64,000 nucleotides of DNA from Betaproteobacteria bacterium (GTDB lineage: Bacteria > Acidobacteriota > Vicinamibacteria > Vicinamibacterales > CAVVIG01): the NCBI GenBank assembly GCA_050257855.1, contig JBLMXQ010000028.1, forward strand, positions 241 to 64,240. The letters run 5' to 3'. Below, in pieces: positions 1 to 64,000 of the stretch. Position 1 is the first letter of the stretch; the number at the start of each line of letters is the position of its first letter. The translations under genes were made by a program, and so were the position numbers. Below the pieces are notes generated by a model. The model did no database searches, was not told where the DNA came from, and was given only the letters and a program-made list of their open reading frames with translations.

Positions 1-1
1 G

Positions 2-3000
2 TACCAGATGGTCGCTGCCGACGCGGACAACGATCCGCTGGCCTACTCGCTCACCCAGGCGCCGGACGGGATGACGGTTTCCGCCGGCGGCGTCATTTCG
101 TGGACACCGGCGACGGCCCAGATCGGGTCGCAGAGCGTCGCGGTTACCGTGAGCGACGGCCGCGGCGGCACGACCACCCAGTCGTTCACGGTCGTCGTCG
201 AACCGGGCATTACGGCTATCGACGCGACCCCTGCGCTGCTGCGGTTCTCGAGCGTCGGAGTGGATCGACCGCTGGCCGTGACGGCGCTCCGATCGGACGG
301 CTCGTCGATCGACGTGACTGCCTTGGACACGACCTACGAGTCGAGCAACACGTTCGTCGCGACGGTGAACGGCGGCGGCGCCGTCCACGCGGTCGCGAAC
401 GGAAACGCTACCATCACCGTTCACCACGGCTCTCTCACGGACACGGCCGCGGTGATGGTGGAAACCGGCGTCACGCTCGACTCGCTCGATCTGTCGCCGC
501 CGGCGGAGACGCTTCGCAGCGTTCCGGCATCATACGCGCTCACGCTGCGGGGCCACTTCTCGAACGGCGACGTGCGCGATCTGACCGCCGCGGCCGGCAC
601 CGTGTATCAATCCTCCAATCCGGCCGTCGCGACGGTGGATGCTACCGGACACGTGACCGCGACCGGTCCGGGCGATGCCGCCGTCACGGCCCGGACCGAC
701 ACGCTGACGGCCTCGGCCGCCGTGCACGTGTTCGTGAGCACCGGCGTCGGCTTCCTGCGCGGCGTCGCGTTCGACGATTCGAAGGGTCTTCCCCTCGCCG
801 GCGCGTCAGTCACGCTCGTCGCAGACGGCGGCGGCCCGCTCGCCCCTCCGACGACGACGACGGCCGACGAGCAGGGTCGATTCGCGGTCGAAGGCCGCGC
901 CGGCGACGCGATCGTGCGTATCGAGAAGGCAGGATTCACGAGTGTCGAGCGGAGCGCGCCGATTCCCGAGGGCAGCGCGGCGACACTGCTCGACGCGCGC
1001 CTCACGCCCGTCGACGCCCGGGCGAACACGATCGCGTCGGCCTTCGGCGGCGAGGCCGACGACACGACCCTCGCCTTCAGGCTGACAGTGCCGCCCGGCG
1101 GGCTTGCTGCCAACACGGATCTGCGCCTCACGCCGATCAGCGGTCAGGGTCTGAAGGATCGCCTTCCGTTCGGGTGGTCGCCCGTGGCTGCCGTCGATAT
1201 CTCGCCCGCTGGCCTCACGTTCTCGCAGACCGCATCGCTCGCCGTTCCGAACGCGGCGAGCCTCGCGGCGGGCGCCGGCGTCGTCGTCGCCACGTACGAT
1301 ACGTCGCGGCACGCCTGGATCGCCGTCGGAACCGCGCAGGTCAGCGGCGACGGCCGGTCGATCGTCGTGCCGCTCGCCGCCACCGGCCAGATCGCATGTG
1401 TCGCCGCCGACGACGCACCGTTCACGCCGGCCACACCTGCGATCGGCGACGTGCTGGGCGGCAGTCCGGGCGTCGCCCTGCCGGCTGATATCACGGCGAC
1501 CGGCACGGTCGTTCCCCGGTCCGCCCCGCCCGGGGACAAGGCGCGAGCGGTGGGACGGGTGCTGCTGCGCTCCACGGCCCCCCTGCCGAGCGGCACGGTC
1601 CTTCGCGCCAGCGTGACCGAGCGATTCGATCTGGCTGACCAGTCGCAGATCGTCCCGCAGCCGTTTGGGGAAGACATCGTTCTCTATTCGCGCGGACGGC
1701 CCACCGGTGACGGCATCCTGGGCGCCAGCTTCCCGATTACGCCTTCGCGGAGCTTCACGATCCAGGAACTGCTCACCGGTGTGGTGTCGGTCGACGTCAA
1801 CCCGCCGGCCGCCGGGACGACAGCGACGATCCTCGGAGCGGCGGGCGGCACAATCACGAATGCTTCGGGCGACACGCTGGAGATCCCGGCGTCGGCCCTC
1901 GCAGGCGATACGGTGTCCCAGCTTCGGCGCGAGGACGATCAGACGATTCTGCCGGTCCCGTCCGGATTCGACCTCGTGGCAGCGCTCTACGTGGACCTTG
2001 CCGGCGCCACGCTGGCACAGCCGGCGCGGCTCTCGATTGCCGCGCCCTCATCCGTTCAGCCGGGCGATCAGCTGCTTCTGGCGCTCGTCTTCCAGGACCC
2101 GGCCGGAACGCTTCGGCTCCGCATCGTCGGCGTCGGCGCCTTCGACGCCGGACGTATCGCGAGCGTGACCGGTGTTGGCACCCTCGGTTTCCAGGGCGTG
2201 ACAGCCGGCGGTCACTATCTCTTCCTCCGATCGCAACAGCCGGTCGGCTTCCTGGCTGGACGAGTCCTCGGGACCGACGGCACGACGCCGAAGGCGCAGA
2301 CGCTGGTTACTGCCGATACGACACCCTTCGCCGACGCCAGTTCAGCGAGCGGCGCATTCGTTGTCGCCGGGCTCGTCGGCGCCGACACCGCGCTCCGCGC
2401 GCTGGACACCCTGACGCATGATGCTGCGGCGCGGACGGTACACGTGAACACGCGCGACGAGGTCGTGGCGAGCGACGTCACGCTCGCCGTCACTGCGCTG
2501 ACGGTCATCTCCACCGCTCCAGCGGCGAATGCGACGAACGTGGCGCTCGATACCTCGCTCAGCATCGATTTCTCGGACGCGCTCGATCCGGCGAGCATCA
2601 GCGACGCGAGCGCCGCGCTGCAGACCGGCGGCGCCCCGGTCGCGATCCAGCAGACCCTTTCGTCCGATCGCCGCCGCCTCGTGATTCGTCCCTCGGCGCC
2701 GCTCCAGGGGAAATCGACGTACTCGCTGGCGCTCGCCGGCTTGAAGACGACGACCGGCCGGCCGCTCACCGGGTTCACCGCGCTCACGTTCACGACGCTC
2801 GATCCCTCCAGGCCGGCAGTCATCGATTCAGGGATCATCACCGCCGATCTGCCGGACCAGGACGGCTTCGTGCTGATTACCGGAGGGGCCGGCGCCGCGG
2901 AGGCCAGTTCGGCCGTGACGGCGACGAACCTGCGGACGCAGGAGACCGCCACGGTCCTGGCGGACGGCGATGGATCATTCCGCGTTCGAGTGTCCGCGCT

Positions 3001-5119
3001 GATCGGCGACGAGCTGTCGATCGGCCTGAACGACAGCTCCGGACGCGAGGCAACCATCTCGCTCGACCAGCTCAGGGGAGCCGACGGCACGACGACAGTC
3101 AGCGAGCGCGGCGGCAGCATCGCCGGCGCGCACGGCAGGCTCGGAACGATCCTGCCGCGGGCCCTCTCGCAGGCCGGGCTGTTCCGGATCGACGACCTCG
3201 CCGCCGGCGTCGCACTGGCCGCCCTGCCGGCCGGCTTCACATACGTCGATCAGTTCCACTTCTCCGCCGACGCGGCACAGTTCAACAGCCTTTCCGGGCT
3301 CACGCTGGCCGAAAGCCAGAACCGTTTCCCTGCGCAGTCGTCTTCGAGCGCTCCGTTCGTCGCCTCGGGACAGCTCACCGTTCCCGCTGATTTCCTCGTC
3401 AGCGGATCGCTGCGCTTCACGGCGACCGCCGTCGATCGGGGCGGCATCCGCCGATCGGCGTCGTCGTCGGTGGTCGTGGTGGCCTCGGGCGCCGATGGTT
3501 CGTCTGCGGAGAGCAGCCAGGCGGCCGACTTCCCGACTGTCTTCGTCGTGGCACCGAAGCAGGCCGTGCCGGGTCAGGCAGTGGAGACGAGCGCGGTCGC
3601 CCCGGCGGCGCGCGTCGATCTCGAGATCCCGGCGCCGGCAGGTCTCGATCCGGCAGCCACGCTGCTGCTCGTTCGGAGCACCACGGTCGACAATCAGCCG
3701 AAGCTGCTCGTCCTCGACGCGTTCAGCATCGTCGTGCGGGACGGCGTCACGCTGCTGCGCACGAGCGGCCGCGAGTTGCCCGGCATGTCGACGACCGGGG
3801 ACTACGCGGTCGTCGCGTCCAGCGATCCGATCTCGTTCGTGACGGGCCGGCTGAGCGGATCGACCGCCATCGCGTCGCTCGACAATTCACCGTTCGTTTT
3901 CCGGACCGACGGCCCCAATGGTTCGTTCGCCCTGCCGGCGCGGGCGGGACAACCCTTCTCGATCCAGTATCTCGATGCGTCGAGCGGCGCGGTCGTCGGG
4001 ACGTCGAGCGGCAACGCCCCGGCGACCGGCGGCGTCGATCTCGGCCAGCCGCTCGCTCCTCCAGCCTCCGGGCTGACGGTGACCGCCGACCCCGACGCTC
4101 ACGCCATCGTCGACATCGGCGAGCCGCTGACGTTCCACTTCTCCGAGCCTGTCGACGGACGCACGCTCGCCGGCGGCATCGTCGTGACCGACGGCGCCGG
4201 CGCACGCGCGATCGGATCGATCACCCTTGCCTCCGACGGGGCCACCGCAACCTTCAAGCCCTCGAGGCGCTGGAAATTCGGAACGACTTACCGCTGGGGC
4301 GTTGCGACCAGCGTGGTCGCCGTCTCTGGCGTGCACCAGACGCAGGCGGCCGCCGGCGCCTTCACGACGTTCGCGCCCACGGTCGTCGGCACGGCGGCGA
4401 TCGGAGCGGCGCACGACGTCGCGGTTGCCGGCGCGCTCGCCGTTGCCGCTACTGACGCCGGCCTGCTCACGATCGACGTGTCGTCACCGCTGGCGCCGGC
4501 GGTGCAGGGCCAGGTGCCGCTCGACGGCGGCGCGCATGGCGTCGCGCTGCTGCCCTCCACGACGTTCACCGATCGGCTGAATCAGACGCACGCCGGGACG
4601 TTCGCGACCGTCGCCGACGGCGGCGCCGCCGGCACCGGTCGCCTCGACGTCATCGACGTGACGACGGCGGCCGCGCCGGTCGGAATCGGATCAGCTCGCG
4701 TGAGTGCGAGCGGCGGCACGCCGAGTGCGGTCGCCCTCACCTCCGATCAGCGGGCGCTGGTCGGAATACAGGGCGTCGGCGTGGCAGCGGTCGGGATCGC
4801 CGGCGCCGTCCCGGCCGACTCGGGCAATCCCGCGAGCCCTGTCGCAGCCCGCTATCCATCCGGGGCGAACGAAGACATCAATCAGGCCGCCGTGCTCGGC
4901 GAACGCGTGCTGACGGCCGGCGCCGCCGGGCTGACCGTGCTGGACGCCGCGACGCTCACGCGAAGGGGCGGCGCGTCGACGGCCGGAAACGCTCAGGGCG
5001 TCGCCGTTCTCCCGGCGTTCTCGATGGACGTGAACGGCGACGGTACGATCGACGCTGCCGCGGAGACGTTCGATCTCGCCCTCGTCGCGAACGGCGCCGA
5101 TGGTGCGCTGCAGTTCTAG
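2..5119 (+). CDS. giant extracellular repeat protein, N-terminus cut by the window edge (1705 codons visible)
   Basis: The frame is open from the first full codon at nt 2. The ORF-track ATG at 8 is internal, because residues DADNDPLAYSL..GVISWTP already read as mid-domain. By-eye motifs (no HMM run): a cadherin-like/putative-Ig unit; two Big_2-like units (..NTFVATVNGGGAVHAVANGNATITV.., ..NPAVATVDATGHVTATGPGDAAVTA..); CarboxypepD_reg-like units (GFLRGVAFDD.., GFLAGRVLGTDG..); SbsA/Big_5-like units (..STAPAANATNVALDTSLSIDFSDALDP.., ..LTFHFSEPVDGRTL..); then LVIVD-like propeller repeats. Stops at TAG 5117-5119. Confidence 0.85.
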   Translation, partial: YQMVAADADNDPLAYSLTQAPDGMTVSAGGVISWTPATAQIGSQSVAVTVSDGRGGTTTQSFTVVVEPGITAIDATPALLRFSSVGVDRPLAVTALRSDGSSIDVTALDTTYESSNTFVATVNGGGAVHAVANGNATITVHHGSLTDTAAVMVETGVTLDSLDLSPPAETLRSVPASYALTLRGHFSNGDVRDLTAAAGTVYQSSNPAVATVDATGHVTATGPGDAAVTARTDTLTASAAVHVFVSTGVGFLRGVAFDDSKGLPLAGASVTLVADGGGPLAPPTTTTADEQGRFAVEGRAGDAIVRIEKAGFTSVERSAPIPEGSAATLLDARLTPVDARANTIASAFGGEADDTTLAFRLTVPPGGLAANTDLRLTPISGQGLKDRLPFGWSPVAAVDISPAGLTFSQTASLAVPNAASLAAGAGVVVATYDTSRHAWIAVGTAQVSGDGRSIVVPLAATGQIACVAADDAPFTPATPAIGDVLGGSPGVALPADITATGTVVPRSAPPGDKARAVGRVLLRSTAPLPSGTVLRASVTERFDLADQSQIVPQPFGEDIVLYSRGRPTGDGILGASFPITPSRSFTIQELLTGVVSVDVNPPAAGTTATILGAAGGTITNASGDTLEIPASALAGDTVSQLRREDDQTILPVPSGFDLVAALYVDLAGATLAQPARLSIAAPSSVQPGDQLLLALVFQDPAGTLRLRIVGVGAFDAGRIASVTGVGTLGFQGVTAGGHYLFLRSQQPVGFLAGRVLGTDGTTPKAQTLVTADTTPFADASSASGAFVVAGLVGADTALRALDTLTHDAAARTVHVNTRDEVVASDVTLAVTALTVISTAPAANATNVALDTSLSIDFSDALDPASISDASAALQTGGAPVAIQQTLSSDRRRLVIRPSAPLQGKSTYSLALAGLKTTTGRPLTGFTALTFTTLDPSRPAVIDSGIITADLPDQDGFVLITGGAGAAEASSAVTATNLRTQETATVLADGDGSFRVRVSALIGDELSIGLNDSSGREATISLDQLRGADGTTTVSERGGSIAGAHGRLGTILPRALSQAGLFRIDDLAAGVALAALPAGFTYVDQFHFSADAAQFNSLSGLTLAESQNRFPAQSSSSAPFVASGQLTVPADFLVSGSLRFTATAVDRGGIRRSASSSVVVVASGADGSSAESSQAADFPTVFVVAPKQAVPGQAVETSAVAPAARVDLEIPAPAGLDPAATLLLVRSTTVDNQPKLLVLDAFSIVVRDGVTLLRTSGRELPGMSTTGDYAVVASSDPISFVTGRLSGSTAIASLDNSPFVFRTDGPNGSFALPARAGQPFSIQYLDASSGAVVGTSSGNAPATGGVDLGQPLAPPASGLTVTADPDAHAIVDIGEPLTFHFSEPVDGRTLAGGIVVTDGAGARAIGSITLASDGATATFKPSRRWKFGTTYRWGVATSVVAVSGVHQTQAAAGAFTTFAPTVVGTAAIGAAHDVAVAGALAVAATDAGLLTIDVSSPLAPAVQGQVPLDGGAHGVALLPSTTFTDRLNQTHAGTFATVADGGAAGTGRLDVIDVTTAAAPVGIGSARVSASGGTPSAVALTSDQRALVGIQGVGVAAVGIAGAVPADSGNPASPVAARYPSGANEDINQAAVLGERVLTAGAAGLTVLDAATLTRRGGASTAGNAQGVAVLPAFSMDVNGDGTIDAAAETFDLALVANGADGALQF

Positions 5120-5440
5120 CGCGTGCCCGCCATGGGCGATCCCGTGCTGCTGTCCGTCGTGCACTTCACGAGCGAGACGACGAGCGTCGCGCTCGATGCG
5201 AACGAGCGGATCGCGTATGTCGGCCTGGGCGCGCGCGGCGTGGCGCTGGTCGACCTGGACGGCCCCGCCAGCGTGCAGCCGATCGATCTCGATCACGACG
5301 GCGTCGACGATCGGATCCTGGGCGTCATCGACACGCCGGGCAGCGCCGGACGGCTCGCGCTGGCGCTCGACCGGGGACTGGCGTTCGTGGCCGACGCGTC
5401 GGCCGGACTGACGGCCATCCAGCTCCTGCCGCCGCGAACC
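4415..5440 (+). other. LVIVD-like beta-propeller repeat region (about seven repeats) spanning the ORF1/ORF2 boundary; coordinates approximate
   Basis: Repeats read by eye: HDVAVAGALAVAATDAGLLTIDVSSPLAP; HGVALL..ATVADGGAAGTGRLDVIDVTTAAAP; SAVALTSDQRALVGIQGVGVAAVGI; AAVLGERVLTAGAAGLTVLDAATL; QGVAVLP..LALVANGADGALQF[TAG]RVPAMGDPVLL; TSVALDANERIAYVGLGARGVALVDLDGPASV; GRLALALDRGLAFVADASAGLTAIQL. The fifth unit contains the TAG at 5117-5119. Confidence 0.55.
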
Positions 5441-8400
5441 TCGTTCACGAGCCTCGAGCGCGACCCGATCGCGGGCCGCACGGGCGACGAGCAGAGCATC
5501 CTGACGAGCGGCGTCGCCTTCACCTCGGATCAAGCGATCGAGGTCTCGGTCAACGTGGCCGCCTCTTCACGCGACCGTCTCGTGCTGCGGATCGACGAAC
5601 GGCCCGATCCGACGGGCACGCCCCGGCTGTCGTTCGCCGACGGGGCCCTCAGCACGCCGCTCGAGCCAGGACTCAACGCGTTCTCGATGCCGATCGAGCC
5701 CGCGGCCGCGGCCGGCGGCAGCACGGTGGCGCTCGTCGTGCAGACAGTAGCGGGCGCGACCGTCGCGCGGCAGACGTTCCGGTTGGCGCCGTTCGATGCT
5801 TCGACCGCGGCGATTCGATCGCTGGTCGTGGCGCCCGATGCGGTGAGCCTCGATCTGAATCAGCAGTTCGCGCAGCTCTCGATCGCCGGAGTGCTCGACG
5901 ACGGCACGACGATCAACCTGACAGGCGAACCCGCGACCCGGTTCGCCATTTCGAGCGATGCCGTCGCCACGGTGAACGCCAGCGGTCTCGTGCTGGCGAA
6001 CGCGGGCGGCCATGCCATCGTGACGGTCACACACGGCGGGCTGGCCGCAGAGGTGCCGGTGAGCGTCGACCTGCTGGCCGCCGTCGTCGGATTCGAGACG
6101 ACGGAGCCGTTCGTCACGCTGACATCGGCCGGTGACAGAAAACCGCTCTCCATCGACGTGAAGTTGTCGGACGGCGGGCTCGAACCGTTCTCGAGCGGTC
6201 TCGGGACGTTCGAGACGAGCAATCCTTCGGTCGCGACGGTCGACGCTGCCGGCAACGTCGTGGCGGTCGGAGAAGGAACGGCTCTCATTACGGTCCGGTC
6301 CGGAAACGCGGTCGCTGAGGTGCACGTGGCGGTCGAGTTCCGGACGCCCCCGGTCGTCTCCTCGATCGCACTGGCGGCGCCGGCAACTGTTCCAAGCGAC
6401 AGCGGCCAGGCGACGTTGTCGGCTCGCGTGACCGGAACCGGGTCTCTCGAAGGTCTGGCCGTCACGTTCGCGCTGCAAGGGCAGACCGGCGCCTCGTCGA
6501 CCGCACAAACCGATTACGACGGAATCGCCGCCGGGATCCTCCGGGGGCTGCACGCGCCCGGCACGTTCACCGTGCAGGCCTCGGTCGTCAACCCTGCCGA
6601 CGGAACGACGTTGTCGGCTGCAGCGACGGTCACCGTCGAACGCGCAGGCGGGGACATCGAGCCCAATGACACCGTCGCGGGAGCGATCCCGCTCGCCCCC
6701 GACACACCTGTCAGCGGCAACCTCGGCCCGGGTGATCTCGTCGATGTCTACGCCACGACCTCGTCTACGCCTGGCACGCTGACGGCCGCGCTGACGCTGC
6801 CCGTCGACGCGGATCCTGCGTCGCTGCGCGTGGTGTTCCTCGCCGCCGACGGCAGCGAGCTCGCGCGGACGACGCCATCCAGCCATCGCCAGAATTTCAG
6901 GCAGGACGTCGCGGCGGGCAGCGCGTTCGTCGCCGTCGAGTCGACCGGGCCTTCGGCGGCGTATCAGCTCGAGACGCGAATGCTCCAGGGTCCGATCGGC
7001 ATCGCGTCGGTCTCTCCGTTGTCCGGCGGACCGGGTACGCCGGTCGCCATCGTGGGCACCGGTTTTTCGCTCGATCCGACCGAGACCCGGGTCCTCTTCA
7101 ACGGAGCCCTGGCCAAGGTCGTGTCCGCCACGCCGACGCGCATCGATGCGGTCGTCCCGGCCAACGCCATCGACGGCCCCGTCCGCGTCGTGAGCGCTGC
7201 GATGGCGGCTGACGGCCCTGTCTTCACGGCAGGCGCGACGAGCCGCCCGCCGATCACGCTCGCGTCGACCAGGAGCGAGAACCTGCGGTTCGATCCCGTC
7301 GCGCATCTTCTCGTCGACGCCACCCGACTGCTGATCTTTGCGGATCCGGTGGTCGACCGGACGCAGATCGAAGCACTCGTCGGCGGTCTCGGCGGAACGA
7401 TCATCGGAGCGACGCCGGCGCTCAATGCGTACTACGTCGAGTTCGCCGCCAACCAGACGATCGCGGGGCTGGCGGCCATCAGGCGCCAGCTGGCCCAGAG
7501 CCCGCTCGTGCTGCACGTCCTCCGGGATACGTTCGCCACTCCAGCCGGCCAGGCCATCGACCTGCGCGACAAAGCAGGAGTGTGGCCCGGGACGGACCTT
7601 CCCAGAGCGCTTGCGTTCGACCTCTCGAAGATCTTCGAAGCGGTCGACCTGATCCGGAGCACGCGTCCGTTCACGGACAGCACGAAGCTGGCGCCGGTCC
7701 ACGTGGGCGTAATCGACACGGGATTCATGCCGTTCAAGGCCAGCGAATTCCAGGCTCAGGGCCAGACCGTCGTCACGCTCTTCAGGTCGGCAGCCAACGT
7801 CGGCCCGTTCTCCTCCGGCAACCTCGGCCTGATCGATCCCGTCGGGCACGGCACGGAGGTGACTGGGATCATCGCAGCCACGAACGACGGCGTCGGCGCC
7901 AGCGGGGCCCTGAACGACCTCTTCAGGCCTGGCGAAGCGCCGTTCCAGGTGCTCGTGTACGGCGTGGCCGATCCGCTGTCCGGCAGGCTCTCGTCGGCGC
8001 AGATCTTCGCGGCCCTCGCCGCTCTCGCGGCTCGAGGCGATGTCGACGCCGTGAACATGAGCTTCGAAACCAAGTACACCGGCCAAACACCCGAGTTCAC
8101 CGACGACAGTCAGGCGTTCCTCGACGCGTTCGCGTTGTTCGGCGGCCGCACGGCGCTCGTCGCGGCGGCAGGAAACGACGGCGTCGATGCGCAATTCGTC
8201 GTGCCGGCCGCGCTGTCGAAGCGAACCGCCGCAGTCATTACTGTCGGTGCAGTCGCGGTTGCCAACCTCGACGGGAGCGGGGAAGGCGCCGACGCCCGCG
8301 CGATCTTCAACGACACGGGGGGCGACGTCGAGAACGGCGACGTCCCGTGCCGCGCCGGCACCGCGACGCTGGAGTCGAACTGCGGCTCCGTCGTGACGCT

Positions 8401-11400
8401 CGCCGCCGCGGGTGAAGACATCTTCACGACGAGCACCTTCGCACCTGGATATCTCGATGGCGCCGTCGCGGCAGGCACGTCGTTCGCCGCCCCGATCGTC
8501 ACGGCGATCGTCGGGATGCTGCAGGCGATCCGGACGGCGGGCGCTCAGCCGCTGACCGCCGCCTTCATCCGCGATCTCCTCGTCAGCAGCGCCGACGACA
8601 TCTCGGCCACCTGGGGCGCCGGCCCCATGCGGCGTCTCGATGCCTTGAACGCGGTCCGCGCCGTTCTGCCGCCATCCGGGACGCAGATGATCTACGTGGC
8701 CGATCAGGACGCCGTCAACGACAACGGTCTGCCGCCCGGGCGGATTATCGGCATCGACGTCGACCCGAAGACGGGCCAGCCGATTCTTCCGCCGAATCAC
8801 AAGGTGATCCCGCTGACGTTCACGAAGAACGGCATCACGTTTACCGGGGCCCGCCCCACCGCGCTCGCAATCTCGCCGTCCGGCGAGAAGTTCTATGCGG
8901 TCGTCCGGAGCGTTGCACCGGATCTCGGCGACGGCGTGCTCGTCGTCAATACGCTGAGCAACGAGGCGGAAGACTTCATCCCCTTCTCCGGGGTGGCGTT
9001 TGCCGCTCCCGCGGGCGGCGCCCCGCCCGGATCGGGCGCGCCGGTCCTGCTCTCGAACCTGCGGCCCGGAATGGTGTTCTCGAAGGACGGGCGCCTGCTC
9101 TACGTCGCCGTCGGCACCGGCATCGCGATCGTCAACACGACCGAAGAGAAGCTGGTTCGATCGTTCGCCGACCTGCCGGCGGCGTTCAAGACGCTCGCGG
9201 CCGGGCAGTTGCCGGATCTCGCGTGGCGACAGAGCGCCGTTGCCGTGGCCGTGGCCGCCGGAATCAACACGACGCAGGGCCACCGGCCGGGTGTGGCCAT
9301 CAATGGCCTCACGCTGTCACCAGACGGGCGAACGCTGTTCGCCGTCGTCAGCACCGGTGGTGGCGGCGGTACGCAGCCCGGCGGCGTGATCCCCATCGAT
9401 GTCGATCTGTACAAGGATGCCAGGCCCGACGTCGCCGGCCTGCAGTCGGATCTGAGCGGTTACTTCACGCCGATCGGCACGACCGGGGTCGTGCCGATGT
9501 CGAGCGCGGGTGATACCGCCGGCGGTGACGAGCCCGGAGCGGCGGCGGTCAGCGGAAACGGCAAGCATCTCTATCTGGTCAACGGCGGCCTCGACTTCTT
9601 CGAGGCGATTCCTCCGGCCGATCTCGATCTGGCGAAGTACGGGATTCTGCTCGCCGGTCCCGCAGCCATCTCGTTCGGCGGCTCAGGTCTCGCTGGACTG
9701 CTGGCGACGATCGGCGGCTTTGGAAGCCTGGAAAGCTCGCTGTACGCGCAACTGCTCGCCGACATCAAGGCGCAGGCCTCGAGCGGCGTGACGTTCATCG
9801 GCGCGCCGGGCTTCTCCGGGGTGTTCGACCTGCAGCCCGGGACGGCGCAGGCTCCGCCCTCGCTCACCCAGTCGTGGCTGTTCCCGAGCGAGGTCTCGTT
9901 CGGCTGGAACCCGAACGTCGCCGGTCAGGCGCTCGTCGTGAACCAGTTCCACATCAAGGGCGTTTTCGCGAGGCGGCCGTTCGACATCGCCATGCGGCCG
10001 GACGGCAGGCGCGCGGTCGTGCCGTTCTTCCAGACGGGGAACGTCGGCATCCTCGATCTCGAGCGGCAGGCGCAGTTCCTGTCGCCGCCGGGCGCGACGC
10101 CGAAGCCGGCATTCTCGGGCGTCGCGCCGGATCTGTTCCAGGGCGTGGTGGCCGTCACGCCGGCGCTCGCGCTGGACAACCAGCTCTGGCCGCAGCGCGG
10201 CGCCTTCAAGATTGCCGGCACGCCGAACTACGTTCCCAGCCCGGACGAGAGCCTGCTCTTCACGTGGGACGCCGAGTACGCGCAGAACGGACGCTTCTCG
10301 GTCGCGTCGCACGCCGGCAACGGCGACCCGCGGACTGTGACGGCGCCGATACCGGACTTCGTCACGAACACCGACAATCGCTTCAGGCTGACCGAACTCG
10401 GCGCCACCTTCAACGGCAACAGCGTCTCGTGGGTCGAGCACGGGCAGACCATCAGCGGCAGCATCGGCGACACCGTCTCGCTGCAGCGCGGCGGCGGCGC
10501 GATCAGCATCACCAGCGACGCGGCGATCGACGCCGACTTCAACGCGCACATCGGCTCGACGACCGTCGACCAGGACAATCAGGTGCGCCCCTACTACTCG
10601 GGGCTGCCGGTCGCCGGGGCCGTGACCAATCTCGACGTCTACACGCCGGGAACCGCGACCCCGGTCGCCTTCCATCGGCCGCGTGGCATCGCCATCCAGC
10701 CGTTCGTCGGCATCGAAGTGCCGCGGTTCGGCGATCACGTCACGGCCCATGAACCGGTCGGCGTCGTGTGGCGTGACGCGCGCGTCCAGCGTGTTCGCTT
10801 CGAGCTCGGCGATCCGGACGCGCAGGACTCCTTCGGCCAGGCCGCCACGCTCAACACGTTCTCCGAGGTGCTGTCCGACGAGGCCGCTCGCGAACGTGCG
10901 TTCGACCTGACGTTCGGCGCCCTGTTCGCGCCGGGCACGCAGGCCGCGCAGGGCAAGCGCTACCGCATCACCGCCGAGATCCTCGACGGATCGAGCGACG
11001 AGATCTCGCGAACGTCCATCGACGTCACGTTCGACGACGCGCAGAAGCCAATCGACACGACGACGAACGCGGACAAGCTGCAGCTGACCCCCCGCCTGAA
11101 CTTCTTCGTCACGGCGCCGACGAGCGGACCCGGCAAGCCGCTGAAGCTCGTTCTGATCCCGGCCGACGGCGGTCCGCCGCAGGACGTGACGGCGCAGGCG
11201 ACGTTCCAGACCATCGACCACGGCCTGTTGAAGACCGACATCCCCGGCTTCGGCACGATGGAGGACGCTATCTTCAGCAAACTGGAAGCGAACGGCGTGA
11301 CCGTCCCCTTCCGAATCGCGGACGTGGCCGTCGACAACGGCAGCCTGAAGGCGATTTCCGGCGGCGTGCAGGCGGTCGAAGGGTGCATCACGGTCGGCGC

Positions 11401-14400
11401 CCAGACGAAGTGCTCGAACCCCGTCATCGTCATCGCGGGCGTCGAGCTCGACTCGATCGATCTCTCGCCGGAATCGCTGCTCACCGGCGCGCTGCAGGGC
11501 GCCACTGCGGCGGCGAACCTCGCGAAGAACAACCTGACGAAGAAGATCAAGGACGTCGAGATCAATCCGCCCATGATCCTGGCGGCCGACGACAACGCCG
11601 TTGCACTCGACAAGGGCGTGGTGTCGCTCGACAACGTCCAGTTCCAGTTTTTCGGCGGGCCGTGGAAGCTGGGGCTCAAGGACCTGTACGACGCCGTCGG
11701 AAACGTGCTGACGGACCTGGGCCCCGAGACGGCGCCGGAACAGATCGTTCTGAAGCTGGTCGAGGTCGGGGTCGGGCAGTGCGCCGCCGGCCTCCTCGAC
11801 TACGCGCCCGAGGACGCAGCGGTCGCCGCGATGTCCCCGACCGGGATCCCCTGTGTGGAGAACGTCGTCCAGGCCGGGGCACCCGGCCTGACTCACATCA
11901 CCGGCACGCTCGACCTCACGAGCCTCGACCTCGGCAAGAAGTCGGACGACGTCACGGTCTTCGTGCTGCCCTCGCTGGAGAGCGCGCAGATCGAGCCGGC
12001 AACGACCGTCATCCCGGATCTCGCCACCAAGGCGTCGATCCGCACGTTCGCCCGGATGAAGCTGGCGCAGGCCGCGCACTTCCACATGCCGGACAAGTAC
12101 CGGACGTTCACCGAGTTCGTGGACAAGGTCCTGCCGGGCAAGTGGAAGACGATCGGAACGAACGGAATCGACTACACCTTCGACGGCGGATACCGAGTCT
12201 CCTTCAAGTTCCAGTTGTCGCTGGACGACGCAGGCAAGAAGATCGATTTCAGCGACGTCGAGATCGGCTTCCACACGCCGAACGTCTTCAACAGCTACGA
12301 CGTCGGCCAGCCGGTAACCGCAGTCGGATCGGGCAGCGGCGCGGACCACGATTCGATCGCACGGGTCAGCTCGCCGGGATCATTCGAAGCTACCGAGAAG
12401 GTCGAGGCCGTCGGCGCCGCGGGAACGACCTTCGTGGGCAACAAGGTCAGCATGCCCCTGATGGGCGACGCGCGGGCGACCGGCAAGATCGTCGTCTGCT
12501 CGGACCCGGCCGGCTGCGAACAGCCGCAGCTCACGCCCCGGATCGTCTTCTCGCAGGTCGGCGCGAACTGTTCCAGGCAGCTGCGCGTCCAGGCCGTCGC
12601 GGCCGACGGCACGGCCCGCGACGTCACCGGCGATCCGGATACGCAGTACTTCTCGCTGCAGGGCGAGATCGACAAAGGGACGATCACGGTCGCCGGCGTC
12701 TCGATCCCGGCGCTCCAGACGGCGGTCGATGCCGCCGTGAACGCGATCAAGCAGAAGCTGTCGGCGAACGGCATCACGGTGCCGTTCGCGCACGGTCGCG
12801 TGAGCATCTCGCCAACCGGCGCGCTGACCGTGAACGCTCCGGGTCTCGAGCTGGTGTGGGCGACGTACAAGGGCAAGTTCGCCAGCTTCTCCGTGGTTCT
12901 GGCGGGGCTCAAGCTGGGCAAGCTGTCCCTCGAGCCCCTGTCGCTCGCGACCGCTCCGCTGCAGACCGACCCGGGCGAGGCACTCTTCGAGAAGGTCGCC
13001 AAGGCGGTCGGCGCCGACGGCGATCCGCCGATGATCCTGGTCAACTCCGACCCGGGCGTGCCCTTTTCGTTCCTGAATCGGCAGGGGCTCGTGCGTCTGC
13101 ACGACCTGACGTTCAACGTGCTGGGAGCGAGTATCGGCGTGCGCGATCTGATCGGCGCGCTCAAGGACTTCATTGCACCGGAGGTGGCCGCGGTCGCGAA
13201 GGAAGAGAACGACCCCAACCCGCAGGATCCCGCTCCCCCGACGTTGCTGACCGCCATGTTCAAGCTCGCGGAGTTCTCCGTCGAGGAGGCGGCCGCGCAG
13301 CTGCTCGACTTCGAGGTCGACGACGGCAAGGACGTCGTCGACCTCACGGCGGAACTGCCGAAGGGCGTCGTCACCGCCAAGAAGCCCGGCGTCGCGACGA
13401 TCAAGGCCTCGCTCGCGCTGGGCGACGACGCCTGCGGCCTCGGCAAGGCGACGGGCGAGATGATGGTCTGGGTGCTCCCCGGTCTCCAGTCGCTCGCCCT
13501 CGAGCCGCCGCATGTCGTCATGTGCGCGAACACCGCGGATCCGGGCGCCACGATCAGGTCGATCGTCTGCTCCCAGCCCCTGCCGCCCGCGACGCTGCAG
13601 TTGCCGAGCGAGTTCACGACGGTCGGCGAGTTCGCCGATCACGTGCTGCCGCAGAGCCTGCAGCCCCCCATACCCGGCCAGGCAAACATCGATCACACGT
13701 TCCGGGACGGCGATTTCGAGCTTCGCGTGAGAGCGACAGTGACGGTCAACTTCAGCGACATCACGCTGTCGAATCTCCAGATCTGCTTCACGGTCCCGAA
13801 CGGGCTGGACGGCGCGCCAGGCGTTCCTCCGTTCATCACGAACGCCTACAACTTCGACGATCCGTCCGTTGCCTTTCTGAACGGCGCGTCAGCGTTTTCT
13901 GCCTTCGTGAAGGATCTCGGTCAGCCCGGGGAAACGGAAATCGATAACACCGTGGAGGTTGCGACGATTGCCAGCCTTGCGGCGGCGGGCACGGTGACCG
14001 TGGTGAACTGCCCGCCCGGGTCGCCGGTCATCGTGGTCGACAAGGCGCTCGACGCCACCGGGCCGGGCGTCGTCGCCGGGCCAAACGGTCCGGTCGTGTC
14101 GCCCGGCGCGACCGTGCATTACATCGTCCGCGTCGGCAACGTCGGAACGCAGGAGATCGACAACCTTCAGGTGAGCGAAGCCGCAACGCTGACCGATGCG
14201 AACGGCGCGCCGCTTCCCGACCAGCCCCAGATCGTCAGCTGTACGACCGCGTCGGCTCCCCAGCAGTCGAGCTGCTTCGTGCCGGCGCTGCAGCCCAACG
14301 AGTTCGTCGAGTTCGACGTGCTCGTGTCGGTCCCGCAGACCGCGACGGGCGCGGTGCTGACGAACACGGCTTCAGCCGGCGGCTCGACCGCGCAGGTGTC

Positions 14401-17089
14401 GACGCCGACGGCAAGCCCGACGATCACGGTGACCAAGCTGCTCATCGACCCCGGGCCGAGCGGCGCGCCCGACTCGACGATCGACCCGACGGGGGCGCCG
14501 GTGCTCAAGCCCGGCGAGCAGGTCAGATATCGAATCGAAGTCCGGAACGTCGGTACCGCCGACGAACAGAACATTGCCCTCTCGGATCTGACGACCCAGG
14601 TGAACGCGTCCGCCCAGCCGACCACGCTGTTCCAGAAGCAGTATCCGCCATTCAACCTCGCCGCCGGCACGAGCACGCAGTTCGAGGAGACGGTCACCCT
14701 GCCGGCGGATTGCGGCAGCGGCCAGACGATCCGGAACGTCGCGACCACCGCCGGCAACCTGGCCACCGTCACCAATCTCCTCAGATGCTCGCCGCAGCTG
14801 TCCATCGTCAAGACGCTGGTCGATCCGCCGGTCGCCGACGGCGTCGCCATCGCGGGCACGACAGGCCCGCTGCAGCAGGTCCGCTACCGCATCGAGGTCA
14901 GCAACAGCGGGACTGCCGAGGCGTCGAACGTCACCGTGACCGACGATCCGCGCCTCGAAAAGAGCGGCCAGCCGCCGATTTCCCTGGCGCCGCCAGGGAC
15001 GGTTCCAGGCTGCGCGCTCGGCACGATTCCGCCCGGCGGCTCGGCGCAATGCGAGCTCGTCTTCGCGTTCGGCACGGAGGCGAACGGCACCAACCTCGTC
15101 AACACGGCGACGGTCGCCGCTCCGGCAGGCGGACCGTCAGCGACGACCACGAATCCTGTGATCGCGCCGACCCTGGTGATCAAGAAGGAGATCATCGCGC
15201 CGGCGCCGGATCCGCAGACCGGCCACTCGACGGTGCTCGCCGGCACGACCATCACCTATCGCGTCAGGGTCACGAACAAGGGCATCGCGGCGGCGACCAA
15301 CGTCGTGCTGAACGATCAGCCGTTCATCTCGGACGTGAGCGGCCAGGTCACGCCGCTCACGAACTCCCTGTTCACGTTCCCGGCGATCGACCCGAACCAG
15401 ACGATCGAGGAGCCGGTCGCCGTGGCGGTGCCGCTCGGGTTCGGCGGCGGAGAGCTCCTGAACCACGCCGAGATCACGAACGTGCCCGGAGTCAACCCCG
15501 TCGAGGTCGTGAGCGATGTCGTCCAGCCGCAGCTGGTCGTCGAGAAGCACCTCGTCGATCCGCCCGGGGACCTGTCGCGCGTGGTCCGCGGCTCGACGGT
15601 GACCTATGCCGTGACGGTGACGAACACGGGCACCGCGATCGCCCCGGGAGTCGCCGGCACGGACACGGCGTCGATAGACGGAAGGATATTCGCCGGGCCT
15701 TCCCCGCTCGCGTTCGGAGACATCGCCGCGGGACAGTCGGTGACCAAAACGGTCGTCCTGAGAGTGCCCACGCTCGGCGCGATCGTTCAGCCCTGCCCGC
15801 CTGGCATCCCGTGCTCCGTCACGACGCCGCGAATGACGAACATCGCCGAGATTCCCGGCACGGCCGCGGTGACCACGAACGACGTCGTCAATCCGAAGCT
15901 GCGCGTCACCGAAGCCCTCGTCGATCCGCCGCCGGTCGCGAATCAGCCGACCGCGGTGCCCGGCGGATCGGTTGCGACGTACAGCATCACGGTCGAGAAC
16001 ACCGATACCATCGCCGCGGAGGCCGTCCTGCTCGCCGACAAGGCGCGGGTGGGCGCCGTCACCCTGTTCGACCGCACGTTCCAGCTCGGAACGCTGCAGC
16101 CGGGCGACCGACGCGTCCAGCTCGTCCGCGTCGAGGTTCCCGTCGGCTTCGACGGCGCATCGCTCGTCAACGACGCGACCGTCGACTACCTGCAGGAAGC
16201 GGCCGCCACGACGAGCAACACGATCGCCGATCCGACCGTCGTCCTCGACAGGCAACTGCTGGACGGCCCCGGCGTGATCGACGTCGCGGGTCAGCCGCCA
16301 ATCGTGGTTAGTGGCTCGACGGTCTCGTACGAGGTCACGGCACGCAACATCGGCACGACGACCTTGAGCGGCATCACGTTGACGGATGCGCCCAGCGTGC
16401 AGGTGCGAGCCGCCGACGGAACGGCGACGGAAACCGCGCTGCCCGTCGCGACGGCAGCGATCGCGACGCTGCTGCCGGGCCAGACGTTCACCACGACGAT
16501 TGCCGTGGCTGTGCCTCCCTCCGGCAGCGGCGGGTTCCTGCTCAACCGGCTGACGGCGAACGTGCCCGGGAGCGGCACGCTGACAACCGAGGACGGCATC
16601 GTCGACCCGGGACCGGCGGGCCCGATCGTCACCGAGATGGTGCTGGCGCCCCGGCAGGATTGGAGCGACAGCGCCGGCGGCAACAACCGTCCGTTCGACA
16701 GCACGCCGGGAAACGGCCTCGTCGATGCGGGCGATCTCTGGATCGAGGTGCTGAACCCGACGACGGCCACTCAGAACTGGCAGGTCCGGATCACCGACGC
16801 GACGGGCGCGACATTCAGCAAGACGCTCGGACCGCCGGATGCGAGCTCCACGGTGCGCCTGCTGACCGGCTTCGGCGCGGTCACGCTACCCGTTGCGAGC
16901 GTCGATGTCCTCGACGATCAAGGCGTCGTGCAGAAGCACTTCGATGTCGCTGCCATGGAGCGACAACTCGGGCGGGCGACCGGACCGGACGACGAATCGC
17001 TTGCTTGGTCGGTCCTCGGGCTGCCGTCGCCCGATACCCAGCAGTTCGTGAGAGGCAGGGCGACCATCGGGGTGTTCTCGCCGTTCTAG
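5123..17089 (+). CDS. giant multidomain exoprotein (3988 aa) with an embedded subtilisin-like S8 peptidase domain, Ig-like domains, beta-propeller blades, two ~480-aa modules of unknown family, a DUF11-type repeat array and a lamin-tail-like C-terminus
   Basis: Uninterrupted 11,967-nt ORF from GTG 5123 (first ATG 5132) to TAG 17087-17089, in the same frame as the upstream ORF. S8 motifs: VGVIDTGF (Asp865), GHGTEVTGIIAA (His909), AAAGNDG, GTSFAAPIVTA (Ser1120). Also Big_2-like (..AVATVNASGLVLANAGGHAIVTV.., ..NPSVATVDAAGNVVAVGEGTALITV..), PPC-like (GGDIEPNDTVAGAIPL..), IPT/TIG-like (..VSPLSGGPGTPVAIVGTGF..) and DUF11-like units (..VRYRIEVRNVGTA.., ..ITYRVRVTNKGIA.., ..VTYAVTVTNTGTA..). No N-terminal signal peptide and no obvious Shine-Dalgarno. 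Confidence 0.9.
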   Translation: MPAMGDPVLLSVVHFTSETTSVALDANERIAYVGLGARGVALVDLDGPASVQPIDLDHDGVDDRILGVIDTPGSAGRLALALDRGLAFVADASAGLTAIQLLPPRTSFTSLERDPIAGRTGDEQSILTSGVAFTSDQAIEVSVNVAASSRDRLVLRIDERPDPTGTPRLSFADGALSTPLEPGLNAFSMPIEPAAAAGGSTVALVVQTVAGATVARQTFRLAPFDASTAAIRSLVVAPDAVSLDLNQQFAQLSIAGVLDDGTTINLTGEPATRFAISSDAVATVNASGLVLANAGGHAIVTVTHGGLAAEVPVSVDLLAAVVGFETTEPFVTLTSAGDRKPLSIDVKLSDGGLEPFSSGLGTFETSNPSVATVDAAGNVVAVGEGTALITVRSGNAVAEVHVAVEFRTPPVVSSIALAAPATVPSDSGQATLSARVTGTGSLEGLAVTFALQGQTGASSTAQTDYDGIAAGILRGLHAPGTFTVQASVVNPADGTTLSAAATVTVERAGGDIEPNDTVAGAIPLAPDTPVSGNLGPGDLVDVYATTSSTPGTLTAALTLPVDADPASLRVVFLAADGSELARTTPSSHRQNFRQDVAAGSAFVAVESTGPSAAYQLETRMLQGPIGIASVSPLSGGPGTPVAIVGTGFSLDPTETRVLFNGALAKVVSATPTRIDAVVPANAIDGPVRVVSAAMAADGPVFTAGATSRPPITLASTRSENLRFDPVAHLLVDATRLLIFADPVVDRTQIEALVGGLGGTIIGATPALNAYYVEFAANQTIAGLAAIRRQLAQSPLVLHVLRDTFATPAGQAIDLRDKAGVWPGTDLPRALAFDLSKIFEAVDLIRSTRPFTDSTKLAPVHVGVIDTGFMPFKASEFQAQGQTVVTLFRSAANVGPFSSGNLGLIDPVGHGTEVTGIIAATNDGVGASGALNDLFRPGEAPFQVLVYGVADPLSGRLSSAQIFAALAALAARGDVDAVNMSFETKYTGQTPEFTDDSQAFLDAFALFGGRTALVAAAGNDGVDAQFVVPAALSKRTAAVITVGAVAVANLDGSGEGADARAIFNDTGGDVENGDVPCRAGTATLESNCGSVVTLAAAGEDIFTTSTFAPGYLDGAVAAGTSFAAPIVTAIVGMLQAIRTAGAQPLTAAFIRDLLVSSADDISATWGAGPMRRLDALNAVRAVLPPSGTQMIYVADQDAVNDNGLPPGRIIGIDVDPKTGQPILPPNHKVIPLTFTKNGITFTGARPTALAISPSGEKFYAVVRSVAPDLGDGVLVVNTLSNEAEDFIPFSGVAFAAPAGGAPPGSGAPVLLSNLRPGMVFSKDGRLLYVAVGTGIAIVNTTEEKLVRSFADLPAAFKTLAAGQLPDLAWRQSAVAVAVAAGINTTQGHRPGVAINGLTLSPDGRTLFAVVSTGGGGGTQPGGVIPIDVDLYKDARPDVAGLQSDLSGYFTPIGTTGVVPMSSAGDTAGGDEPGAAAVSGNGKHLYLVNGGLDFFEAIPPADLDLAKYGILLAGPAAISFGGSGLAGLLATIGGFGSLESSLYAQLLADIKAQASSGVTFIGAPGFSGVFDLQPGTAQAPPSLTQSWLFPSEVSFGWNPNVAGQALVVNQFHIKGVFARRPFDIAMRPDGRRAVVPFFQTGNVGILDLERQAQFLSPPGATPKPAFSGVAPDLFQGVVAVTPALALDNQLWPQRGAFKIAGTPNYVPSPDESLLFTWDAEYAQNGRFSVASHAGNGDPRTVTAPIPDFVTNTDNRFRLTELGATFNGNSVSWVEHGQTISGSIGDTVSLQRGGGAISITSDAAIDADFNAHIGSTTVDQDNQVRPYYSGLPVAGAVTNLDVYTPGTATPVAFHRPRGIAIQPFVGIEVPRFGDHVTAHEPVGVVWRDARVQRVRFELGDPDAQDSFGQAATLNTFSEVLSDEAARERAFDLTFGALFAPGTQAAQGKRYRITAEILDGSSDEISRTSIDVTFDDAQKPIDTTTNADKLQLTPRLNFFVTAPTSGPGKPLKLVLIPADGGPPQDVTAQATFQTIDHGLLKTDIPGFGTMEDAIFSKLEANGVTVPFRIADVAVDNGSLKAISGGVQAVEGCITVGAQTKCSNPVIVIAGVELDSIDLSPESLLTGALQGATAAANLAKNNLTKKIKDVEINPPMILAADDNAVALDKGVVSLDNVQFQFFGGPWKLGLKDLYDAVGNVLTDLGPETAPEQIVLKLVEVGVGQCAAGLLDYAPEDAAVAAMSPTGIPCVENVVQAGAPGLTHITGTLDLTSLDLGKKSDDVTVFVLPSLESAQIEPATTVIPDLATKASIRTFARMKLAQAAHFHMPDKYRTFTEFVDKVLPGKWKTIGTNGIDYTFDGGYRVSFKFQLSLDDAGKKIDFSDVEIGFHTPNVFNSYDVGQPVTAVGSGSGADHDSIARVSSPGSFEATEKVEAVGAAGTTFVGNKVSMPLMGDARATGKIVVCSDPAGCEQPQLTPRIVFSQVGANCSRQLRVQAVAADGTARDVTGDPDTQYFSLQGEIDKGTITVAGVSIPALQTAVDAAVNAIKQKLSANGITVPFAHGRVSISPTGALTVNAPGLELVWATYKGKFASFSVVLAGLKLGKLSLEPLSLATAPLQTDPGEALFEKVAKAVGADGDPPMILVNSDPGVPFSFLNRQGLVRLHDLTFNVLGASIGVRDLIGALKDFIAPEVAAVAKEENDPNPQDPAPPTLLTAMFKLAEFSVEEAAAQLLDFEVDDGKDVVDLTAELPKGVVTAKKPGVATIKASLALGDDACGLGKATGEMMVWVLPGLQSLALEPPHVVMCANTADPGATIRSIVCSQPLPPATLQLPSEFTTVGEFADHVLPQSLQPPIPGQANIDHTFRDGDFELRVRATVTVNFSDITLSNLQICFTVPNGLDGAPGVPPFITNAYNFDDPSVAFLNGASAFSAFVKDLGQPGETEIDNTVEVATIASLAAAGTVTVVNCPPGSPVIVVDKALDATGPGVVAGPNGPVVSPGATVHYIVRVGNVGTQEIDNLQVSEAATLTDANGAPLPDQPQIVSCTTASAPQQSSCFVPALQPNEFVEFDVLVSVPQTATGAVLTNTASAGGSTAQVSTPTASPTITVTKLLIDPGPSGAPDSTIDPTGAPVLKPGEQVRYRIEVRNVGTADEQNIALSDLTTQVNASAQPTTLFQKQYPPFNLAAGTSTQFEETVTLPADCGSGQTIRNVATTAGNLATVTNLLRCSPQLSIVKTLVDPPVADGVAIAGTTGPLQQVRYRIEVSNSGTAEASNVTVTDDPRLEKSGQPPISLAPPGTVPGCALGTIPPGGSAQCELVFAFGTEANGTNLVNTATVAAPAGGPSATTTNPVIAPTLVIKKEIIAPAPDPQTGHSTVLAGTTITYRVRVTNKGIAAATNVVLNDQPFISDVSGQVTPLTNSLFTFPAIDPNQTIEEPVAVAVPLGFGGGELLNHAEITNVPGVNPVEVVSDVVQPQLVVEKHLVDPPGDLSRVVRGSTVTYAVTVTNTGTAIAPGVAGTDTASIDGRIFAGPSPLAFGDIAAGQSVTKTVVLRVPTLGAIVQPCPPGIPCSVTTPRMTNIAEIPGTAAVTTNDVVNPKLRVTEALVDPPPVANQPTAVPGGSVATYSITVENTDTIAAEAVLLADKARVGAVTLFDRTFQLGTLQPGDRRVQLVRVEVPVGFDGASLVNDATVDYLQEAAATTSNTIADPTVVLDRQLLDGPGVIDVAGQPPIVVSGSTVSYEVTARNIGTTTLSGITLTDAPSVQVRAADGTATETALPVATAAIATLLPGQTFTTTIAVAVPPSGSGGFLLNRLTANVPGSGTLTTEDGIVDPGPAGPIVTEMVLAPRQDWSDSAGGNNRPFDSTPGNGLVDAGDLWIEVLNPTTATQNWQVRITDATGATFSKTLGPPDASSTVRLLTGFGAVTLPVASVDVLDDQGVVQKHFDVAAMERQLGRATGPDDESLAWSVLGLPSPDTQQFVRGRATIGVFSPF
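7690..8650 (+). other. subtilisin-like (MEROPS S8) peptidase domain inside the 3988-aa ORF; bounds approximate
   Basis: Catalytic codons located in frame: Asp gac 7715-7717 (VGVIDTGF), His cac 7847-7849 (GHGTEVTG), Ser tcg 8480-8482 (GTSFAAP), plus the oxyanion Asn context AAAGNDG. The order D-H-N-S is as in subtilases. Confidence 0.8.
8687..10060 (+). other. YVTN/lactonase-like beta-propeller blades downstream of the S8 domain; bounds approximate
   Basis: Recurrent blade signatures: LAISPSGEKFYAVV, MVFSKDGRLLYVAV, LTLSPDGRTLFAVV, AAVSGNGKHLYLVN, IAMRPDGRRAVVPF. Confidence 0.5.
11081..14005 (+). other. two tandem ~480-490-aa modules of unrecognised family (protein-level duplication): module A about 11081-12526, module B about 12527-14005
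   Basis: Collinear landmarks shared by the two halves: QLTPRLNFF/QLTPRIVFS; ANGVTVPF/ANGITVPF; NPPMIL/DPPMIL; VFVLPSLES/VWVLPGLQS; TEFVDKVLP/GEFADHVLP; IDYTFDGG/IDHTFRDG; IDFSDVEIGF/VNFSDITLSN. I recognise no known domain signature. Confidence 0.6.
14030..16620 (+). other. array of about seven DUF11-type (conserved repeat domain) units, followed by a lamin-tail-like C-terminal domain (16625-17086); bounds approximate
   Basis: Each unit carries a [LIV]x[VI]xKxx(x)DP.. start and a ..G(S/T/E)xVxYx[IV]xVxNxG(T/I)A.. core (seven read by eye). The C-terminus IVTEMVLAPRQDW..GDLWIEVLNPTTATQNWQVRITDATG resembles LTD domains. Confidence 0.6.
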
Positions 17090-17096
17090 TGCTCGA

Positions 17097-20000
17097 ATGA
17101 TGCGCAAACCGGGGTGGATCGGCGCGGCCGCAGCCAGTTTCGTCGTTGCGTCCTCCGTGTGTCTCGAGGCGCAGCAGGCGCCCCTGCCGCCGCTGACCCG
17201 CCTCCGGTTCGACATCATCGGCGTCCGCCTGGTCGTCGATCCGCCCGCGCTCACGGTCCCGAAGAACCTCGCGACCCAGATCAACACCTCGCTGGTCCTG
17301 CCGCCCGGGATCGGAGACGAGGCGCGCGACGCCATCCTGGCGCTGACCGACGGCGCGCAGGTCGAAGCGGAGCTGCGCGGACCCTCCCTGCCCCCGACGC
17401 GCATCGCGGTCGTGCCCGGCAAGCCGATTCCGATTCCGCCGCTCGCGATCCCGGGCGACTACTTCCTCGACGGCATCCGCCTCGAGAAAGGCGGACAGAC
17501 GGTGCTCGACGCAACGACGTCCGACGGCCGGCCGGCCTCCACGATCCCGATTCGCGTCATCAACGAGGTCCTCGTCGCTTCGGTCACGTCGAAGCCGCTC
17601 TCGCTCGACGACATCCGCAGCAAGGGCATCGTCATCGACGAGAAGAACTTCAGCGCGGTCAACTTCCAGGTGGCGTTCAATATCGACGGCAAGCCGTTCA
17701 CGATCAACGCGCCGGCCGTGCTGCCGACGCCCGAGCTGCTGAAGACCGCTCCCGACCGCCAGGTGCTGGTGCAGCAGATCTCGGCGATGAACCGCACGCT
17801 CTCCGCCGCGCTGACGACACTGCCGCCCGAGTTCGATCGGCCGGGCCTGAACTTCTCGATCGCCGCCCTGCCCTTCTTCCCGGTGGACGACGCCGGGTCC
17901 GATCCCGGCTTTACGACGCCGCCGATCACCGGCCTGATCGTCATCCCCGGCAACGTCGCCTTCCTGAACCAGTTCTTCTCGGCCATGCTGCTGGTCGCCA
18001 ACGTCGCGCCCGATGGCACGCCGCTCGTCCTGCAGGACGTCTCGGGCACCGTCACGCTGCCGACCGGCGCCGACCACGTCGCCGGCACGTTCGACCAGCC
18101 GGGCGACGACCCGCTGCGCCTGGCCCGAGTCGACGGCGCCGGCGTCCAGCCGACCGTTCCGGTGGCCCAGCGCGGCCCCGACGGCAAGCTCGGGACCGCC
18201 GACGACGTCTTCGTGATCCCGCCGCAGAAACAGGGCGAGGGCGAGTTCCTCATCGAGGGCCTGAAAGAGGGCTCGAGCCAGTTCGACATCGCCATCACGG
18301 CGACGCTGGTCGGCCTCCCCTCCGGCCCGGTGGTCCTGCAGGGACAGGCGGCCGGCGCGGTATTCGTGCGCAACCCGACGTTTGCCGTGACCCTCGCCCA
18401 CCCGCGGCGCGTCCTGAGCGGCGAGCCGTACTCGGTCTACGCCACCGTGACGAACACGTCGAAGACACCGGCCAATCTGGTCAGCGTCAATCTGGACCCG
18501 CACTCCATCACGGGCGCACAGCTGCTGTCGGATCCGACGGTCACGTTCGACTCGATTCCGCCCGGACAGTCGGCCGTCGCGAAGTACTCCCTCAGGGCGC
18601 AGCTCACCGGCGAGGTGACGTTCGCGTCGTTCACCGGCGACGCGGCGCTCGGCGGCGGCATCCGCCTGGAAACGGGCGTCGACGAGCGCGGCGTCGCCCT
18701 GTCGGCCAACGCCATCGTCCTGCCGCAATCGACCGATGCGCTGCCCGCGTCTCTCGTCGCCGCGGCGCAGCGCGTGCTCGGACAGGCGTTCAGCGTCGCG
18801 ACCGCGCCGGCCGAAGCGCTCCCCGACGGCGTCCTGTTCGTCAAGCGGCAGACCGTCATCGATCGCGGCATCGAGCTCGCTGAGGCCGGCGAGCGGGTGC
18901 AGTTCGGCGAGCCGCTCTCCCGGGTCGTCCAGGATCTGCTCCTCGACTGGCTCGGAAACGCCAGCTTCGATGAAGGCTTCGATCAGATCCTCCGGGAGAC
19001 CGATGCCGGATCCGCGCTCCTGTCCGAGTTCGCCGCCATCGTCGCGCCGCAGGCGGTCGGAGGCCAGGCGCTCGACTACCAGCGCCAGTTCGCGCAGACC
19101 ACCGCCGCGCGCGACGGTCATCTGTCGGCGATTGGAGCGGCCGAAGGCGGCACGGCGGCACCGACGATGACCATCACCCGCGCCTCGGGCGGCGGCGTCG
19201 GGGAGGTGGAAGGCGTTCCGACCAGCTCGCTCGAATCCGGCGCACTTCTCGAGCTGTCGGCGAACAGCAGCGCCGCGAGCCTGGCAATCGTCGCGCGGCC
19301 GGAAACGGACCATTACACGATCGAGATCGACGCGCCCGCCAGCGGCCTCTACGACCTCGGGGTCGTGGTCCCGGTCGGCCCGGGCGATCTCCGCCAGTTC
19401 CGCTTCGCGGGGATCCCCCTCGACGCGGGCGGTCGCGCGCAGGTCGAAGTGGACGTGCCCGCGGGATCGGGCGCCACCCTGTCGATCGATCGCGACGGCA
19501 ACGGCGTGTCGGATGGAACGGCGGCCGCGGACCTCGTGGACGTTACCGCCGGACCGCCGCAGCTCGTCGCGGCGCGCCAGCTCGCCTCGTCTACTCTCGA
19601 TCCGGGCAGCGCCTCCGATCCCGCCACCTACGGTCTGCTCGTCGGCGCGCTGTTCGATGCGCCCGTCACCCAGGTATCGGCCGAGCTGAAGTCGAACTAC
19701 TCGATCGATTCCAATGCCGTGATCGGCACGCAGCTTCAGCACAACGGCCGGTTGGTCTACCTGTATCTGCAGAAGCCGATCGGAGGGCTCACGCCGCGCT
19801 CGTTGACCGTCAACGGGGTCGCCGACTCCCGGGGCAACGTGCTGCCGAACCAGACGCAGCCGATCGTCATGAGCCTGACCGACGGCGCGCACGTGTTCGG
19901 CCAGGTGCGCGACGCGGGCGGCGCGGGCGTGGGCGGCGGCATCCTCGAGCTGACCATCAGCTCCGTGAACGGATCATCGTTCAACGTGGCAGCCATCCGC

Positions 20001-23000
20001 ACCGACGGGAGCGGCGGCTTCGACTTCGACTTCGTTCCGCGCGTCGGCACCTTCACGATCACGGCGCAGCATCCCGTGACGAGCGACCTGGCCACGATCT
20101 CGGCGCGCATCCGCGGGGCCGGCGAGCAGCTGCTCGTCAACCCCACGTTCCTCGGACGCGGCACCGTCCGGGGACGGGTCATCGGGCCCGACGGCGCGAC
20201 GCCGGTCGCCAATATCCTGGTGGCGCTGATCCCGGGCTCCGTGCTCGGCACGAGTGGGTTCCAGGCGCGCACCAACGCGCTCGGAGAGTTCACCTTCACC
20301 GAGGTGCCGGTCGGCGTCTTCACGCTGAGCGCGGCCGATGGCGCCGGCGCGTTCGGCCAGGCGACCGGTCTGATTGCCCGCGGCGGAGACGCCATCAGCC
20401 AGGATCTCGGGCTCGTCACGCAGCCCCAGGAAGACGGTCGGCTCCTCGGCCGCGTCTTCCAGAGCGACGGCGCCACGCCGGCCGCGGGGTTCACCGTCTA
20501 CGTCGGCACCTACCACCGCGACGACGGAACGATCGCCGCCGTCGACCAGACCGAGACCGACGCGACCGGCTCGTTTGCCTTCAGCCGCACGCTTCCGCCC
20601 GCCGGCTACGACGTGGTCGCCGTCGATCCTGCCAGCGGACAGCTCGGCGCGGCGCATGCCGATGTCGTCGCGAGGACGACGAGCTCGGTGTCGATCGTCC
20701 TCGAGGCGGTCGGGACGGTCGAAGGCGTCGTCTTCAACGGACGCGGCGAGCCGGTGAAGGGCGCCGTCGTCGCCGGCGGCGTCGCGCTCGTGACGACCGA
20801 CGCGAACGGCCTGTTCCGGATCGACGGCGTGCCCGCCGGCACGAAGACGATCGAGGCCGGCGACCCGGTGACGCGGCGGCGCGGGTCGGCGGACGTGACG
20901 GTGCTGCCGGGCCAGACCGTCAGCGCGTCGATCACCCTCGAGTCGCGCGCGACGATCACCGGCCGCGTCCTCGACGCGAACGGCAATCCGGTGCCGGGCG
21001 CGTCGGTCCGCATCCCACACATCGGCGGGTTCGATTTCGTGATCGCGAACAACCAGGGCGTGTTCACCTTCCCCGATCTGCCGCTCGGCGACTACCTGAT
21101 CGAGGCGCCCGGACCATCCAAGGAATCACTGATCTCCTTCATGCAGTCAAACGGCATCGACCCGCGGACGGCGTTCACGTCGGGCGACGCGCCGGACGGC
21201 GCTGGCGATCCGACCATCCCGCCGCCGGCTTCGGATCAGAACGCCGTGCTCGCCGCCTACCAGCAGGCGGTGCAGACCTTCTTTTCGGTCCCGGACTCCG
21301 TGCTGGACGCGCTGCCGATGGCGCCGCTCGGGGGATTCGGCTGGAACAAGGTGTCGCTGTTCCAGGACGCCGCGACGATCGTCGCCGACGTGAAATTCCT
21401 GCCCCAGGGTACGGTTTCGGGACGGACGCTCGACGCCGCCGGCAACCCGACCGGCGCGGTGGTGCGCGTCAGCTCGCTGAGAGTCACCAACACCGGAGCG
21501 CCCGGATTCGGCGAGCTGTCGCGAGTCAACACCGACCCGGCCACGGGCGCGTTTTCCTTCGGGGGCATCGCGCGCTTCGACCTGGCGACGTTCCAGACAG
21601 CGGCCGTCCGCGCCGGCGATCTGACGCTGGAGGCGGCGAACCCCTTCAGCCCGATCCACCCGCAGTTCCGGGGCCAGCTGTCGACCGCCACGCCGGATCT
21701 CGCCGACGTCGTGCTGCAGTTCCCGGCGGCCGGCGACACCAATGGCACCATCTCCGGCCGGGTGTTCCAGCCGGATGGCGTGACGCCGGCGCCCGCCGGC
21801 ACGCAGGTCGCCATTGGCTTCGGCGACCTCGCCGTCACGACCGACGCGGACGGCACGTTCCGAAGCCTGCTGCCGATTCCAGCCGGCACGTACACCGTCA
21901 CGGCGCGGCAGCCGAATGGCCTTCGCGGCCAGACGATGGCCGTCGTCCCGGCGGGCGGGAACGTCGACGTGCAGATGCGCGTGCTCGGCCTGGGCGTCGT
22001 GACGGTCACCGTGAAGCGCTCCAACGGAACGCCGGTCGGAAACGCAGCGGTGTCGCTGCTCCGCGGCAGCTTCCCTGCCGATCGAGCTCAGGGCACCACG
22101 GACCAGAACGGCGTCGCGCGCTTCGTCAACATCTCCGAGGGACCGTTCAGCGTCGAGGTGCAGGAGGCGGTCACCGGTCTGGGCGGCCGCGCGAGCGGCA
22201 ACATCCTTCGCGACGGCGACCTCGCCGTCCCGGTCGTCCTGGCGGCGTCAGGGGTGGTCACCGGCACGTTCCTGCCGGCGACCGGCACGACGCCGATCGC
22301 CTTCGCGCAGATCGCGCTCGCCTCGAACGGGCTGCAGGCGTACGCGAGTACCGACGCGAACGGCCGCTTTGCGTTTGCAGCCATCCCCGTCGGCCCGTTC
22401 ACGCTCGACGGATTCGATCCGGCCACCAATCGCCGCGGCCGCGCGACCGGCACCCTGCAGTTCGAGGGCCAGGCCGTCGACGTCACGATCCTCGAGGCGC
22501 CGCGCGGCACGGTAACCGGCGTCGTCGTCACCGCGGACGGCGTGACGCCGGTTCCGGCGGCGCGCGTCTCGCTGCGCGGATCGAGCTTCGTCGAGACCGC
22601 GCTGCAAGCGACGGCGCTCGCCGACGGCAGCTTCCGCTTCGACGGGGTGCCCGCGGGCACGTTCACGCTCGAAGCGACCGATCCGGTCAGCGGCTTCAGC
22701 GGCGCCGCCAAGGGTCAAATCGCCTTCGAAGGCGACACGGCTGCGGTGAACGTGCCGCTGGCGCCGTTCGGGTCGATCCACGCCACGGTCTTCGCGGTCG
22801 ACGGCCAGCCGGTGCCGAACGCCTCGGTCAGCGCGGCGGGCCGCCAGGCAGCGGTCGATACGAACGGCGAGTTCACGTTCGAGCACCTTGCTCTCGGCAG
22901 CTACCAGGTCGTCGCCCGATCGCTCGCCGACTCGAACGACGGCGGCGATGCGACCGTGAAGCTGGATGCGCCGAACCAGGTGGCCGAGGCCGCGATTCAT

Positions 23001-26000
23001 CTCCGCGGCGTCGGCAGTGTGGCGGCGACCGTCGTCTCCTCGTCGGGCACCGGCACCGTCGCGGGCGCGAAGGTGACGCTGCAGGCGCTCGGCGCGTCGG
23101 GAACGACACGCCCGGGCCCGCTGGCGACGACGCTGACGGCATTCACCGACGCCCAGGGCATCGCGACGTTCCCGAGCGTACCCGTCGGCGACTTCTCCGT
23201 CCGCGCGGAGGCCGCCGCCCTCGCCGGCATTGGCAACGGCACCATCGCCGCCGCGGGCGCCAGCGTCGCCGTTCAGGTGCAGCTCGGCGCGTCGGGAACG
23301 GTCGCCGGGCGCGTGCTCCTGTCGGACGGCGTCACAGCCGCGGCCGGCGCGTTCGTCACGCTCCGATTTCAGTCTCAGAGCACCCTTCAGACCGGCGTGC
23401 TGCAGGTCACCACCGACCTGACCGGTGCCTTCGAATTCGCGGGCATCCCGCTCGGCCCGTTCTCGGTGTCGGCGATCGAGGTCGTGACGAGCGGCGTCCG
23501 CTCGGCGAGCGGCACGATTGCGGGCGGCGGTCAGCGTGTCGACCTCGGCACGCTGATTCTCGACAACGCGGCGCCGCGCGTGGTCGACGTCACGCCCGCC
23601 GATCGAAGCGGGAACGTGGACGCCCGGAGCCCCATTGTCGTGACGTTCAGCGAGCCGATTGACGCGAACGCCATCTCAACCGCCGTGGGCGGCAACGTCG
23701 CGCTGCTCGAAGGTTCGAGCCCGGTTCCGCTGGGCGCCGCCGAGTTCTCCGGGGACGGGCTCACGCTGACGCTTCGGCCGACGCGCGATCTCGCCAGCGG
23801 CGCGCTCGAGACCCTCACCATCCGCGGCGCACCGGATGGGCCGAAGGACCTGTCGGGATTCACGATGCTCGATCCCGTCCTCAGCACGTTCACGGTGCGC
23901 GATTCGGTGCCGCCGACCGTCGTGTCGGTATCGCCGCCCGCAGGCGCGGTGCAGGTCGGGCCGGATGCGGTCGTGCGCGTGACCTTCTCCGAGCCCGTGC
24001 TCGGGGCGACGGTGACGATCCACGACGACACCAACGCGCCGATCGCCGGGACGATCACGCTCGCCGGCGGCGGGACCGTCGCGATCTTCACGCCGACAGA
24101 CTTCCTGCGGACCAACGCGGGCTATACGGTCACCGTGTCGAACGTGTCCGATACCGCCGGGAATCCACTGGTCGGCGGCGGCTTCAGCTCGGCCTTCGCC
24201 ACCGTCGACACGATTGCGCCGGTCATTGCGAATGTCGAAGTCGTCGGCACGCCGCGTGCGGGCGCCTCCATCACCCTGCATCCCACGATCGCCGCTGCCG
24301 ACGTCCAGCGGGTCGAGTTCACGCTCGGAGAGGCGGCGCCGGCCGTCGCGCTCCAGTCGCCGTTCGATGCGGCGCTCGCGCTTCCGAGCGGCGTCCCCGC
24401 CGCCACGGTGACGGCGGTCGCCTTCGACCAGGTCGGCAACCGTTCGAACCCGTTCCAGCTCACGGTAGCGATTCAACCGAACCAGCCTCCAGTCGTCACG
24501 CTGACGAACGTCGCCGGCGCGACCACGGTCGGCCAGGGGCAGACGCTCGCGTTCCAGGTGCACGCGACGGACGACGACCCGCTGGCGAAGATCTTCTTCA
24601 GCGCGGTCGGCGCGGTGGCTGTGAGCCAGGTCCAGGCGGCCGCACCCGGTCAGACCGACTTCAGCCAGCAGTTCTCGATCACCATTCCCGCCGGCGCGCC
24701 ATCGAACTCGACCATCACCGTACAGGCGGCCGCCACCGACAGCGCCGGCGGCCAGAGCGTGCCGGCGGCCATCACCCTGAACGTCCGCGACGCCGCGCGT
24801 CCGACGGTCGCCGTGCAGTCGCCGGCCGACAACTCCCTGGTCCTCGCGGGCCAGAACGTCGACGTCGTCGTGGACGCGGCCGACGACGTGGCGCTGTCGA
24901 GCGTGGCGCTGGTGTGCAACCCGGCGCTGGCAGGCTGCGAGTCGCGGGCCATCGCCCCGGGCGTGGCATCGTCGCACCAGACGTTCACCGTGGTCCTGCC
25001 CCCGTCGCTGCAGGCGCCGCAGACGGTGACCTTGTCGATCGTGGCCACGGACACGTCGGGCAACACCGGCACAGCGTCGCGCATCCTGCGCCTGGCCGAC
25101 ACCGTCAGTCCCACCATCACGGCCCTCGAGTCGGCGACGGGCTCGACGCGCGTCGTCCCGGGCGGCACGGCGACGCTGCGCGCAACGGTCGCGGACAACG
25201 TCGGCGTCACCGCCCTGGAGTTCTCGACCCAGGGCGCCGTCACGACGAACGGCGTCTCGCCGGTCGCCCCGGCCGTCGTCAGCGGCCAGGCCGTTCTGTC
25301 GATTCCGATTCCAGCGGATGCGCCGAACGGCCAGACCGTCACCGTCGGCGTCCGCGCGCGCGACGCTGTGAACAACGCGAGCGAACCGGCCTCTCTGACG
25401 CTGACGGTCGGCGACTCGGCGGCGCCGATCCTGACGGTTCTCGAGCCGGCCGACGGCACCACGGCGGCGCCCGGCGGAAGCGTCACCGTGCGCGTCAGCG
25501 CCACCGACGACGTCGGGGTCGCGCGGTTCACCCTGACGGCCAGCGGCGCGTTCAGCTTCAGCGATGGCCGCGACATCTCGCCGGCGACGACGCCCGCCGC
25601 GGCGACGTTCGTCGTGCCGGTACCGGCGGGCGCGCCGGCAGGTCCGTTCACGCTGACGCTCGCCGCCATCGACACCAGCGGCAACCCGAGCGCTCCGGTC
25701 GCACGGGCGCTCAGCGTCACCGACGTCGTGGCGCCACAGGTGCAGGTCGTCGCCCCGGCGCAGGACGCCGCGCTCGATCCGCGCAACCCGGTTGCCGTGA
25801 CCGTCACGGCGACCGACGCGGTGGGCGTCACCGCAATCGACTTCGGCGCGAGCGGGAGCGTGTCGGCTTCGGACACGCGGTCCGTCCAGCCGGCGGCGAC
25901 GTCACGGACCGAGATCTTCACGGTCAACGTGACGCCGATTCCGGCGGCCGGCGGGACGCTGACGCTGAACGCGACGGCGCGCGATGCCGCGGGAAACAAC

Positions 26001-28613
26001 GGCACGGCGCCCCCGGTGACCATCCGGCTGACCGACGTCGTCGCACCCGACGTCGTCTCCACCGCTCCCGCGGGCGGCGCGACCGGGGTCGATCCGCAGA
26101 CGGCCATCGTCGCCAGGTTCAGCGAGCCGATGAATCCGGCGACGCTGAACGCGGCGTCGATTCAGCTCCAGCGGGCCGGCGCGGCCGTGCCGGCGTCGCT
26201 GGCCGTCAGCGGGAACGACGACGTCGTGACGCTGACGCCCACGGCGCAACCCCTGGCGCCCAACGCGACGTTCACCCTGATCGTCACGACCGCGGCCACC
26301 GATCGCGCGGGCAATCCGCTCGCGGCTGTCCGCACGTTCACGTTCACGACGGCGTCGCCGGACACGACACCGCCGACGGTTGCCTCGATCGTCCCAGCCG
26401 ACGGTTCGGCCGGCGTGTCGCTGGCCACGAGCATCACGGTGACGTTCAGCGAGGCGATCGACCCGTCGACGGTCACCGCGCAGTCGTTTGCGGTTCACAG
26501 CGGGACGACGCCGATCGACGGGACGTTCAGCTTCCTCAACGGCAACAGCGCGGCGCAGTTCACGCCGGCCGCGCCGCTCCCGTCTGACGCCGACGTCACG
26601 ACGGCGCTCACGAGCGGCATCACCGACCTGTTCGGAAACGCGCTCGCCGCCGCCGACGGCTCGCCGCTGACGTCGCCGCTGACGTTCACGTTCCACACCG
26701 GGCAGTTCAGCCTGACGAGTCCGGCCGGACCGGACGTCGTCGAGAACAGCACCGTCGTCCTCGAAGCCCGCGCCAGCGCGAGTCTCGGCGCCACGAGCGT
26801 GGTGTTCACGGTCAACGGCGCCGCCAGGCCGGCCGTGTCGGGCCCGCCGTTCACCACGACGCTTGCCGTCGGCTCGGCAGCTTCGACGCCCACGCTGGAC
26901 ATCGTCGCGAGCGCGCGGAACGCGGGCGGGACGGAAATCGCACGGGACGAGCGCACGGTCGACGTCGTGGTCGGGTTGAAGGTAGCGCCGACGTTCACCG
27001 GCGCGCCGCTCGGCGGTACTCTGGCGCTGACTTTCTCGGTCTCGAGCGCGCTCCCCGACGATCTCCCGATCGCGCTCGCGGCCGGCGATCCGGCGATCGT
27101 CGCCTTCCCGGCGAACCCGGTGATCCTGCCGGCCGGGCAGACAAAGGTGGACGCCACCATCGCCGGCCTGGCGACCGGGGCAACGGCGGTCATCGGCAGC
27201 TCGAGCCACGGCACCGCCGCGGCGATCGTCGCGGTCAGCCCGGTTCAGCCCGGCCAGACGCTGACGCCGGCTTCGGCCCCGGTCGGCGCGTCGCTCTCGA
27301 ACGCGCCGTCGGGAATCGTCGTCGCGCGTGCCGGCACCGGCCAGACGGTGCATCTCGATCTCCTTGGAGCGCCTGCGACCGCGGACACGCCGGTCTCGGT
27401 GGTCTCGACGAACACGGCGGTCGCAACCGCCACTGCGACGACGATTGCGACAGGTCAGACCGCCACCGACGTGCAAATCACGCCGGTCGCCGACGGCGTC
27501 GCCACGATCGTCGTCCGCGTCGGCGACGACGTTCGCAGCCTGACCGTGTTCGTGGGGACGCTGCCGGCGAACCTCCTCCCGCTGATCACGGCGAGACCGG
27601 CCGGGCTGGCGATCTCCAACGCCCCGGGCGCTGGCCAGCTCGTCGCGAGCGCCGGCCGTCAGATCACGGTCAGCGTGCCCCTTCTGACCGCGCCGGCCGG
27701 GGCCGACGCGGTCGTGACCGTCTCGAGCGACAACCCGGCCGTCGCGACCGCCGCCGCTGCGCCGATTCCGGCCGGCCAGACCGCCGCAACGGTGACGGTC
27801 ACGACCGTCGCCGACGGCATCGCGACGCTGACGCTCCGCGCCGGCGCCGACGTCCGTGCGCTGAAGCTGTTCGTCGGCACGCTGCCGCCGAACGTCACGC
27901 CGATCCTGACCGCGAAGCCCGTCGGCCTGAGTCTGGCGTCGCTGCCGAGCCTCGGCCGCCTGTTTGCCCCGCTGGGCGCTTCGCGCACGATCGGCGTCCG
28001 CCTGTTCGACTCGCCGGCTGCCTCCGACATCATCGTCACGGCCACGACCAGCGACCCGAACGTGGCGAACGTCGTCGGACCGGTCGTCGTTCACGCCGGC
28101 GAGCAGATCGCGAACATCGAGCTCGCCACCGGTTCGGGCGGAACCGCCACCCTGACGATCGAGGCCGCGGGCGTCAGGCGCGAGATGACGCTGGTGGTCG
28201 GCGGCAATCCCACGCCGGCCACGACGCCGCCGGTCGTCGCGGCGCCGGCCGGCGTGACGGTCGTTCCGAATCCGTCAATCGGGAGCGTGTTCGGTCAGCT
28301 CGGGACGCCCAGCGCCGCGACGCTCGGCATTCCGCTGCTCGGCGCGCCGGCGGCCGCGGTGGTATCAGTGACGGTCACCAGCAGCAACCCTTCGATCGTC
28401 GCCGTGGGCGGCGGCGCGACAACGACGATTACCATCGGCGCGGGCGAGCAGGTGCTGCAGCTGCCCATCGACATCAGCGGCACCGAAGGAGCGGCGCTCC
28501 TCACGATCGAGTCTGGCGGCGAGCGGCGCGAGCTGCTCGTCGTCGTCGGCAACCCGCCCGCGTCAGCGATCCCGGCGGTCACCGCGCCGATTGTCGGCGT
28601 GCGCATCGGATGA
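17097..28613 (+). CDS. giant secreted repeat protein (3838 aa): signal peptide, ~925-aa N-terminal region of unknown family, ~13 CarboxypepD_reg-like units, SbsA/Big_5-like and cadherin/Ig-like arrays, five C-terminal ~105-aa repeats
   Basis: ATG 17097 lies 7 nt after the upstream TAG; the ORF ends at TGA 28611-28613. The N-terminus MMRKPGWIGAAAASFVVASSVCLEAQQ is signal-peptide-like. It is a long uninterrupted ORF with protein-like repeat structure. Confidence 0.9.
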   Translation: MMRKPGWIGAAAASFVVASSVCLEAQQAPLPPLTRLRFDIIGVRLVVDPPALTVPKNLATQINTSLVLPPGIGDEARDAILALTDGAQVEAELRGPSLPPTRIAVVPGKPIPIPPLAIPGDYFLDGIRLEKGGQTVLDATTSDGRPASTIPIRVINEVLVASVTSKPLSLDDIRSKGIVIDEKNFSAVNFQVAFNIDGKPFTINAPAVLPTPELLKTAPDRQVLVQQISAMNRTLSAALTTLPPEFDRPGLNFSIAALPFFPVDDAGSDPGFTTPPITGLIVIPGNVAFLNQFFSAMLLVANVAPDGTPLVLQDVSGTVTLPTGADHVAGTFDQPGDDPLRLARVDGAGVQPTVPVAQRGPDGKLGTADDVFVIPPQKQGEGEFLIEGLKEGSSQFDIAITATLVGLPSGPVVLQGQAAGAVFVRNPTFAVTLAHPRRVLSGEPYSVYATVTNTSKTPANLVSVNLDPHSITGAQLLSDPTVTFDSIPPGQSAVAKYSLRAQLTGEVTFASFTGDAALGGGIRLETGVDERGVALSANAIVLPQSTDALPASLVAAAQRVLGQAFSVATAPAEALPDGVLFVKRQTVIDRGIELAEAGERVQFGEPLSRVVQDLLLDWLGNASFDEGFDQILRETDAGSALLSEFAAIVAPQAVGGQALDYQRQFAQTTAARDGHLSAIGAAEGGTAAPTMTITRASGGGVGEVEGVPTSSLESGALLELSANSSAASLAIVARPETDHYTIEIDAPASGLYDLGVVVPVGPGDLRQFRFAGIPLDAGGRAQVEVDVPAGSGATLSIDRDGNGVSDGTAAADLVDVTAGPPQLVAARQLASSTLDPGSASDPATYGLLVGALFDAPVTQVSAELKSNYSIDSNAVIGTQLQHNGRLVYLYLQKPIGGLTPRSLTVNGVADSRGNVLPNQTQPIVMSLTDGAHVFGQVRDAGGAGVGGGILELTISSVNGSSFNVAAIRTDGSGGFDFDFVPRVGTFTITAQHPVTSDLATISARIRGAGEQLLVNPTFLGRGTVRGRVIGPDGATPVANILVALIPGSVLGTSGFQARTNALGEFTFTEVPVGVFTLSAADGAGAFGQATGLIARGGDAISQDLGLVTQPQEDGRLLGRVFQSDGATPAAGFTVYVGTYHRDDGTIAAVDQTETDATGSFAFSRTLPPAGYDVVAVDPASGQLGAAHADVVARTTSSVSIVLEAVGTVEGVVFNGRGEPVKGAVVAGGVALVTTDANGLFRIDGVPAGTKTIEAGDPVTRRRGSADVTVLPGQTVSASITLESRATITGRVLDANGNPVPGASVRIPHIGGFDFVIANNQGVFTFPDLPLGDYLIEAPGPSKESLISFMQSNGIDPRTAFTSGDAPDGAGDPTIPPPASDQNAVLAAYQQAVQTFFSVPDSVLDALPMAPLGGFGWNKVSLFQDAATIVADVKFLPQGTVSGRTLDAAGNPTGAVVRVSSLRVTNTGAPGFGELSRVNTDPATGAFSFGGIARFDLATFQTAAVRAGDLTLEAANPFSPIHPQFRGQLSTATPDLADVVLQFPAAGDTNGTISGRVFQPDGVTPAPAGTQVAIGFGDLAVTTDADGTFRSLLPIPAGTYTVTARQPNGLRGQTMAVVPAGGNVDVQMRVLGLGVVTVTVKRSNGTPVGNAAVSLLRGSFPADRAQGTTDQNGVARFVNISEGPFSVEVQEAVTGLGGRASGNILRDGDLAVPVVLAASGVVTGTFLPATGTTPIAFAQIALASNGLQAYASTDANGRFAFAAIPVGPFTLDGFDPATNRRGRATGTLQFEGQAVDVTILEAPRGTVTGVVVTADGVTPVPAARVSLRGSSFVETALQATALADGSFRFDGVPAGTFTLEATDPVSGFSGAAKGQIAFEGDTAAVNVPLAPFGSIHATVFAVDGQPVPNASVSAAGRQAAVDTNGEFTFEHLALGSYQVVARSLADSNDGGDATVKLDAPNQVAEAAIHLRGVGSVAATVVSSSGTGTVAGAKVTLQALGASGTTRPGPLATTLTAFTDAQGIATFPSVPVGDFSVRAEAAALAGIGNGTIAAAGASVAVQVQLGASGTVAGRVLLSDGVTAAAGAFVTLRFQSQSTLQTGVLQVTTDLTGAFEFAGIPLGPFSVSAIEVVTSGVRSASGTIAGGGQRVDLGTLILDNAAPRVVDVTPADRSGNVDARSPIVVTFSEPIDANAISTAVGGNVALLEGSSPVPLGAAEFSGDGLTLTLRPTRDLASGALETLTIRGAPDGPKDLSGFTMLDPVLSTFTVRDSVPPTVVSVSPPAGAVQVGPDAVVRVTFSEPVLGATVTIHDDTNAPIAGTITLAGGGTVAIFTPTDFLRTNAGYTVTVSNVSDTAGNPLVGGGFSSAFATVDTIAPVIANVEVVGTPRAGASITLHPTIAAADVQRVEFTLGEAAPAVALQSPFDAALALPSGVPAATVTAVAFDQVGNRSNPFQLTVAIQPNQPPVVTLTNVAGATTVGQGQTLAFQVHATDDDPLAKIFFSAVGAVAVSQVQAAAPGQTDFSQQFSITIPAGAPSNSTITVQAAATDSAGGQSVPAAITLNVRDAARPTVAVQSPADNSLVLAGQNVDVVVDAADDVALSSVALVCNPALAGCESRAIAPGVASSHQTFTVVLPPSLQAPQTVTLSIVATDTSGNTGTASRILRLADTVSPTITALESATGSTRVVPGGTATLRATVADNVGVTALEFSTQGAVTTNGVSPVAPAVVSGQAVLSIPIPADAPNGQTVTVGVRARDAVNNASEPASLTLTVGDSAAPILTVLEPADGTTAAPGGSVTVRVSATDDVGVARFTLTASGAFSFSDGRDISPATTPAAATFVVPVPAGAPAGPFTLTLAAIDTSGNPSAPVARALSVTDVVAPQVQVVAPAQDAALDPRNPVAVTVTATDAVGVTAIDFGASGSVSASDTRSVQPAATSRTEIFTVNVTPIPAAGGTLTLNATARDAAGNNGTAPPVTIRLTDVVAPDVVSTAPAGGATGVDPQTAIVARFSEPMNPATLNAASIQLQRAGAAVPASLAVSGNDDVVTLTPTAQPLAPNATFTLIVTTAATDRAGNPLAAVRTFTFTTASPDTTPPTVASIVPADGSAGVSLATSITVTFSEAIDPSTVTAQSFAVHSGTTPIDGTFSFLNGNSAAQFTPAAPLPSDADVTTALTSGITDLFGNALAAADGSPLTSPLTFTFHTGQFSLTSPAGPDVVENSTVVLEARASASLGATSVVFTVNGAARPAVSGPPFTTTLAVGSAASTPTLDIVASARNAGGTEIARDERTVDVVVGLKVAPTFTGAPLGGTLALTFSVSSALPDDLPIALAAGDPAIVAFPANPVILPAGQTKVDATIAGLATGATAVIGSSSHGTAAAIVAVSPVQPGQTLTPASAPVGASLSNAPSGIVVARAGTGQTVHLDLLGAPATADTPVSVVSTNTAVATATATTIATGQTATDVQITPVADGVATIVVRVGDDVRSLTVFVGTLPANLLPLITARPAGLAISNAPGAGQLVASAGRQITVSVPLLTAPAGADAVVTVSSDNPAVATAAAAPIPAGQTAATVTVTTVADGIATLTLRAGADVRALKLFVGTLPPNVTPILTAKPVGLSLASLPSLGRLFAPLGASRTIGVRLFDSPAASDIIVTATTSDPNVANVVGPVVVHAGEQIANIELATGSGGTATLTIEAAGVRREMTLVVGGNPTPATTPPVVAAPAGVTVVPNPSIGSVFGQLGTPSAATLGIPLLGAPAAAVVSVTVTSSNPSIVAVGGGATTTITIGAGEQVLQLPIDISGTEGAALLTIESGGERRELLVVVGNPPASAIPAVTAPIVGVRIG
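19880..23570 (+). other. array of ~13 CarboxypepD_reg-like beta-sandwich units in ORF3; bounds approximate
   Basis: Unit starts read by eye: HVFGQVRDAGG, GTVRGRVIGPDGATP, GRLLGRVFQSDGATP, GTVEGVVFNGRGEP, ATITGRVLDANGNPVPGA, GTVSGRTLDAAGNP, GTISGRVFQPDGVTP, VVTVTVKRSNGTP, GVVTGTFLPATGTTP, GTVTGVVVTADGVTP, GSIHATVFAVDGQP, GSVAATVVSSSGTG, GTVAGRVLLSDGVT. Confidence 0.65.
26975..28610 (+). other. five tandem ~105-aa repeats of unrecognised family at the ORF3 C-terminus; bounds approximate
   Basis: Recurring pattern ..[VT]V[ST]S[DST]NP[AS][VI]A..A..PI.AGQTA..V.[IV]T.VADG[IV]AT[IL].[LV]R.G.D.R.L.[LV]FVGTLP.N., for example VVSTNTAVATATATTIATGQTATDVQITPVADGVATIVVRVGDDVRSLTVFVGTLPAN and VSSDNPAVATAAAAPIPAGQTAATVTVTTVADGIATLTLRAGADVRALKLFVGTLPPN. 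Confidence 0.6.
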
Positions 28614-28632
28614 AGGTGAAGAGGAAATAGCC

Positions 28633-29943
28633 ATGAACACGTGGTGGACGAAGAACGCAACCATCGGAATGCGGATCGCGGCGACGTTCGCCGCGGCGGC
28701 GTGCATTCTCCTGACGGCGCCCGCGTTCGAAGCGCAGAGCCTCGACATCTGCGGGTGCGCGAGCGTGCCCAATCTTCAACCGTTCGACACGTCGAACCCG
28801 GCGACGTATCCGCCAGGAACGTCCGATAGCGGGTTCAACGGCACGCTCACGCTGCCCCTGCCGCCGGACGGCGTCTTCAGGTTCAGCAGCTTCGCCGTTC
28901 AGAACAGGAACGTGACGTTCGTCTCGAACGCCGCGAACACCCCGGTCACGATCCTGGTCGCCGGAGACGTGTCGTTGAGCGGCACCAACTGCTGCTTCTC
29001 CTTCACTGTTTCAGGCAGCAGCGGAAGCAGCGGGACCTCGTCGCTGGCGGGTGTCGGAGGACTCGGTGGCCCGGGTGGCTTTCGCGGTGGCGACGGCGCC
29101 TCACAAGGCATCAACGGCGCCGCTATCGGCGGTACCGGCTTCGGTCCGGGCGGCGGCGGCGGCGGAACGGCGGCGCCGTTCACGAACGCCGTCGGCGGCA
29201 CTTTCCTCGGCCTGCCCGAGCTGATTCCGCTGGCCGGCGGCTCAGGCGGCGGCGGCGGCTCGTCGAACGGCACGAGCACGAGCTGTTCGGGCGGCGGCGG
29301 CGGCGGCGGCGGCGGGGCCCTGCTCATCGCGGCCAATGGAACACTGACCATCACGAACTACCAGCTGTTCTCCGACGGCGGCAGTGGCGCCGGCGGAGGC
29401 AACGGGAGCTGCGGGTCGGTCGGAGGCGGCGGATCCGGCGGCGCGATTCGGTTGGTCGCGAACCGCCTCGTTCAGGCCGCAATCGCCAACATCTTCGCGC
29501 GGGCAGGAGGCAACGGCGGCGCCGCTGACGGACGAATCCGCCTCGAATCGATCGACACGTCCGCCCAGACGCAGTTCGGCGCGACGCCGCCTGCGCTGCG
29601 AATCGTCGGGCCGACGCCGCTCGCGAACCCGATCAATCCGACCGTCACCATCACGTCCGTCGGCGGCTCTGCCGTGCCGGCGGTGCCCCAGGGCACCTTC
29701 GGCGCAATCGACGTCGTGCTCCCGGCGCCCGGCGCGACGCCGGTGCTCGTTGCGACGACCGGAGTGCCGAGCGGGACGACGGTAGCGATCTCGGTGAAGC
29801 CGCGCATCGGCGGCCCAGCGATCTCGCAAACCGTGCCGCTCACCTCGTGCGATACGGCGGGCGCGTGCAGCGCGACCGCGACCTTCGACCTGGCTGCCGG
29901 CGCCTACGTCGTGGAGGCGCAGGCCACGTTCCAGGTGCAGTGA
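28633..29943 (+). CDS. secreted glycine-rich protein (436 aa), predicted parallel beta-helix with poly-Gly tracts and a C-terminal Ig-like region
   Basis: ATG 28633 is preceded by GAGGA (28621-28625) and lies 19 nt after the ORF3 stop. Signal peptide MNTWWTKNATIGMRIAATFAAAACILLTAPAFEAQ. Gly tracts (GPGGGGGGT, GGSGGGGGS, a run of at least eight Gly) alternate with GGALLIAANGTLTITN / GGAIRLVANRLV strands, which recall the GGA[ILV] repeats of beta-helical surface proteins. The ORF-track start at 28591 lacks these features. Confidence 0.8.
   Translation: MNTWWTKNATIGMRIAATFAAAACILLTAPAFEAQSLDICGCASVPNLQPFDTSNPATYPPGTSDSGFNGTLTLPLPPDGVFRFSSFAVQNRNVTFVSNAANTPVTILVAGDVSLSGTNCCFSFTVSGSSGSSGTSSLAGVGGLGGPGGFRGGDGASQGINGAAIGGTGFGPGGGGGGTAAPFTNAVGGTFLGLPELIPLAGGSGGGGGSSNGTSTSCSGGGGGGGGGALLIAANGTLTITNYQLFSDGGSGAGGGNGSCGSVGGGGSGGAIRLVANRLVQAAIANIFARAGGNGGAADGRIRLESIDTSAQTQFGATPPALRIVGPTPLANPINPTVTITSVGGSAVPAVPQGTFGAIDVVLPAPGATPVLVATTGVPSGTTVAISVKPRIGGPAISQTVPLTSCDTAGACSATATFDLAAGAYVVEAQATFQVQ
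29290..29313 (+). repeat. in-frame (GGC)7 GGG trinucleotide microsatellite encoding poly-Gly; shorter (GGC)4-5 runs near 29149-29163 and 29245-29256
   Basis: Read directly: tcg ggc ggc ggc ggc ggc ggc ggc ggg gcc, in the ORF4 frame. Confidence 0.9.
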
Positions 29944-30042
29944 TCGCCTTCATCCTGCTTGCGCGGCAAGCCGTGGTACGGCGTATCGGGCCCGTGCTGC
30001 CCCCGAGCGTGGCGCTTCGCAAAGCTGGAATAGGATTGCGTC

Positions 30043-30750
30043 ATGGCGGATTCCTCTTCGCCGACGGCGCGTCCGGCGTTCGCGGCGATTCCCGGCGGCT
30101 GGTTCACGATGGGCACCGATCGCGGGCAGCAGGACGAGGGACCGCCGCATCGCGTCTTCGTCGATCCCTTCGATCTCGGCGTCTTTCCGGTCACACGGGC
30201 GGAGTACGAACGCTTCGTCGACGCGACCGGCCACGAGCCGCCTCGCGACTGGTCCCACCCTGCCTTCACGCAGCCCGATTTCCCCGTCGTCGGCGTGAGC
30301 TGGCTGGATGCGGTCGACTACTGCGCCTGGCGGACCGCCGAAGAGGGACGCGAGGTCCGGCTGCCGACGGAAGCGGAGTGGGAGTACGCCGCGCGCGGTC
30401 GCCAGGAGGCGTTGTTCCCGTGGGGCGACGTCATGCCTGCGTGGATCCCGAACGGCGGCCACGGACCGCTGGAGGCGCCGTGGCCGGTGACGCTCGGAGA
30501 GCCGACCGATTTCGGTCTCTTCGGCATCGGGACGAACATCCACGAGTGGTGCGCTGACTGGCACGACGCGGCGTATTACAGCCGGTCGCCGGAACGCAAT
30601 CCGGCAGGACCTGACACCGGTGTGCGGCGCGCCTCGCGCGGCGGCGCGTGGCGGCACGCATATACCATGTGCCGCGTCACGCTCCGCAGCAAGCTGGACC
30701 CGTCGTTCAGATACAACGACTACGGATTCCGCGTCGCGCGGACAGTCTGA
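30043..30750 (+). CDS. formylglycine-generating enzyme (FGE/SUMF1, PF03781-like) family protein, short form (235 aa)
   Basis: Motifs typical of the family: IPGGWFTMG, GPPHRVFVDPFDLGVFPVTRAEYERFV, PVVGVSWLDAVDYCAWR, RLPTEAEWEYAARG, HEWCADW, RGGAW, YGFRVAR. No signal peptide. Confidence 0.85.
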   Translation: MADSSSPTARPAFAAIPGGWFTMGTDRGQQDEGPPHRVFVDPFDLGVFPVTRAEYERFVDATGHEPPRDWSHPAFTQPDFPVVGVSWLDAVDYCAWRTAEEGREVRLPTEAEWEYAARGRQEALFPWGDVMPAWIPNGGHGPLEAPWPVTLGEPTDFGLFGIGTNIHEWCADWHDAAYYSRSPERNPAGPDTGVRRASRGGAWRHAYTMCRVTLRSKLDPSFRYNDYGFRVARTV

Positions 30751-30809
30751 CCTCAACTGCCTCGCGCGGCGCGTCGGCCGGCCACGAGTGACCGCCGCAC
30801 ATTCCGGCG

Positions 30810-31367
30810 TCAGTTCCTGCGCTTGCCCTTGTTCCGCGTCGCGAGATCGTAGATCAACCCGCCAATGCCGCCCGCGGTGGCACCGACTGCGGCGCCCTTG
30901 CCGCCGCCGGCGACGGCTCCGATCAGCGTCCCCGCGCCCGCGCTCCCGCCGACAATGAGCGCGTCCTTCTCCCACGACCGCTTCTGCGGATGCGCGCGTT
31001 CGGGCCGCGTCGCCACCACCTCAGGCGAGCGAGCGACATCGTTCCGGCTCGCCTGCTCGCTGATCTCGACCGGGTGGATTCCGTTGCCGTCGCGCATGTA
31101 CACGCCGTGCGGATCGTTCGAGCTCTGCGCCGGAATCACCAGCTGGGCCTTCCGGCCGTCGGCGAGCGTGACCGGGACCACCGTTCCTCTGATTGATCCG
31201 TCCGGCGTCGTAACAGTGCCGCTGTAAGCGTCGTCGATACCGTACTGCTGCTGCAGTTCTTCGGGGGTCATCGCGTGGGTGTCACGCCCGCAGGCCGACA
31301 CGCTGAGGATCCCGGCGAACGCGAGGCCGAACGCGCTCGCATGCCTGAGAAACGAAGTGCGGCGCAT
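30810..31367 (-). CDS. lipoprotein with a C-terminal glycine-zipper region (185 aa)
   Basis: The internal ATG at 31367 is preceded by AGGAGGG (reverse complement of ccctcct, 31371-31377). N-terminus MRRTSFLRHASAFGLAFAGILSVSAC has a lipobox-like signal. C-terminus IVGGSAGAGTLIGAVAGGGKGAAVGATAGGIGGLIY is glycine-zipper-like. The longer ORF-track start at 31679 is unlikely. Confidence 0.7.
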   Translation of the reverse strand: MRRTSFLRHASAFGLAFAGILSVSACGRDTHAMTPEELQQQYGIDDAYSGTVTTPDGSIRGTVVPVTLADGRKAQLVIPAQSSNDPHGVYMRDGNGIHPVEISEQASRNDVARSPEVVATRPERAHPQKRSWEKDALIVGGSAGAGTLIGAVAGGGKGAAVGATAGGIGGLIYDLATRNKGKRRN

Positions 31368-31660
31368 GGTCCCTCCTTCTGATGCGCGGCGGCCGCGGGT
31401 GCCGCCGTGTTCCGTCGATAAGGGGTCCATCAGAAAGAACCGTGCCATCGCCAGACAGACCCGGCCGTACTCGACATCAGGCCCGGAACGCCGAATCCAG
31501 CATCGGAAGCGGACCGAAGTTGTCAGTACGCCGACGGTTTCGAAAAACGTCGCGATCGCGTTGTTCACTTTTCCAGGCAGACTCGCTCTCCCGGAGGACA
31601 CACTCGGTGCGCGCCCCGGAAGACACGAACAGTCTCCGGGCGTCGGGCCCTCTGTCGCCC

Positions 31661-31676
31661 TGGCATACCTCTTGCC
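31661..31676 (+). promoter_or_regulatory. candidate sigma54 (-24/-12) promoter TGGCATACCTCTTGCC
   Basis: GG at 31662-31663 and GC at 31674-31675 give the canonical 12-nt GG-to-GC register of TGGCACG-N4-TTGCW. The site is about 27 nt upstream of ATG 31703, with GGAGG at 31693-31697 in between. Confidence 0.45.
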
Positions 31677-31702
31677 CATACTCTGCAGACCTGGAGGTCA
31701 TC

Positions 31703-32128
31703 ATGAGACTGATGCTCGGCATCCTCCTTCTGAGCCTGCTGCCGGCGACGGCGGCGACGGCGAAGCCCAAACACTGGCACGACGATCAGAAGCACTGGAA
31801 CAAGCACTGGCGCGGTCATGACGATGACGATGATGTCGATCATCGCGCCGCGAGCTGTTACTTCGAGCCGAGGGACGTCCGGATCATGCGTGAGTACTAC
31901 GAGCCTCGGTACCGGTCGCTGCCGCCCGGCCTTGCGAAGAAGTACTACCGCACCGGGCATCTCCCTCCCGGGTGGGAGCGGAAGATGGAAGCGCTGCCGG
32001 TCGACGTCGAACGCCAACTCGTCGTGCTGCCGCGCGGGTACCGCCGTGGATACATCGACGGTTCGGTCGTCGTGTATTCGCCGCGCACGCAAGTGGTGAT
32101 CGACGTCGTGGCGCTGTTCGGGAGGTGA
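31703..32128 (+). CDS. RcnB/CigR-family periplasmic protein with a His/Asp-rich N-terminal stretch (141 aa)
   Basis: ATG 31703 with GGAGG 6 nt upstream. Signal peptide MRLMLGILLLSLLPATAATA, then KPKHWHDDQKHWNKHWRGHDDDDDVDH. The LPPGLAKKYYRTGHLPPGWERK pair of LPPG-x-AKK-like motifs and the hydrophobic tail (..GSVVVYSPRTQVVIDVVALF) match what I recall of CigR/RcnB proteins. Confidence 0.6.
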   Translation: MRLMLGILLLSLLPATAATAKPKHWHDDQKHWNKHWRGHDDDDDVDHRAASCYFEPRDVRIMREYYEPRYRSLPPGLAKKYYRTGHLPPGWERKMEALPVDVERQLVVLPRGYRRGYIDGSVVVYSPRTQVVIDVVALFGR

Positions 32129-32506
32129 GCGGGCGCTGCTCGAGACCAGCCGCGCGGGCGAGGCGATTACGACGCCTTCGTTCGACCACCAATCACGACA
32201 ATCAGCAGCGTGATGACCGCGGCGAGGGCGACGAATGGCGCCGCGAGGAACGTCAGAAGAAGTATCGTGCTCATCGATCGCTCGTCTGGACGGGTATTGT
32301 CGCGTACTCCGCCCTCGCCTGCCGCAGGATCGGGAACGGGAACGGTGTCGGTCCAGCCCTGAGGCCGCGTGCCCGAGCGATGAGCGAAATTCGCGCAGCG
32401 TGATTTCGGAACGGCCAAACGAGGCGATGCACAGCCGAGGGCCCAGCCGCGATACGAGCGGCGCGACTTCGAATCAGCCGAAGGAGCTTCGAAGACGCCT
32501 TCTGCT

Positions 32507-32866
32507 TCACTCGCTGCCCTGCTTCCACGCCGCCATCTTCAACAGCAGCTCACGCCCCGAGGTGATGACGTGCGGGTCGCTGAAGAGCGCGGGGTGGATT
32601 TCAACGGGAGCGTAGTCCGTGGGCAGTCCGTTCGCGGCGTTCACGACCCACGACGCCTCGGGCCGGCGATCGCCCAGCGCGATGCCAACCGCGCGCGGCG
32701 CGACCCCAATCACTTCACCGACAGCGCCGTAGGTGGCCCGGACTTGCTCGGCGTTCAGGAACTGGAGAACGTCATCGAGCGTGGCGCTCCCGCGCGCGGA
32801 GCGGTGCGCGTTGCAGAGCGAGCAGAAGCGGAAGTCGAGGCCGTGGGGACAGCGCTGGGCGTTCAT
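32507..32866 (-). CDS. MGMT/ATL-like DNA-binding-domain protein with an N-terminal Cys cluster (119 aa), no PCHR active site
   Basis: Internal ATG 32866. ..RATYGAVGEVIGVAPRAVGIALG.. resembles the helix-turn-helix core (TYG.[IV]A...G.PRAVG.A[LV]G) of the methyltransferase DNA_binding_1 domain. N-terminal CPHGLDFRFCSLC. The assignment is tentative. Confidence 0.4.
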   Translation of the reverse strand: MNAQRCPHGLDFRFCSLCNAHRSARGSATLDDVLQFLNAEQVRATYGAVGEVIGVAPRAVGIALGDRRPEASWVVNAANGLPTDYAPVEIHPALFSDPHVITSGRELLLKMAAWKQGSE

Positions 32867-32886
32867 CGTCTGCCGGTTCCCCCAAG

Positions 32887-33135
32887 CTACGGACCGACGT
32901 CGAGGACGAAGGCGAAGAATCCTGCGATGAGGGCGCCGACAGCACTTGACACCAGCGCGTGCCGGAAGTGCCGCTGCGAGCCCGACCGGGACACGACGAG
33001 TGCCGCCGCTCCGGATGCCACGAAGAATCCGAGTCCGAACGCCACATAGTAGGGCAACCACTTCGTGATGAGAGCCGGAAGGAGCCCACTGGTCGTGCCG
33101 GCAACGAACCACGGGATGAATGGCCCTTCAGTCAT
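32887..33135 (-). CDS. small hydrophobic membrane protein (82 aa), hypothetical
   Basis: ATG 33135 is preceded by GGAAGG. MTEGPFIPWFVAGTTSGLLPALITKWLPYYVAFGLGFFVASGAAALVV..AVGALIAGFFAFVL suggests three TM segments. The upstream in-frame extension to 33330 looks non-membrane and may be non-coding. Confidence 0.4.
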   Translation of the reverse strand: MTEGPFIPWFVAGTTSGLLPALITKWLPYYVAFGLGFFVASGAAALVVSRSGSQRHFRHALVSSAVGALIAGFFAFVLDVGP

Positions 33136-33333
33136 TTGCGCCTTCCGCGTGGTTCGCAGTCTACACCTGCTCTGGGCACTGTTCGTCAAGTCGGCTGCGA
33201 CTCCGCTCAGAGGCACGCCGAGGGTCGCGACGTGGGTCGCAGGTTCAGTCCAGAGCTGGTGGTAGAGAGCTTCGCGGGTGAGGGGCTGATTCGGGTCGCT
33301 CATGGGCGGGCATCGTAGCCTGCTCCACAAACG

Positions 33334-33358
33334 AAAAAAGCCCGCCGTTAGGCGGGCT
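33334..33358 (-). terminator. rho-independent terminator downstream of tRNA-Pro
   Basis: The minus strand reads AGCCCGCC-TAAC-GGCGGGCT followed by TTTTTT (plus-strand aaaaaagcccgccgttaggcgggct): a perfect 8-bp GC-rich stem, 4-nt loop and U-tract. Confidence 0.85.
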
Positions 33359-33451
33359 CTAAATCATGCTCAAATTATGCTCAACGCGGACCGAAACAGG
33401 CCCAGAGCAACCGACATGCCACGTCAAGAACCGGAATGCTTTTCGAGGAAA

Positions 33452-33529
<78 letters not shown>

Positions 33530-33585
33530 ACGCTGCTGACCGGCTGTAGGCGCCGCCCGGGAAGCGGCGAAGTTCCAATACTACC

Positions 33586-34347
33586 TCAGCTTCCCTTCGA
33601 AAGATAGCTCGGCCAGGCGGCGAGCTCCTCGACCGCTGCGAGCGCGTGGTGCGCCGTCAAATCCGGATGCAGCGGCGTCACCGACACGTAGCCGTCGCGC
33701 ACCGCCTGGTAGTCCGACCGGTCGTGCGGCTCCCACTCGTTCTGCCCCTCGTCGATCCAGAAGTACGGGCGCCCTTTCGGATCGCTGCGCTCGACCACCG
33801 ACGTGACGTGATTGCGCTTGGCCTGCACCGTGATGCGCCAGCCCCTGGGCTCGCCCTGGGGCACGTTGATGTTGAGAAACGTCCGCGCCGGCAGCGGCCG
33901 CTGCAGCAGCGCCTCGGCGAACGTCGCCGTCGCGCGCGCGGCATGCGTGAAATCGTAGTCGCCGCGCGTGGCCTTGAGCGACGCGGCAATCGCCGGCACC
34001 CCGAGCAGCGCGCCCTCGAGCGCCCCCGCCACCGTCCCCGAATACGTGACGTCGTCGCCGAGGTTGAAGCCCTTGTTGATGCCGGAGACGATCAGGTCGG
34101 GCAGGCCGCCGAACACCTGCGTGACGGCGACGTTTACACAGTCGGTCGGAGTGCCGTCCACCGCGAAGACCTGCTCGCCGATGCGCTCGAGCCGCAGCGG
34201 ACGCCGCAGCGTGAGCGCGTGGCCGATGGCGCTGGCCTCGGTCATCGGCGCGACGATGGTCACCGCGCCGAGCGGCCTCAGCGCGTCAGCGACCGCCCTG
34301 AGGCCGTCCGATCGATACCCATCGTCGTTGGTCACGAGAATCCGCAT
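33586..34347 (-). CDS. surE: 5'/3'-nucleotidase SurE
   Basis: The N-terminus MRILVTNDDGYRSDGLRAVADAL..VTIVAPMTEASAIGHALT.. is the hallmark SurE signature (ILxxNDDG, then the S.[AS].GH motif). 253 aa is the typical length. Confidence 0.95.
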   Translation of the reverse strand: MRILVTNDDGYRSDGLRAVADALRPLGAVTIVAPMTEASAIGHALTLRRPLRLERIGEQVFAVDGTPTDCVNVAVTQVFGGLPDLIVSGINKGFNLGDDVTYSGTVAGALEGALLGVPAIAASLKATRGDYDFTHAARATATFAEALLQRPLPARTFLNINVPQGEPRGWRITVQAKRNHVTSVVERSDPKGRPYFWIDEGQNEWEPHDRSDYQAVRDGYVSVTPLHPDLTAHHALAAVEELAAWPSYLSKGS

Positions 34348-34371
34348 GCGGAGAAATTATATCGCGGGGAT

Positions 34372-34480
34372 CCGGGGACGGCCTGAAGGCCGTCTCCTGC
34401 CGAGGCCCATTCCGGGACGGCCTGAAGGCCGTCCCCTACCGAGACCCGCCCCGGGACGGCCTGAAGGCCGTCCCCTACCG
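34372..34480. repeat. REP-like hairpin repeat array, locus a: three units (period 39-40 nt) of GGGACGGCC-TGAA-GGCCGTCCC-CTACCG
   Basis: Hairpins at 34374-34397 (one G-T wobble), 34414-34435 and 34453-34474. The CTACCG tail of the last unit (34475-34480) is the TAG stop plus last Arg codon of the minus-strand gene. Confidence 0.9.
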
Positions 34481-35581
34481 GACGTGCACCTCGATGAACT
34501 CGGTGGCGTCGCGCACGCCCGCGGCGCGGCCGCCTGTCTCGGGATAGTTGTTGTCGTCGACGACGATGAGCGTGTGCGAGTCGAGCGGCCAGACGGCTTC
34601 CGGCGTGATGAACGGAAACGCGAACGGAGACGGGAACCCGCCGACATGCGACGGGTTGTCGATCGCGAGCAGATCGACGAGGAGCGTCTTCGCAACCGGC
34701 CGTCCCGGCGCGCCGAGCACGACCCGAAAGACCCGCTTGAACCGCGCCGCGGGCCCCTGCCCGTTGTCGCGCTCGATGGCCACGAAACGGCTGCCGCCGG
34801 CCGCGACGAGCTCGGTCAGCGAGTGTCCCGGCGCGTCGAAGACATACGTCCATTCGCGCCGCGTGAACAGCTCCGCAGCCGTGTCGAACTCGAGCAGCCG
34901 CGTCTCGTTCGGCGGCACCCCCTCGGGTCCGGCCTCGAGCGCGGCGAGCAGCCTGCCGCGCTCGCGCATCGCCGCGAGCCCTTCGAAGCCGCGGCTGCGC
35001 GCGACGGTTGCCGCGCCCTTCCCCACCGCCTGCGCCAGAGCGGGGTTGTCGGGCGAACGCAGGCCGTCGGCTTCCGCCGGCGGATCGAGGAGCCGCCCGT
35101 CGGGCGCGACGTGCAGGATGAACGGCCCGAACTCGTCGCCCACCCAGAACGTGCCGTCGCGATCGACCACCAGCGATTCGGGATCGAAATCGGCGCCGGT
35201 GAGCATGCGCCCGGGCGCGCGCTCGTTGACGATCGCAAACCCGCACCTCCGATCGGGGTCCGCCATCTGGATGAACGACGGATCGACGTCCACGCCGCCG
35301 CCGTCGAAGTCCGGCCGCACGCGGTAGATGCGGAGCAGGAAGTCGTCCGAGTTGGCTTTCGTTCCGTAGCCGTTGTCGGCGAGCGCATAGAACCAGCCGC
35401 GCCGCCCGGGGATCGGCGCAATCGACGAGAAGCCCTGCACCGGCTGTGACGGAAACGGCAGCGTGAGCCCGGGCGCCGGCGTCACGTGCCGCCCGGACGG
35501 CGGTCCGGGCGCGAACGTGTCAGCGGGCAGGCGCGCGAAGCCAACGAGCACGGCGGCAGCGACGAGACGCGACGCGGTCAT
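34475..35581 (-). CDS. secreted phytase-like esterase domain protein (PF13449-like), 368 aa
   Basis: ATG 35581 overlaps the upstream MFS stop (ATGA). Signal-like MTASRLVAAAVLVGFARLPA. ..GFSSI...WYALADNGYG.., ..DPESLVVDRDGTFWVGDEFGP.., ..GFEGLA.., ..VAIERDNG.. resemble the esterase-like-activity-of-phytase family. The 666-aa ORF-track entry fuses this gene with an out-of-frame read through the MFS gene. Confidence 0.7.
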   Translation of the reverse strand: MTASRLVAAAVLVGFARLPADTFAPGPPSGRHVTPAPGLTLPFPSQPVQGFSSIAPIPGRRGWFYALADNGYGTKANSDDFLLRIYRVRPDFDGGGVDVDPSFIQMADPDRRCGFAIVNERAPGRMLTGADFDPESLVVDRDGTFWVGDEFGPFILHVAPDGRLLDPPAEADGLRSPDNPALAQAVGKGAATVARSRGFEGLAAMRERGRLLAALEAGPEGVPPNETRLLEFDTAAELFTRREWTYVFDAPGHSLTELVAAGGSRFVAIERDNGQGPAARFKRVFRVVLGAPGRPVAKTLLVDLLAIDNPSHVGGFPSPFAFPFITPEAVWPLDSHTLIVVDDNNYPETGGRAAGVRDATEFIEVHVR

Positions 35582-36771
35582 GCGCGGACCTCCTTCGGCC
35601 GACCCGGGACGACGAGGAACAGGAGCGCCGTCGCGGCGAGCGCGAGCGCGGCGCCGAACCCGAACGCCGCCGGCGCGCCGAGCTCGGACCAGATGACGCC
35701 GAAGACGAGGCTCGCCGCCAGGGCGCCGAACCCGACGGTCGCGTTGTAAATGCCGAACGCGGTGCCGCGCGCGGCGGCGGGCGCGAGGTCCGCCACGAGC
35801 GCCTTCTCCGTCCCCTCGGCGAACCCGAAGTAGAACCCGTACACCATGAACCAGCCGAGCAGCGCATGCAACGAAGTGCTGAAGGCGAATCCCCCGTAGA
35901 CGACCGCGTAGACGATCCAGCCGATCGCGATCACGGAGCGGCGGCCGATCCGATCCGACCAGTCGCCGCCGACCACCGACACGGCGCTCTTCACCAGGTT
36001 CAGTCCGGCCCACATCAGCGGGACGTACTTCGCGCTGCCGGCGGTATCCGTCAGCCGCAACAGCAGGAAGGCATCGGTCGAGTTCCCGAGCATGAACACC
36101 GCGAGTACGGCGATGAACTGCCAGAAGCGGGGCGGCAGCGGCGATACGTAGGGCGACGCGCCTGGCTCCGCGGCCGCGGCCGGCTCCCGCCGCGCGCCCG
36201 ACTCGGGCAGGAAGAAGATCAGCAGGACCGCGATGGCGCCTGGAACGATCGTCAGCGCGAACAGCGTCCGGTACTGTCCCGGGTAAAAGACCAGGAACAG
36301 CGTCGCCAGCGCCGGGCCGACAACGGCGCCCAGGTTGTCCATGCCCTGATGGAATCCGTACACCCTGCCGCGCGTACCCGGTGTCGCCCACGTGGCGAGC
36401 ATCGCGTCGCGCGGCGCGCCACGAACACCCTTCCCCACCCGGTCGAACACGCGGATGGTGAACACCTGCCACCACGACGAGGTCAGCGCGATGATCGGAC
36501 GCGCCGCGGACGACAGCGTGTAGCCGAACAGCACGAAGCGCCGCTTCTCGCCGAATCGATCGGCCAGGCGGCCGGAAACGATCTTCAGGACGCTGTTGGC
36601 CGCTTCGGCCGCCCCCTCGACGACGCCGACCGCCACGGCGCCGGCGCCGAGCACCTGGGTCAGGAAGTACGGAAGCAGTGCGTAAATGGCCTCGCTCGCC
36701 GCGTCGGTCGCCAGGCTGATCCAGCCGAGCAGCCAGACGGGCCGGGGCAGATCGAAGAGGTTGCGGCGCAC
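35578..36771 (-). CDS. MFS transporter (397 aa)
   Basis: GTG 36771. About 12 hydrophobic segments, with an MFS-like loop motif GRLADRFGEKRR between TM2 and TM3. Confidence 0.85.
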   Translation of the reverse strand: MRRNLFDLPRPVWLLGWISLATDAASEAIYALLPYFLTQVLGAGAVAVGVVEGAAEAANSVLKIVSGRLADRFGEKRRFVLFGYTLSSAARPIIALTSSWWQVFTIRVFDRVGKGVRGAPRDAMLATWATPGTRGRVYGFHQGMDNLGAVVGPALATLFLVFYPGQYRTLFALTIVPGAIAVLLIFFLPESGARREPAAAAEPGASPYVSPLPPRFWQFIAVLAVFMLGNSTDAFLLLRLTDTAGSAKYVPLMWAGLNLVKSAVSVVGGDWSDRIGRRSVIAIGWIVYAVVYGGFAFSTSLHALLGWFMVYGFYFGFAEGTEKALVADLAPAAARGTAFGIYNATVGFGALAASLVFGVIWSELGAPAAFGFGAALALAATALLFLVVPGRPKEVRA

Positions 36772-36804
36772 GGGACTATTGTGACTGATGAGGTGCTTCG
36801 CTGC

Positions 36805-36935
36805 CTGGCGAGGGCGGGCCTGAAGGCCCGCCCCTACCGGTGGGCGAGCTCGGCGAGGGCGGGCCTGAAGGCCCGCCCCTACCGGTGGGCGGGCTCGGCG
36901 AGGGCGGGCCTGAAGGCCCGGCCCTACCGGTGGGC
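36805..36935. repeat. REP-like hairpin repeat array, locus b: three 45-nt units GGCGA-GGGCGGGCC-TGAA-GGCCCGCCC-CTACCGGTGGGCGAGCTC
   Basis: Hairpins at 36812-36833, 36857-36878 and 36902-36923 (the third has one mismatch). Loop TGAA and tail CTACCG are as at the other loci, but the stem differs by paired changes (AC/GT to CG/CG). Confidence 0.9.
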
Positions 36936-36950
36936 TGGTGCCGACGAGGA

Positions 36951-37697
36951 TCAGCCGCGATCGTACGGGGTCAGGGCGCCGTCGATGACCACGGGGACGT
37001 AGATGCGGGTGTCGGGGCCGTTCACGGCGCGATACACGGGGAAGCCATGGTACTCGCCGACGCGCGTGAACTCGCCGGGTTCGAACGACACGGCGGTACC
37101 GGCGTTGTGCCAGCGCGCGCCGCCGAATTCAATCCATACTCCTTGGTTCGACTCCGGCATCGGAATCGACCTGAGGTTGACCGGCGCGGCGGGCGCGGCG
37201 GGTGTCGCTGCCGCCGCACGCGGGACCTCCCAGACCGGCACCGTGAACCAGGCGCGGCCCGCCGAGCCGCCGCACGTGTCGCAGCCGCAGCGCTGGTACG
37301 GGAAATCGTTGTACCGGAGCTGAACCGGAAAGCTCGGCGTTCGACTGCCGACGGTGCCGGCCATCCAGCCGGCGCGAGGCCGCTCGTACTGCCGCATCTG
37401 ATAGCCGCCGACCGGCACGAAAACGAGACTGTACGGCTCCAGAGTCGTGTCGGCGTACAACGGCACGCCGCGATAGACGCCCACCTGCTGCATGACGAGC
37501 GGATTGAAAAATACGCGCGCCGATGTCGGACAGTACACCAGGCCGGCGTGCACGATCGGCTCGCTGTTGATCTGCCACATGGACGAGGCGGCGGTCACTT
37601 CCGGCGGCGGCGTGCGGAAGTCGTAGACCTGGGCGTGTCCCGTCGTGGGCAGGAACGCGGCCGTCGAGAGAACCAGCCCGACCGCAATCGCGCGCAT
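36951..37697 (-). CDS. secreted hypothetical protein with an internal duplication (248 aa)
   Basis: ATG 37697 is preceded by GGAGG (reverse complement of cctcc, 37703-37707). Signal MRAIAVGLVLSTAAFLPTTGHAQ. Two related halves: ..VGVYRGVPLYADTTLEPYSLVFVPVGGYQMRQYER.. and ..VGEYHGFPVYRAVNGPDTRIYVPVVIDGALTPYDR... Central CGCDTCGG. Confidence 0.65.
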   Translation of the reverse strand: MRAIAVGLVLSTAAFLPTTGHAQVYDFRTPPPEVTAASSMWQINSEPIVHAGLVYCPTSARVFFNPLVMQQVGVYRGVPLYADTTLEPYSLVFVPVGGYQMRQYERPRAGWMAGTVGSRTPSFPVQLRYNDFPYQRCGCDTCGGSAGRAWFTVPVWEVPRAAAATPAAPAAPVNLRSIPMPESNQGVWIEFGGARWHNAGTAVSFEPGEFTRVGEYHGFPVYRAVNGPDTRIYVPVVIDGALTPYDRG

Positions 37698-37774
37698 GAC
37701 TGCCTCCGCGCGAGTTCCTCTCAATCGGCGTGCCAGTCGCACACACGGTCACGTACAATGAAAGACACACGCTC

Positions 37775-38905
37775 ATGGCGACCCTTGCCGAAATCCTGGC
37801 GCGCGAGACGCGCGAAGGCGAGCTGTACGACGTGCTGCCGGACGGACGGCTTCGCTGCTACGCGTGCGGCCACTGCTGTCCGCTCCCCGAGGGCGCGATC
37901 GGCGTCTGCAAGGTGCGCTTCAACGAGGGCGGGCGGCTGCGCGTGCCGTGGGGCTACGTCGGCGGCGTGCAGTGCGACCCGATCGAGAAGAAGCCGTTCT
38001 TCCACGCGTATCCGGGCGCCCTGGCGTACAGCTTCGGGATGCTCGGCTGCGACCTGCACTGCGCGTACTGCCAGAACTGGGTGACGTCGCAGGCGCTGCG
38101 CGACCCGCAGGCGGTCTCGCCGCCGCGCCGCGCGACGCCCGAGACCCTCGTCCGCGGCGCGCTGGACGAAGGCGCCCGCGTCCTGGTCAGCACCTACAAC
38201 GAGCCGCTCATCACCAGCGAATGGGCGGTCGCCATCTTCAAGGAGGCGAAGGCCGCGGGGCTCGCCACGGCATTCGTCTCGAACGGGAACGGCACGCCGC
38301 AGGTGCTCGAATACCTCCGGCCGTGGGTCGACCTGTACAAGGTCGACCTCAAGAGCTTCGACGACCGTCACTATCGCCAGCTTGGCGGGCGGATCGAGCC
38401 GATCCTCGACACGATCCGCCGGCTGCACGCGATGGGCATCTGGGTGGAGATCGTCACGCTGCTGATTCCCGGCTTCAACGATTCGAGCGACGAGCTGCGG
38501 CGGCTCACCGGGTTCGTCGCCGGCGTCTCGCCCGACATCCCGTGGCACGTGACGGCGTTCCACGGCGACTACAAGATGACCGACCCGGGCGACACGACGG
38601 CCGACATGCTCCTCGCGGCCGCTGACATCGGCCGCGAGGCCGGACTCCGGTTCGTCTACGCGGGCAATCTGCCCGGCGAGGTCGGCGATCTCGAGAGCAC
38701 GCGGTGCGCGGCGTGCGGCGACCTGCTGATCGAGCGCTCCGGCTACTTCATCGGCAGCTACCGCCTGACGCCGGACGGCCGCTGCCCGTCGTGCCACGTC
38801 ACGGTCCCCGGCCGGTGGAGCGAGCGGTTCGACGGCCAGCTCGCCTCGCGCCCGTTCGCCCCCGGTGGTCGCCTGCGGATGTTCGGCATTCGGGCCACCC
38901 GCTGA
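37775..38905 (+). CDS. AmmeMemoRadiSam-system-type radical SAM enzyme (pyruvate-formate-lyase-activase-like), 376 aa
   Basis: N-terminal ..LPDGRLRCYACGHCCPLPEGAIGVCKVR..., ..CDPIEKKPFFH.., radical SAM cluster motif GCDLHCAYCQNW (CxxxCxxC), ..NEPLIT.EW.., and C-terminal ..CAACGDLLIER.. match my recollection of TIGR04337-type proteins. ATG 37775 is chosen over the ORF-track 37730. Confidence 0.8.
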   Translation: MATLAEILARETREGELYDVLPDGRLRCYACGHCCPLPEGAIGVCKVRFNEGGRLRVPWGYVGGVQCDPIEKKPFFHAYPGALAYSFGMLGCDLHCAYCQNWVTSQALRDPQAVSPPRRATPETLVRGALDEGARVLVSTYNEPLITSEWAVAIFKEAKAAGLATAFVSNGNGTPQVLEYLRPWVDLYKVDLKSFDDRHYRQLGGRIEPILDTIRRLHAMGIWVEIVTLLIPGFNDSSDELRRLTGFVAGVSPDIPWHVTAFHGDYKMTDPGDTTADMLLAAADIGREAGLRFVYAGNLPGEVGDLESTRCAACGDLLIERSGYFIGSYRLTPDGRCPSCHVTVPGRWSERFDGQLASRPFAPGGRLRMFGIRATR

Positions 38906-38942
38906 TGTCCGCCGTTTCGGCCCACACGCGCCTGATGCTACG

Positions 38943-38984
38943 AGTTCCTAATTCCTGATTCTTAATTCATAATTCCCAATTGCC
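38943..38984 (+). repeat. six in-phase heptamer repeats (consensus AATTCYY) forming an AT-rich tract that abuts the moaA start codon
   Basis: Read directly: AGTTCCT AATTCCT GATTCTT AATTCAT AATTCCC AATTGCC, then GTG 38985. It is conspicuous against the GC-rich background. Confidence 0.85.
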
Positions 38985-40024
38985 GTGCCGTTCCTGCCCG
39001 ACCGCCTCGAGCGACCGCTGCGCAACCTGCGGCTCTCGGTCACCGACCGCTGCAACCTGCGCTGCGAGTACTGCATGCCGGAGGAGCACTACGTTTGGCT
39101 GCCGCGGCACGACATCCTGCACTTCGGCGAGACGTGTGCGCTCGTCGACGTCTTCATCGGCCTCGGCGTGGACAAGGTGCGCGTGACGGGCGGCGAGCCG
39201 CTGCTCCGGCGCGACCTGCCCCGGTTCATCGGCATGCTCGCCGCGCGCTCCGGCCTCGCCGATCTCGCGCTGACGACCAACGGCGTCCTGCTGGCCGATC
39301 AGGCCGAGGCGCTGAAGGCGGCCGGCCTGCCGCGCATCACGGTCAGCCTCGACACGCTGCGCAAAGACCGGTTCGCCGCGCTGACGCGCACCGACGCGCT
39401 CGACGCCGTACGTGCGGGCCTCGCCGCGGCGGCTCGCCTCTGGGGTGGGGACCGGGCCGCCGGCGGCCTGAAGATCGACTCGGTCGTCATCAAGGGCGTC
39501 AACGACGATGAGCTGGGCGACTTGATCGAGTGCGGAAGGAATCTGAATGCCGAGGTCCGGTTCATCGAGTACATGGACGTCGGGGCGCGTCGCGATGGAC
39601 TTCGGCGCAGGTGATGTCGCGGCGCGAGATGCTCGACGCGCTGGCCGCGCGCTACGGCGCCATCGAGCCGATCGAAGAGCGCACGTCCGCGCCCGCGCAA
39701 CGCTTCCGCCTCCCGGACGGCGCCACCTTCGGCATCATCGCGTCCACGACAGCGCCGTTCTGCCGCGCGTGCGACCGCAGCCGGCTGACCGCCGACGGCA
39801 TGTGGTACACATGTCTGTACGCCTCGAGCGGCGTCGATCTGCGAGGCCCGTTTCGCGGCGGCGCGACGCCGGAGGCGCTCGCCGCGCTCGTCGCGGGAAC
39901 CTGGTCGCGCCGTGCGGATCGCGGCGCCGAGGAGCGCCTCGCGCTCGGCGATCGCCGCGGCTTCGTCCCGCTGGAATCGGTTCGCAGGGACCCGCACCTC
40001 GAGATGCACACGCGCGGGGGATGA
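38985..40024 (+). pseudogene. moaA: GTP 3',8-cyclase MoaA interrupted by an apparent 1-nt deletion (or sequencing error) in a G-run at 39582-39585
   Basis: Frame A (38985-39614) carries the radical SAM motif [10 protein letters not shown], ..[11 protein letters not shown].., ..LALTTNG.., ..ITVSLD.., ..RFIEYMDVG, then reads ARRDGLRRR-stop. Frame B continues [20 protein letters not shown]...FCRACDRSRLTADG..., the expected MoaA C-terminal half. One extra G in gtcGGGGcg would join them as YMDVGGASRW. Confidence 0.8.
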
Positions 40025-40575
40025 TCGCGTCCATGCGGGGGGCTTCCGAGGATCTCAGGCGGGCGCTCGACGCCTTCAGGCGAATCGTTCAGGCGCTCCG
40101 GGTGTCGACCCGCGAAGCCGAGCGCCTGGTCGGGCTGAGCGGCGCGCAGCTGTTCGCGCTTCAGCAGCTGGCGACGATGCCGGGGGCCTCGGTCAACGAC
40201 CTCGCCGCCCTCACGTTCACGCATCAGAGCTCGGTGTCGGTCGTCGTGCGCCACCTGGTCGAGCGGCGCCTGGTGGAGAAGGTCGTCGCCCGCGACGACC
40301 GCCGCCGCGTCCGCCTGGCCCTGACGGAAACCGGCCGCGCGCTCCTGCGCCGATCGCCCAAGCCCGTGCAGCATCAGCTCGTCGCCGGGATCGCGGCGCT
40401 CGACAGTGCCGACCGACGAACGCTGGCGCGCGCCCTGTCGCGCGTCGCGCAGCTGATGGCCGGCACCCATGGTCCCGGGCCCGCACCGATGCTGTTCGAG
40501 GGCGAAATGGGACAGACGCGGCGGCGTGCGAGGCGCACGCCGCGCTCCCGCGCGAGGCGTCGAATCCCGCGGTGA
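40021..40575 (+). CDS. MarR-family transcriptional regulator (184 aa)
   Basis: ATG 40021 overlaps the moaA stop (ATGA). ..LSGAQLFALQQLATMPGASVNDLAALTFTHQSSVSVVVRHLVERRLVEKVVARDDRRRVRLALTETG.. is a typical MarR winged helix. Confidence 0.85.
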   Translation: MIASMRGASEDLRRALDAFRRIVQALRVSTREAERLVGLSGAQLFALQQLATMPGASVNDLAALTFTHQSSVSVVVRHLVERRLVEKVVARDDRRRVRLALTETGRALLRRSPKPVQHQLVAGIAALDSADRRTLARALSRVAQLMAGTHGPGPAPMLFEGEMGQTRRRARRTPRSRARRRIPR

Positions 40576-40583
40576 AAGGACGG

Positions 40584-42587
40584 TCAGGCCGTCCGGCCGT
40601 CGGACGGGAAGCCTCGGGTCCGCTTCGGCCTCGCAAGCACATCCCGCACTTTTCCGACGAGCACCGCCGCCTGAAACGGCTTGCTCAGGAAGCTGATGTT
40701 CGGGTTGCGCTCGTCGATCGGCATGTCCGTGTCGGCGTAGCCTGAGACGAACAGGACGCGCAGCTCCGGCCTCGCCGCCACGAGCCGCTGCGCCAGCGCC
40801 GGACCGTTCATCTCCGGCATCACCACATCGGTCAGCAGCAGATCGATCTCCTGACCGTGCTGCGTGAAGATCTCCACCGCCGCGGGCGGCGCCGGCGCCT
40901 CGAACACGCGGTAGCCATGCCGCCGCAGCACGGCGCTGGTGATCGTTCGGACCGCGTCCTCGTCTTCCACGAGGAGGATCGTCTCACGCGAGACGGCCGG
41001 CTCCAGTCGCTCCTCGTGACGTGTGTCGTCCGTCGCGGGGGCCGCAACCGCCGGGAAGCGCATCGTGAACGTCGTGCCCTTGCCTTCCTCGCTTTCGACG
41101 GAGATGTCGCCGTTGCTCTGGCGGACGATGCCGTACACCGACGCGAGGCCGAGGCCGGTCCCCTTTCCCGGCTCCTTGGTCGTGAAGAACGGCTCGAAGA
41201 CGTGCGCCCGCACCGCCTCGGGAATCCCGATGCCGTTGTCGGCCACGCGCAGCCGGATGCAGTCGGCCGGCCCGCTGGCGGGCTCCAGAGCGATGTCGGC
41301 GTCCGACGCGCGCTGGTGAGCGACCTCGATGCGGATCTCGCCGCCGCCCGGCAGGGCATCGCGCGCGTTCAGCACCAGGTTGAGGATCACCTGCTCGATC
41401 TGCGTCGGATCGACGCGGACGAAAGCTGGCATCGGCGACGCGACGCACACGAGGCGGATGTCCTCGCGGATCAGACGCGTCAGCATCGCCTCGAGGTCCT
41501 GCACGATGCCGTTGAGATCCACCTCCTTCGGCATCAGGACCTGCTTGCGGCCGAACGCGAGCAACTGCTGCGTCAGCGCCGCGGCGCGCGTGCCGGCACG
41601 ACGGATCTCCTCGAGATCGCCTCGATCGGGATCGTCGGACGCGCGGCCGTTGATGAGCAGCTCCGTGTACCCGAGGATGGCCGTCAGGAGGTTGTTGAAG
41701 TCGTGAGCGATGCCGCCCGCCAGCCGGCCGATGCTCTCGATCTTCTCCGACTGCGTGACGCGCTCCTCGAGCAGCCTGCGGTCGGTGATGTCCCGGGCGA
41801 TGCAGAGGTGGCGCCCGGCCTGCACGCGCGCCCGATAGCTGCACTCGACGATGCGCGTGCCGGTCCCGGAGGCGACCTGATGTTCCCGCTTCGCCTCGCC
41901 CAGCGCGAGCAGCTCGCTCCATGCAGCGGCGAGCGGCTCCTCGCCGTCAGCGACCAGGCGATCCAGCGTTCGGCCGACGAGGGCGGCTGGCGAGCAGCCG
42001 AACAGCGTACCGGCCGTCGCGTTCGCTTCGACCACCGCGCGCCGGTCGTCGAGGATGAGCATCGCATCCGCGGCCTCGTAGAAGACCGCGCGGAACTGCT
42101 GCTCGCGCTCGCGGAGCGCCGCTTCGGTCTTCACGCCGTCGGTGACATCGACGAGGCATCCGTGCAGCTCGACCAGCGCGCCGCCGGCGTCGAACTCCCC
42201 GACGACGAGCTCCCTGACGTCGACGAGGCGGCCGTCGTGCGCTCGCAGCCGGGTGTGATGCAGGTCGAGGCGGCGCGCGTGCCGGACCTGATCGACGAAC
42301 GCGTCGCGGTCGCCCGGCGCGTAGAGCTCCTCCAGCCGGGTGGCGATCGCATCGTCCACGGAGCGGAAGCCGAGGAGGCGGGCGAACGCTTCGTTGCAGG
42401 CAACCAGCCGCCCGTCGGGGGTGGACACGTAGAGGCCGACGAGCGCGCGTTCGAACAGATCGCGGAGTCGTGCATCGGAAGCGGAGGCGGCCAGGGGTGC
42501 GGGCACGCGACCGACAAGGGGCCTGACGGAGACTTCGTGCACGTCCGGGATATCGGCCACAGAACCCGGCGGCAACAATTGCGCCAT
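40584..42587 (-). CDS. cytoplasmic hybrid sensor histidine kinase: two PAS domains, HisKA, HATPase_c, C-terminal receiver (667 aa)
   Basis: H-box ..IGRLAGGIAHDFNNLLTAILGY..; N/G boxes ..LNLVLNARDA.., ..DNGIGI.., ..GKGTGLGL..; receiver ..ILLVEDEDAVR..DLLLTDVVMPEMNG..; PAS-like ..ACNEAFARLLGF.. No TM segments seen. Confidence 0.9.
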   Translation of the reverse strand: MAQLLPPGSVADIPDVHEVSVRPLVGRVPAPLAASASDARLRDLFERALVGLYVSTPDGRLVACNEAFARLLGFRSVDDAIATRLEELYAPGDRDAFVDQVRHARRLDLHHTRLRAHDGRLVDVRELVVGEFDAGGALVELHGCLVDVTDGVKTEAALREREQQFRAVFYEAADAMLILDDRRAVVEANATAGTLFGCSPAALVGRTLDRLVADGEEPLAAAWSELLALGEAKREHQVASGTGTRIVECSYRARVQAGRHLCIARDITDRRLLEERVTQSEKIESIGRLAGGIAHDFNNLLTAILGYTELLINGRASDDPDRGDLEEIRRAGTRAAALTQQLLAFGRKQVLMPKEVDLNGIVQDLEAMLTRLIREDIRLVCVASPMPAFVRVDPTQIEQVILNLVLNARDALPGGGEIRIEVAHQRASDADIALEPASGPADCIRLRVADNGIGIPEAVRAHVFEPFFTTKEPGKGTGLGLASVYGIVRQSNGDISVESEEGKGTTFTMRFPAVAAPATDDTRHEERLEPAVSRETILLVEDEDAVRTITSAVLRRHGYRVFEAPAPPAAVEIFTQHGQEIDLLLTDVVMPEMNGPALAQRLVAARPELRVLFVSGYADTDMPIDERNPNISFLSKPFQAAVLVGKVRDVLARPKRTRGFPSDGRTA

Positions 42588-42627
42588 GGGCGGACCCGCG
42601 CGCCAATGGGACCGGTCCGTCCCGGAA

Positions 42628-42652
42628 GCGGACAGTCACGGCGACTGTCCGC
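42628..42652. promoter_or_regulatory. perfect 10-bp inverted repeat GCGGACAGTC-ACGGC-GACTGTCCGC in the divergent promoter region (candidate activator/regulator site)
   Basis: Read directly. It lies about 60-85 nt upstream of the sigma54-like element at 42711. A second palindrome, GGACCGGTCC, is at 42609-42618. Confidence 0.5.
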
Positions 42653-42710
42653 CGTTTCTGGCGAGACCATAACCTTTTGCGGTAGAATAGTTTGCAACAC
42701 ACGAGCGCGC

Positions 42711-42726
42711 TGGCGCGCGGTTTGCC
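42711..42726 (+). promoter_or_regulatory. candidate sigma54 (-24/-12) promoter TGGCGCGCGGTTTGCC upstream of the HlyD/ABC block
   Basis: GG at 42712-42713 and GC at 42724-42725 (12-nt register). The site is 54 nt upstream of ATG 42780. A sigma54 enhancer-binding protein is encoded at the end of the same co-directional block. Confidence 0.4.
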
Positions 42727-42779
42727 CCGCGCGGTCGATGATCCGTTTCGTCACTATTTCCGTCTAAGCACTCAAATAA

Positions 42780-44045
42780 ATGACCATGGATATCGCTCGC
42801 CCGTCCAATGCCAGACAGAAGCGCATCCGCCGCATCGTCTATGCCGGCGTCGGCCTCGCCGCCGTGCTGCTCATCACCCTGGGGCTGTCGCGGCTGAAGC
42901 CTGCGGCCCCGACCGTCGAGCGCGCGGTCGTCTGGGTCGACACGGTGAAGCGCGGACCGATGGTTCGCAGCGTCCGCGGTCTGGGAACGCTCACCCCGGC
43001 GCCGGAAGACATCCGCTGGATCTCGGCGCAGACGCAGGGCCGGGTCGATCGCATCATCCTGCGCCCGGGCGTGACGGTGCAGCCGGACAGCATCATCCTC
43101 GAGCTGAGCAACCCGCAGCTCCAGCAGGAGCTCCAGGACGCGCAGCTGAAGCTGAAGGCGTCAGAGGCGACGTTGACCAACCTTCGCGTGCAGGTGCAGA
43201 ACGACTACCTGACGCAGAAAGCCTCGGCCGCCAGCATCGAGGCCGACTACAACAAGGCCAAGATGCAGGCCGAGATGAACGAGGCGCTCGCGAAAGATCA
43301 GCTCGTGTCCGAGCTGGTGCTGAAGCAGTCGCAGGTCGACGCGGCTCAGCTCGCCGTGCGCAACAATATCGCGCAGCAGCAGCTCTCGACGAGCCAGGAG
43401 ACGATGCAGGCGCGCCTCGCCGTGCAGCAGTCCGACGTCGAGCAGCAGCGCGCGCTCGTGGCGCTCAAGCAGAGCCAGGTGGAGGCGCTCAAGGTGCGGG
43501 CCGGGTTCGCCGGCGTGCTGCAGGTGGTGCCCGTGGAAGTCGGCGCGCAGGTTGTCGCCGGCACGAACCTGGCGCGAGTCGCCGACCCGTCGAAGCTCCA
43601 GGCCGAGCTGAAGATCGCGGAAACGCAGGCCAAGGACATCCAGATCGGCCAGTCGGCGTCGATCGACACGCGCAACGGCATCGTCGACGGCAAGGTGGTG
43701 CGGATCGATCCGTCGGTGCAGAACGGCACGGTCACCGTGGACGTCGCGATGGACGGCCCGTTGCCGAAGGGCGCCCGCCCGGATCTGAGCGTCGACGGCA
43801 CGATCGAGCTCGAGCACCTGAACGACGTGCTCTACGTCGGCCGCCCGGCGTTCGGCCAGGAGCAGAGCACCGTCGGCCTCTTCAAGTTGAGCAGTGACGG
43901 GTCCACCGCTGCGCGCGTGCAGGTGAAGCTGGGAAAGAGTTCGGTGAACACCGTCGAGATCCTGTCCGGTCTGAAAGTCGGCGACCAGGTGATTCTGTCG
44001 GACATGTCGGCCTGGGACGCCTTCGATCGCGTTCGTCTGCAGTAG
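42780..44045 (+). CDS. HlyD-family periplasmic adaptor (MacA-like membrane fusion protein), 421 aa
   Basis: N-terminal TM anchor (IVYAGVGLAAVLLITLGL), a long coiled-coil-like Q/L/A-rich central region, ..VKLGKSSVNTVEILSGLKVGDQVILSD.. at the C-terminus. Confidence 0.85.
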   Translation: MTMDIARPSNARQKRIRRIVYAGVGLAAVLLITLGLSRLKPAAPTVERAVVWVDTVKRGPMVRSVRGLGTLTPAPEDIRWISAQTQGRVDRIILRPGVTVQPDSIILELSNPQLQQELQDAQLKLKASEATLTNLRVQVQNDYLTQKASAASIEADYNKAKMQAEMNEALAKDQLVSELVLKQSQVDAAQLAVRNNIAQQQLSTSQETMQARLAVQQSDVEQQRALVALKQSQVEALKVRAGFAGVLQVVPVEVGAQVVAGTNLARVADPSKLQAELKIAETQAKDIQIGQSASIDTRNGIVDGKVVRIDPSVQNGTVTVDVAMDGPLPKGARPDLSVDGTIELEHLNDVLYVGRPAFGQEQSTVGLFKLSSDGSTAARVQVKLGKSSVNTVEILSGLKVGDQVILSDMSAWDAFDRVRLQ

Positions 44046-44083
44046 CCGATATCGGAAGCGCACGGCCTCCAGATCGGCCTCTT

Positions 44084-44222
44084 CGGCAGGAGACGGTCTT
44101 CATATCCGGCAGGCGGTCTTCAGATTCGGCAGGGACGGTCTTCATCTTCGGCAGGGGACGGTCTTCAGATTCGGCAGGGGACGGTCTTCATCTTCGGTAG
44201 GGGACGGTCTTCAGACCGTCCC
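44084..44222. repeat. REP-like repeat array, locus c (opposite orientation): five tandem left-arm-only units CGGCAGG(G)GACGGTCTTCA(G/T)(A/C)TT (period 20-23 nt), then one complete hairpin CGGTAG-GGGACGGTC-TTCA-GACCGTCCC
   Basis: Units start at 44084, 44107, 44127, 44149, 44172 and 44195. The full hairpin is at 44201-44222, directly abutting the AAGGAG Shine-Dalgarno (44223-44228) of the ATPase gene. Degenerate copies may extend back to about 44062. Confidence 0.9.
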
Positions 44223-44237
44223 AAGGAGAACAGAGAC

Positions 44238-44951
<714 letters not shown>

Positions 44952-45014
44952 GAGACGAGAAGCGGCTCAGGGCCAGGGGCTCGGAGCTGATGGCTCGCGG
45001 AGCTCAGAGGGCAC

Positions 45015-47417
45015 GTGTTCATCGATCTGCGCCAGGCCTTCCGGGGGCTTCTCAAGGCTCCCGGGTTCACAGCCGCCGTGGTCGCGGTGCTGGCGCTCGG
45101 CATCGGCGCCAACACGGCGATCTTCAGCATCGTCTACGGGGTGGTGCTGAAGCCGCTTCCGTTCGCGGATTCGGGCCGGATCGTCGCGCTGCAGGCCACG
45201 ACGCGCGGTGAGCCGGACGATATTTCCTACTCGGATCTCAAGGACTGGGCGGCGCAGTCGAAGACCGTGGATCGGATGGCCGGCTACGCCGAGAACGGCT
45301 CGACGCTGACCGGCGCCGGCGAAGCCGAGGCGCTGCCGGTCGTGGCCGTGAGCGGCGACTTCTTCCAGATTCTCGGCGTCCCGCCGCTGCGCGGCCGATG
45401 GCTCACCGCGGCCGACGACGGCAAGGGGATCGCGCGAACGGTGGTCATCGCCGAGCAGCTCTGGGAAAAGCACTTCCACCGCGACGAGAACGTCCTCGGC
45501 CGCCTCGCGACCTTCGACGGCCAGCCGGCCACGATCGTCGGGATCATGCCGCGCGCGTTCGAGTTCCCGTTCGCCTCCGACACGATCCAGGCCTGGTTTC
45601 CGATGCACGCGCTGGGGTTGACGTCGATGTTCGCCGATCAGCGCGGCGCGTCGTTCCTCCGCGGCATCGGTCATCTCCGCGCCGGGGCGACTCTCGATCA
45701 GGCGAACGCGGAGCTCGCGACGATCGCCGCGCGCCTCGCCGCGCAGTATCCCGACTCGAACCAGCAGCGCAGCGCGTACGCGACGCCGCTCCGGCAGGTC
45801 CTGGTGAAGGACTATCGACTGGGCCTGCTCGTGCTGCTCGGCGCGGTCGGCGGCGTCCTGCTGATTGCCTGCGTGAACGTCGCGAATCTGCTGCTCGTGC
45901 GCGGGACGACGCGCCGGCGGGAAATCGCCATCCGGATCGCGCTCGGTGCGGGGCGCGCGCGCCTGGTGCGCCAGCTCCTGACCGAAGCTGCGCTGCTCGC
46001 GATCGCGGGCGGAGCCGGCGGCCTGCTGCTGGCCGCGTGGGGTGAGCAGGCGCTCGTGGCGGCGACGCCCATCGACATCCCGCGCCTCCATCAGGTCGGA
46101 CTCGACGGCACCGTCCTCGCGTTCGCGTTGATCTGTTCGGCCGCCACGGCGCTGGTGTTCGGACTCATGCCTGCCCTGCAGTCGTCGCGGACCGGGGCGG
46201 GCGACGCGCTGAAAGACGACTCGCGCGGATCGACCGGCGGCCGCAGCGCGCGGACGCGGCAGGCGCTCGTCGTCGCGGAGGTGGCCCTGTCGCTCGTGCT
46301 GCTCGCGGGCGCCGGCCTGCTCGTGCGGAGCCTGCTGCGGCTGCTGGACGTCAACCCCGGCTTCGTGCCCGAGCGCGCCGCCACGATGGGGACGCTCCTG
46401 CCGGCCTCGCGCTATACCGATTCGGCGTCGCGCGTGGCGTTCTACCACCGGCTGCTCGACGAGCTGCACCGGATACCGGGCGTCAGCGCGGCCGGCATCT
46501 CGACGACGATTCCGCTGTCGGGCAGCAACGTCAGTGTCGGCATCCGGATCCCGGGTCGTCCCGACGATCCGGCGCATCGCGAGAGCGCGCCCTACTTCGC
46601 GGTCAGCCCGGACTACTTCAAGGCGATGGGAATTCCGCTCGTGCGGGGCCGCGCCTTCACCGACGCCGACGAGTCGTCGGGGCCGGTCGCGATCGTCAGC
46701 GAGGCGTTCGCGCGCAGGCACTGGCCCGGCGAGGATCCGGTCGGCAAGATCATCACGCTCAACTACGGCAAGCGCGAGCCGCGGCAGATCGTCGGCGTCG
46801 CCGGCGAGGTGAAGCAGAGCACGCTCGAAGAGGCGACGACCGGCGCCGTCTACGCGCCGTTCGCGCAGACGCCGTGGCCGTTCCTCGAGGCCGTGGTGCG
46901 CACGGGCGGCGATCCGACGGCCGCCGCGGCCGCGCTGCGCGGCGTGCTGCCGGCCCTCGATCCGACGATGGCGCCGCCGGACGTCAAGCTGCTCACGGTC
47001 TACGTGCGGCAGGCGACGGCGACGCCGCGCTTCACGGCCGCTCTCATCGGCAGCTTCGCCGCGCTCGCGGCGCTCCTCGCCGCCATCGGCCTGTACGGCG
47101 TGATGGCATACACGGTGGCCCAGCGGCGGCGGGAGATCGGGATCCGAATCGCGCTGGGCGCGCAGCCCTCGGACGTTCGCAACCTGGTCCTCGGGCAGGC
47201 GGTCCGCATGGGCGCAGCCGGCGTGGCCATCGGCCTCGCGGGGGCGCTCGCGGCGACGCGGGTCCTCGGGAGCCTGCTTTTCCGCGTCAGCGCGTCCGAC
47301 CCGGGGACGTTTGCCGCCGTCTGCGCGCTGCTCGCGGGCGTCGTGCTGCTCGCGGCATACGTTCCGGCGCGGCGCGCGTCGGCGGTCGATCCGTCGGTGG
47401 CGTTGAGGGCGGAATGA
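45015..47417 (+). CDS. ADOP-family duplicated FtsX/MacB-type ABC permease (800 aa)
   Basis: GTG 45015 is preceded by GAGGG. N-terminus MFIDLRQAFRGLLKAPGFTAAVVAVLALGIGANTAIFS is typical of acidobacterial duplicated orphan permeases. Two MacB_PCD-like periplasmic regions, each followed by FtsX-type TM bundles (..RRREIAIRIALGA.. and ..RRREIGIRIALGA..). Confidence 0.9.
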   Translation: MFIDLRQAFRGLLKAPGFTAAVVAVLALGIGANTAIFSIVYGVVLKPLPFADSGRIVALQATTRGEPDDISYSDLKDWAAQSKTVDRMAGYAENGSTLTGAGEAEALPVVAVSGDFFQILGVPPLRGRWLTAADDGKGIARTVVIAEQLWEKHFHRDENVLGRLATFDGQPATIVGIMPRAFEFPFASDTIQAWFPMHALGLTSMFADQRGASFLRGIGHLRAGATLDQANAELATIAARLAAQYPDSNQQRSAYATPLRQVLVKDYRLGLLVLLGAVGGVLLIACVNVANLLLVRGTTRRREIAIRIALGAGRARLVRQLLTEAALLAIAGGAGGLLLAAWGEQALVAATPIDIPRLHQVGLDGTVLAFALICSAATALVFGLMPALQSSRTGAGDALKDDSRGSTGGRSARTRQALVVAEVALSLVLLAGAGLLVRSLLRLLDVNPGFVPERAATMGTLLPASRYTDSASRVAFYHRLLDELHRIPGVSAAGISTTIPLSGSNVSVGIRIPGRPDDPAHRESAPYFAVSPDYFKAMGIPLVRGRAFTDADESSGPVAIVSEAFARRHWPGEDPVGKIITLNYGKREPRQIVGVAGEVKQSTLEEATTGAVYAPFAQTPWPFLEAVVRTGGDPTAAAAALRGVLPALDPTMAPPDVKLLTVYVRQATATPRFTAALIGSFAALAALLAAIGLYGVMAYTVAQRRREIGIRIALGAQPSDVRNLVLGQAVRMGAAGVAIGLAGALAATRVLGSLLFRVSASDPGTFAAVCALLAGVVLLAAYVPARRASAVDPSVALRAE

Positions 47418-47471
47418 AGGCGCATGGGACGGCCTGAAGGCATGGGACGGCCTGAAGGCCGTCCCCTACCG
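47411..47471. repeat. REP-like repeat, locus d: partial units GGAATGAAGGCGCAT and GGGACGGCCTGAAGGCAT (18-nt period), then a complete hairpin GGGACGGCC-TGAA-GGCCGTCCC-CTACCG
   Basis: Full hairpin at 47444-47465, tail at 47466-47471. The first partial unit overlaps the permease stop TGA at 47415-47417. Confidence 0.85.
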
Positions 47472-47503
47472 TAACAACATCCGGCAGCGCAGCAAGAACG
47501 CCA

Positions 47504-48172
47504 ATGCTCATTTCCCTGCGGAACGTCGAAAAATCCTATCCGGTCGGCGTCGGGCGCTCGTACGTCCTGCGCCGGGTCAACGTGGACGTCAAGGACGGCG
47601 AGTTCGTCTCGATCATGGGACCCTCGGGCGCCGGCAAGTCGACCCTCCTGCACATCCTCGGGATGCACGACAGCGCCTGGACGGGCGAGTACTACTTCAG
47701 CGACCAGCCCGTACACCGGCTCACCCCGAAGCAGCGCGCGGAGCTCCACAAGAAGCACATCGGCTTCGTGTTCCAGAGCTACCACCTGCTCGACAACCTG
47801 ACGGTGTACGAGAACCTCGAGATCCCGCTGTCGTACCGGAACGTGAGCCGCAAGGACCGCCAGAGCATGGTGGCGGACATCCTCGACCGGTTCCAGATCG
47901 TCGGGAAGAAGGATCTCTATCCGAACCAGCTTTCGGGCGGGCAGCAGCAGCTGGTGGGCGTCGCGCGGGCGGTGATCGCCAACCCGCAGGTGATCCTCGC
48001 CGACGAGCCGACCGGCAACCTGCATTCGGCGCAGGGCAAGGAGATCATGGAGCTGTTCCGGACGCTGAACGAAGCCGGGACGACGATCGTGCAGGTGACG
48101 CACTCGGAGGTCAACGCGTCCTACGGCGCGCGGATCATCCAGCTCCGCGACGGCTGGGTGGTGGACGACTAG
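47504..48172 (+). CDS. second ABC transporter ATP-binding protein, MacB/LolD-type (222 aa)
   Basis: Walker [45 protein letters not shown]. Clearly diverged from the first ATPase, but all catalytic motifs are present. Confidence 0.95.
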
Positions 48173-48234
48173 CGCCGCAACCAGCCGCCCATGTCGAGCG
48201 TCTAAGGGAGCAACTTCTTACCGGGGAGACCGCC

Positions 48235-49659
48235 GTGGCTACAGCCCCTACCTGGCCGCTCGAGACGGCCGACCGCGTCGACATCCGCACCGCGCCGCCG
48301 CAGGCGGCGGCACCCCGCGTGCTCATCGCGGACGATCAGCCGGACGTCCTCGAGGCCCTGCGGCTGCTGCTCAAGAGCGAAGGCTTCCGGATCGATTCCG
48401 CGGGATCGCCGGTCGCGATCCTCGACGCGGTGGACGCGGCGGAATTCGACGTGCTGCTGATGGACCTGAACTACGCGCGCGACACGACGTCGGGCGAGGA
48501 GGGCCTCGACCTGCTGTCGCAGCTTCGCGCGCACGACGCCACGCTCCCGATCGTCGTGATGACCGCCTGGGGCAGCGTCGAGGTCGCGGTCGAGGCGATG
48601 CGGCGCGGCGCGCGCGACTTCATCCAGAAGCCCTGGGACAACGCGCGGCTCCTGTCGATCCTGCGCACGCAGGGCGAGCTGGCGCGCGCCCTGCGCCAGC
48701 AGCAGCGGCTCGAGGCCGAAAACCGATCGCTCAGGCCGAACGCGCGGCCCCTGCTCATCGCCGAGGCGCCGTCGATGCGGCCGGTCATCGAGCTGATCTC
48801 GCGCGTCGGACCGTCGGAGGCCAACGTCCTCATCACCGGCGAGAACGGCACGGGCAAAGGCACCGTCGCGCAGGCGATTCACGCCCTGTCGGAGCGTAAC
48901 GGCAAGGGCCTGGTCACCGTGAACGCCGGCGGGCTCTCGGAAGGCGTGTTCGAGAGCGAGCTGTTCGGCCACGTGAAGGGCGCGTTCACCGACGCGAAGA
49001 CGGATCGGGTGGGACGGTTCGAGCTCGCCGACGGCGGCACCCTGTTCCTCGACGAGATCGCGAACGTGCCGCTCAACCTGCAGCCGAAGCTGCTGCGCGT
49101 GCTCGAGACCGGCGACTTCGAGCGCGTCGGATCCTCGCGCACGCGCCACGTCAACGTGCGGATCCTCTCGGCCACCAACGCCAGCCTGGCCGACGAGGTC
49201 GGGTCGGGTCGCTTCCGCCAGGATCTGCTCTTCCGGCTCAACACGATCGAGATCGCGCTGCCGCCGCTGCGCGGCCGGCGGGAGGATATCCCGGCGCTCG
49301 CGTCGCATTTCCTCCGGCAGCACGCGCAGCGGTATCGCAAGACCATCAACGGCTTCGAGCCGGCGGCGCTGCAGGCGCTGCTCGACCATCCCTGGCCGGG
49401 CAACATCCGCGAGCTCGATCACGCCGTCGAGCGCGGCGTATTGATGGCGCAGGGCCCGACGATTCGAGCCGGCGAGCTCGGGCTTCGGATCGATCGCGAT
49501 TCCACCTCGCGGCTCGAAGACATGAGCCTGGAGGACGTCGAGGGCTTCCTGATCAAGAAGGCGATGGCCCGCTACGACGGCAACGTCAGCCAGGCGGCGA
49601 AAGCGCTCGGACTCAGCCGAAGCGCCCTCTACCGCCGCCTCCAGCGATACGGGCTGTAG
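48235..49659 (+). CDS. NtrC-family sigma54-dependent response regulator (receiver, AAA+ sigma54-interaction domain, Fis-type HTH), 474 aa
   Basis: GTG 48235. Receiver ..[19 protein letters not shown]..; Walker [11 protein letters not shown]; [15 protein letters not shown] (a GAFTGA-loop variant); ..GGTLFLDEI..; ..[19 protein letters not shown]..; C-terminal ..[20 protein letters not shown]... Confidence 0.95.
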
Positions 49660-49713
49660 CTCCGGGCCTGAGGCCTGGGTCTCGGGGCCGGGGCAACGGA
49701 CCGTGATGAGGTC

Positions 49714-51147
49714 GTGACTCCTGAGAGCGCCGACGGCGACGTCGCGATCCGCGAAATCGACCCGCCCGGGTTGCCGCCGGACGCGCGGCTGCGGTTCGAT
49801 CAGCGGATCCTGCTCCTCGCGCTGGCAGCGGGGCTGCCCGCCGCGCTCGTCTCCCTGATCCTGCTCTGGACCGGAGACTTCACCCCCAAGGTGCAGTGGA
49901 CGCTCACGGCCCTGATCGTTGGCGTGTGGGTCGGCTGCTCGTTCGGCGTCCGGCGCCGGGTGGTGCTGCCGCTGCAGACGCTGTCGAACCTGCTCGCGGC
50001 GCTGCGCGAGCGCGACTTCTCGATCCGCGCGAGGCGCGCGAGCGGCGACGACCCTCTCGGCGCGGTCATGCTCGAGGTCAACGTCCTCGCCTCCACGCTG
50101 CACGACCAGCGCCTCGGCGCGATCGAGGCGGGCGCGCTGCTCCGGACCGTGATGATCGAGATCGACGTGGCGGTCTTCACGTTCGACAGCGAGGGGACGC
50201 TGCGCCTCGTCAACCGCGCCGGCGAGCAGCTTCTCGGCCGTCCGGCCGATGCGCTCCTCGGCCGCCCCGCGCAGGATCTCGGGCTCGCGTCCTATCTCGA
50301 CGGCGTCTCGCCGCGCATCGTCGACCTGTCGTTCCCGGGAGCCACGGGCCGCTTCGAGGTGCGCCGCACGTTCTTCCGCCAGGAAGGGCGGCCGCACCAG
50401 CTGCTCGTGCTCGCCGACGTCAGCCGGCCGCTGCGCGACGAGGAGCGGCAGGCGTGGCAGCGGCTGATCCGCGTCATCGGACACGAGATCAACAACTCGC
50501 TGGCGCCGATCAAGTCGATCGCGGGCAGCCTGGAGTCGATGCTCGGGCGGACCGAGCTGCCCGACGACTGGACCGATGACATGCGCCGCGGGCTCGCGGT
50601 GATCGCCGCGCGCTCGGATTCGCTCAGCCGCTTCACGACGGCGTACGCACGCCTCGCCCGGCTCCCCGCGCCGCGGGTCGATGCGATTCGCATCGACCCG
50701 CTCGTGCGCCGCGTGGCGGGCGTCGAGACGCGGCTGCCGATTCGCATCGACGACGGAATGGACGTGACGGTCCGTGCGGATCCCGACCAGCTCGAGCAGC
50801 TCCTGATCAATCTCGTGCGCAACGCGGTGGACGCCGCGGCCGAGGCCGGCGGCGGCGTCACCATCGGCTGGCGCTCGGGCGGCGGCGCGCTCGACCTCTG
50901 GATAGACGACGAAGGGGCGGGGCTGCCGAACGCGTCCAACCTGTTCGTACCGTTCTTCACGACCAAGCCGGGCGGCTCGGGGATCGGCCTCGTGCTCAGC
51001 CGGCAGATCGCCGAAGCGCACGGCGGCACGCTGACGCTGGCGAACCGGACCGACCGCTCCGGCTGCCGCGCGCACCTCCGCCTTCCGCTGCCACTCGAGC
51101 GAGAGGCGCCAGACGAACGCCGCACCGAGCGGAGCGCGAGGCTCTAG
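49714..51147 (+). CDS. membrane sensor histidine kinase (two TM, HAMP, PAS-like, HisKA, HATPase_c), NtrB/AtoS-like partner of the sigma54 activator (477 aa)
   Basis: GTG 49714. TM segments ILLLALAAGLPAALVSLILLW and WTLTALIVGVWVGCSF. H-box ..VIGHEINNSLAPI.. N/G boxes ..LINLVRNAVDA.., ..DDEGAGL.., ..GGSGIGLVLS... Confidence 0.9.
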   Translation: MTPESADGDVAIREIDPPGLPPDARLRFDQRILLLALAAGLPAALVSLILLWTGDFTPKVQWTLTALIVGVWVGCSFGVRRRVVLPLQTLSNLLAALRERDFSIRARRASGDDPLGAVMLEVNVLASTLHDQRLGAIEAGALLRTVMIEIDVAVFTFDSEGTLRLVNRAGEQLLGRPADALLGRPAQDLGLASYLDGVSPRIVDLSFPGATGRFEVRRTFFRQEGRPHQLLVLADVSRPLRDEERQAWQRLIRVIGHEINNSLAPIKSIAGSLESMLGRTELPDDWTDDMRRGLAVIAARSDSLSRFTTAYARLARLPAPRVDAIRIDPLVRRVAGVETRLPIRIDDGMDVTVRADPDQLEQLLINLVRNAVDAAAEAGGGVTIGWRSGGGALDLWIDDEGAGLPNASNLFVPFFTTKPGGSGIGLVLSRQIAEAHGGTLTLANRTDRSGCRAHLRLPLPLEREAPDERRTERSARL

Positions 51148-51191
51148 CCGGAGGGGCGACGGCCCCCGTCGGCGGCCCGAGCGGCGCTCGA

Positions 51192-51524
51192 TCAGAACAT
51201 CCGGCCGCCGAGGGGAACGTCGCGGTCCGGCGAGAGAAGCACGACCTCGCCTTCCGCGTCGGGAACGCCCAGGGTCAGGACCTCCGACACGAACGGCCCG
51301 ATCTGCTTCGGCGGAAAATTGACGACCGCGACGACGAGCCGGCTCAGGAGATCCCGCGGCGTGTAATGCCGCGTCACCTGCGCCGACGATCGGCGCACGC
51401 CGATTCCTGGGCCGAAATCGATTTTCAGCTTGTAGGCCGGCTTGCGCGCCTCGGGGAACGGCTGGACGTCGACGATGCGCCCCACGCGCACGTCTACTTT
51501 TTCGAACTCGACGTAGGCAATCAT
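51192..51524 (-). CDS. tRNA-binding domain protein (CsaA/YgjH-like), 110 aa
   Basis: MIAYVEFEKVDVRVGRIVDVQPFPEARKPAYKLKIDFG...SAQVT..Y.P..L.GR.VVAVVNFPPKQIG...SEVL.LG is the conserved CsaA-type OB-fold pattern. ATG 51524 is chosen; the 330-aa ORF-track entry is an upstream over-extension. Confidence 0.85.
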   Translation of the reverse strand: MIAYVEFEKVDVRVGRIVDVQPFPEARKPAYKLKIDFGPGIGVRRSSAQVTRHYTPRDLLSRLVVAVVNFPPKQIGPFVSEVLTLGVPDAEGEVVLLSPDRDVPLGGRMF

Positions 51525-51644
51525 GATGGTCTGTCGTGAACTGGTGCGCTCGAGCGGCCCGACCGGCAGGAATCTGACACGAATCGCCAGCTCTGCGCAG
51601 CGGACCCGCTGATTTTCGTTGCCGTTGAGGCGGCACAGGACTTG

Positions 51645-52049
51645 ATGTCCCGCCGAACGATGCGATCGGTCCCGATCGGTAATGTGCTCATCGTGGAAGA
51701 CGATCCGGACACCCGCGAGATGCTCGCGACGCTGCTCTCGACCGAAGGCTTTCACGCCGTCGCCGCCGAAGACGGACTCGAGGCGCTGCACCTGCTGCGG
51801 ACCGTGCGCCATCGTGCCCCCGAGACGCCGTGCCTGGTGCTCCTCGACCTGAAGATGCCGCGGCTGGGGGGCCAGGAGTTCCGGCGCGCGCAGCTCGGGG
51901 ATCCGATCGTCGCCGGCGTGCCGATCGCGGTGATGTCGGGCGCGACGGATGCGGCAGAGCGGGCGCAGGATCTCGGTGCGGTGGCGACCGTGAGCAAGCC
52001 CATCGACTTCGAGGCACTCCTCCGCATCGTACGGCAATACTGCGCCTGA
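51645..52049 (+). CDS. single-domain CheY-like response regulator receiver protein (134 aa)
   Basis: ..VLIVEDDPDTREML..LVLLDLKMPRLGG..IAVMSG..VSKP... The start is ambiguous (TTG 51642, ATG 51645 or ATG 51660). Confidence 0.85.
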   Translation: MSRRTMRSVPIGNVLIVEDDPDTREMLATLLSTEGFHAVAAEDGLEALHLLRTVRHRAPETPCLVLLDLKMPRLGGQEFRRAQLGDPIVAGVPIAVMSGATDAAERAQDLGAVATVSKPIDFEALLRIVRQYCA

Positions 52050-52164
52050 GCGGACCGGTAGATTCTTCACAGCGGCGTCTGGATTTCGGTCGAGCAGGAC
52101 CGGATCCGCACGAGCAAGGCCGCGAGAATCGAGCAATTCTGACACGATCGAAGACCGGCCGCCG

Positions 52165-52180
52165 CGGCACACCGGTTGCT
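52165..52180 (+). promoter_or_regulatory. candidate sigma54 (-24/-12) promoter CGGCACACCGGTTGCT
   Basis: GG at 52166-52167 and GC at 52178-52179 (12-nt register). It matches GGCAC-N6-TTGCT and lies about 31 nt upstream of ATG 52211. Confidence 0.45.
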
Positions 52181-52210
52181 CCATGAGCCGGCGCTCCCGG
52201 AATCAGGGCC

Positions 52211-52435
52211 ATGAACGAGATGAGGCGCGTGAACGAGGGTTTCGACCGCCTGCAGCGGCTGCTGCTCGCGATGAGGATCGGCGACGAACTGCGCGCCGCG
52301 GAAGCCGCCGCTGTGACGGGCCTCAGCGTCGAGGTGTGCCGGACGGTCTTCGAAGGGCTGGTGCGCGTCGGCCTCATGGCGCATCAGCAGGGCGACGCCT
52401 TCGTCCGGCGTTCGCTCAATCTGATAGCATCATGA
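52211..52435 (+). CDS. small hypothetical protein with a winged-helix-like segment (74 aa)
   Basis: ..LRAAEAAAVTGLSVEVCRTVFEGLVRVGLM.. resembles a wHTH recognition region. The call rests on position after the promoter candidate and protein-like composition only. Confidence 0.45.
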   Translation: MNEMRRVNEGFDRLQRLLLAMRIGDELRAAEAAAVTGLSVEVCRTVFEGLVRVGLMAHQQGDAFVRRSLNLIAS

Positions 52436-52596
52436 CGCACGGTCGGCTGCGACAGCGTCCTCCGGAAGTCTTCCGCAGAGCCCCCGGCCCGAAATCGCGC
52501 CCGCCGTCAGGTTGACGCGGTCGTCCAAAGGCCTGGGCTGCGGCACACCGCGTGCGCTCTGTCGAGACGTGACCGTCCATTGACGGATTCCCGACA

Positions 52597-53841
52597 GTGA
52601 TCCCCGTGCCACCGCTCGCAGGCATCGTGGTCGCGGCACTCGGCGGCGCCGCGATCGGCGTCGAGCGCCAGCGGAGCGGCCATGCGACCGGCGTGGGAGC
52701 GCGGTTCGGCGGCGTGCGGACGTTCACGCTGCTCGGCGGCGCGGCGGGTCTGGCCGGCTGGCTCTCGTCGGCCGGCTTCGATGCGCTGGCGGTCGTCCTC
52801 ACCGCCGGCTGCGTCGCGCTGGTGATCGCCGGCTATGTGGCGGCGAGCGGGCGCGACGTGGATGCCACGACGGAGGCCGCCGGCCTCGTCGTAATCGCCG
52901 CGGGCGTGCTGGCCGGCCTCGGATCCCTCGCCCTGGCGAGTGCCACCATCGCCGTTACCACGCTGCTGCTCGTCGAGAAGTCCACCCTCCACGCCCTGGT
53001 CGGCCGCATCGACGACGAAGGCCTGCGCGCGGGCGTCCGGTTCGCCGTGATGGCGGTCGTGATTCTGCCTCTGCTGCCGGAGGGGCCCTACGGACCGCTC
53101 GGCGGCGTGCGGCCGCGCGAACTGTGGCTGCTGGTGCTGTTCTTCAGCGGCCTGAGCTTCGCCGGGTACCTGGCGCGCCGCGCGGTCGGCTCGCATCACG
53201 GCTACCCCATGGCGGGTCTGCTCGGCGGCATCGTCTCGTCGACCAGCGTCACGTTCACGTTCGCGCGGCTCAGCCGCACCGAACGCGCGGTCGCGGGTCC
53301 CCTGGCGCTCGGCACGATCGGCGCCTGCACGATGCTCTTCCCGCGCGTGCTGCTGGCGACCGCTGTGCTGAACGTCGGCGTCGCGCGGGCGCTCCTTCCC
53401 TATCTCGTGCCTCCCTTCATCGTCGGTGCGGCCGCGCTCGTCATCGGCATACGCCGGAACGATGGCGAGGTGGGCGGCACCTCGCTCGATAACCCGCTGC
53501 AGGTCGGCCCCGCGCTGCAGATGGCGGCCACGTTCCAGGTGGTGCTGTTCGCGGTAGCCGCGGTGCGCGAGTGGTTCGGCGCGGCCGGCCTGCTGGTCTC
53601 CGGCGCCGTCCTCGGGCTGACCGATGTCGACGCCCTCACCATCTCCATGAGCAAGGCTGCGTCGGCCGGCGTCGCGGCCGGCATCGCCGCCGAGGCGATC
53701 GCCATCGGGATCCTCGCCAATTCCGCGATGAAGCTCGCGCTGGCGACCGCGCTCGGCGCACCGGGGTACCGGCGCCTGGGCGTTCCCGTGCTCATCGCGA
53801 TGCTGGCCGCGGCGGCCATCGCCATAAAGATGATGCGGTAG
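52597..53841 (+). CDS. MgtC/SapB-family plus DUF4010 integral membrane protein (414 aa)
   Basis: GTG 52597. N-terminal ..AALGGAAIGVERQRSGH..GVRTFTLLG.. is MgtC-like. About ten further hydrophobic segments, as in DUF4010 fusions. Confidence 0.75.
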   Translation: MIPVPPLAGIVVAALGGAAIGVERQRSGHATGVGARFGGVRTFTLLGGAAGLAGWLSSAGFDALAVVLTAGCVALVIAGYVAASGRDVDATTEAAGLVVIAAGVLAGLGSLALASATIAVTTLLLVEKSTLHALVGRIDDEGLRAGVRFAVMAVVILPLLPEGPYGPLGGVRPRELWLLVLFFSGLSFAGYLARRAVGSHHGYPMAGLLGGIVSSTSVTFTFARLSRTERAVAGPLALGTIGACTMLFPRVLLATAVLNVGVARALLPYLVPPFIVGAAALVIGIRRNDGEVGGTSLDNPLQVGPALQMAATFQVVLFAVAAVREWFGAAGLLVSGAVLGLTDVDALTISMSKAASAGVAAGIAAEAIAIGILANSAMKLALATALGAPGYRRLGVPVLIAMLAAAAIAIKMMR

Positions 53842-53902
53842 CCGGCGCCCCCTTTTCGGCGGCGCCGTGCTCCGGAGCGTGCCACGGTATACTTCCGCGT
53901 CT

Positions 53903-56569
53903 ATGCGGACCCGTTCCACGCCTTCCGTTCGCGCGGCGGCGCTCGCCGCGCTGCTCGCGCTGCCCGCGGCGGCTGCCGGACAGCGGGCCGTCCCCACGCC
54001 CGAGTCGGTGTTCGGCTTCAAGCCGGGCGCGGACTACAAGCTGGCGACGTACGAGCAGTCGGTCGCCTACTTCAAGAAGCTGGCGGCGTCGACGAAGTAC
54101 ATGACTCTCGTCGAGGCCGGACGCACCAGCGAGGGACGGCCGATGTACTTCGCGCTGATCTCCACGCCCGAGAACCTGGCGAACGTCGATCGCTACCGAG
54201 AGATCTCGCGGCGGCTGGCGCATCCAGAAGGGCTGACCGAGGCGCAGGCGGAGCAGCTCGCGCGCGAGGGGAAGGCGTTCGTGCACCTCGACGGCGGGCT
54301 GCACTCGACCGAAGTGGCCGGCGCGCAGCAGACGCCGCAGCTCGCGTACGACCTCGTGAGCCGCGCCGCCGACCCGGGCGTCAAGGCGATTCTCGACAAC
54401 GTGATCGTCATGCTGTGGCCGACGATCAACCCTGACGGCCAGCAGATCGTCGCGTCCTGGTACATGAAGAACGTCGGCACGCCGTACGAGCTGTCGCCGG
54501 TGCCGGAGCTGTATCAGGAGTACGTCGGCCACGACAACAACCGCGACGCGTACATGCTGAACATGATCGAGTCGCGCGTGATCGAGCACACGTGGCGCGA
54601 CTGGGAGCCGCAGATCATCTACGTGCAGCATCAGTCCGGCCCGTTCCCGACCCGCATCTGGCTGCCGCCCTTCTCCGAGCCGGTCGGCGCCGATGCGCCG
54701 TTCCTGATGTCGCGCGAAGTGAACATGATCGGCATGGCGATCGCGAAGGGCCTCGAGGAGCACGGCCAGGTCGGCGCGACACACATGGGAACGGCGTTCG
54801 ACGCCTGGTATCCCGGCTACATCGACTACGCGCCCAACTTCAAGAACATCGCCGCGTTCTGGACGGAGACGGCGCTCTACCAGTACGCCACGCCGCACAA
54901 GTACACGATGGAGGACTTCCCGGAGAACATGCGGGACCTGCGGCCGCGCAGCCTCTATTCCAGCCCGTGGCCGCCCGGATGGTGGCGTCTGGGCGACGCG
55001 GTCGCGTACATGGAGACGGCGTCGCTGTCGGTGCTCGAGTACGCGTCGAAATACAAGGAGTCGCTGCTGCTCGACCGCTACAAGGCCGGCCGGGCCCAGA
55101 TCGAACGGGGTCGGACGCAGGCGCCCTACGCCTACCTCGTGCCGCAGGCGCAGCGGGATCCCGAGGCCGCCGTCGAGCTGCTCCGGCGCCTGGCGTTCGG
55201 AGGCGTGCGCGTCGCGCAACTCGGAGAGGCTGCGGACATCGGCGGCGCCACGTACCCGGCCGGCACGTGGGTCGTGCCGATGGATCAGGAGTTCGCGGCG
55301 ATGGCGCGCGAGGTCCTGGACGTCCAGCACTACCCCGATCTCCGTCAGTATCCAGGCGGTCCGCCCGAACGGCCGTACGATGCGGCCGGCTGGACGCTGC
55401 CGCTGCAGATGGGCGTGCACGTCGTCGTCTCCAACGAGCCGCTCGATGCGGCTGTCCGGGCGCAGATGAAGCCGCTTGGCCCGCCGCCGGATCCCAGAGC
55501 GAAGCCGACGCCGTACCCCGTCGGGCCCGACGCCGCGCCGTTCGACAGCGTGCCCGGCCGCGGCTTCGACACGAATCCCGCCGCGGCCGTCATCATTCCC
55601 CCGCCCGGGCGCATCACGGGATCGGGTCCGCTGCTCGTCGTCGATCCGGCCCAGAACAACGCGTTCCGCGCGCTGAACGCGGCGTGGACGCAGGGCGCCA
55701 CCGTCGAGCGCCTGGCCGGGCCCTCAGGCGTGCGGTATGCCATCGCCGGCCTCTCCGAATCCGCGCAGGAGTCGCTCGTCGCGTCGCTGGCGCTGTCGGC
55801 CGAACGGACCAGCGCCCGCGGCGTTCCGATCAAGCGCCCCCGCATCGGGCTCTATCGCCCCTGGACCGGCTCAATGGACGAGGGCTGGACGCGCTGGGTC
55901 CTCGAGCAGTATGGCTTCCAGTACGTCGTCCTTCGCGCGGCCGACTTTCACACGAAGATCGCCGACAAAGTGGACGTCATCGTCCTCGCCGACGACGCGC
56001 GGCTGCCGCTCGAGGGGCAGCCGGCCCCGCGCGGATTCGGCGGCCGCGGCGGCGCGCCCCGGCCCGTCCGGCCGGAGTACGCGTACGCGCTGACGCGCGA
56101 CGACGTGCACGCGTTCGAGCAGTTCGTCCGCGACGGCGGCACGCTTGTGTGCCTGAACAACGCGGCGACGTTCCCGATCCAGCAGTTCCAGCTGCCGGTG
56201 CGGAACGCGGTCGCCGGCCTCAGGCCGGAGGACTTCTTCCTGCGCGGATCGATTGTCGAAGTGCAGACCGATCCGAAGCACCCGGTGATGGCCGGCATGC
56301 CCGAGAAGGCCGACGTCTTCGCGGACGCCAGCCCGGTGTTCGATCTGCTCGCCGGATTCAACGGCACGGTGCTGGCGCAGTATCAGACAGAGGGGTCGCC
56401 GCTGCGGTCGGGATATCTCATCGGCGAGAACCATCTGCACGGCAAGGCCGCGGCCGTGGACGTCCGGCTCGGCGCCGGCCACGTCGTGCTCCTCGGCTTC
56501 CGTCCCCAGTGGCGCGGCCAGCCGTTCGGCACGTTCCGGGTCCTCTTCAACGCGGTCCTTCCCCAGTAG
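53903..56569 (+). CDS. secreted M14-family zinc carboxypeptidase-like protein with a large C-terminal extension (888 aa)
   Basis: ATG 53903 gives the signal MRTRSTPSVRAAALAALLALPAAAAGQ. ..YEQSVAYFKKLAA..GRTSEGRPMYFALIS.., Zn motif HLDGGLHSTEVAG (HxxE), ..WPTINPDGQ.., ..GHDNNRD... Confidence 0.8.
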   Translation: MRTRSTPSVRAAALAALLALPAAAAGQRAVPTPESVFGFKPGADYKLATYEQSVAYFKKLAASTKYMTLVEAGRTSEGRPMYFALISTPENLANVDRYREISRRLAHPEGLTEAQAEQLAREGKAFVHLDGGLHSTEVAGAQQTPQLAYDLVSRAADPGVKAILDNVIVMLWPTINPDGQQIVASWYMKNVGTPYELSPVPELYQEYVGHDNNRDAYMLNMIESRVIEHTWRDWEPQIIYVQHQSGPFPTRIWLPPFSEPVGADAPFLMSREVNMIGMAIAKGLEEHGQVGATHMGTAFDAWYPGYIDYAPNFKNIAAFWTETALYQYATPHKYTMEDFPENMRDLRPRSLYSSPWPPGWWRLGDAVAYMETASLSVLEYASKYKESLLLDRYKAGRAQIERGRTQAPYAYLVPQAQRDPEAAVELLRRLAFGGVRVAQLGEAADIGGATYPAGTWVVPMDQEFAAMAREVLDVQHYPDLRQYPGGPPERPYDAAGWTLPLQMGVHVVVSNEPLDAAVRAQMKPLGPPPDPRAKPTPYPVGPDAAPFDSVPGRGFDTNPAAAVIIPPPGRITGSGPLLVVDPAQNNAFRALNAAWTQGATVERLAGPSGVRYAIAGLSESAQESLVASLALSAERTSARGVPIKRPRIGLYRPWTGSMDEGWTRWVLEQYGFQYVVLRAADFHTKIADKVDVIVLADDARLPLEGQPAPRGFGGRGGAPRPVRPEYAYALTRDDVHAFEQFVRDGGTLVCLNNAATFPIQQFQLPVRNAVAGLRPEDFFLRGSIVEVQTDPKHPVMAGMPEKADVFADASPVFDLLAGFNGTVLAQYQTEGSPLRSGYLIGENHLHGKAAAVDVRLGAGHVVLLGFRPQWRGQPFGTFRVLFNAVLPQ

Positions 56570-56571
56570 GT

Positions 56572-59500
56572 TCAGACTTTCAGGACGTCGTCGTCCTTCG
56601 CGACGAGCGTGTAGAGGACCGGGGCCAGGAAGATCGAGAGTGCCAGGCGCGAGACGAGGCCGCCGACGATGACGATGGCGAACGGCTTCTGCGAGTCGCT
56701 GCCGATGCCGGTCGACATCGCCGCCGGCAGCAGCCCGATGCAGGCGACCAGGGCGGTCATCATGATCGGCCGCAGCCGCAGCAGCGACGCCTCGTGCGTC
56801 GCCGTCACGATGTCCTTGCCTTCGAGCCGCAGCTTGTTGATGAACGAGTAGAGGATCACGCTGGTCTGCACGGACACGCCCATCAGGGCCACGAACCCGA
56901 ACCCGGACGACACGCTGAAGTTGGTGTGGGTCAGGACCAGCGCCAGGAACCCGCCCACGGGCACCGTCACCAGGACGCTGAACATGATGATCGCCGGGAA
57001 CTTCAGATTGCCGTACAGCGCGAAGAGGATCAGCAGAATCAGCACGACCGTGAGCGGCACGATGAACATCATCTGCGAGCGCGCCGCCAGATAATCCTTG
57101 TACTCCCCGCCCCAGTCGAACGTGTACCCGATCGGCAGGTGCACCGCCGCATTCACCGCCTTCTGGGCGTCGGCGACCGCGCTCGCCAGGTCGCGTCCCT
57201 CGACGCTGAACTGGATGCCGATGAAGCGCGAGTTGGCCTCGCGGTAGATGAACGACGCGCCCTTGCTGATCTTGATGTCGGCGAACTGGCTGAGCGGAAG
57301 CTGCTGCCCGTCCGGCGTCGCGATCAGGATGTTCCTGATCGCCTCCATGTTCCGCCGGAACGGCTCCTGCAGCCGGACCACGAGGTCGAAGGAGCGCTCG
57401 CCCTGGATGACCTGCGTCGCGGGCGCACCCCCGACGGCCGTTTCAATCAGCGTGTTGATGTCGGCGACGTTGAGGCCGTACCGCGCGATCTTGGCGCGGT
57501 CCGGCTCGATCGTCAGGCTGGGCTGGCCGAGCTCCCGCACGACCGTGATGTGGTCGATGCCGGGCACGCGCGATATGACCTTCTGCACCTGATTGGCCTT
57601 CTGTTCCAGTGTCGAGAGATCCGGACCGAATATCTTGACGGCCAGCGAGCTCTTGAGGCCGGTTTCCGCCTCGTCCACCGCGTCTTCGGCCGGCTGCGTG
57701 TAGTTGAAGATGATGCCGGGAAACGCGCTCAGCTTCCTGTGGATGGCGTCGATCAGTTCCGCTTTCGTCCGGATGCTGCCGCTCCAGGCCGGATCTTCGT
57801 ACGGCTTCAGGCCGACGTAGTACTCGTCGTTGAAGAACCCGATCGGATCGGTGCCATCGTCCGGCCGACCGAGCTCGTTGGCCACGGTGGTGACCTGCGG
57901 GAACGTGAGCAGCAGGCTGCGAACCTGGGGCCCGAGCTTCGAGGCCTCGTCGAACGAGATCGTGTACGGCATCGTGGCGCGGACCCAGAGCGCGCCTTCG
58001 TCGAGGTGCGGCATGAACTCCGCCCCGATGAACGGCACGAGCAGAAGCGATGCGCCGAACACCGCCAGACACACCACCGTCGTTCCGATCGGCTGGCGGA
58101 GGCAGACCTCGAGCAGCCGCCCGTACGCCTGGAGCACGCGCTCGTACAGCGGCACCACCGGCTCCTTGACGTGCCGGCGCAGGAAGATGGCGCACAGTAC
58201 CGGCAGGAGGGTCAGCGAGCACAGCAGCGCGCCGACCAGCGCGAACGCCATGGTGTCGGCCATCGGACGGAACAGGCGGCCCGACGGCCCGGTGAGGACG
58301 TAGATTGGAAGGTACCCGGCGATGATGACCGCGATCGCGTAGAAGATCGGGCGCTCCACGTCCTTCGCCGCGGAGCGGATGACGGAAATCAGGTCGTACT
58401 TGTGGTCGTGGCGCGCGGCGAGCTCACGGAAGATGTTCTCCACCATCACCACGGCGCCGTCGACGATCATGCCGAAGTCGATCGCCCCGATGGAGAGGAG
58501 GTTCGCGGGGATGTGGGCCCAGTCGAGGCAGATGAACGAGAACAGCAGGGCGAATGGAATCGTGACCGCCACGATAAGCGCCGTGCGGACGCTGAACAGG
58601 AACAGGCCCAGCACCACGAGCACGAGCAGCATCCCGCGAACCAGGTTCCGCTCGACCGTCCGCGTGGTCTCCTCGATGAGCTGCGTCCGGTCGTAGTACG
58701 GCACGATCTTCACGTCGGGCGGCAGCACCGAGCGGTTCAGCGTCGCCGTCAGCGCCTCGATCTTCTTGAGCAGCACCTGCGCCTGCTCGCCGACGCGCAT
58801 CAGGATGACGCCCTCGACCGCGTCGTTGTCGTGCATGAACCCGAACTGCCCGAGGCGCGGCGCGTGACCGATCGTCACGTTGCCGACGTCCTTGATGAGC
58901 ACCGGGATCCCGTTGTGCGTCGCGACGACGATGTTGCCGATGTCGTCCAGCGACCGCACCAGGCCGATCCCCCGCACGTAGTAGAACTGGCCGCCCTGTG
59001 AGTAGAAGCCGCCGCCGGCGTTCGCGTTGTTGGCTGCGAGCTGCGCCGTCACCTGCGACACCGACACGCCGTACGACGCGAGGCGATTCGGATCGATCTG
59101 CACCTGGTACTGCATCGTGGTGCCGCCGAGACCGGAGTCGTCCGCGACCCCCTGAATGGCTCGGTACTTCCGCGCCAGGACCCAGTCGTTGAGGGTCTTC
59201 AGATCCTGCGCGGACCAGTCAGGGCTCCGGAGCACGTAGCGGTAGATCAGCCCGCTCGGGCTGAAGAGCGGCGACATGCCCGCCGAGACGCCCTGCGGAA
59301 GCTCGGCGTCGGCGATCCGCTCGAACGCCTGCTGGCGCGCGAAGTACGGGTCGGTGTCGAACTGGAAGTTCATCGTCACCGACGAGAGGCCGTACAGCGA
59401 GATCGACCGGAGCGCGTCGAGCTTCGGGATGCCGTTCATCTCCACTTCGAGCGGGATGGTGATCAGGCGCTCCACCTCCTCGGCGGCGTGCCCGGGCCAC

Positions 59501-59655
59501 TGCGTCACGATCTGCACGCGCGGCGGCGCCAGGTCCGGATAGGCGTCGATCGGCAGGTTCTTGAACGAGACGATGCCCCAGATCGACAGGCAGATCATCG
59601 CGACGACGACGATGAACCGCTGCGAGAGCGCGAACGAAACGATGCGATTGATCAT
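56572..59655 (-). CDS. CzcA/CusA-family heavy-metal efflux RND transporter (1027 aa)
   Basis: MINRIVSFALSQRFIVVVAMICLSIWGIVSFKNLPIDAYPDL.. is the typical HME-RND N-terminus. 12-TM/two-large-loop architecture and typical length. Confidence 0.95.
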   Translation of the reverse strand: MINRIVSFALSQRFIVVVAMICLSIWGIVSFKNLPIDAYPDLAPPRVQIVTQWPGHAAEEVERLITIPLEVEMNGIPKLDALRSISLYGLSSVTMNFQFDTDPYFARQQAFERIADAELPQGVSAGMSPLFSPSGLIYRYVLRSPDWSAQDLKTLNDWVLARKYRAIQGVADDSGLGGTTMQYQVQIDPNRLASYGVSVSQVTAQLAANNANAGGGFYSQGGQFYYVRGIGLVRSLDDIGNIVVATHNGIPVLIKDVGNVTIGHAPRLGQFGFMHDNDAVEGVILMRVGEQAQVLLKKIEALTATLNRSVLPPDVKIVPYYDRTQLIEETTRTVERNLVRGMLLVLVVLGLFLFSVRTALIVAVTIPFALLFSFICLDWAHIPANLLSIGAIDFGMIVDGAVVMVENIFRELAARHDHKYDLISVIRSAAKDVERPIFYAIAVIIAGYLPIYVLTGPSGRLFRPMADTMAFALVGALLCSLTLLPVLCAIFLRRHVKEPVVPLYERVLQAYGRLLEVCLRQPIGTTVVCLAVFGASLLLVPFIGAEFMPHLDEGALWVRATMPYTISFDEASKLGPQVRSLLLTFPQVTTVANELGRPDDGTDPIGFFNDEYYVGLKPYEDPAWSGSIRTKAELIDAIHRKLSAFPGIIFNYTQPAEDAVDEAETGLKSSLAVKIFGPDLSTLEQKANQVQKVISRVPGIDHITVVRELGQPSLTIEPDRAKIARYGLNVADINTLIETAVGGAPATQVIQGERSFDLVVRLQEPFRRNMEAIRNILIATPDGQQLPLSQFADIKISKGASFIYREANSRFIGIQFSVEGRDLASAVADAQKAVNAAVHLPIGYTFDWGGEYKDYLAARSQMMFIVPLTVVLILLILFALYGNLKFPAIIMFSVLVTVPVGGFLALVLTHTNFSVSSGFGFVALMGVSVQTSVILYSFINKLRLEGKDIVTATHEASLLRLRPIMMTALVACIGLLPAAMSTGIGSDSQKPFAIVIVGGLVSRLALSIFLAPVLYTLVAKDDDVLKV

Positions 59656-59661
59656 GGCGCG

Positions 59662-60840
59662 CTACTGCCCGTACGTGTTTGCGAACTGCAGGAACACGCT
59701 CCCCTGCCCGACCACCGCGTCGCCGGCCTTCAGCCCGTCGGCGATCTGCGTCTCGTCGTCCTGCTGCGCGCCGAGCGTGACCAGGCGCTGCGCGAACTTG
59801 CCGGGCTCCATCTGCACGTAGACGAACGGCATGTTGTTCTCGTCGTACAGCACCGCCGCCGTCGGCACGACCAGCACGTTCTGCCGGGTCCGGTTGTGGA
59901 GGATCACGTCGACGAAGAGGTCCTTCTTCAGCAGCCCGTCGGTGTTCCGCGTCACGATGCGGACCGGCGTCGTGCGGGTCGCCGGGTCGAGCATCTCGCC
60001 GATGTACGACACCGTGCCGTGGAACACGACCGGCAGCGCCGACTGGCGCACGTCCGCCGTGTCGCCCACGTGCACCCTGGACAGGTCCTTGTCGTAGAGA
60101 TGCCCCTGGACCCACACCGTCGACACGTTGCTGATCACGAAGGCCGTCGTCGCGCCGGCCTGGATGAACTGCCCCGGCAGCACCAGCTTCTGGACGACGG
60201 TGCCGGCGATCGGCGCCCGCATCGCCAGCTCGGGCCGGATCGCGACGTTCTGCTGCTCCGCCTGCTCGAGGTCCTTGGCGCTGACGCCGTAGATCTTCAG
60301 CGCCTGCATGGTCGTCTGCAGATCCGTGGCGGCATCGTTGAAGTCGGCCTCCACGCCGTCCATCTCGCTCTGTGACAGCGCCTTGTGCGCCAGCAGGTCC
60401 CTGCTGCGTGTCAGCGTCCGCTGGGCGAGATCGAGCCGGTTCTTCGCCTTCCGATAGTTCGACATGGCCGTCGCCACGTCGGCGCTCGCCACGTACAGCA
60501 GCGGATCGCCGGCTTTCACGCGCGTGCCGAGGTCCACGACGATGCGCGTGACCGGGCCGCTCACCTGCGTGATCGCCTGCGTCGTCTGGTCGTTGTCCCA
60601 GTCGACCGTCCCCGTGGTCCGGACGTCGGTCGTCCAGGTGGTCAGCCGGGCCGGCACGACGCCGACGTGCTTCATCTGATCGGGTGCCACGGTGAAGTAC
60701 GCGGCCTTCGGCGTCAGGCCGGCGGCGGCCGCCTCGGCCGACCCGGGTGGCGGCGGGCCGTCGCACGCAGTGAACGAAAGGGCTCCCGCGGCCCCGATCA
60801 GCATCACGGCCGCGACAGCCGACGGCGCGGCGATCCTCAT
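59662..60840 (-). CDS. efflux RND periplasmic adaptor subunit (CzcB/CusB-like), lipoprotein (392 aa)
   Basis: Signal with lipobox ..AAGALSFTAC. ..GTVDWDNDQTTQ..VSGPVTRIVVDLGTRVKAGDPLLYVASAD.. is a lipoyl/hairpin MFP pattern. The start overlaps the czcC-like stop (ATGA). Confidence 0.9.
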   Translation of the reverse strand: MRIAAPSAVAAVMLIGAAGALSFTACDGPPPPGSAEAAAAGLTPKAAYFTVAPDQMKHVGVVPARLTTWTTDVRTTGTVDWDNDQTTQAITQVSGPVTRIVVDLGTRVKAGDPLLYVASADVATAMSNYRKAKNRLDLAQRTLTRSRDLLAHKALSQSEMDGVEADFNDAATDLQTTMQALKIYGVSAKDLEQAEQQNVAIRPELAMRAPIAGTVVQKLVLPGQFIQAGATTAFVISNVSTVWVQGHLYDKDLSRVHVGDTADVRQSALPVVFHGTVSYIGEMLDPATRTTPVRIVTRNTDGLLKKDLFVDVILHNRTRQNVLVVPTAAVLYDENNMPFVYVQMEPGKFAQRLVTLGAQQDDETQIADGLKAGDAVVGQGSVFLQFANTYGQ

Positions 60841-62135
60841 TGCATCACCTGCTTTCCGACGACGAAGTTGATCTGCTCGACGCTCGTCCGGTAGGCGGCG
60901 AGCGCCTGCCGGTAGGCGAGCTCGGTCGAGCGGTACGTGCGCTCCGCGTCCAGCAAATCGAGGAGCGTGCCGCTGCCGTGCTCGTACACGTAGGTCGAGA
61001 TATCGAGCGAGTCCTTCGCCTTCTGCAAGTAGCCTCCCTGGTATAGCGAGACGATTTTGAGGTTGGACTGGTACTGCGACCAGGCGTTGACGACGTCGGT
61101 CAGCACGGCGGCGCGCGCCGCCTCCATCTGCTGGCCGGCCTGCTTCAGCGCGACCTGGCTGTGCGCGATGTTCCCCTGGTTGCGGTCGTGGAACGGCAGC
61201 TCGATCGAGATGCCGAAGCCGAGCGCATTGATGTCCCCGGCGCGGTCGTACTCGATCTCGCCGGTCAGGTCGCGCGCGCGGTTGCCGTACTCGAGCGCCA
61301 TCGCGTCCTGCGCCAGCCTGACGCTGCTCTGCGCCGCCTGCAGGTCGGGCCGCGAATCGAGCGCGGCCTGCCTCAGCGCGTCGAGCGTGACGGTCTGCGG
61401 CGTGTAGGAGAGCTCGCCGACCACGTCGAAGTCCTCGGCGAGCGCCTCGAAGCCCACGCTCTGCCGCAGCGCCGCCCTCGCCTGCGCGAGCTCCGCGTGC
61501 GCGGCGGTCAGTTCCTGCTCGAACTGGAGCCGCTGCAGCTGGATCTTGTAGAGCTCTGACTCCGCGAGATCGCCGGCAGTCACCCGCTGCTGGTTGACGT
61601 CCTCGATCTGCCGGAAGTTGTCGAGATCGCGCTGGGCGAAGTCGACGTTCGACTTTGCCAGCAGCACGCCGATGAAGGACTGCTCGGTCTCGAACGCGAG
61701 CTGGCGCTCCGCGTCGCGCGTGCTCCTCGACGCCACGTCGGTGGTGTCCTGGGCCACGGTCATGCGTTTCCGGCGCTTGCCGCCGCGCTCGAACAGATAG
61801 CTCAGCGATTCGACGTAGTTCGCGTTGTTGGCGAGGTTGTCGAGCGTCAGCCGGCTCGGGTTGAAGACCTGGAAGTTCTCGTTGGTCGAGGTCAGCACCG
61901 GGTTCGGCTTGAGCGCCGCCGTGACCTCGTCAGACTTCGACAGATCGACGTTCAGGCGCTGGGCGCGCAGCGCGGGGTTGTGCGCCAGTGCGAGACGAAC
62001 GGCGTCATCCATCGAGATGGTGCGCGCCGGCGGCGGGGCGGGGCCGGGATTGGCCTGCGCGCCGGCAAGCGCCGGCGTCCAGAGCAGCATCAGCACCGCG
62101 CCCGCATGGCGCCCGGGGAAAGTCCATCCGCGCAT
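60837..62135 (-). CDS. TolC-family outer membrane efflux protein (CzcC-like), 432 aa
   Basis: I prefer ATG 62135 (MRGWTFPGRHAGAVLMLLWTPALAGAQ) because AAGGAGA lies 7 nt upstream. The ORF-track TTG at 62156 would contain that SD. Two OEP-like repeats (..LSMDDAVRLALAHNPALRA.., ..RPDLQAAQSSVRLAQ..). Confidence 0.9.
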   Translation of the reverse strand: MRGWTFPGRHAGAVLMLLWTPALAGAQANPGPAPPPARTISMDDAVRLALAHNPALRAQRLNVDLSKSDEVTAALKPNPVLTSTNENFQVFNPSRLTLDNLANNANYVESLSYLFERGGKRRKRMTVAQDTTDVASRSTRDAERQLAFETEQSFIGVLLAKSNVDFAQRDLDNFRQIEDVNQQRVTAGDLAESELYKIQLQRLQFEQELTAAHAELAQARAALRQSVGFEALAEDFDVVGELSYTPQTVTLDALRQAALDSRPDLQAAQSSVRLAQDAMALEYGNRARDLTGEIEYDRAGDINALGFGISIELPFHDRNQGNIAHSQVALKQAGQQMEAARAAVLTDVVNAWSQYQSNLKIVSLYQGGYLQKAKDSLDISTYVYEHGSGTLLDLLDAERTYRSTELAYRQALAAYRTSVEQINFVVGKQVMQ

Positions 62136-62298
62136 CAGAGGCGATCTCCTTCGCAAATTGCACGATCACGCACGCGCTCGCGCCGCCGCCAGCCGGACGA
62201 GATGTCGAGCGAAGCGGACAACCGCAGGCGCGCCAGATACAGGTCTGCCTCGCGACGCCGTATTGGCCGCGGCGATTCGGTATCGGGTCGAACCGGAC

Positions 62299-62709
62299 TT
62301 ACGCGAGTGCGGGCGAGGGAGGACCGCGGAAGAGCGATGGAAGGGGAACGGGACAGTCAGGGGCGCCGGCGAGGGCCGGCACGATCATCCGCGAGACGAC
62401 GTCCGTGCAGGTGGCCAGCGAGAACGGCGTCTCGATGGAGGGCCCGATGCGCAGCCAGGCACAGACCGGGCAGGCGTAGTCCGGCGCGGCGGCCGGACCA
62501 TCCGGGGCCGCGGCGACACGGACGACTGCCGAAAGGGGCGCAGGGACACCGTCCGGGCGATCGGCGTGGAAGAAATCCACGAATATCGCCAGCAGCAGGT
62601 ATGGCAGACAGGCGGCGAAGAACGCCCGCCGCCAGCGCGAGTGCCAGGTGAAATGGCTCACGGGGTCTTGATCGAACGACTGGCTGGCCCGATTGTAACG
62701 AACGGGCAC
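62299..62709 (-). CDS. hypothetical membrane-anchored Cys-containing protein upstream of the czc-like operon (136 aa, or 120 aa from GTG 62661)
   Basis: TM segment FFAACLPYLLLAIFVDFFH followed by ..DYACPVCAW.. (CxxC) and two further Cys. Same strand as the czcCBA-like genes, 163 nt upstream of them. No family recognised. Confidence 0.4.
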   Translation of the reverse strand: MPVRYNRASQSFDQDPVSHFTWHSRWRRAFFAACLPYLLLAIFVDFFHADRPDGVPAPLSAVVRVAAAPDGPAAAPDYACPVCAWLRIGPSIETPFSLATCTDVVSRMIVPALAGAPDCPVPLPSLFRGPPSPALA

Positions 62710-63103
62710 ACCGTGTGCAAATCAGGAACGTCGGAGTTTTCCGGTCCAGGCGGGAATAATCCGCGCCGGCACGACGGACATCGGGAAATGGAGCCAGACG
62801 AATCCAGAAATATCGGAAATTCGCGATGTCGCCTGGGCCGGGTCGGACTGGCGAGGTGCTTGCAACTCGTGCGGGCATGGCTACAAGACGAACCCTCGAC
62901 CGCGAGCCGGGTCCGGTGCCCGAGATTCGGACGTCCGGCGACAGCGTCATGTATCACATGGAAGTGCGCGACGTCGGCCGCGACGCGCGCCTGATCATCC
63001 GGTGCGATCCGGATGGCAGCGTCTGGGCGTCCATCGATCTGCCAGACGAGCGGGAGTGGTAAGGTCGCTTTTCCCGACCGGCGACCCCACTCCCTCTCTC
63101 CAT

Positions 63104-63131
63104 CCGAATCCTGAATCCAACTCCGAATTCC
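63104..63131. repeat. second heptamer-periodic AT-rich tract CCGAATC CTGAATC CAACTCC GAATTCC (reverse complement GGAATTC GGAGTTG GATTCAG GATTCGG)
   Basis: Read directly. It begins 1 nt past the stop (63133-63135) of the minus-strand gene. On the minus strand it shares the GATTC/AATTC heptamer character of the tract at 38943-38984. Confidence 0.6.
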
Positions 63132-63132
63132 G

Positions 63133-63993
63133 TCATTTGACGAGGCGTCCGGCGGTCATGAAGCGCCGGTAGTTCGAAAACGTCTGTACGGTTCGAAGAC
63201 GCGGCACGCCAGCGTTCGTGATGATCGTGAGCGACTCGATGGACGCCGGCAGGAGCAGCATTTCGTCCGGATCGTGAAAGCGCACCGGCTTGTAGCGAAT
63301 CGTCGAGTCGGCCCGCACGATTTCCATCCACGTGGGACCGTTGGGCACGCGCTGCTTCGCGGGCACGGGCAGATCGAACCGGCCGATCAGGCGCTCGTCG
63401 AGACGCAGGACGTCGCCGGTCCCGGGATCCACCCAGACACGCCCTCCGGCCTGGCTCGGCACGTCGATGCTCACACAGTTGCCGTGCCACTTCACCGAGG
63501 CTCGCTCCGACGTCGTCGCGCGGTAGTCAATTTTCGCGGCCTCGCGGCCGTCGATCCGGTCGGTACCCGCCCACGTGAATCGATAGTCGCGGCGCCCGGC
63601 CGGCAGCAGAAACATCAGCGGCTCGGGCGAGACCGGCCTGGGATCCATGCAGGCGTCATCGTCGTCGGGCTGCGGCTTGTGGCCGTTCACCGAGACGATC
63701 TGCCGCAGCACGGTCGCGCCTTCCGGAGCCTCGCCGTCCGACGCCGGGTCCCACTGCACCCGCAGGTCGTACACGATCTGACGACCTCGGTCGCGTGGCG
63801 CCCAGTCGAACCCGAGCGGCTGCAGCCGGACGGTTTCGGTGCAGAGCACGCTGCGGGCCCGCGAGTAGTACTGCTCGACACGGGCGCCGACGCGATCGAG
63901 AAGCGCAGCCAGCCCGGCCGGCCCGGCGTCCTGCCCAGTCAGCACCGCCGACGCCATCAGCATCGCCCCGAGACACGTCGTCCACAGGCGCAC
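63133..63993 (-). CDS. secreted hypothetical protein (286 aa)
   Basis: GTG 63993 gives RLWTTCLGAMLMASAVLTGQD, which is signal-like. The frame is still open at the window edge, so the start is not certain. Protein-like composition, no family recognised. Confidence 0.6.
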   Translation of the reverse strand: MRLWTTCLGAMLMASAVLTGQDAGPAGLAALLDRVGARVEQYYSRARSVLCTETVRLQPLGFDWAPRDRGRQIVYDLRVQWDPASDGEAPEGATVLRQIVSVNGHKPQPDDDDACMDPRPVSPEPLMFLLPAGRRDYRFTWAGTDRIDGREAAKIDYRATTSERASVKWHGNCVSIDVPSQAGGRVWVDPGTGDVLRLDERLIGRFDLPVPAKQRVPNGPTWMEIVRADSTIRYKPVRFHDPDEMLLLPASIESLTIITNAGVPRLRTVQTFSNYRRFMTAGRLVK

Positions 63994-64000
63994 GCGGGAA

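Follow-up and report, generated by a model that had tools for sequence, protein, structure and literature searches.

A three-gene cassette for giant proteins of the secreted type in soil Acidobacteriota, partly conserved in other phyla

The first 30 kb of the window, meaning the whole stretch of 64,000 nucleotides that was analyzed, encode a trio of genes, here named A, B and C. This gene set is conserved among soil Acidobacteriota, and other phyla share it in part. Among giant exoprotein loci, it represents a variant that has not been characterised. With moderate confidence, we interpret it as a cassette, probably transcribed as an operon, whose giant beads-on-a-string products are exported by Sec and form an extracytoplasmic assembly. 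Most likely this is an envelope or surface fibre set in which B is the stalk, C a partner and A a variable protein that bears an enzyme.

Layout of the block and gene count

A total of 9,967 codons were found in four tightly packed ORFs on the plus strand, ORF1 (2-5119), ORF2 (5123-17089), ORF3 (17097-28613) and ORF4 (28633-29943), and the gaps of 3, 7 and 19 nt given in the earlier note were reproduced. The in-frame GC3 of the four ORFs in the window sequence was 0.84-0.90. This value, the Pfam domains and hundreds of homologues indicate coding sequences rather than chance high-GC ORFs. However, the earlier count of four genes had to be corrected. ORF1 and ORF2 share one frame with only a TAG and one codon between them, and relatives have Tyr at the TAG site; therefore, the block comprises three genes, one of them interrupted. 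Gene A (2..17089, plus strand) is ORF1 plus ORF2, and the related proteins P0121-P0124 cross the junction unbroken. Gene A has at least 5,695 codons, while gene B (ORF3) and gene C (ORF4) encode 3,838 aa and 436 aa.

About 4,400 aa of the block, including the 900-aa N-terminus of gene B and the entire gene C, had no Pfam, NCBIfam or PDB relative. The regions described before as unassignable stayed orphan in these searches, and they are larger than the figure given then (more than 2,800 aa). Of the modules named before, Big_2, Big_5, CarboxypepD_reg, TIG, Peptidase_S8 and DUF11 (as DUF11/DUF7507) were recovered by Pfam, which also reported He_PIG/Big_9; LVIVD was marginal (20.4 bits against a cut-off of 20.2). 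The proposed PPC and lamin-tail domains had no Pfam match at E<=0.1, and YVTN was absent from the Pfam results, the region giving only PD40/WD40 at E~0.04.

Architecture of gene A and its in-frame TAG

Gene A is 5'-truncated at the end of the window and contig (64,766 nt), and the sequence 5' of it lies outside the window. Approximately 270 codons are missing, as estimated from the N-terminus of the relative in locus L005, which has a signal peptide. The available N-terminal part (14..1003) carries Ig-type domains, namely He_PIG/Big_9, two Big_2 and CarboxypepD_reg, identified by Pfam and internal repeats. In other lineages, the giant proteins whose genes precede B homologues share a conserved core with gene A (aa ~241-1100, 722..3301; alignment A4). 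Detection was by tblastn in L032 (25% identity, E 2e-36), L034 (31%, E 9e-45), L036 (29%, E 2e-35) and also L033. The core contains Big_5 at nt 2489-2797 and a segment of ~500 aa without a Pfam match.

The core is followed by a beta-propeller-like region (4370..5491; Pfam LVIVD), which spans the TAG, is contiguous in relatives and shows DxNxDGxxD calcium-type loops at aa 1676 and 1762 in a motif search. A Peptidase_S8 (subtilase) domain is located at 7697..8599 (Pfam E 2.4e-18). Its catalytic triad is intact (Asp2572, His2616 and Ser2827 in fused numbering; motifs VIDTG, GHGTE and GTSFAAP), and S8 occupies the equivalent position in gene A of L004 and L005. The next ~1,780 aa (8600..13951) form an orphan region, which gave nothing in Pfam at E<=0.1 apart from the PD40/WD40 signal and no relative in PDB sequence searches. 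Self-similarity revealed a duplicated module of ~490 aa in this region (nt 10982-12451 and 12512-13951). The gene ends with an array of about eight DUF11/DUF7507 repeats and an orphan C-terminal domain of ~175 aa (13859..17086; Pfam/NCBIfam and repeats); for the C-terminal 196 aa no family was found in these searches. A C-terminal extension of ~2,000 aa, including the second ~490-aa module, is missing from L004 and L005, where gene A stops at about q3700-4050.

The in-frame TAG (5117..5119, plus strand) lies within the LVIVD/FG-GAP-like beta-propeller, at the site of a conserved Tyr codon. All four relatives (P0121-P0124) have Tyr at this position and read through, the codon being TAT in L004 and TAC in L005. 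TAG is an ordinary stop in the window, where it ends 10 of the 23 genes. The TAG inside gene A reflects either a nonsense allele or an error in base calling. Unless it is such an error, the TAC/TAT-to-TAG change means that only an N-terminal fragment of ~1,970 aa is made, which lacks the protease. With gene A interrupted, the cassette may thus not be fully functional in this organism.

Genes B and C

Gene B (17097..28613, plus strand) starts with a Sec signal peptide (MMRKPGWIGAAAASFVVASSVCLEA, followed by QQ), and 20 or more loci have an intact homologue with a length of 3,000 aa or above. Its conserved N-terminal module of ~900 aa (17175..19871) has 91 homologues across several phyla, with Q292, E387, H435, E443 and D629 invariant in alignment A3. 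The AF2 model of this module (pLDDT 79) displays beta-sandwiches and a six-helix bundle. No Pfam, NCBIfam or PDB sequence relative was found for it, and a Foldseek search with the model returned only generic multi-Ig fold matches and no known fold relative. The putative rod (19962..26696), delimited by Pfam and self-repeats, consists of about 14 CarboxypepD_reg (NOMO-like) domains and, C-terminal to them, an Ig array of the Big_5/Big_7/Big_3_3/CopC-like kind. The CarboxypepD_reg part (aa ~960-2160) matched NOMO2 (9c7v) with a profile E of 4.8e-21. At the C-terminal end, repeats of ~110 aa in four to five copies (27084..28610), which have no Pfam match, lead to the tail PAVTAPIVGVRIG. The tail motif P..AP.VG[VI].[VI] is kept across phyla and recurs at the repeat boundaries.

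Gene C (28633..29943, plus strand) encodes a secreted-type, Gly-rich (20% Gly) and Cys-paired protein with a signal peptide. After the signal peptide comes an invariant D[IL]CGC, and the C-terminal end is EA(R/Q)ATFQxx. The family comprises 326 clusters at E<=1e-30 and had no match in Pfam, NCBIfam or PDB. A beta-solenoid with a C-terminal beta-sandwich is predicted by the AF2 model (pLDDT 84.6, pTM 0.80). The top Foldseek matches were tailspike beta-helices, all weak (E>0.02, TM ~0.14), so that this confident model, too, had no known fold relative.

Conservation and synteny

Two Vicinamibacterales relatives (L004 and L005) have their genes in the order A-B-C as well, and C lies directly downstream of B in 22 of 26 GTDB species-representative loci, which answers in the affirmative whether the genes co-occur in relatives. 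The distance from B to C is almost always 17-150 nt, and a distant C-like gene follows a B-like gene in L035. The B-C adjacency includes MAGs labelled Rokubacteria, Myxococcota, Gammaproteobacteria and Sedimenticolaceae, although such labels may be wrong and some are plainly odd, e.g. 'Bifidobacterium' or 'Acidimicrobiia'. Downstream of C, no conserved gene was found among the relatives' loci. Precise comparison is limited because many relatives come from long-read assemblies that are prone to errors and in which the giant genes are fragmented.

An A-like giant protein with the common core was encoded upstream of B in four of five distant loci (L032, L033, L034/35 and L036). The distal domains of the A-position proteins vary and include PKD, Rhs/DUF6531 and Glucodextran_B; in a Limisphaera MAG (L033), Big_5 is combined with DUF6531 and RHS/TEN_YD-shell. 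The L033 protein suggests that the distal part is modularly exchanged, as in polymorphic toxin systems. The A-B-C order is not absolute, since an A-like N-terminus adjoins a partial C in L009. A B paralogue in L037 has no giant A gene upstream.

Export and anchoring

The earlier note stated that the block had no recognisable export partner. Indeed, no T1SS C39 component, T5SS barrel, T9SS CTD, PEP-CTERM, LPXTG, sortase or exosortase was present in the window, but the Sec signal peptides of ORF3 and ORF4 had been overlooked. The gene A homologues in L004 and L005 carry such peptides too. The trio products have no transmembrane segments and their cysteines are paired. The window also contains an HlyD-ABC-MacB/FtsX cluster at 42780-48172 and, at 56572-62156, an RND/OEP operon; in relatives, synteny with the cassette was seen for neither of them. 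No dedicated secretion system linked to the block was found in the window or the relatives' loci.

A small PEP-CTERM protein directly adjoins the cassette in three relatives (L004, 26.1 bits; L035, 26.7 bits, also with a weak cohesin match; and L032), an adjacency limited to three loci from phyla rich in such proteins. Because of these neighbours and because the upstream flank of gene A is missing, the further claim that the block lacks an anchoring partner cannot be asserted.

Proposed assembly and alternative explanations

In the proposed assembly, gene B would provide the conserved scaffold, with about 25 CarboxypepD_reg/Big_5/Big_7 beta-sandwich domains C-terminal to a module of an unknown fold family. 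The beta-sandwich domains would build a rod of >100 nm that ends in the conserved C-terminal repeats. Gene C, as a disulfide-bonded Gly-rich beta-solenoid, may be a stoichiometric partner of B, acting as cap or adaptor at its conserved C-terminal end. Gene A combines a conserved N-proximal core with a variable distal part, here two propeller-like regions, the S8 subtilase, the duplicated orphan module and the DUF11 array. Since the core is conserved and the distal part varies (with Rhs/YD repeats in the Limisphaera MAG), A may be a functional arm that can be exchanged and that serves degradation, binding or antagonism. The three products would associate physically, presumably at the cell surface. 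The means of outer-membrane crossing and attachment are not encoded in the cassette, and the best lead to an anchoring route is the small exosortase-type PEP-CTERM protein. The multi-component apparatus suggested before is consistent with these results, with three components instead of four, since co-occurrence, Sec signals and orphan regions fit a functionally linked extracytoplasmic assembly. An S-layer-like nature was not borne out: no SLH domain was found, and the sole hint was a weak match (E=0.008) to an S-layer Ig domain.

It is unlikely that the genes encode independent giant adhesins or exoenzymes that are merely clustered, each acting alone after Sec export and general release, e.g. 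by a T2SS. The variable A position and the L037 paralogue agree with independence, and clusters of consecutive giant surface-protein genes are known elsewhere, e.g. Apilactobacillus kunkeei Giant1-5 (PMC12863079). However, B and C stay adjacent, with tiny gaps, in loci of several phylum labels and at 39-70% identity, whereas the genes downstream all differ, and the A-like core is kept upstream of B in four of the five distant loci. Such gene-order conservation usually reflects functional coupling. Somewhat less likely still is a polymorphic effector or antagonism system, in which A would serve as an exchangeable toxin or lytic effector against competitors or prey, with B and C as the scaffold that delivers or presents it. 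The effector would be the S8 protease here and Rhs/YD-shell toxins elsewhere, as in the Limisphaera protein; A is hypervariable towards its C-terminus even between close relatives, and predation has been linked to giant proteins of Omnitrophota that have S8 and Rhs-like features (10.1101/2023.11.21.568195). Nevertheless, the window contains no immunity-like small gene after A, recognisable toxin tip, T6SS/T7SS or CDI components, the Rhs case is one locus, and the DUF11, Ig and propeller content equally suits polymer binding or degradation.

Retention in the periplasm or envelope appears improbable; instead of surface fibres, the proteins would then be spacers or scaffolds comparable to the NOMO rod of the ER lumen, or a protease trap of the alpha-2-macroglobulin type. 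The presence of Sec signal peptides only, with no linked outer-membrane export partner, and the NOMO2 match would suit such retention, but rods of 25-40 domains are far longer than the periplasmic width, and S8, propeller and DUF11 domains typically occur in extracellular proteins. Alpha-2-macroglobulin/TEP chains were among the weak Foldseek matches to the B N-terminus; these were generic Ig chains with TM-scores of ~0.1, and neither a thioester CxEQ motif nor a lipobox was found. We give very little credence to a decaying pseudogene locus with no current function in this genome. The TAG at a conserved Tyr in mid-propeller and the IS elements that break B homologues in L032 and L034 point that way; yet it is the only lesion in the whole block, the 3,988 codons 3' of it are intact with a GC3 of 0.88, B and C are intact, and the TAG could be an assembly error.

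Comparison with known systems

The T1SS-secreted Ig-repeat adhesins (LapA, SiiE, BapA and RTX adhesins) likewise have thousands of residues and tens of Ig-like beta-sandwiches, form long rods and are presumed extracellular. Instead of Sec signal peptides they have a T1SS signal and C-terminal RTX repeats, and ABC/MFP/TolC genes lie next to theirs. In contrast, the cassette has N-terminal signal peptides, no RTX repeats and no syntenic T1SS. NOMO is a eukaryotic, ER-lumenal and membrane-anchored protein of ~1,200 aa. The NOMO/BOS-complex rod (PDB 9c7v), like other CarboxypepD_reg arrays, resembles gene B in its CarboxypepD_reg/transthyretin-like array, while gene B differs in its unrelated 900-aa N-terminal module, extra Big_5/Big_7 arrays, lack of a TM anchor and dedicated partner gene.

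The Omnitrophota giant-gene loci (West-Roberts et al., 10.1101/2023.11.21.568195) are also metagenomic giant genes with large unannotated stretches, some of them S8/Rhs-like, and a Rotamase_2 PPIase tied to those loci also occurs between the A-like and B-like genes in L036. They have a conserved T2SS/T4P-like locus of >10 genes upstream and PilZ genes downstream, neither of which was found with the cassette in the window or the relatives examined; the cassette has its own conserved B-C pair and another domain set. In A. kunkeei, Giant1-5 are consecutive same-strand genes for extracellular proteins of 3,000-8,000 aa (PMC12863079). They belong to a Gram-positive Firmicute and have other domains, with no homology detected and no gene C equivalent.

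A likeness to Rhs/YD polymorphic toxins was seen in L033, where DUF6531 and the RHS/YD-shell follow a Big_5-containing region that aligns to gene A. However, gene A of the window has no RHS repeats, recognisable toxin tip or immunity gene. Gene C has GGAI/GGAL and FxxN-like motifs (read by eye) and a model with long strands in a solenoid-like arrangement, both in common with beta-helix passenger proteins, such as chlamydial Pmp (GGA[ILV]/FxxN) and phage tailspikes, but neither Chlam_PMP nor an autotransporter family was matched in Pfam. Its poly-Gly loops, invariant N-terminal CGC, CC pair and C-terminal beta-sandwich set gene C apart from these proteins.

Structure of the gene block and the in-frame stop

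Four long ORFs were located on the same strand (2-5119, 5123-17089, 17097-28613 and 28633-29943), separated by gaps of 3, 7 and 19 nt. Long spurious ORFs are common in high-GC DNA; the GC content of the window is 70% and its opposite strand carries one such ORF of 1,238 aa. The four ORFs were accepted as real because of their coding-type in-frame GC3 (0.84-0.90), their many Pfam domains and their many homologues. The four-ORF block described in an earlier note on this DNA was thus borne out, as was its figure of about 10,000 codons (9,967 in total). The treatment of ORF1 and ORF2 as separate genes did not hold, since the two share a frame, are separated only by a TAG (5117-5119) and one codon, and have homologues that read through. 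ORF2 lacks a signal peptide and opens by continuing the repeat pattern that closes ORF1. When the 900 aa surrounding the junction were used as a query, four proteins covered it without a break. All four have a Tyr at the position of the stop (..NGADGxxQF-Y-RxPxxGDPVLLSVV..), and the codon is TAT and TAC in L004 and L005, respectively, two cassette-bearing loci from Vicinamibacterales relatives.

Of the 23 credible genes in the window, 10 end in TAG, indicating a standard genetic code, and stop-codon recoding or readthrough was therefore rejected as the default explanation. The stop lies inside a region that resembles a beta-propeller and contains an LVIVD repeat together with two DxNxDGxxD loops, and so is not at a domain boundary. 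Judged from the sequence, gene A (ORF1 plus ORF2, nt 2-17089, plus strand) is one gene of at least 5,695 codons, interrupted in this genome by a single nonsense change or a base-call error. An exact-DNA search of metagenome contigs for the TAC or TAG form of the junction in the same population, which is also present in SRR24208146, gave no match. Exact look-ups gave no record of ORF2 or ORF3 and placed ORF4 on a single 3.9-kb Logan contig. The source contig (64,766 nt) extends at most 766 nt beyond the window, and comparison with L005 puts the N-terminal part missing from gene A at about 270 codons. For annotation, the lesson is that two neighbouring giant ORFs may be a single gene divided by one stop codon or by an assembly error.

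Domain organization of genes A and B

According to Pfam, gene A begins with He_PIG/Big_9, two Big_2 and CarboxypepD_reg domains, followed by an orphan segment of ~500 aa, a Big_5, an orphan segment of ~420 aa and a second Big_5. The propeller-like region across the stop comes next, then two Big_2, TIG and Peptidase_S8. After the S8 domain there are ~1,780 orphan residues, including a duplicated module of ~490 aa, and the C-terminal end consists of ~8 DUF11/DUF7507 repeats and a 175-aa orphan domain. The PPC, YVTN and lamin-tail domains that had been proposed for these proteins were not reproduced.

The Peptidase_S8 match (PF00082, ORF2 aa 859-1159) scored 66.9 bits against a gathering cut-off of 21.8 (E 2.4e-18), and the triad is in the canonical Asp-His-Ser order: VIDTG (D2572), GHGTE (H2616) and GTSFAAP (S2827), counted across ORF1 and ORF2. 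The Pfam score and the triad motifs both identify a subtilase domain, which is the only candidate maturation activity of the A-B-C cassette.

Gene B (ORF3, nt 17097-28613, plus strand, 3,838 aa) encodes a Sec signal peptide, a module of ~900 aa, ~14 CarboxypepD_reg domains, an array of Big_5/Big_7/Big_3_3 domains and four to five orphan repeats of ~110 aa. The CarboxypepD_reg domains match NOMO2 (E 4.8e-21). The last residues (..VVVGxPPxxxxPxVxAPxVG[VI]x[VI]) are kept across the lineages with B-C loci, and this terminal motif recurs at every C-terminal repeat boundary. The C-terminal repeats showed a single weak match to the S-layer chain 4uid (E 0.0084) and Big_5 (SbsA-type Ig) is present; no SLH match was detected in A, B or C.

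The N-terminal module of gene B had no Pfam, NCBIfam or PDB sequence match, and a plasmid collection gave no match to it either. A total of 91 homologues of the module were detected, with labels including Verrucomicrobiota, Myxococcota, Nitrospirota, Deferrisomatales and Thermoanaerobaculia. Its structure was modelled (pLDDT 79, pTM 0.49) as a beta-sandwich chain with a six-helix bundle at aa 544-669. Foldseek against the PDB retrieved only generic multi-Ig chains at a TM of ~0.1 (HYDIN, alpha-2-macroglobulin/TEP, transglutaminase). Membership of the alpha-2-macroglobulin/TEP family was rejected, as neither a CxEQ motif nor an A2M Pfam match was found and the Foldseek TM was ~0.09. Homology between this module and the A-core, the conserved N-proximal part of gene A, was also rejected, because blastp and hhalign showed only a common CarboxypepD_reg-type domain.

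Searches of the orphan regions against PDB sequences returned nothing useful. The B N-terminal module, reported earlier as unassignable, and gene C stayed orphan after the Pfam, NCBIfam and PDB sequence searches, and the orphan sequence amounts to ~4,400 aa in total. No transmembrane helix besides the signal peptide and no thioester motif was found in A, B or C. In two distant loci the B homologues are split by IS elements (DDE_Tnp_1, Transposase_mut), namely L032 (13293-16320) and L034 (14605-15942).

The gene C family

Gene C (ORF4, nt 28633-29943, plus strand, 436 aa) encodes a protein with a signal peptide, 20% Gly and nine Cys, and it matched no family. Its own family is large: more than 2,393 clusters at 90% identity scored as matches, and at least 326 clusters at 50% identity were found at E<=1e-30. 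The named relatives are 'hypothetical protein' entries in Vicinamibacterales MAGs. The alignment contains an invariant CGC right after the signal peptide, a CC pair, poly-Gly loops and a C-terminal EARATFQxx, all of which are retained even in the most distant homologues.

The model of gene C is confident (pLDDT 84.6, pTM 0.80) and has long paired strands and a C-terminal beta-sandwich, and the Gly-rich stretches were modelled at pLDDT>90 without regular secondary structure. No PDB match reached E<0.01, the weak best matches being phage tailspike beta-helices. Four matches in BFVD at E<=0.001 had TM-scores of only 0.2-0.3 and were therefore uninformative. The plasmid collection contained no match to gene C. 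Some family members carry a fused N-terminal Kelch beta-propeller, and a protein of 5,597 aa holds five copies of the C-like Gly-rich solenoid segment (both in the group of proteins P0342, P0355 and P0361).

Conservation of the B-C gene pair

Synteny was scanned in one genome per GTDB species with the C-terminal domain of gene C as the only query. The 26 loci obtained were mostly from Acidobacteriota, Vicinamibacterales or Luteitalea, and the remainder came from MAGs with the labels Rokubacteria, Myxococcota, Gammaproteobacteria (one of them a Sedimenticolaceae chromosome) and Nitrospiraceae. A B homologue lay directly upstream of C in 22 of the 26 loci and, in those of them with a 9-kb flank, formed one unbroken ORF of at least 3,000 aa. 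Among the four exceptions, L019 has no upstream sequence, L026 is a partial second copy and L031 is a marginal match. In L009 (7197-10408), an A-like N-terminus (gene A aa 5-705) is directly upstream of a partial C with no B between, which points either to a rearrangement or to an assembly error. A distant C-like Gly-rich gene also follows B in L035. The co-occurrence in relatives that the earlier note had left to be checked was hence found for B and C, and A precedes B in L004 and L005.

Downstream of C, nothing was conserved beyond close relatives. A scan for promoters and terminators around C yielded no informative result. An FGE-sulfatase gene (formylglycine-generating enzyme-like; window 30043-30750, plus strand) starts 100 nt past C and encodes no obvious signal peptide; it was rejected as a cassette partner because it is not conserved beside C in relatives. 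One Acidobacteriota subclade (L015, L017, L018, L019 and L020) has a conserved ORF of ~170 aa directly 3' of gene C, which the window does not have.

Variation at the A position

In L004 and L005, the gene A homologue upstream of B displays Big_2, Big_5, TIG and S8 in the same order as in the window. Both homologues start with a signal-peptide-like sequence and are broken by frameshifts (long-read assemblies). They end at positions equivalent to roughly residues 3700-4050 of the window protein, whose last ~2,000 aa are therefore an extension.

The A position, that is, the giant gene upstream of the B homologue, was also examined in five distant loci (L032, L033, L034/35, L036 and L037). The proteins encoded upstream of B in L032 (2,247 aa with PKD; a 326-aa ORF lies between), L034/35 (~3,000 aa with Glucodextran_B) and L036 (4,592 aa with PKD/Big_7) all have the A-core, and the shared part corresponds to gene A residues ~240-1100. 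In L033 (1-9828), from the Limisphaera MAG GCA_025057755.1, a protein of 3,979 aa with Big_5, DUF6531 and RHS/YD-shell aligns to the A-core over aa ~816-1066 (the Big_5 region), this locus being cut upstream. The gene A position can therefore hold an Rhs-type polymorphic toxin. RHS/YD was present only in the L033 protein and absent from the window gene A, for which an Rhs/YD toxin identity was rejected. L037 has no A-position giant upstream of B and carries a 248-aa ORF instead. The A-like protein of L034 showed a faint dockerin match.

In L036, a parvulin-type PPIase gene (Rotamase_2, 9153-10004) is located between the A-like and B-like giant genes. The giant-gene loci of Omnitrophota were also reported to include a Rotamase_2 PPIase, and to have a T2SS-like module upstream (10.1101/2023.11.21.568195). 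Loci of that type have a conserved T2SS/T4P-like locus upstream and PilZ genes downstream. In contrast, neither was seen downstream in the window, which begins inside gene A, and the genes that precede A in L004 and L005 encode other proteins, namely an ECF sigma/anti-sigma pair, a TPR-CHAT protein or a PEP-CTERM protein.

Export and anchoring

B and C carry Sec-type signal peptides, while for A only the relatives show one. Components and sorting signals of T1SS, T5SS, T9SS and sortase/exosortase systems were all absent from A, B, C and the rest of the window, which starts inside gene A; Pfam, NCBIfam and regex searches in this way confirmed the absence of such parts noticed on first reading. 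A T1SS RTX/Bap-type adhesin was rejected owing to the lack of a HemolysinCabind/RTX match and the Sec-type signal peptides on B and C (and on A in relatives). A T5SS was rejected because A, B, C and their neighbours gave no Autotransporter, ShlB or POTRA match; the model of gene C combines a solenoid with a sandwich and has no barrel. Neither Pfam nor NCBIfam produced a Por_Secre_tail or TIGR04183-type match, and T9SS cargo was rejected. The cassette resembles loci for giant Ig-repeat adhesins or exoenzymes, but differs in that the tests for T1SS/RTX adhesin, autotransporter, T9SS cargo, PEP-CTERM cargo, alpha-2-macroglobulin and Rhs toxin all failed.

PEP-CTERM cargo was rejected because the C-termini of A, B and C do not have the PEP motif, TM helix and basic tail; by regex, the PEP-CTERM motif occurs nowhere in the window. 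Small PEP-CTERM proteins are encoded next to the cassette in three relatives. In L004 (5305-5826) a 173-aa protein is directly upstream of A (26.1 bits vs cut-off 20.7), in L035 (21898-22497) a 199-aa protein directly follows the C-like gene (26.7 bits, with a weak cohesin match), and in L032 (1212-1928) a 238-aa protein beside the cassette has a sub-threshold score with the motif visible. These candidate anchors provide a lead for exosortase-dependent anchoring.

Possible function of the cassette

The evidence best supports reading A-B-C as a conserved cassette whose products would form a Sec-exported assembly of the envelope or surface. B would be a long rod, C would be its dedicated partner, and A would combine a conserved docking core with an exchangeable functional distal part. 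From the sequence comparisons, we rate the cassette as a giant-exoprotein trio that is widespread and uncharacterised and includes two large orphan families, and literature searches found no description of it. That the genes encode independent adhesins is unlikely; the B-C adjacency kept across deep divergence argues for functional coupling. A polymorphic effector system, which the Rhs-type protein in L033 may recall, is unlikely. We would give a low probability to a periplasmic scaffold or trap, the signal peptides notwithstanding, and a decaying locus, of which the stop in gene A might be a sign, is extremely improbable; no further lesion occurs in the 3,988 codons past the TAG.

A more specific version of the surface assembly, and a quite unlikely one, is a cross-phylum fibre-assembly system, not described before, composed of B, C and the A-position protein. 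The Gly-rich solenoid of C would capture the conserved C-terminal strand and repeats of B, perhaps in a donor-strand or cap-type manner, the A-core would dock exchangeable 'tool' proteins (S8 protease, Rhs toxins) onto the B stalk, and small exosortase-sorted PEP-CTERM proteins would tether the whole assembly. If true, this would be a new modular display of giant enzymes or toxins by diderms without T1SS, T5SS or T9SS.

Vicinamibacterales and related Acidobacteriota rank among the most abundant bacteria in soil, and to our knowledge almost nothing is known of their cell-surface construction. The cassette represents ~30 kb of conserved coding capacity and holds two large families (the B N-terminal module and protein C) without a characterised or solved relative. 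If it encodes one apparatus with an exchangeable arm, this would explain the display of degradative enzymes or toxins on long stalks, and would allow thousands of giant ORFs annotated as 'hypothetical' in soil metagenomes to be named and assigned roles open to testing.

Other genes in the window

The region 30750-33530 has a lower GC (0.66-0.67) and no convincing genes, its ORFs being without a Pfam match, and a tRNA-Pro(CGG) gene (33453-33529, minus strand) is located at its end. This region may be what is left of an integrated element. Two adjacent radical-SAM genes beside an MFS transporter (37730-39614), with a MarR-type regulator ORF nearby (39547-40575), may form a small modification or biosynthesis cluster.

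The nearest HlyD/ABC/MacB genes are 13 kb downstream of the cassette, and such genes are not beside it in L002-L005 or other loci. They belong to a cluster (42780-52049) encoding an HlyD-type MFP, an ABC ATPase, an 800-aa MacB_PCD/FtsX permease and a second ABC ATPase, then a sigma-54 activator, a histidine kinase and a response regulator. The region 53867-62156 encodes a 900-aa M14 carboxypeptidase-domain protein, after which a complete RND efflux operon (AcrB-like, MFP, OEP) lies on the strand opposite to it. Both the MacB/HlyD/ABC and the RND/OEP clusters were rejected as cassette partners because they are unlinked in relatives, and they are ordinary efflux-type genes. In L002, a PadR-linked MacB-like permease gene is located 3 kb from the gene C of that locus and is not syntenic with the MacB cluster of the window.

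Follow-up and report, generated by a model that had tools for sequence, protein, structure and literature searches.

One giant gene carrying a one-base lesion, rather than a designed gene boundary or a recoding site, very probably accounts for an in-frame TAG codon in the DNA that we analysed (a stretch of 64,000 nucleotides, hereafter the window). The product of this gene is a giant Sec-exported multidomain protein of ~6,000 aa, which combines Ig-like domains, a seven-bladed propeller, TIG and subtilase domains, and DUF11 repeats. The source organism, a soil bacterium, resembles members of the Vicinamibacterales (Acidobacteriota). As to the origin of the stop, we lean slightly towards a genuine, very recent nonsense mutation.

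A single TAG interrupts a frame of 5,695 sense codons

Between bases 2 and 17086, frame 2 of the window is open except for one internal stop (Table 1). Translation of bases 2-17089 yields 5,695 sense codons and exactly two stops, the internal TAG (codon 1706) and, at 17087-17089, the terminal one; an in-frame TAG occurs inside the giant gene only once. These counts bear out a first-pass annotation of the same DNA, which had described an open reading frame of more than 5,690 codons split by a single TAG. They also agree with its statement that the two parts (ORF1 and ORF2) share a frame: the codons at the junction run ctg cag ttc TAG cgc GTG ccc gcc ATG, and only the stop and one cgc codon come ahead of the GTG at 5123. 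Over the ORF2 stretch the other two frames contain 99 and 12 stops, and GC3 is 0.85-0.88; the long open frame is not due to chance. Because ORF1 has no stop before base 8, its 5′ end is cut by the left window edge.

Table 1. Coordinates of the giant gene, its interruption and the adjoining gene within the window.
Feature	Position	Strand	Remarks
ORF1, upstream part	2..5116	+	He_PIG/Big_9, Big_2, CarboxypepD_reg, Big_5, first ~five propeller blades; 5′ end outside the window
Seven-bladed LVIVD-like beta-propeller coding region, 357 residues	4376..5446 (about)	+	mapped from the model of homologue P0001
Premature TAG	5117..5119	+	aromatic codon in every homologue, mostly Tyr
ORF2, downstream part	5120..17089	+	3,989 codons, same frame, ends with TAG at 17087-17089
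Candidate restart codons GTG (5123-5125) and ATG (5132-5134)	5123..5134	+	within the conserved RVPxxGDP segment
Subtilase (Peptidase_S8) domain in ORF2	7697..8599	+	Pfam PF00082, E = 2.4e-18
C-terminal extension, ~2,018 residues	11039..17086	+	absent from the L001 and L002 orthologues
ORF3, adjoining giant gene, 3,838 aa	17097..28613	+	another frame; own start and signal-peptide-like N-terminus (MMRKPGWIGAAAASFVVASS...)

ORF2 encodes the last propeller blades followed by Big_2, TIG, Peptidase_S8 and DUF11/DUF7507 repeats. The Asp, His and Ser motifs of the subtilase (VIDTGF, GHGTEV and GTSFAAP) are all present and match those of an orthologue (L002, see below). Within the C-terminal extension, DUF11/DUF7507/CARDB-like repeats lie at ~14789-15769. 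No C-terminal sorting domain was detected for ORF2 in Pfam or NCBIfam.

Orthologues are uninterrupted and encode an aromatic residue at the stop position

When ORF1 and ORF2 are joined, they give a single BLASTP match over window residues 1-3677, at 45.6-47% identity, to each of two uninterrupted ORFs: L001 (CAVQZZ010000001.1, 3,947 aa) and L002 (DATBJJ010000183.1, 3,925 aa). Both come from Vicinamibacterales/Acidobacteriota MAGs, have N-terminal signal-like sequences and stop at the alignment point of window residue 3677; the C-terminal extension of the window gene has no match in either, and its end matches the end of a third locus, L003. ORF1 first aligns at residue 244 in L002 and at 326 in L001, which places ~244-326 N-terminal residues, signal peptide included, outside the window. 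An exhaustive profile search added at least nine more full-length orthologues (3,818-4,837 aa), with the propeller in mid-protein, as well as end-truncated ones such as P0062. Across ~3,500 residues, the giant secreted orthologues from Acidobacteriota/Vicinamibacterales (L001, L002, P0041, P0057, P0095, P0143 and others) are 40-49% identical to the window and share its collinear arrangement of domains: signal peptide, TIG/Ig, He_PIG/Big_9, Big_2, CarboxypepD_reg, Big_5, seven-bladed propeller, Big_2, TIG and Peptidase_S8. Unlike the window copy, they are uninterrupted, and L001 and L002 lack the DUF11-type extension.

Each of the 21 homologues that span the position of the TAG has an aromatic residue there (Tyr in 15, Phe in five and Trp in one); the single alignment column of the twelve full-length orthologues contains five Tyr, six Phe and one Trp. 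The surrounding conserved block, DGTLQF[Y]RVPxxGDPVLLS, is unbroken in the homologues, and a stop is found at this position in none of those examined (n = 21). Among five orthologous loci, the corresponding codon is TAT in three, TAC in one and TTC in one, so the TAG is one third-position substitution away from Tyr. The comparison of orthologous loci proposed in the first-pass annotation thus returned a sense codon equivalent to 5117-5119 in every homologue examined. Its reading of ORF2 as the rest of ORF1 is upheld by uninterrupted orthologues with one N-terminal signal peptide; the converse pattern, orthologues divided into two genes with a signal-bearing second start, did not appear.

The best relative is only ~57% identical to the window, and nothing closer turned up in metagenome scans or in genome scans, in which orthologous loci were sought with a trimmed alignment (A2). 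A metagenome scan with the protein alignment found no relative, and neither ORF2, under either of two start choices, nor ORF3 had an exact-protein entry in the protein collection. A 23-nt pattern spanning the stop, with the third base of the codon left free, had a sole match in the metagenome scan (L004). The match is due to chance: it lies in an unrelated SufS-like gene whose product contains LLQFYRVPAT.

The stop lies within a propeller blade

The fold of the interrupted region was read from the closest homologue, P0001 (62-66% identity to the window segment). Its AlphaFold2 model, with residues 56-410 at pLDDT ~90 and Tyr304, the counterpart of the TAG position, in strand 300-305, forms a closed seven-bladed beta-propeller; Foldseek matches the model to seven-bladed RACK1 and G-beta (TMt 0.66-0.79 over ~365 columns). 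The TAG falls after ~248 of the 357 propeller residues, leaving ~109 residues, roughly two blades, coded downstream. A model of the ORF1-only fragment overlays seven-bladed propellers only in part (TMt 0.3-0.49). By these models, the propeller requires residues from both sides of the stop, and closure is beyond ORF1 alone. A propeller fully closed within ORF1, raised at first pass as an observation that would speak against continuity, is therefore not what the models predict.

The first-pass annotation had also described an LVIVD-like repeat series running across the stop. Continuity is supported by both homology and structure, whereas the label fares less well: the Pfam LVIVD match in the window scores 17.5 bits against a gathering cut-off of 20.2, so it is only loosely backed by sequence. 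Likeness to the LVIVD-repeat beta-propellers (PF08309) comes from the modelled seven-bladed fold and from homologues that carry precomputed PF08309 matches (P0004, P0005 and P0013-P0017).

The start of ORF2 does not resemble an evolved gene start

The two candidate restart codons begin 4 nt (GTG) and 13 nt (ATG) past the TAG, a spacing also expected of a translationally coupled (termination-reinitiation) gene pair. Homologues have Val, Ile, Leu or Ala at the GTG position and a variable residue (Thr, Ile or other) where the window encodes Met; judging from these alignments, neither codon appears to be an evolved gene start. The ORF2 N-terminus (RVPAMGDPVLLSVVHFTSE), judged by eye, does not look like a signal peptide, in keeping with the first-pass description. 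The absence of a Shine-Dalgarno sequence noted there is real but uninformative, since nearly all well-defined genes in the window also lack one. A search of 4300-5600 revealed no promoter-like or terminator-like site. The arrangement is not that of two genes with an autonomous downstream product, as the orthologues are single ORFs and the cut falls within a propeller blade.

The downstream part shows no decay

There is no second stop or frameshift over the 11,967 nt downstream of the TAG, in a gene in which ~1.9-2% of possible substitutions would give a stop. The substitution rate of the window lineage is not raised downstream of the stop (0.23 versus 0.28). Changes unique to the window at otherwise invariant columns number 5 of 210 upstream and 9 of 132 downstream, within the range of the other orthologues. 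ORF2 shows no decay, and the lesion is consequently either very recent or a consensus base-call error.

A recent nonsense mutation is favoured over a sequencing error

Of the four explanations put forward at first pass, three are viable: a nonsense mutation of recent origin, a mistake in base calling or assembly, and heterogeneity within the population. The balance tips, if only just, towards a lesion that is biological rather than a consensus error. If so, a third-position substitution (TAY to TAG) would have created an amber stop in the sixth propeller blade, in place of a conserved aromatic codon. Ribosomes would terminate at 5117-5119 and free an exported N-terminal fragment of ~2,000 aa that ends in a five-blade arc unable to close. 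The 3,989 codons beyond the stop, with the subtilase and DUF11 repeats, would be untranslated, or translated at a low level through reinitiation at GTG 5123 or ATG 5132 or through basal readthrough; any product started past the stop would lack a signal peptide and probably be retained in the cytoplasm. With such product fates, the gene would effectively be a natural knockout or truncation allele.

The perfect 12-kb downstream ORF counts against a real mutation to the extent that a base-call error would leave the same picture. On that account, the stop is confined to the consensus, through a miscalled base, faulty assembly or the fixing of a minority allele by the assembler, and the true codon is TAC or TAT within an intact ORF of ~6,000 codons. 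We consider this less probable than a real mutation, though a serious contender. Only one base of a conserved codon is affected, and the rest of the 17-kb frame looks functional. Orthologous loci in public long-read metagenome assemblies (L003, L005 and L006) are full of errors, which suggests frequent mis-assembly of this gene family in public data, but the errors there alter the reading frame instead of substituting bases. The lesion also gives rise to a CTAG, and no tetranucleotide is more depleted in the window (4 observed versus 24 expected). CTAG otherwise occurs there only at genuine stop codons; its creation is compatible with a brand-new mutation or an artefact alike.

Other properties of the window argue against such an error. 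All other genes have full-length domain matches, and ~29 kb of giant-gene coding sequence contains no frame errors, which indicates an accurate assembly with high per-base accuracy and makes a consensus substitution error unlikely. Since only ~1.9% of substitutions create a stop, an error hitting one is a priori improbable: we estimate 0.003-0.03 such events per gene at Q40-Q50. The stop site lies outside homopolymers and repeats, and a search for repeat-mediated misassembly near it found none. Taken together, we favour a real nonsense mutation, at roughly even confidence, over a sequencing error, which we hold to be a distinctly more tentative reading.

Fission, readthrough and a two-gene boundary are less consistent with the data

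Incipient functional gene fission, in which translation reinitiates at GTG 5123 or ATG 5132 and both halves are under selection, would be compatible with the nearby start codons and with a fully intact ORF2 of normal conservation. The Met at the ATG position, where relatives have other residues, also fits, and because genes of this organism mostly begin without a Shine-Dalgarno sequence, its absence is no obstacle to an ORF2 start. We nevertheless regard fission as improbable. The split is present in no relative, with at least 21 reading through the site, and it cuts inside a propeller blade rather than between domains. As for the GTG, it simply encodes the conserved Val of the RVP motif. In a family that uses one N-terminal signal, ORF2 has neither a signal peptide nor a detected sorting domain, so the halves would occupy different compartments.

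The broader idea that the TAG is real and maintained, splitting the protein mid-propeller through reinitiation or through hairpin-helped leaky decoding of UAG-C, is very unlikely; if true, it would yield a short exported isoform together with a small, tuned amount of a full-length or downstream subtilase-bearing product.

Readthrough of the TAG, programmed or exploited, that sets the ratio of a short exported to a full-length isoform, by near-cognate decoding or a Tyr-inserting amber suppressor tRNA, is less probable still. The TAG is followed by C, and UAG-C is a weak termination context in E. coli; a Tyr-inserting suppressor would bring back the ancestral residue. The 120 nt from the stop, with a hairpin that begins 2 nt past it, fold more stably than shuffled sequences (z = -2.3 to -2.4), at the edge of the distribution among 70 other segments of the same gene; this segment was chosen post hoc. 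The corresponding segments of orthologues show no such stability (z = +1.1 and +0.2). The 64-kb window contains no suppressor tRNA (its only tRNA is tRNA-Pro(CGG)), no pyl gene and no match to an Rfam recoding element. TAG also terminates seven other ORFs in the window that are backed by Pfam or composition, ORF2 included, and efficient suppression would lengthen those proteins too. With TAG in use as a terminator, found in frame only once in 5,695 codons, and all other window genes intact, the data speak against genome-wide reassignment. The regulated low-level readthrough suggested at first pass found no positive support: no relative keeps the stop, TAG ends these other ORFs, and the marginally stable fold is the sole hint in its favour. 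To our knowledge, structure-stimulated UAG readthrough is not established in bacterial chromosomal genes. No relevant work emerged from the literature, whether on in-frame stops within giant genes of Acidobacteria or on the context of UAG readthrough in bacteria.

A genuine boundary between two ancestrally separate genes is scarcely credible: chance alone puts a third of adjacent same-strand ORFs in a common frame, and the window holds a real same-frame pair (an HlyD-like gene ending with TAG at 44045, then an ABC ATPase gene), but homology, domain structure and propeller fold are continuous across the stop, every orthologue is a single ORF, and the junction lacks a spacer between genes as well as a promoter, a terminator and a signal peptide. 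The junction at 44045 was also considered as a second case and set aside as an ordinary gene boundary.

Relation to known systems and consequences for annotation

A recent nonsense mutation would place this locus among nonsense-disrupted bacterial genes, with which it shares an in-frame stop at a sense codon of the orthologues, same-frame homology on both sides, a stop one base from the ancestral codon, and a long gene that is a large mutational target. It differs from them in showing no secondary decay at all, so the stop is either extremely young or not real. Programmed readthrough, as in the phage Q-beta A1 protein and retroviral gag-pol, likewise involves one in-frame stop between an upstream product and an in-frame extension. 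Both the stop and the sequence around it are conserved there, and what follows is a functional module of its own, whereas the stop here is unique to this sequence and cuts a folded domain. UAG is read as an amino acid in amber suppression by tRNA-Tyr(CUA) (supF type) and in pyrrolysine decoding, and Tyr insertion of the supF type would restore the ancestral protein. Unlike such systems, the window has no such tRNA or pyl gene and uses TAG as a frequent genuine terminator; nor is the gene of the methylamine methyltransferase type.

The locus is an ordinary broken or mis-sequenced gene and not a new coding mode, and either outcome leaves the current understanding of decoding unchanged. Its chief value lies in annotation and quality control: gene callers would list a 5′-truncated protein of 1,700 aa and a ‘cytoplasmic’ protein of 3,988 aa made only of extracellular domains. 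A real stop would mean that this genome carries a naturally truncated allele for a giant protein, at the surface or extracellular, which contains a subtilase and is conserved across Vicinamibacterales-like Acidobacteriota; it would add a small data point on how easily very large genes are lost. An erroneous one would illustrate that one consensus substitution can halve a giant gene.

The adjoining giant gene

ORF3, the next gene downstream, has domains that include CarboxypepD_reg, Big_5 and SpaA. The order of a giant gene followed by an ORF3-like giant gene is also found in L005 and L006. The start of ORF3 provides an example of a real gene boundary at this locus.

One reading frame interrupted within a propeller domain

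The upstream and downstream pieces of the giant gene, ORF1 and ORF2, share a single frame whose translation from base 2 to base 17089 meets just two stops. The codons at 5105-5137 (...GCG CTG CAG TTC TAG CGC GTG CCC GCC ATG GGC...) are as the first-pass annotation had described them. ORF1 stays open through the left window edge, with no stop before base 8, and is therefore cut by that edge. The G+C content of the window is 69.4%. Because third-position G+C in the two pieces (GC3 = 0.85 and 0.88) is as in real coding sequence, and the two alternative frames over the ORF2 stretch hold 99 and 12 stops, the long open frame is not a compositional accident.

Features of the giant gene, its neighbour and its two uninterrupted orthologues
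Feature	Position or accession	Strand	Description
ORF1	2-5116	+	upstream piece of the giant gene
Propeller	~4376-5446		357 residues, mapped from P0001; stop after residue 248
Internal TAG	5117-5119	+	codon 1706 of the base-2 frame
ORF2	5120-17089	+	downstream piece of the giant gene
C-terminal extension	11039-17086		~2,018 residues beyond the end of the L001/L002 orthologues
DUF11/DUF7507/CARDB-like repeats	~14789-15769		within the C-terminal extension
Terminal TAG	17087-17089	+	end of ORF2
ORF3	17097-28613	+	3,838 aa; 7 nt after the ORF2 stop, other frame
L001 orthologue	CAVQZZ010000001.1		Acidobacteriota MAG; single uninterrupted ORF over the site, 3,947 aa
L002 orthologue	DATBJJ010000183.1		Vicinamibacterales MAG; single uninterrupted ORF over the site, 3,925 aa

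As a stand-in for the interrupted propeller we modelled the closest homologue, P0001 (62-66% identity over the segment). Its residues 56-410 are predicted with confidence to be all-beta (pLDDT ~90, ~29 strands), and Tyr304, the equivalent of the TAG position, falls inside a predicted strand (300-305) with about two more four-stranded blades to follow. Foldseek likened this region to the seven-bladed propellers RACK1, G-beta and Groucho/TLE (~365 columns, target-normalised TM-scores of 0.66-0.79). The fragment encoded by ORF1 alone (251 aa, pLDDT 91) overlaid seven- and eight-bladed propellers only partly (TMt 0.3-0.49, with much weaker E-values). The ring is left open at the end of ORF1; complete closure there would have counted against the reading of the first-pass annotation.

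Orthologues carry both pieces in a single gene

A 582-residue translation spanning the junction, with X at the stop, drew 17 matches from a collection of 5.8 billion proteins, and 8 of the 12 that were aligned read straight through the junction. A conserved block, DGTLQF-Y-RVPxxGDPVLLS, has Tyr at the TAG position. Scanning a genome collection with a trimmed alignment yielded two orthologous loci, L001 and L002, whose proteins both have signal-peptide-like N-termini. Joined, ORF1 and ORF2 give one BLASTP match to each (window residues 1-3677, 45.6-47% identity). Since this match begins at residue 326 of L001 and 244 of L002, some 250-330 N-terminal residues, signal peptide included, fall outside the window on its left side, and the undisrupted gene would have ~5,950-6,020 codons. 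At least nine more full-length orthologues (3,818-4,837 aa), in which the propeller segment lies mid-protein, came from an exhaustive HMM search of 1.84 billion representative proteins, along with end-truncated ones such as P0062 (3,563 aa).

Each of the 21 homologous proteins covering the TAG position has an aromatic residue there (Y15, F5, W1), and a single MAFFT column across 12 full-length orthologues holds Y5, F6 and W1. Five orthologous loci, a comparison the first-pass annotation had called for, have a sense codon here (TAT in three, TAC in one, TTC in one), so that TAG is one third-position transversion away from a Tyr codon. The proposal that ORF2 continues ORF1 is thus borne out by the single match to uninterrupted ORFs and the invariably aromatic residue, and the orthologues are not split at this site. 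Giant, secreted and multidomain proteins of this kind form an uncharacterised family in Vicinamibacterales-like Acidobacteriota, to which the giant gene belongs and which is of some descriptive interest.

The last ~130 residues of the C-terminal extension resemble the end of contig L003, another orthologous locus, at 45-72% identity in three frame-shifted segments; the alignments of two homologous proteins, P0118 and P0147, likewise extend past 3,900 residues. The neighbouring giant gene, ORF3, has a clear signal-peptide-like N-terminus and encodes eight CarboxypepD_reg domains with Big_5, SpaA-like and Big_7 domains. Loci L005 (20000-22634) and L006 (15892-18750) likewise have an ORF3-like gene after the orthologue, so the two-gene order is conserved in these related metagenomic loci, and the ORF2/ORF3 junction has the look of a genuine gene boundary.

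Farther along the window, radical-SAM genes of 391 and 209 aa lie side by side (37730-39614), next to a minus-strand uncharacterised ORF (36951-37742) and an MFS transporter gene. The stretch 42780-51147 opens with a MacAB-like efflux cluster (HlyD-family adaptor, ABC ATPase, MacB_PCD/FtsX permease, second ABC ATPase), after which come genes for a sigma-54 activator and a PAS histidine kinase. Within the cluster, the HlyD gene ends in a TAG at 44045 with the ABC gene next in the same frame, a harmless look-alike of the flagged stop.

A recent mutation or an error in the record

The flagged feature is an instance of something very familiar, either a premature stop interrupting a gene that is otherwise intact or an artefact of the record mimicking one. 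Across 11,967 nt ORF2 has neither a further stop nor a frameshift, even though 2.0% of the single-base changes that could occur there would produce a stop; neutral drift since the lesion arose would thus amount to about 0.4% divergence at most. The subtilase Asp, His and Ser motifs are intact. In a three-way alignment, the window accounts for 0.23 of lineage-specific changes upstream of the stop and 0.28 downstream. In a 13-sequence alignment, changes unique to the window occur at 5 of 210 otherwise invariant columns upstream and 9 of 132 downstream, and those unique to other orthologues at 2.4-6.0% and 3.1-15.8%, respectively. By all these measures ORF2 shows no decay, and the lesion is therefore either very young or not real.

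We consider the chances of a recent, real nonsense mutation to be about evenly balanced. At 17 kb, the gene offers genuine inactivating mutations a large target, which counts for this reading. The ~29 kb of giant-gene sequence has no frame errors, every other window gene gives a full-length domain match (for AcrB, positions 1-1020 of 1021), and the stop site is neither a homopolymer nor a repeat, all of which speaks against a consensus error. In an accurate assembly, moreover, an erroneous substitution that happened to create a stop would be improbable, because only 1.9% of substitutions in the giant gene do so. A consensus error or a minority allele in place of a real mutation seems to us somewhat less likely. 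In its favour, ORF2 is in perfect state, and frame changes split the orthologous locus into many pieces in the public long-read assemblies L003, L005 and L006, indicating that this gene family is often recorded with faults.

Those frame changes are probably long-read indel errors; the chopped gene calls cover L003 entirely, 5485-20003 of L005 and 2433-15606 of L006, and as a consequence the database proteins P0001-P0009 are mostly fragments with frameshifted tails. No near-identical strain appeared in any protein, genome or metagenome collection searched. The sole match to a 23-nt DNA pattern spanning the stop (L004, 1211-1233) is a chance one, in an unrelated SufS-like (cysteine-desulfurase-like) gene encoding ...HPLLQFYRVPATLRAS...

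If the stop is a real nonsense mutation, termination at 5117 would leave a Sec-exported fragment of ~2,000 aa ending in a five-blade arc that could not close. Reinitiation might occur at GTG 5123 or ATG 5132, which are plain codons of the conserved RVPxxGDP segment, with Met at the second position only in this sequence. Such a product would lack a signal peptide, and no C-terminal sorting domain was found, so the subtilase and DUF11 modules would miss their compartment. Basal near-cognate readthrough could still yield traces of full-length protein.

Decoding of TAG and an improbable maintained split

Seven other window ORFs end in TAG (ORF2, the HlyD-like gene, two ABC ATPases, the histidine kinase, an MgtC/DUF4010 gene and an M14 peptidase gene), and in 5,695 codons there is just one in-frame TAG. 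A tRNA-Pro(CGG) is the only tRNA in the window, with nothing else found by Rfam. There is no evidence for unusual TAG decoding at this site. At the 5117 junction we found no spacer, promoter-like site, terminator-like site or repeats.

The first-pass annotation had also taken the missing Shine-Dalgarno sequence of ORF2 as a sign of continuation. This argument carries no weight, because such a sequence precedes essentially only one of 16 well-placed starts in the window. Almost no well-defined gene here has a recognisable one upstream (e.g. starts 17097, 30043, 42780 and 47504), and the organism seems to rely little on Shine-Dalgarno-led initiation.

A long hairpin beginning 2 nt after the stop is predicted in the 120 nt from the TAG (5117-5236; -64.2 kcal/mol, z = -2.3 to -2.4). 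None of the 70 control windows taken from this gene was as extreme. This is the single observation that leans towards designed readthrough, and a marginal one, because the fold window was chosen post hoc and the corresponding parts of L002 and L003 lack such stability (z = +1.1 and +0.2). The feature does not fit programmed readthrough, since the stop is not conserved, nor codon reassignment, since TAG ends genes here as usual, nor an evolved coupled gene pair, since relatives do not share the arrangement and the break falls inside a domain. We regard a maintained split or tuned readthrough as very improbable.

CTAG is the most depleted tetranucleotide of the window: a second-order Markov model predicts 24 copies and base composition ~180, but only 4 are present. 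Each of them (5116, 17086, 48169 and 51144) lies at a TAG stop of a plus-strand ORF, the premature stop included.
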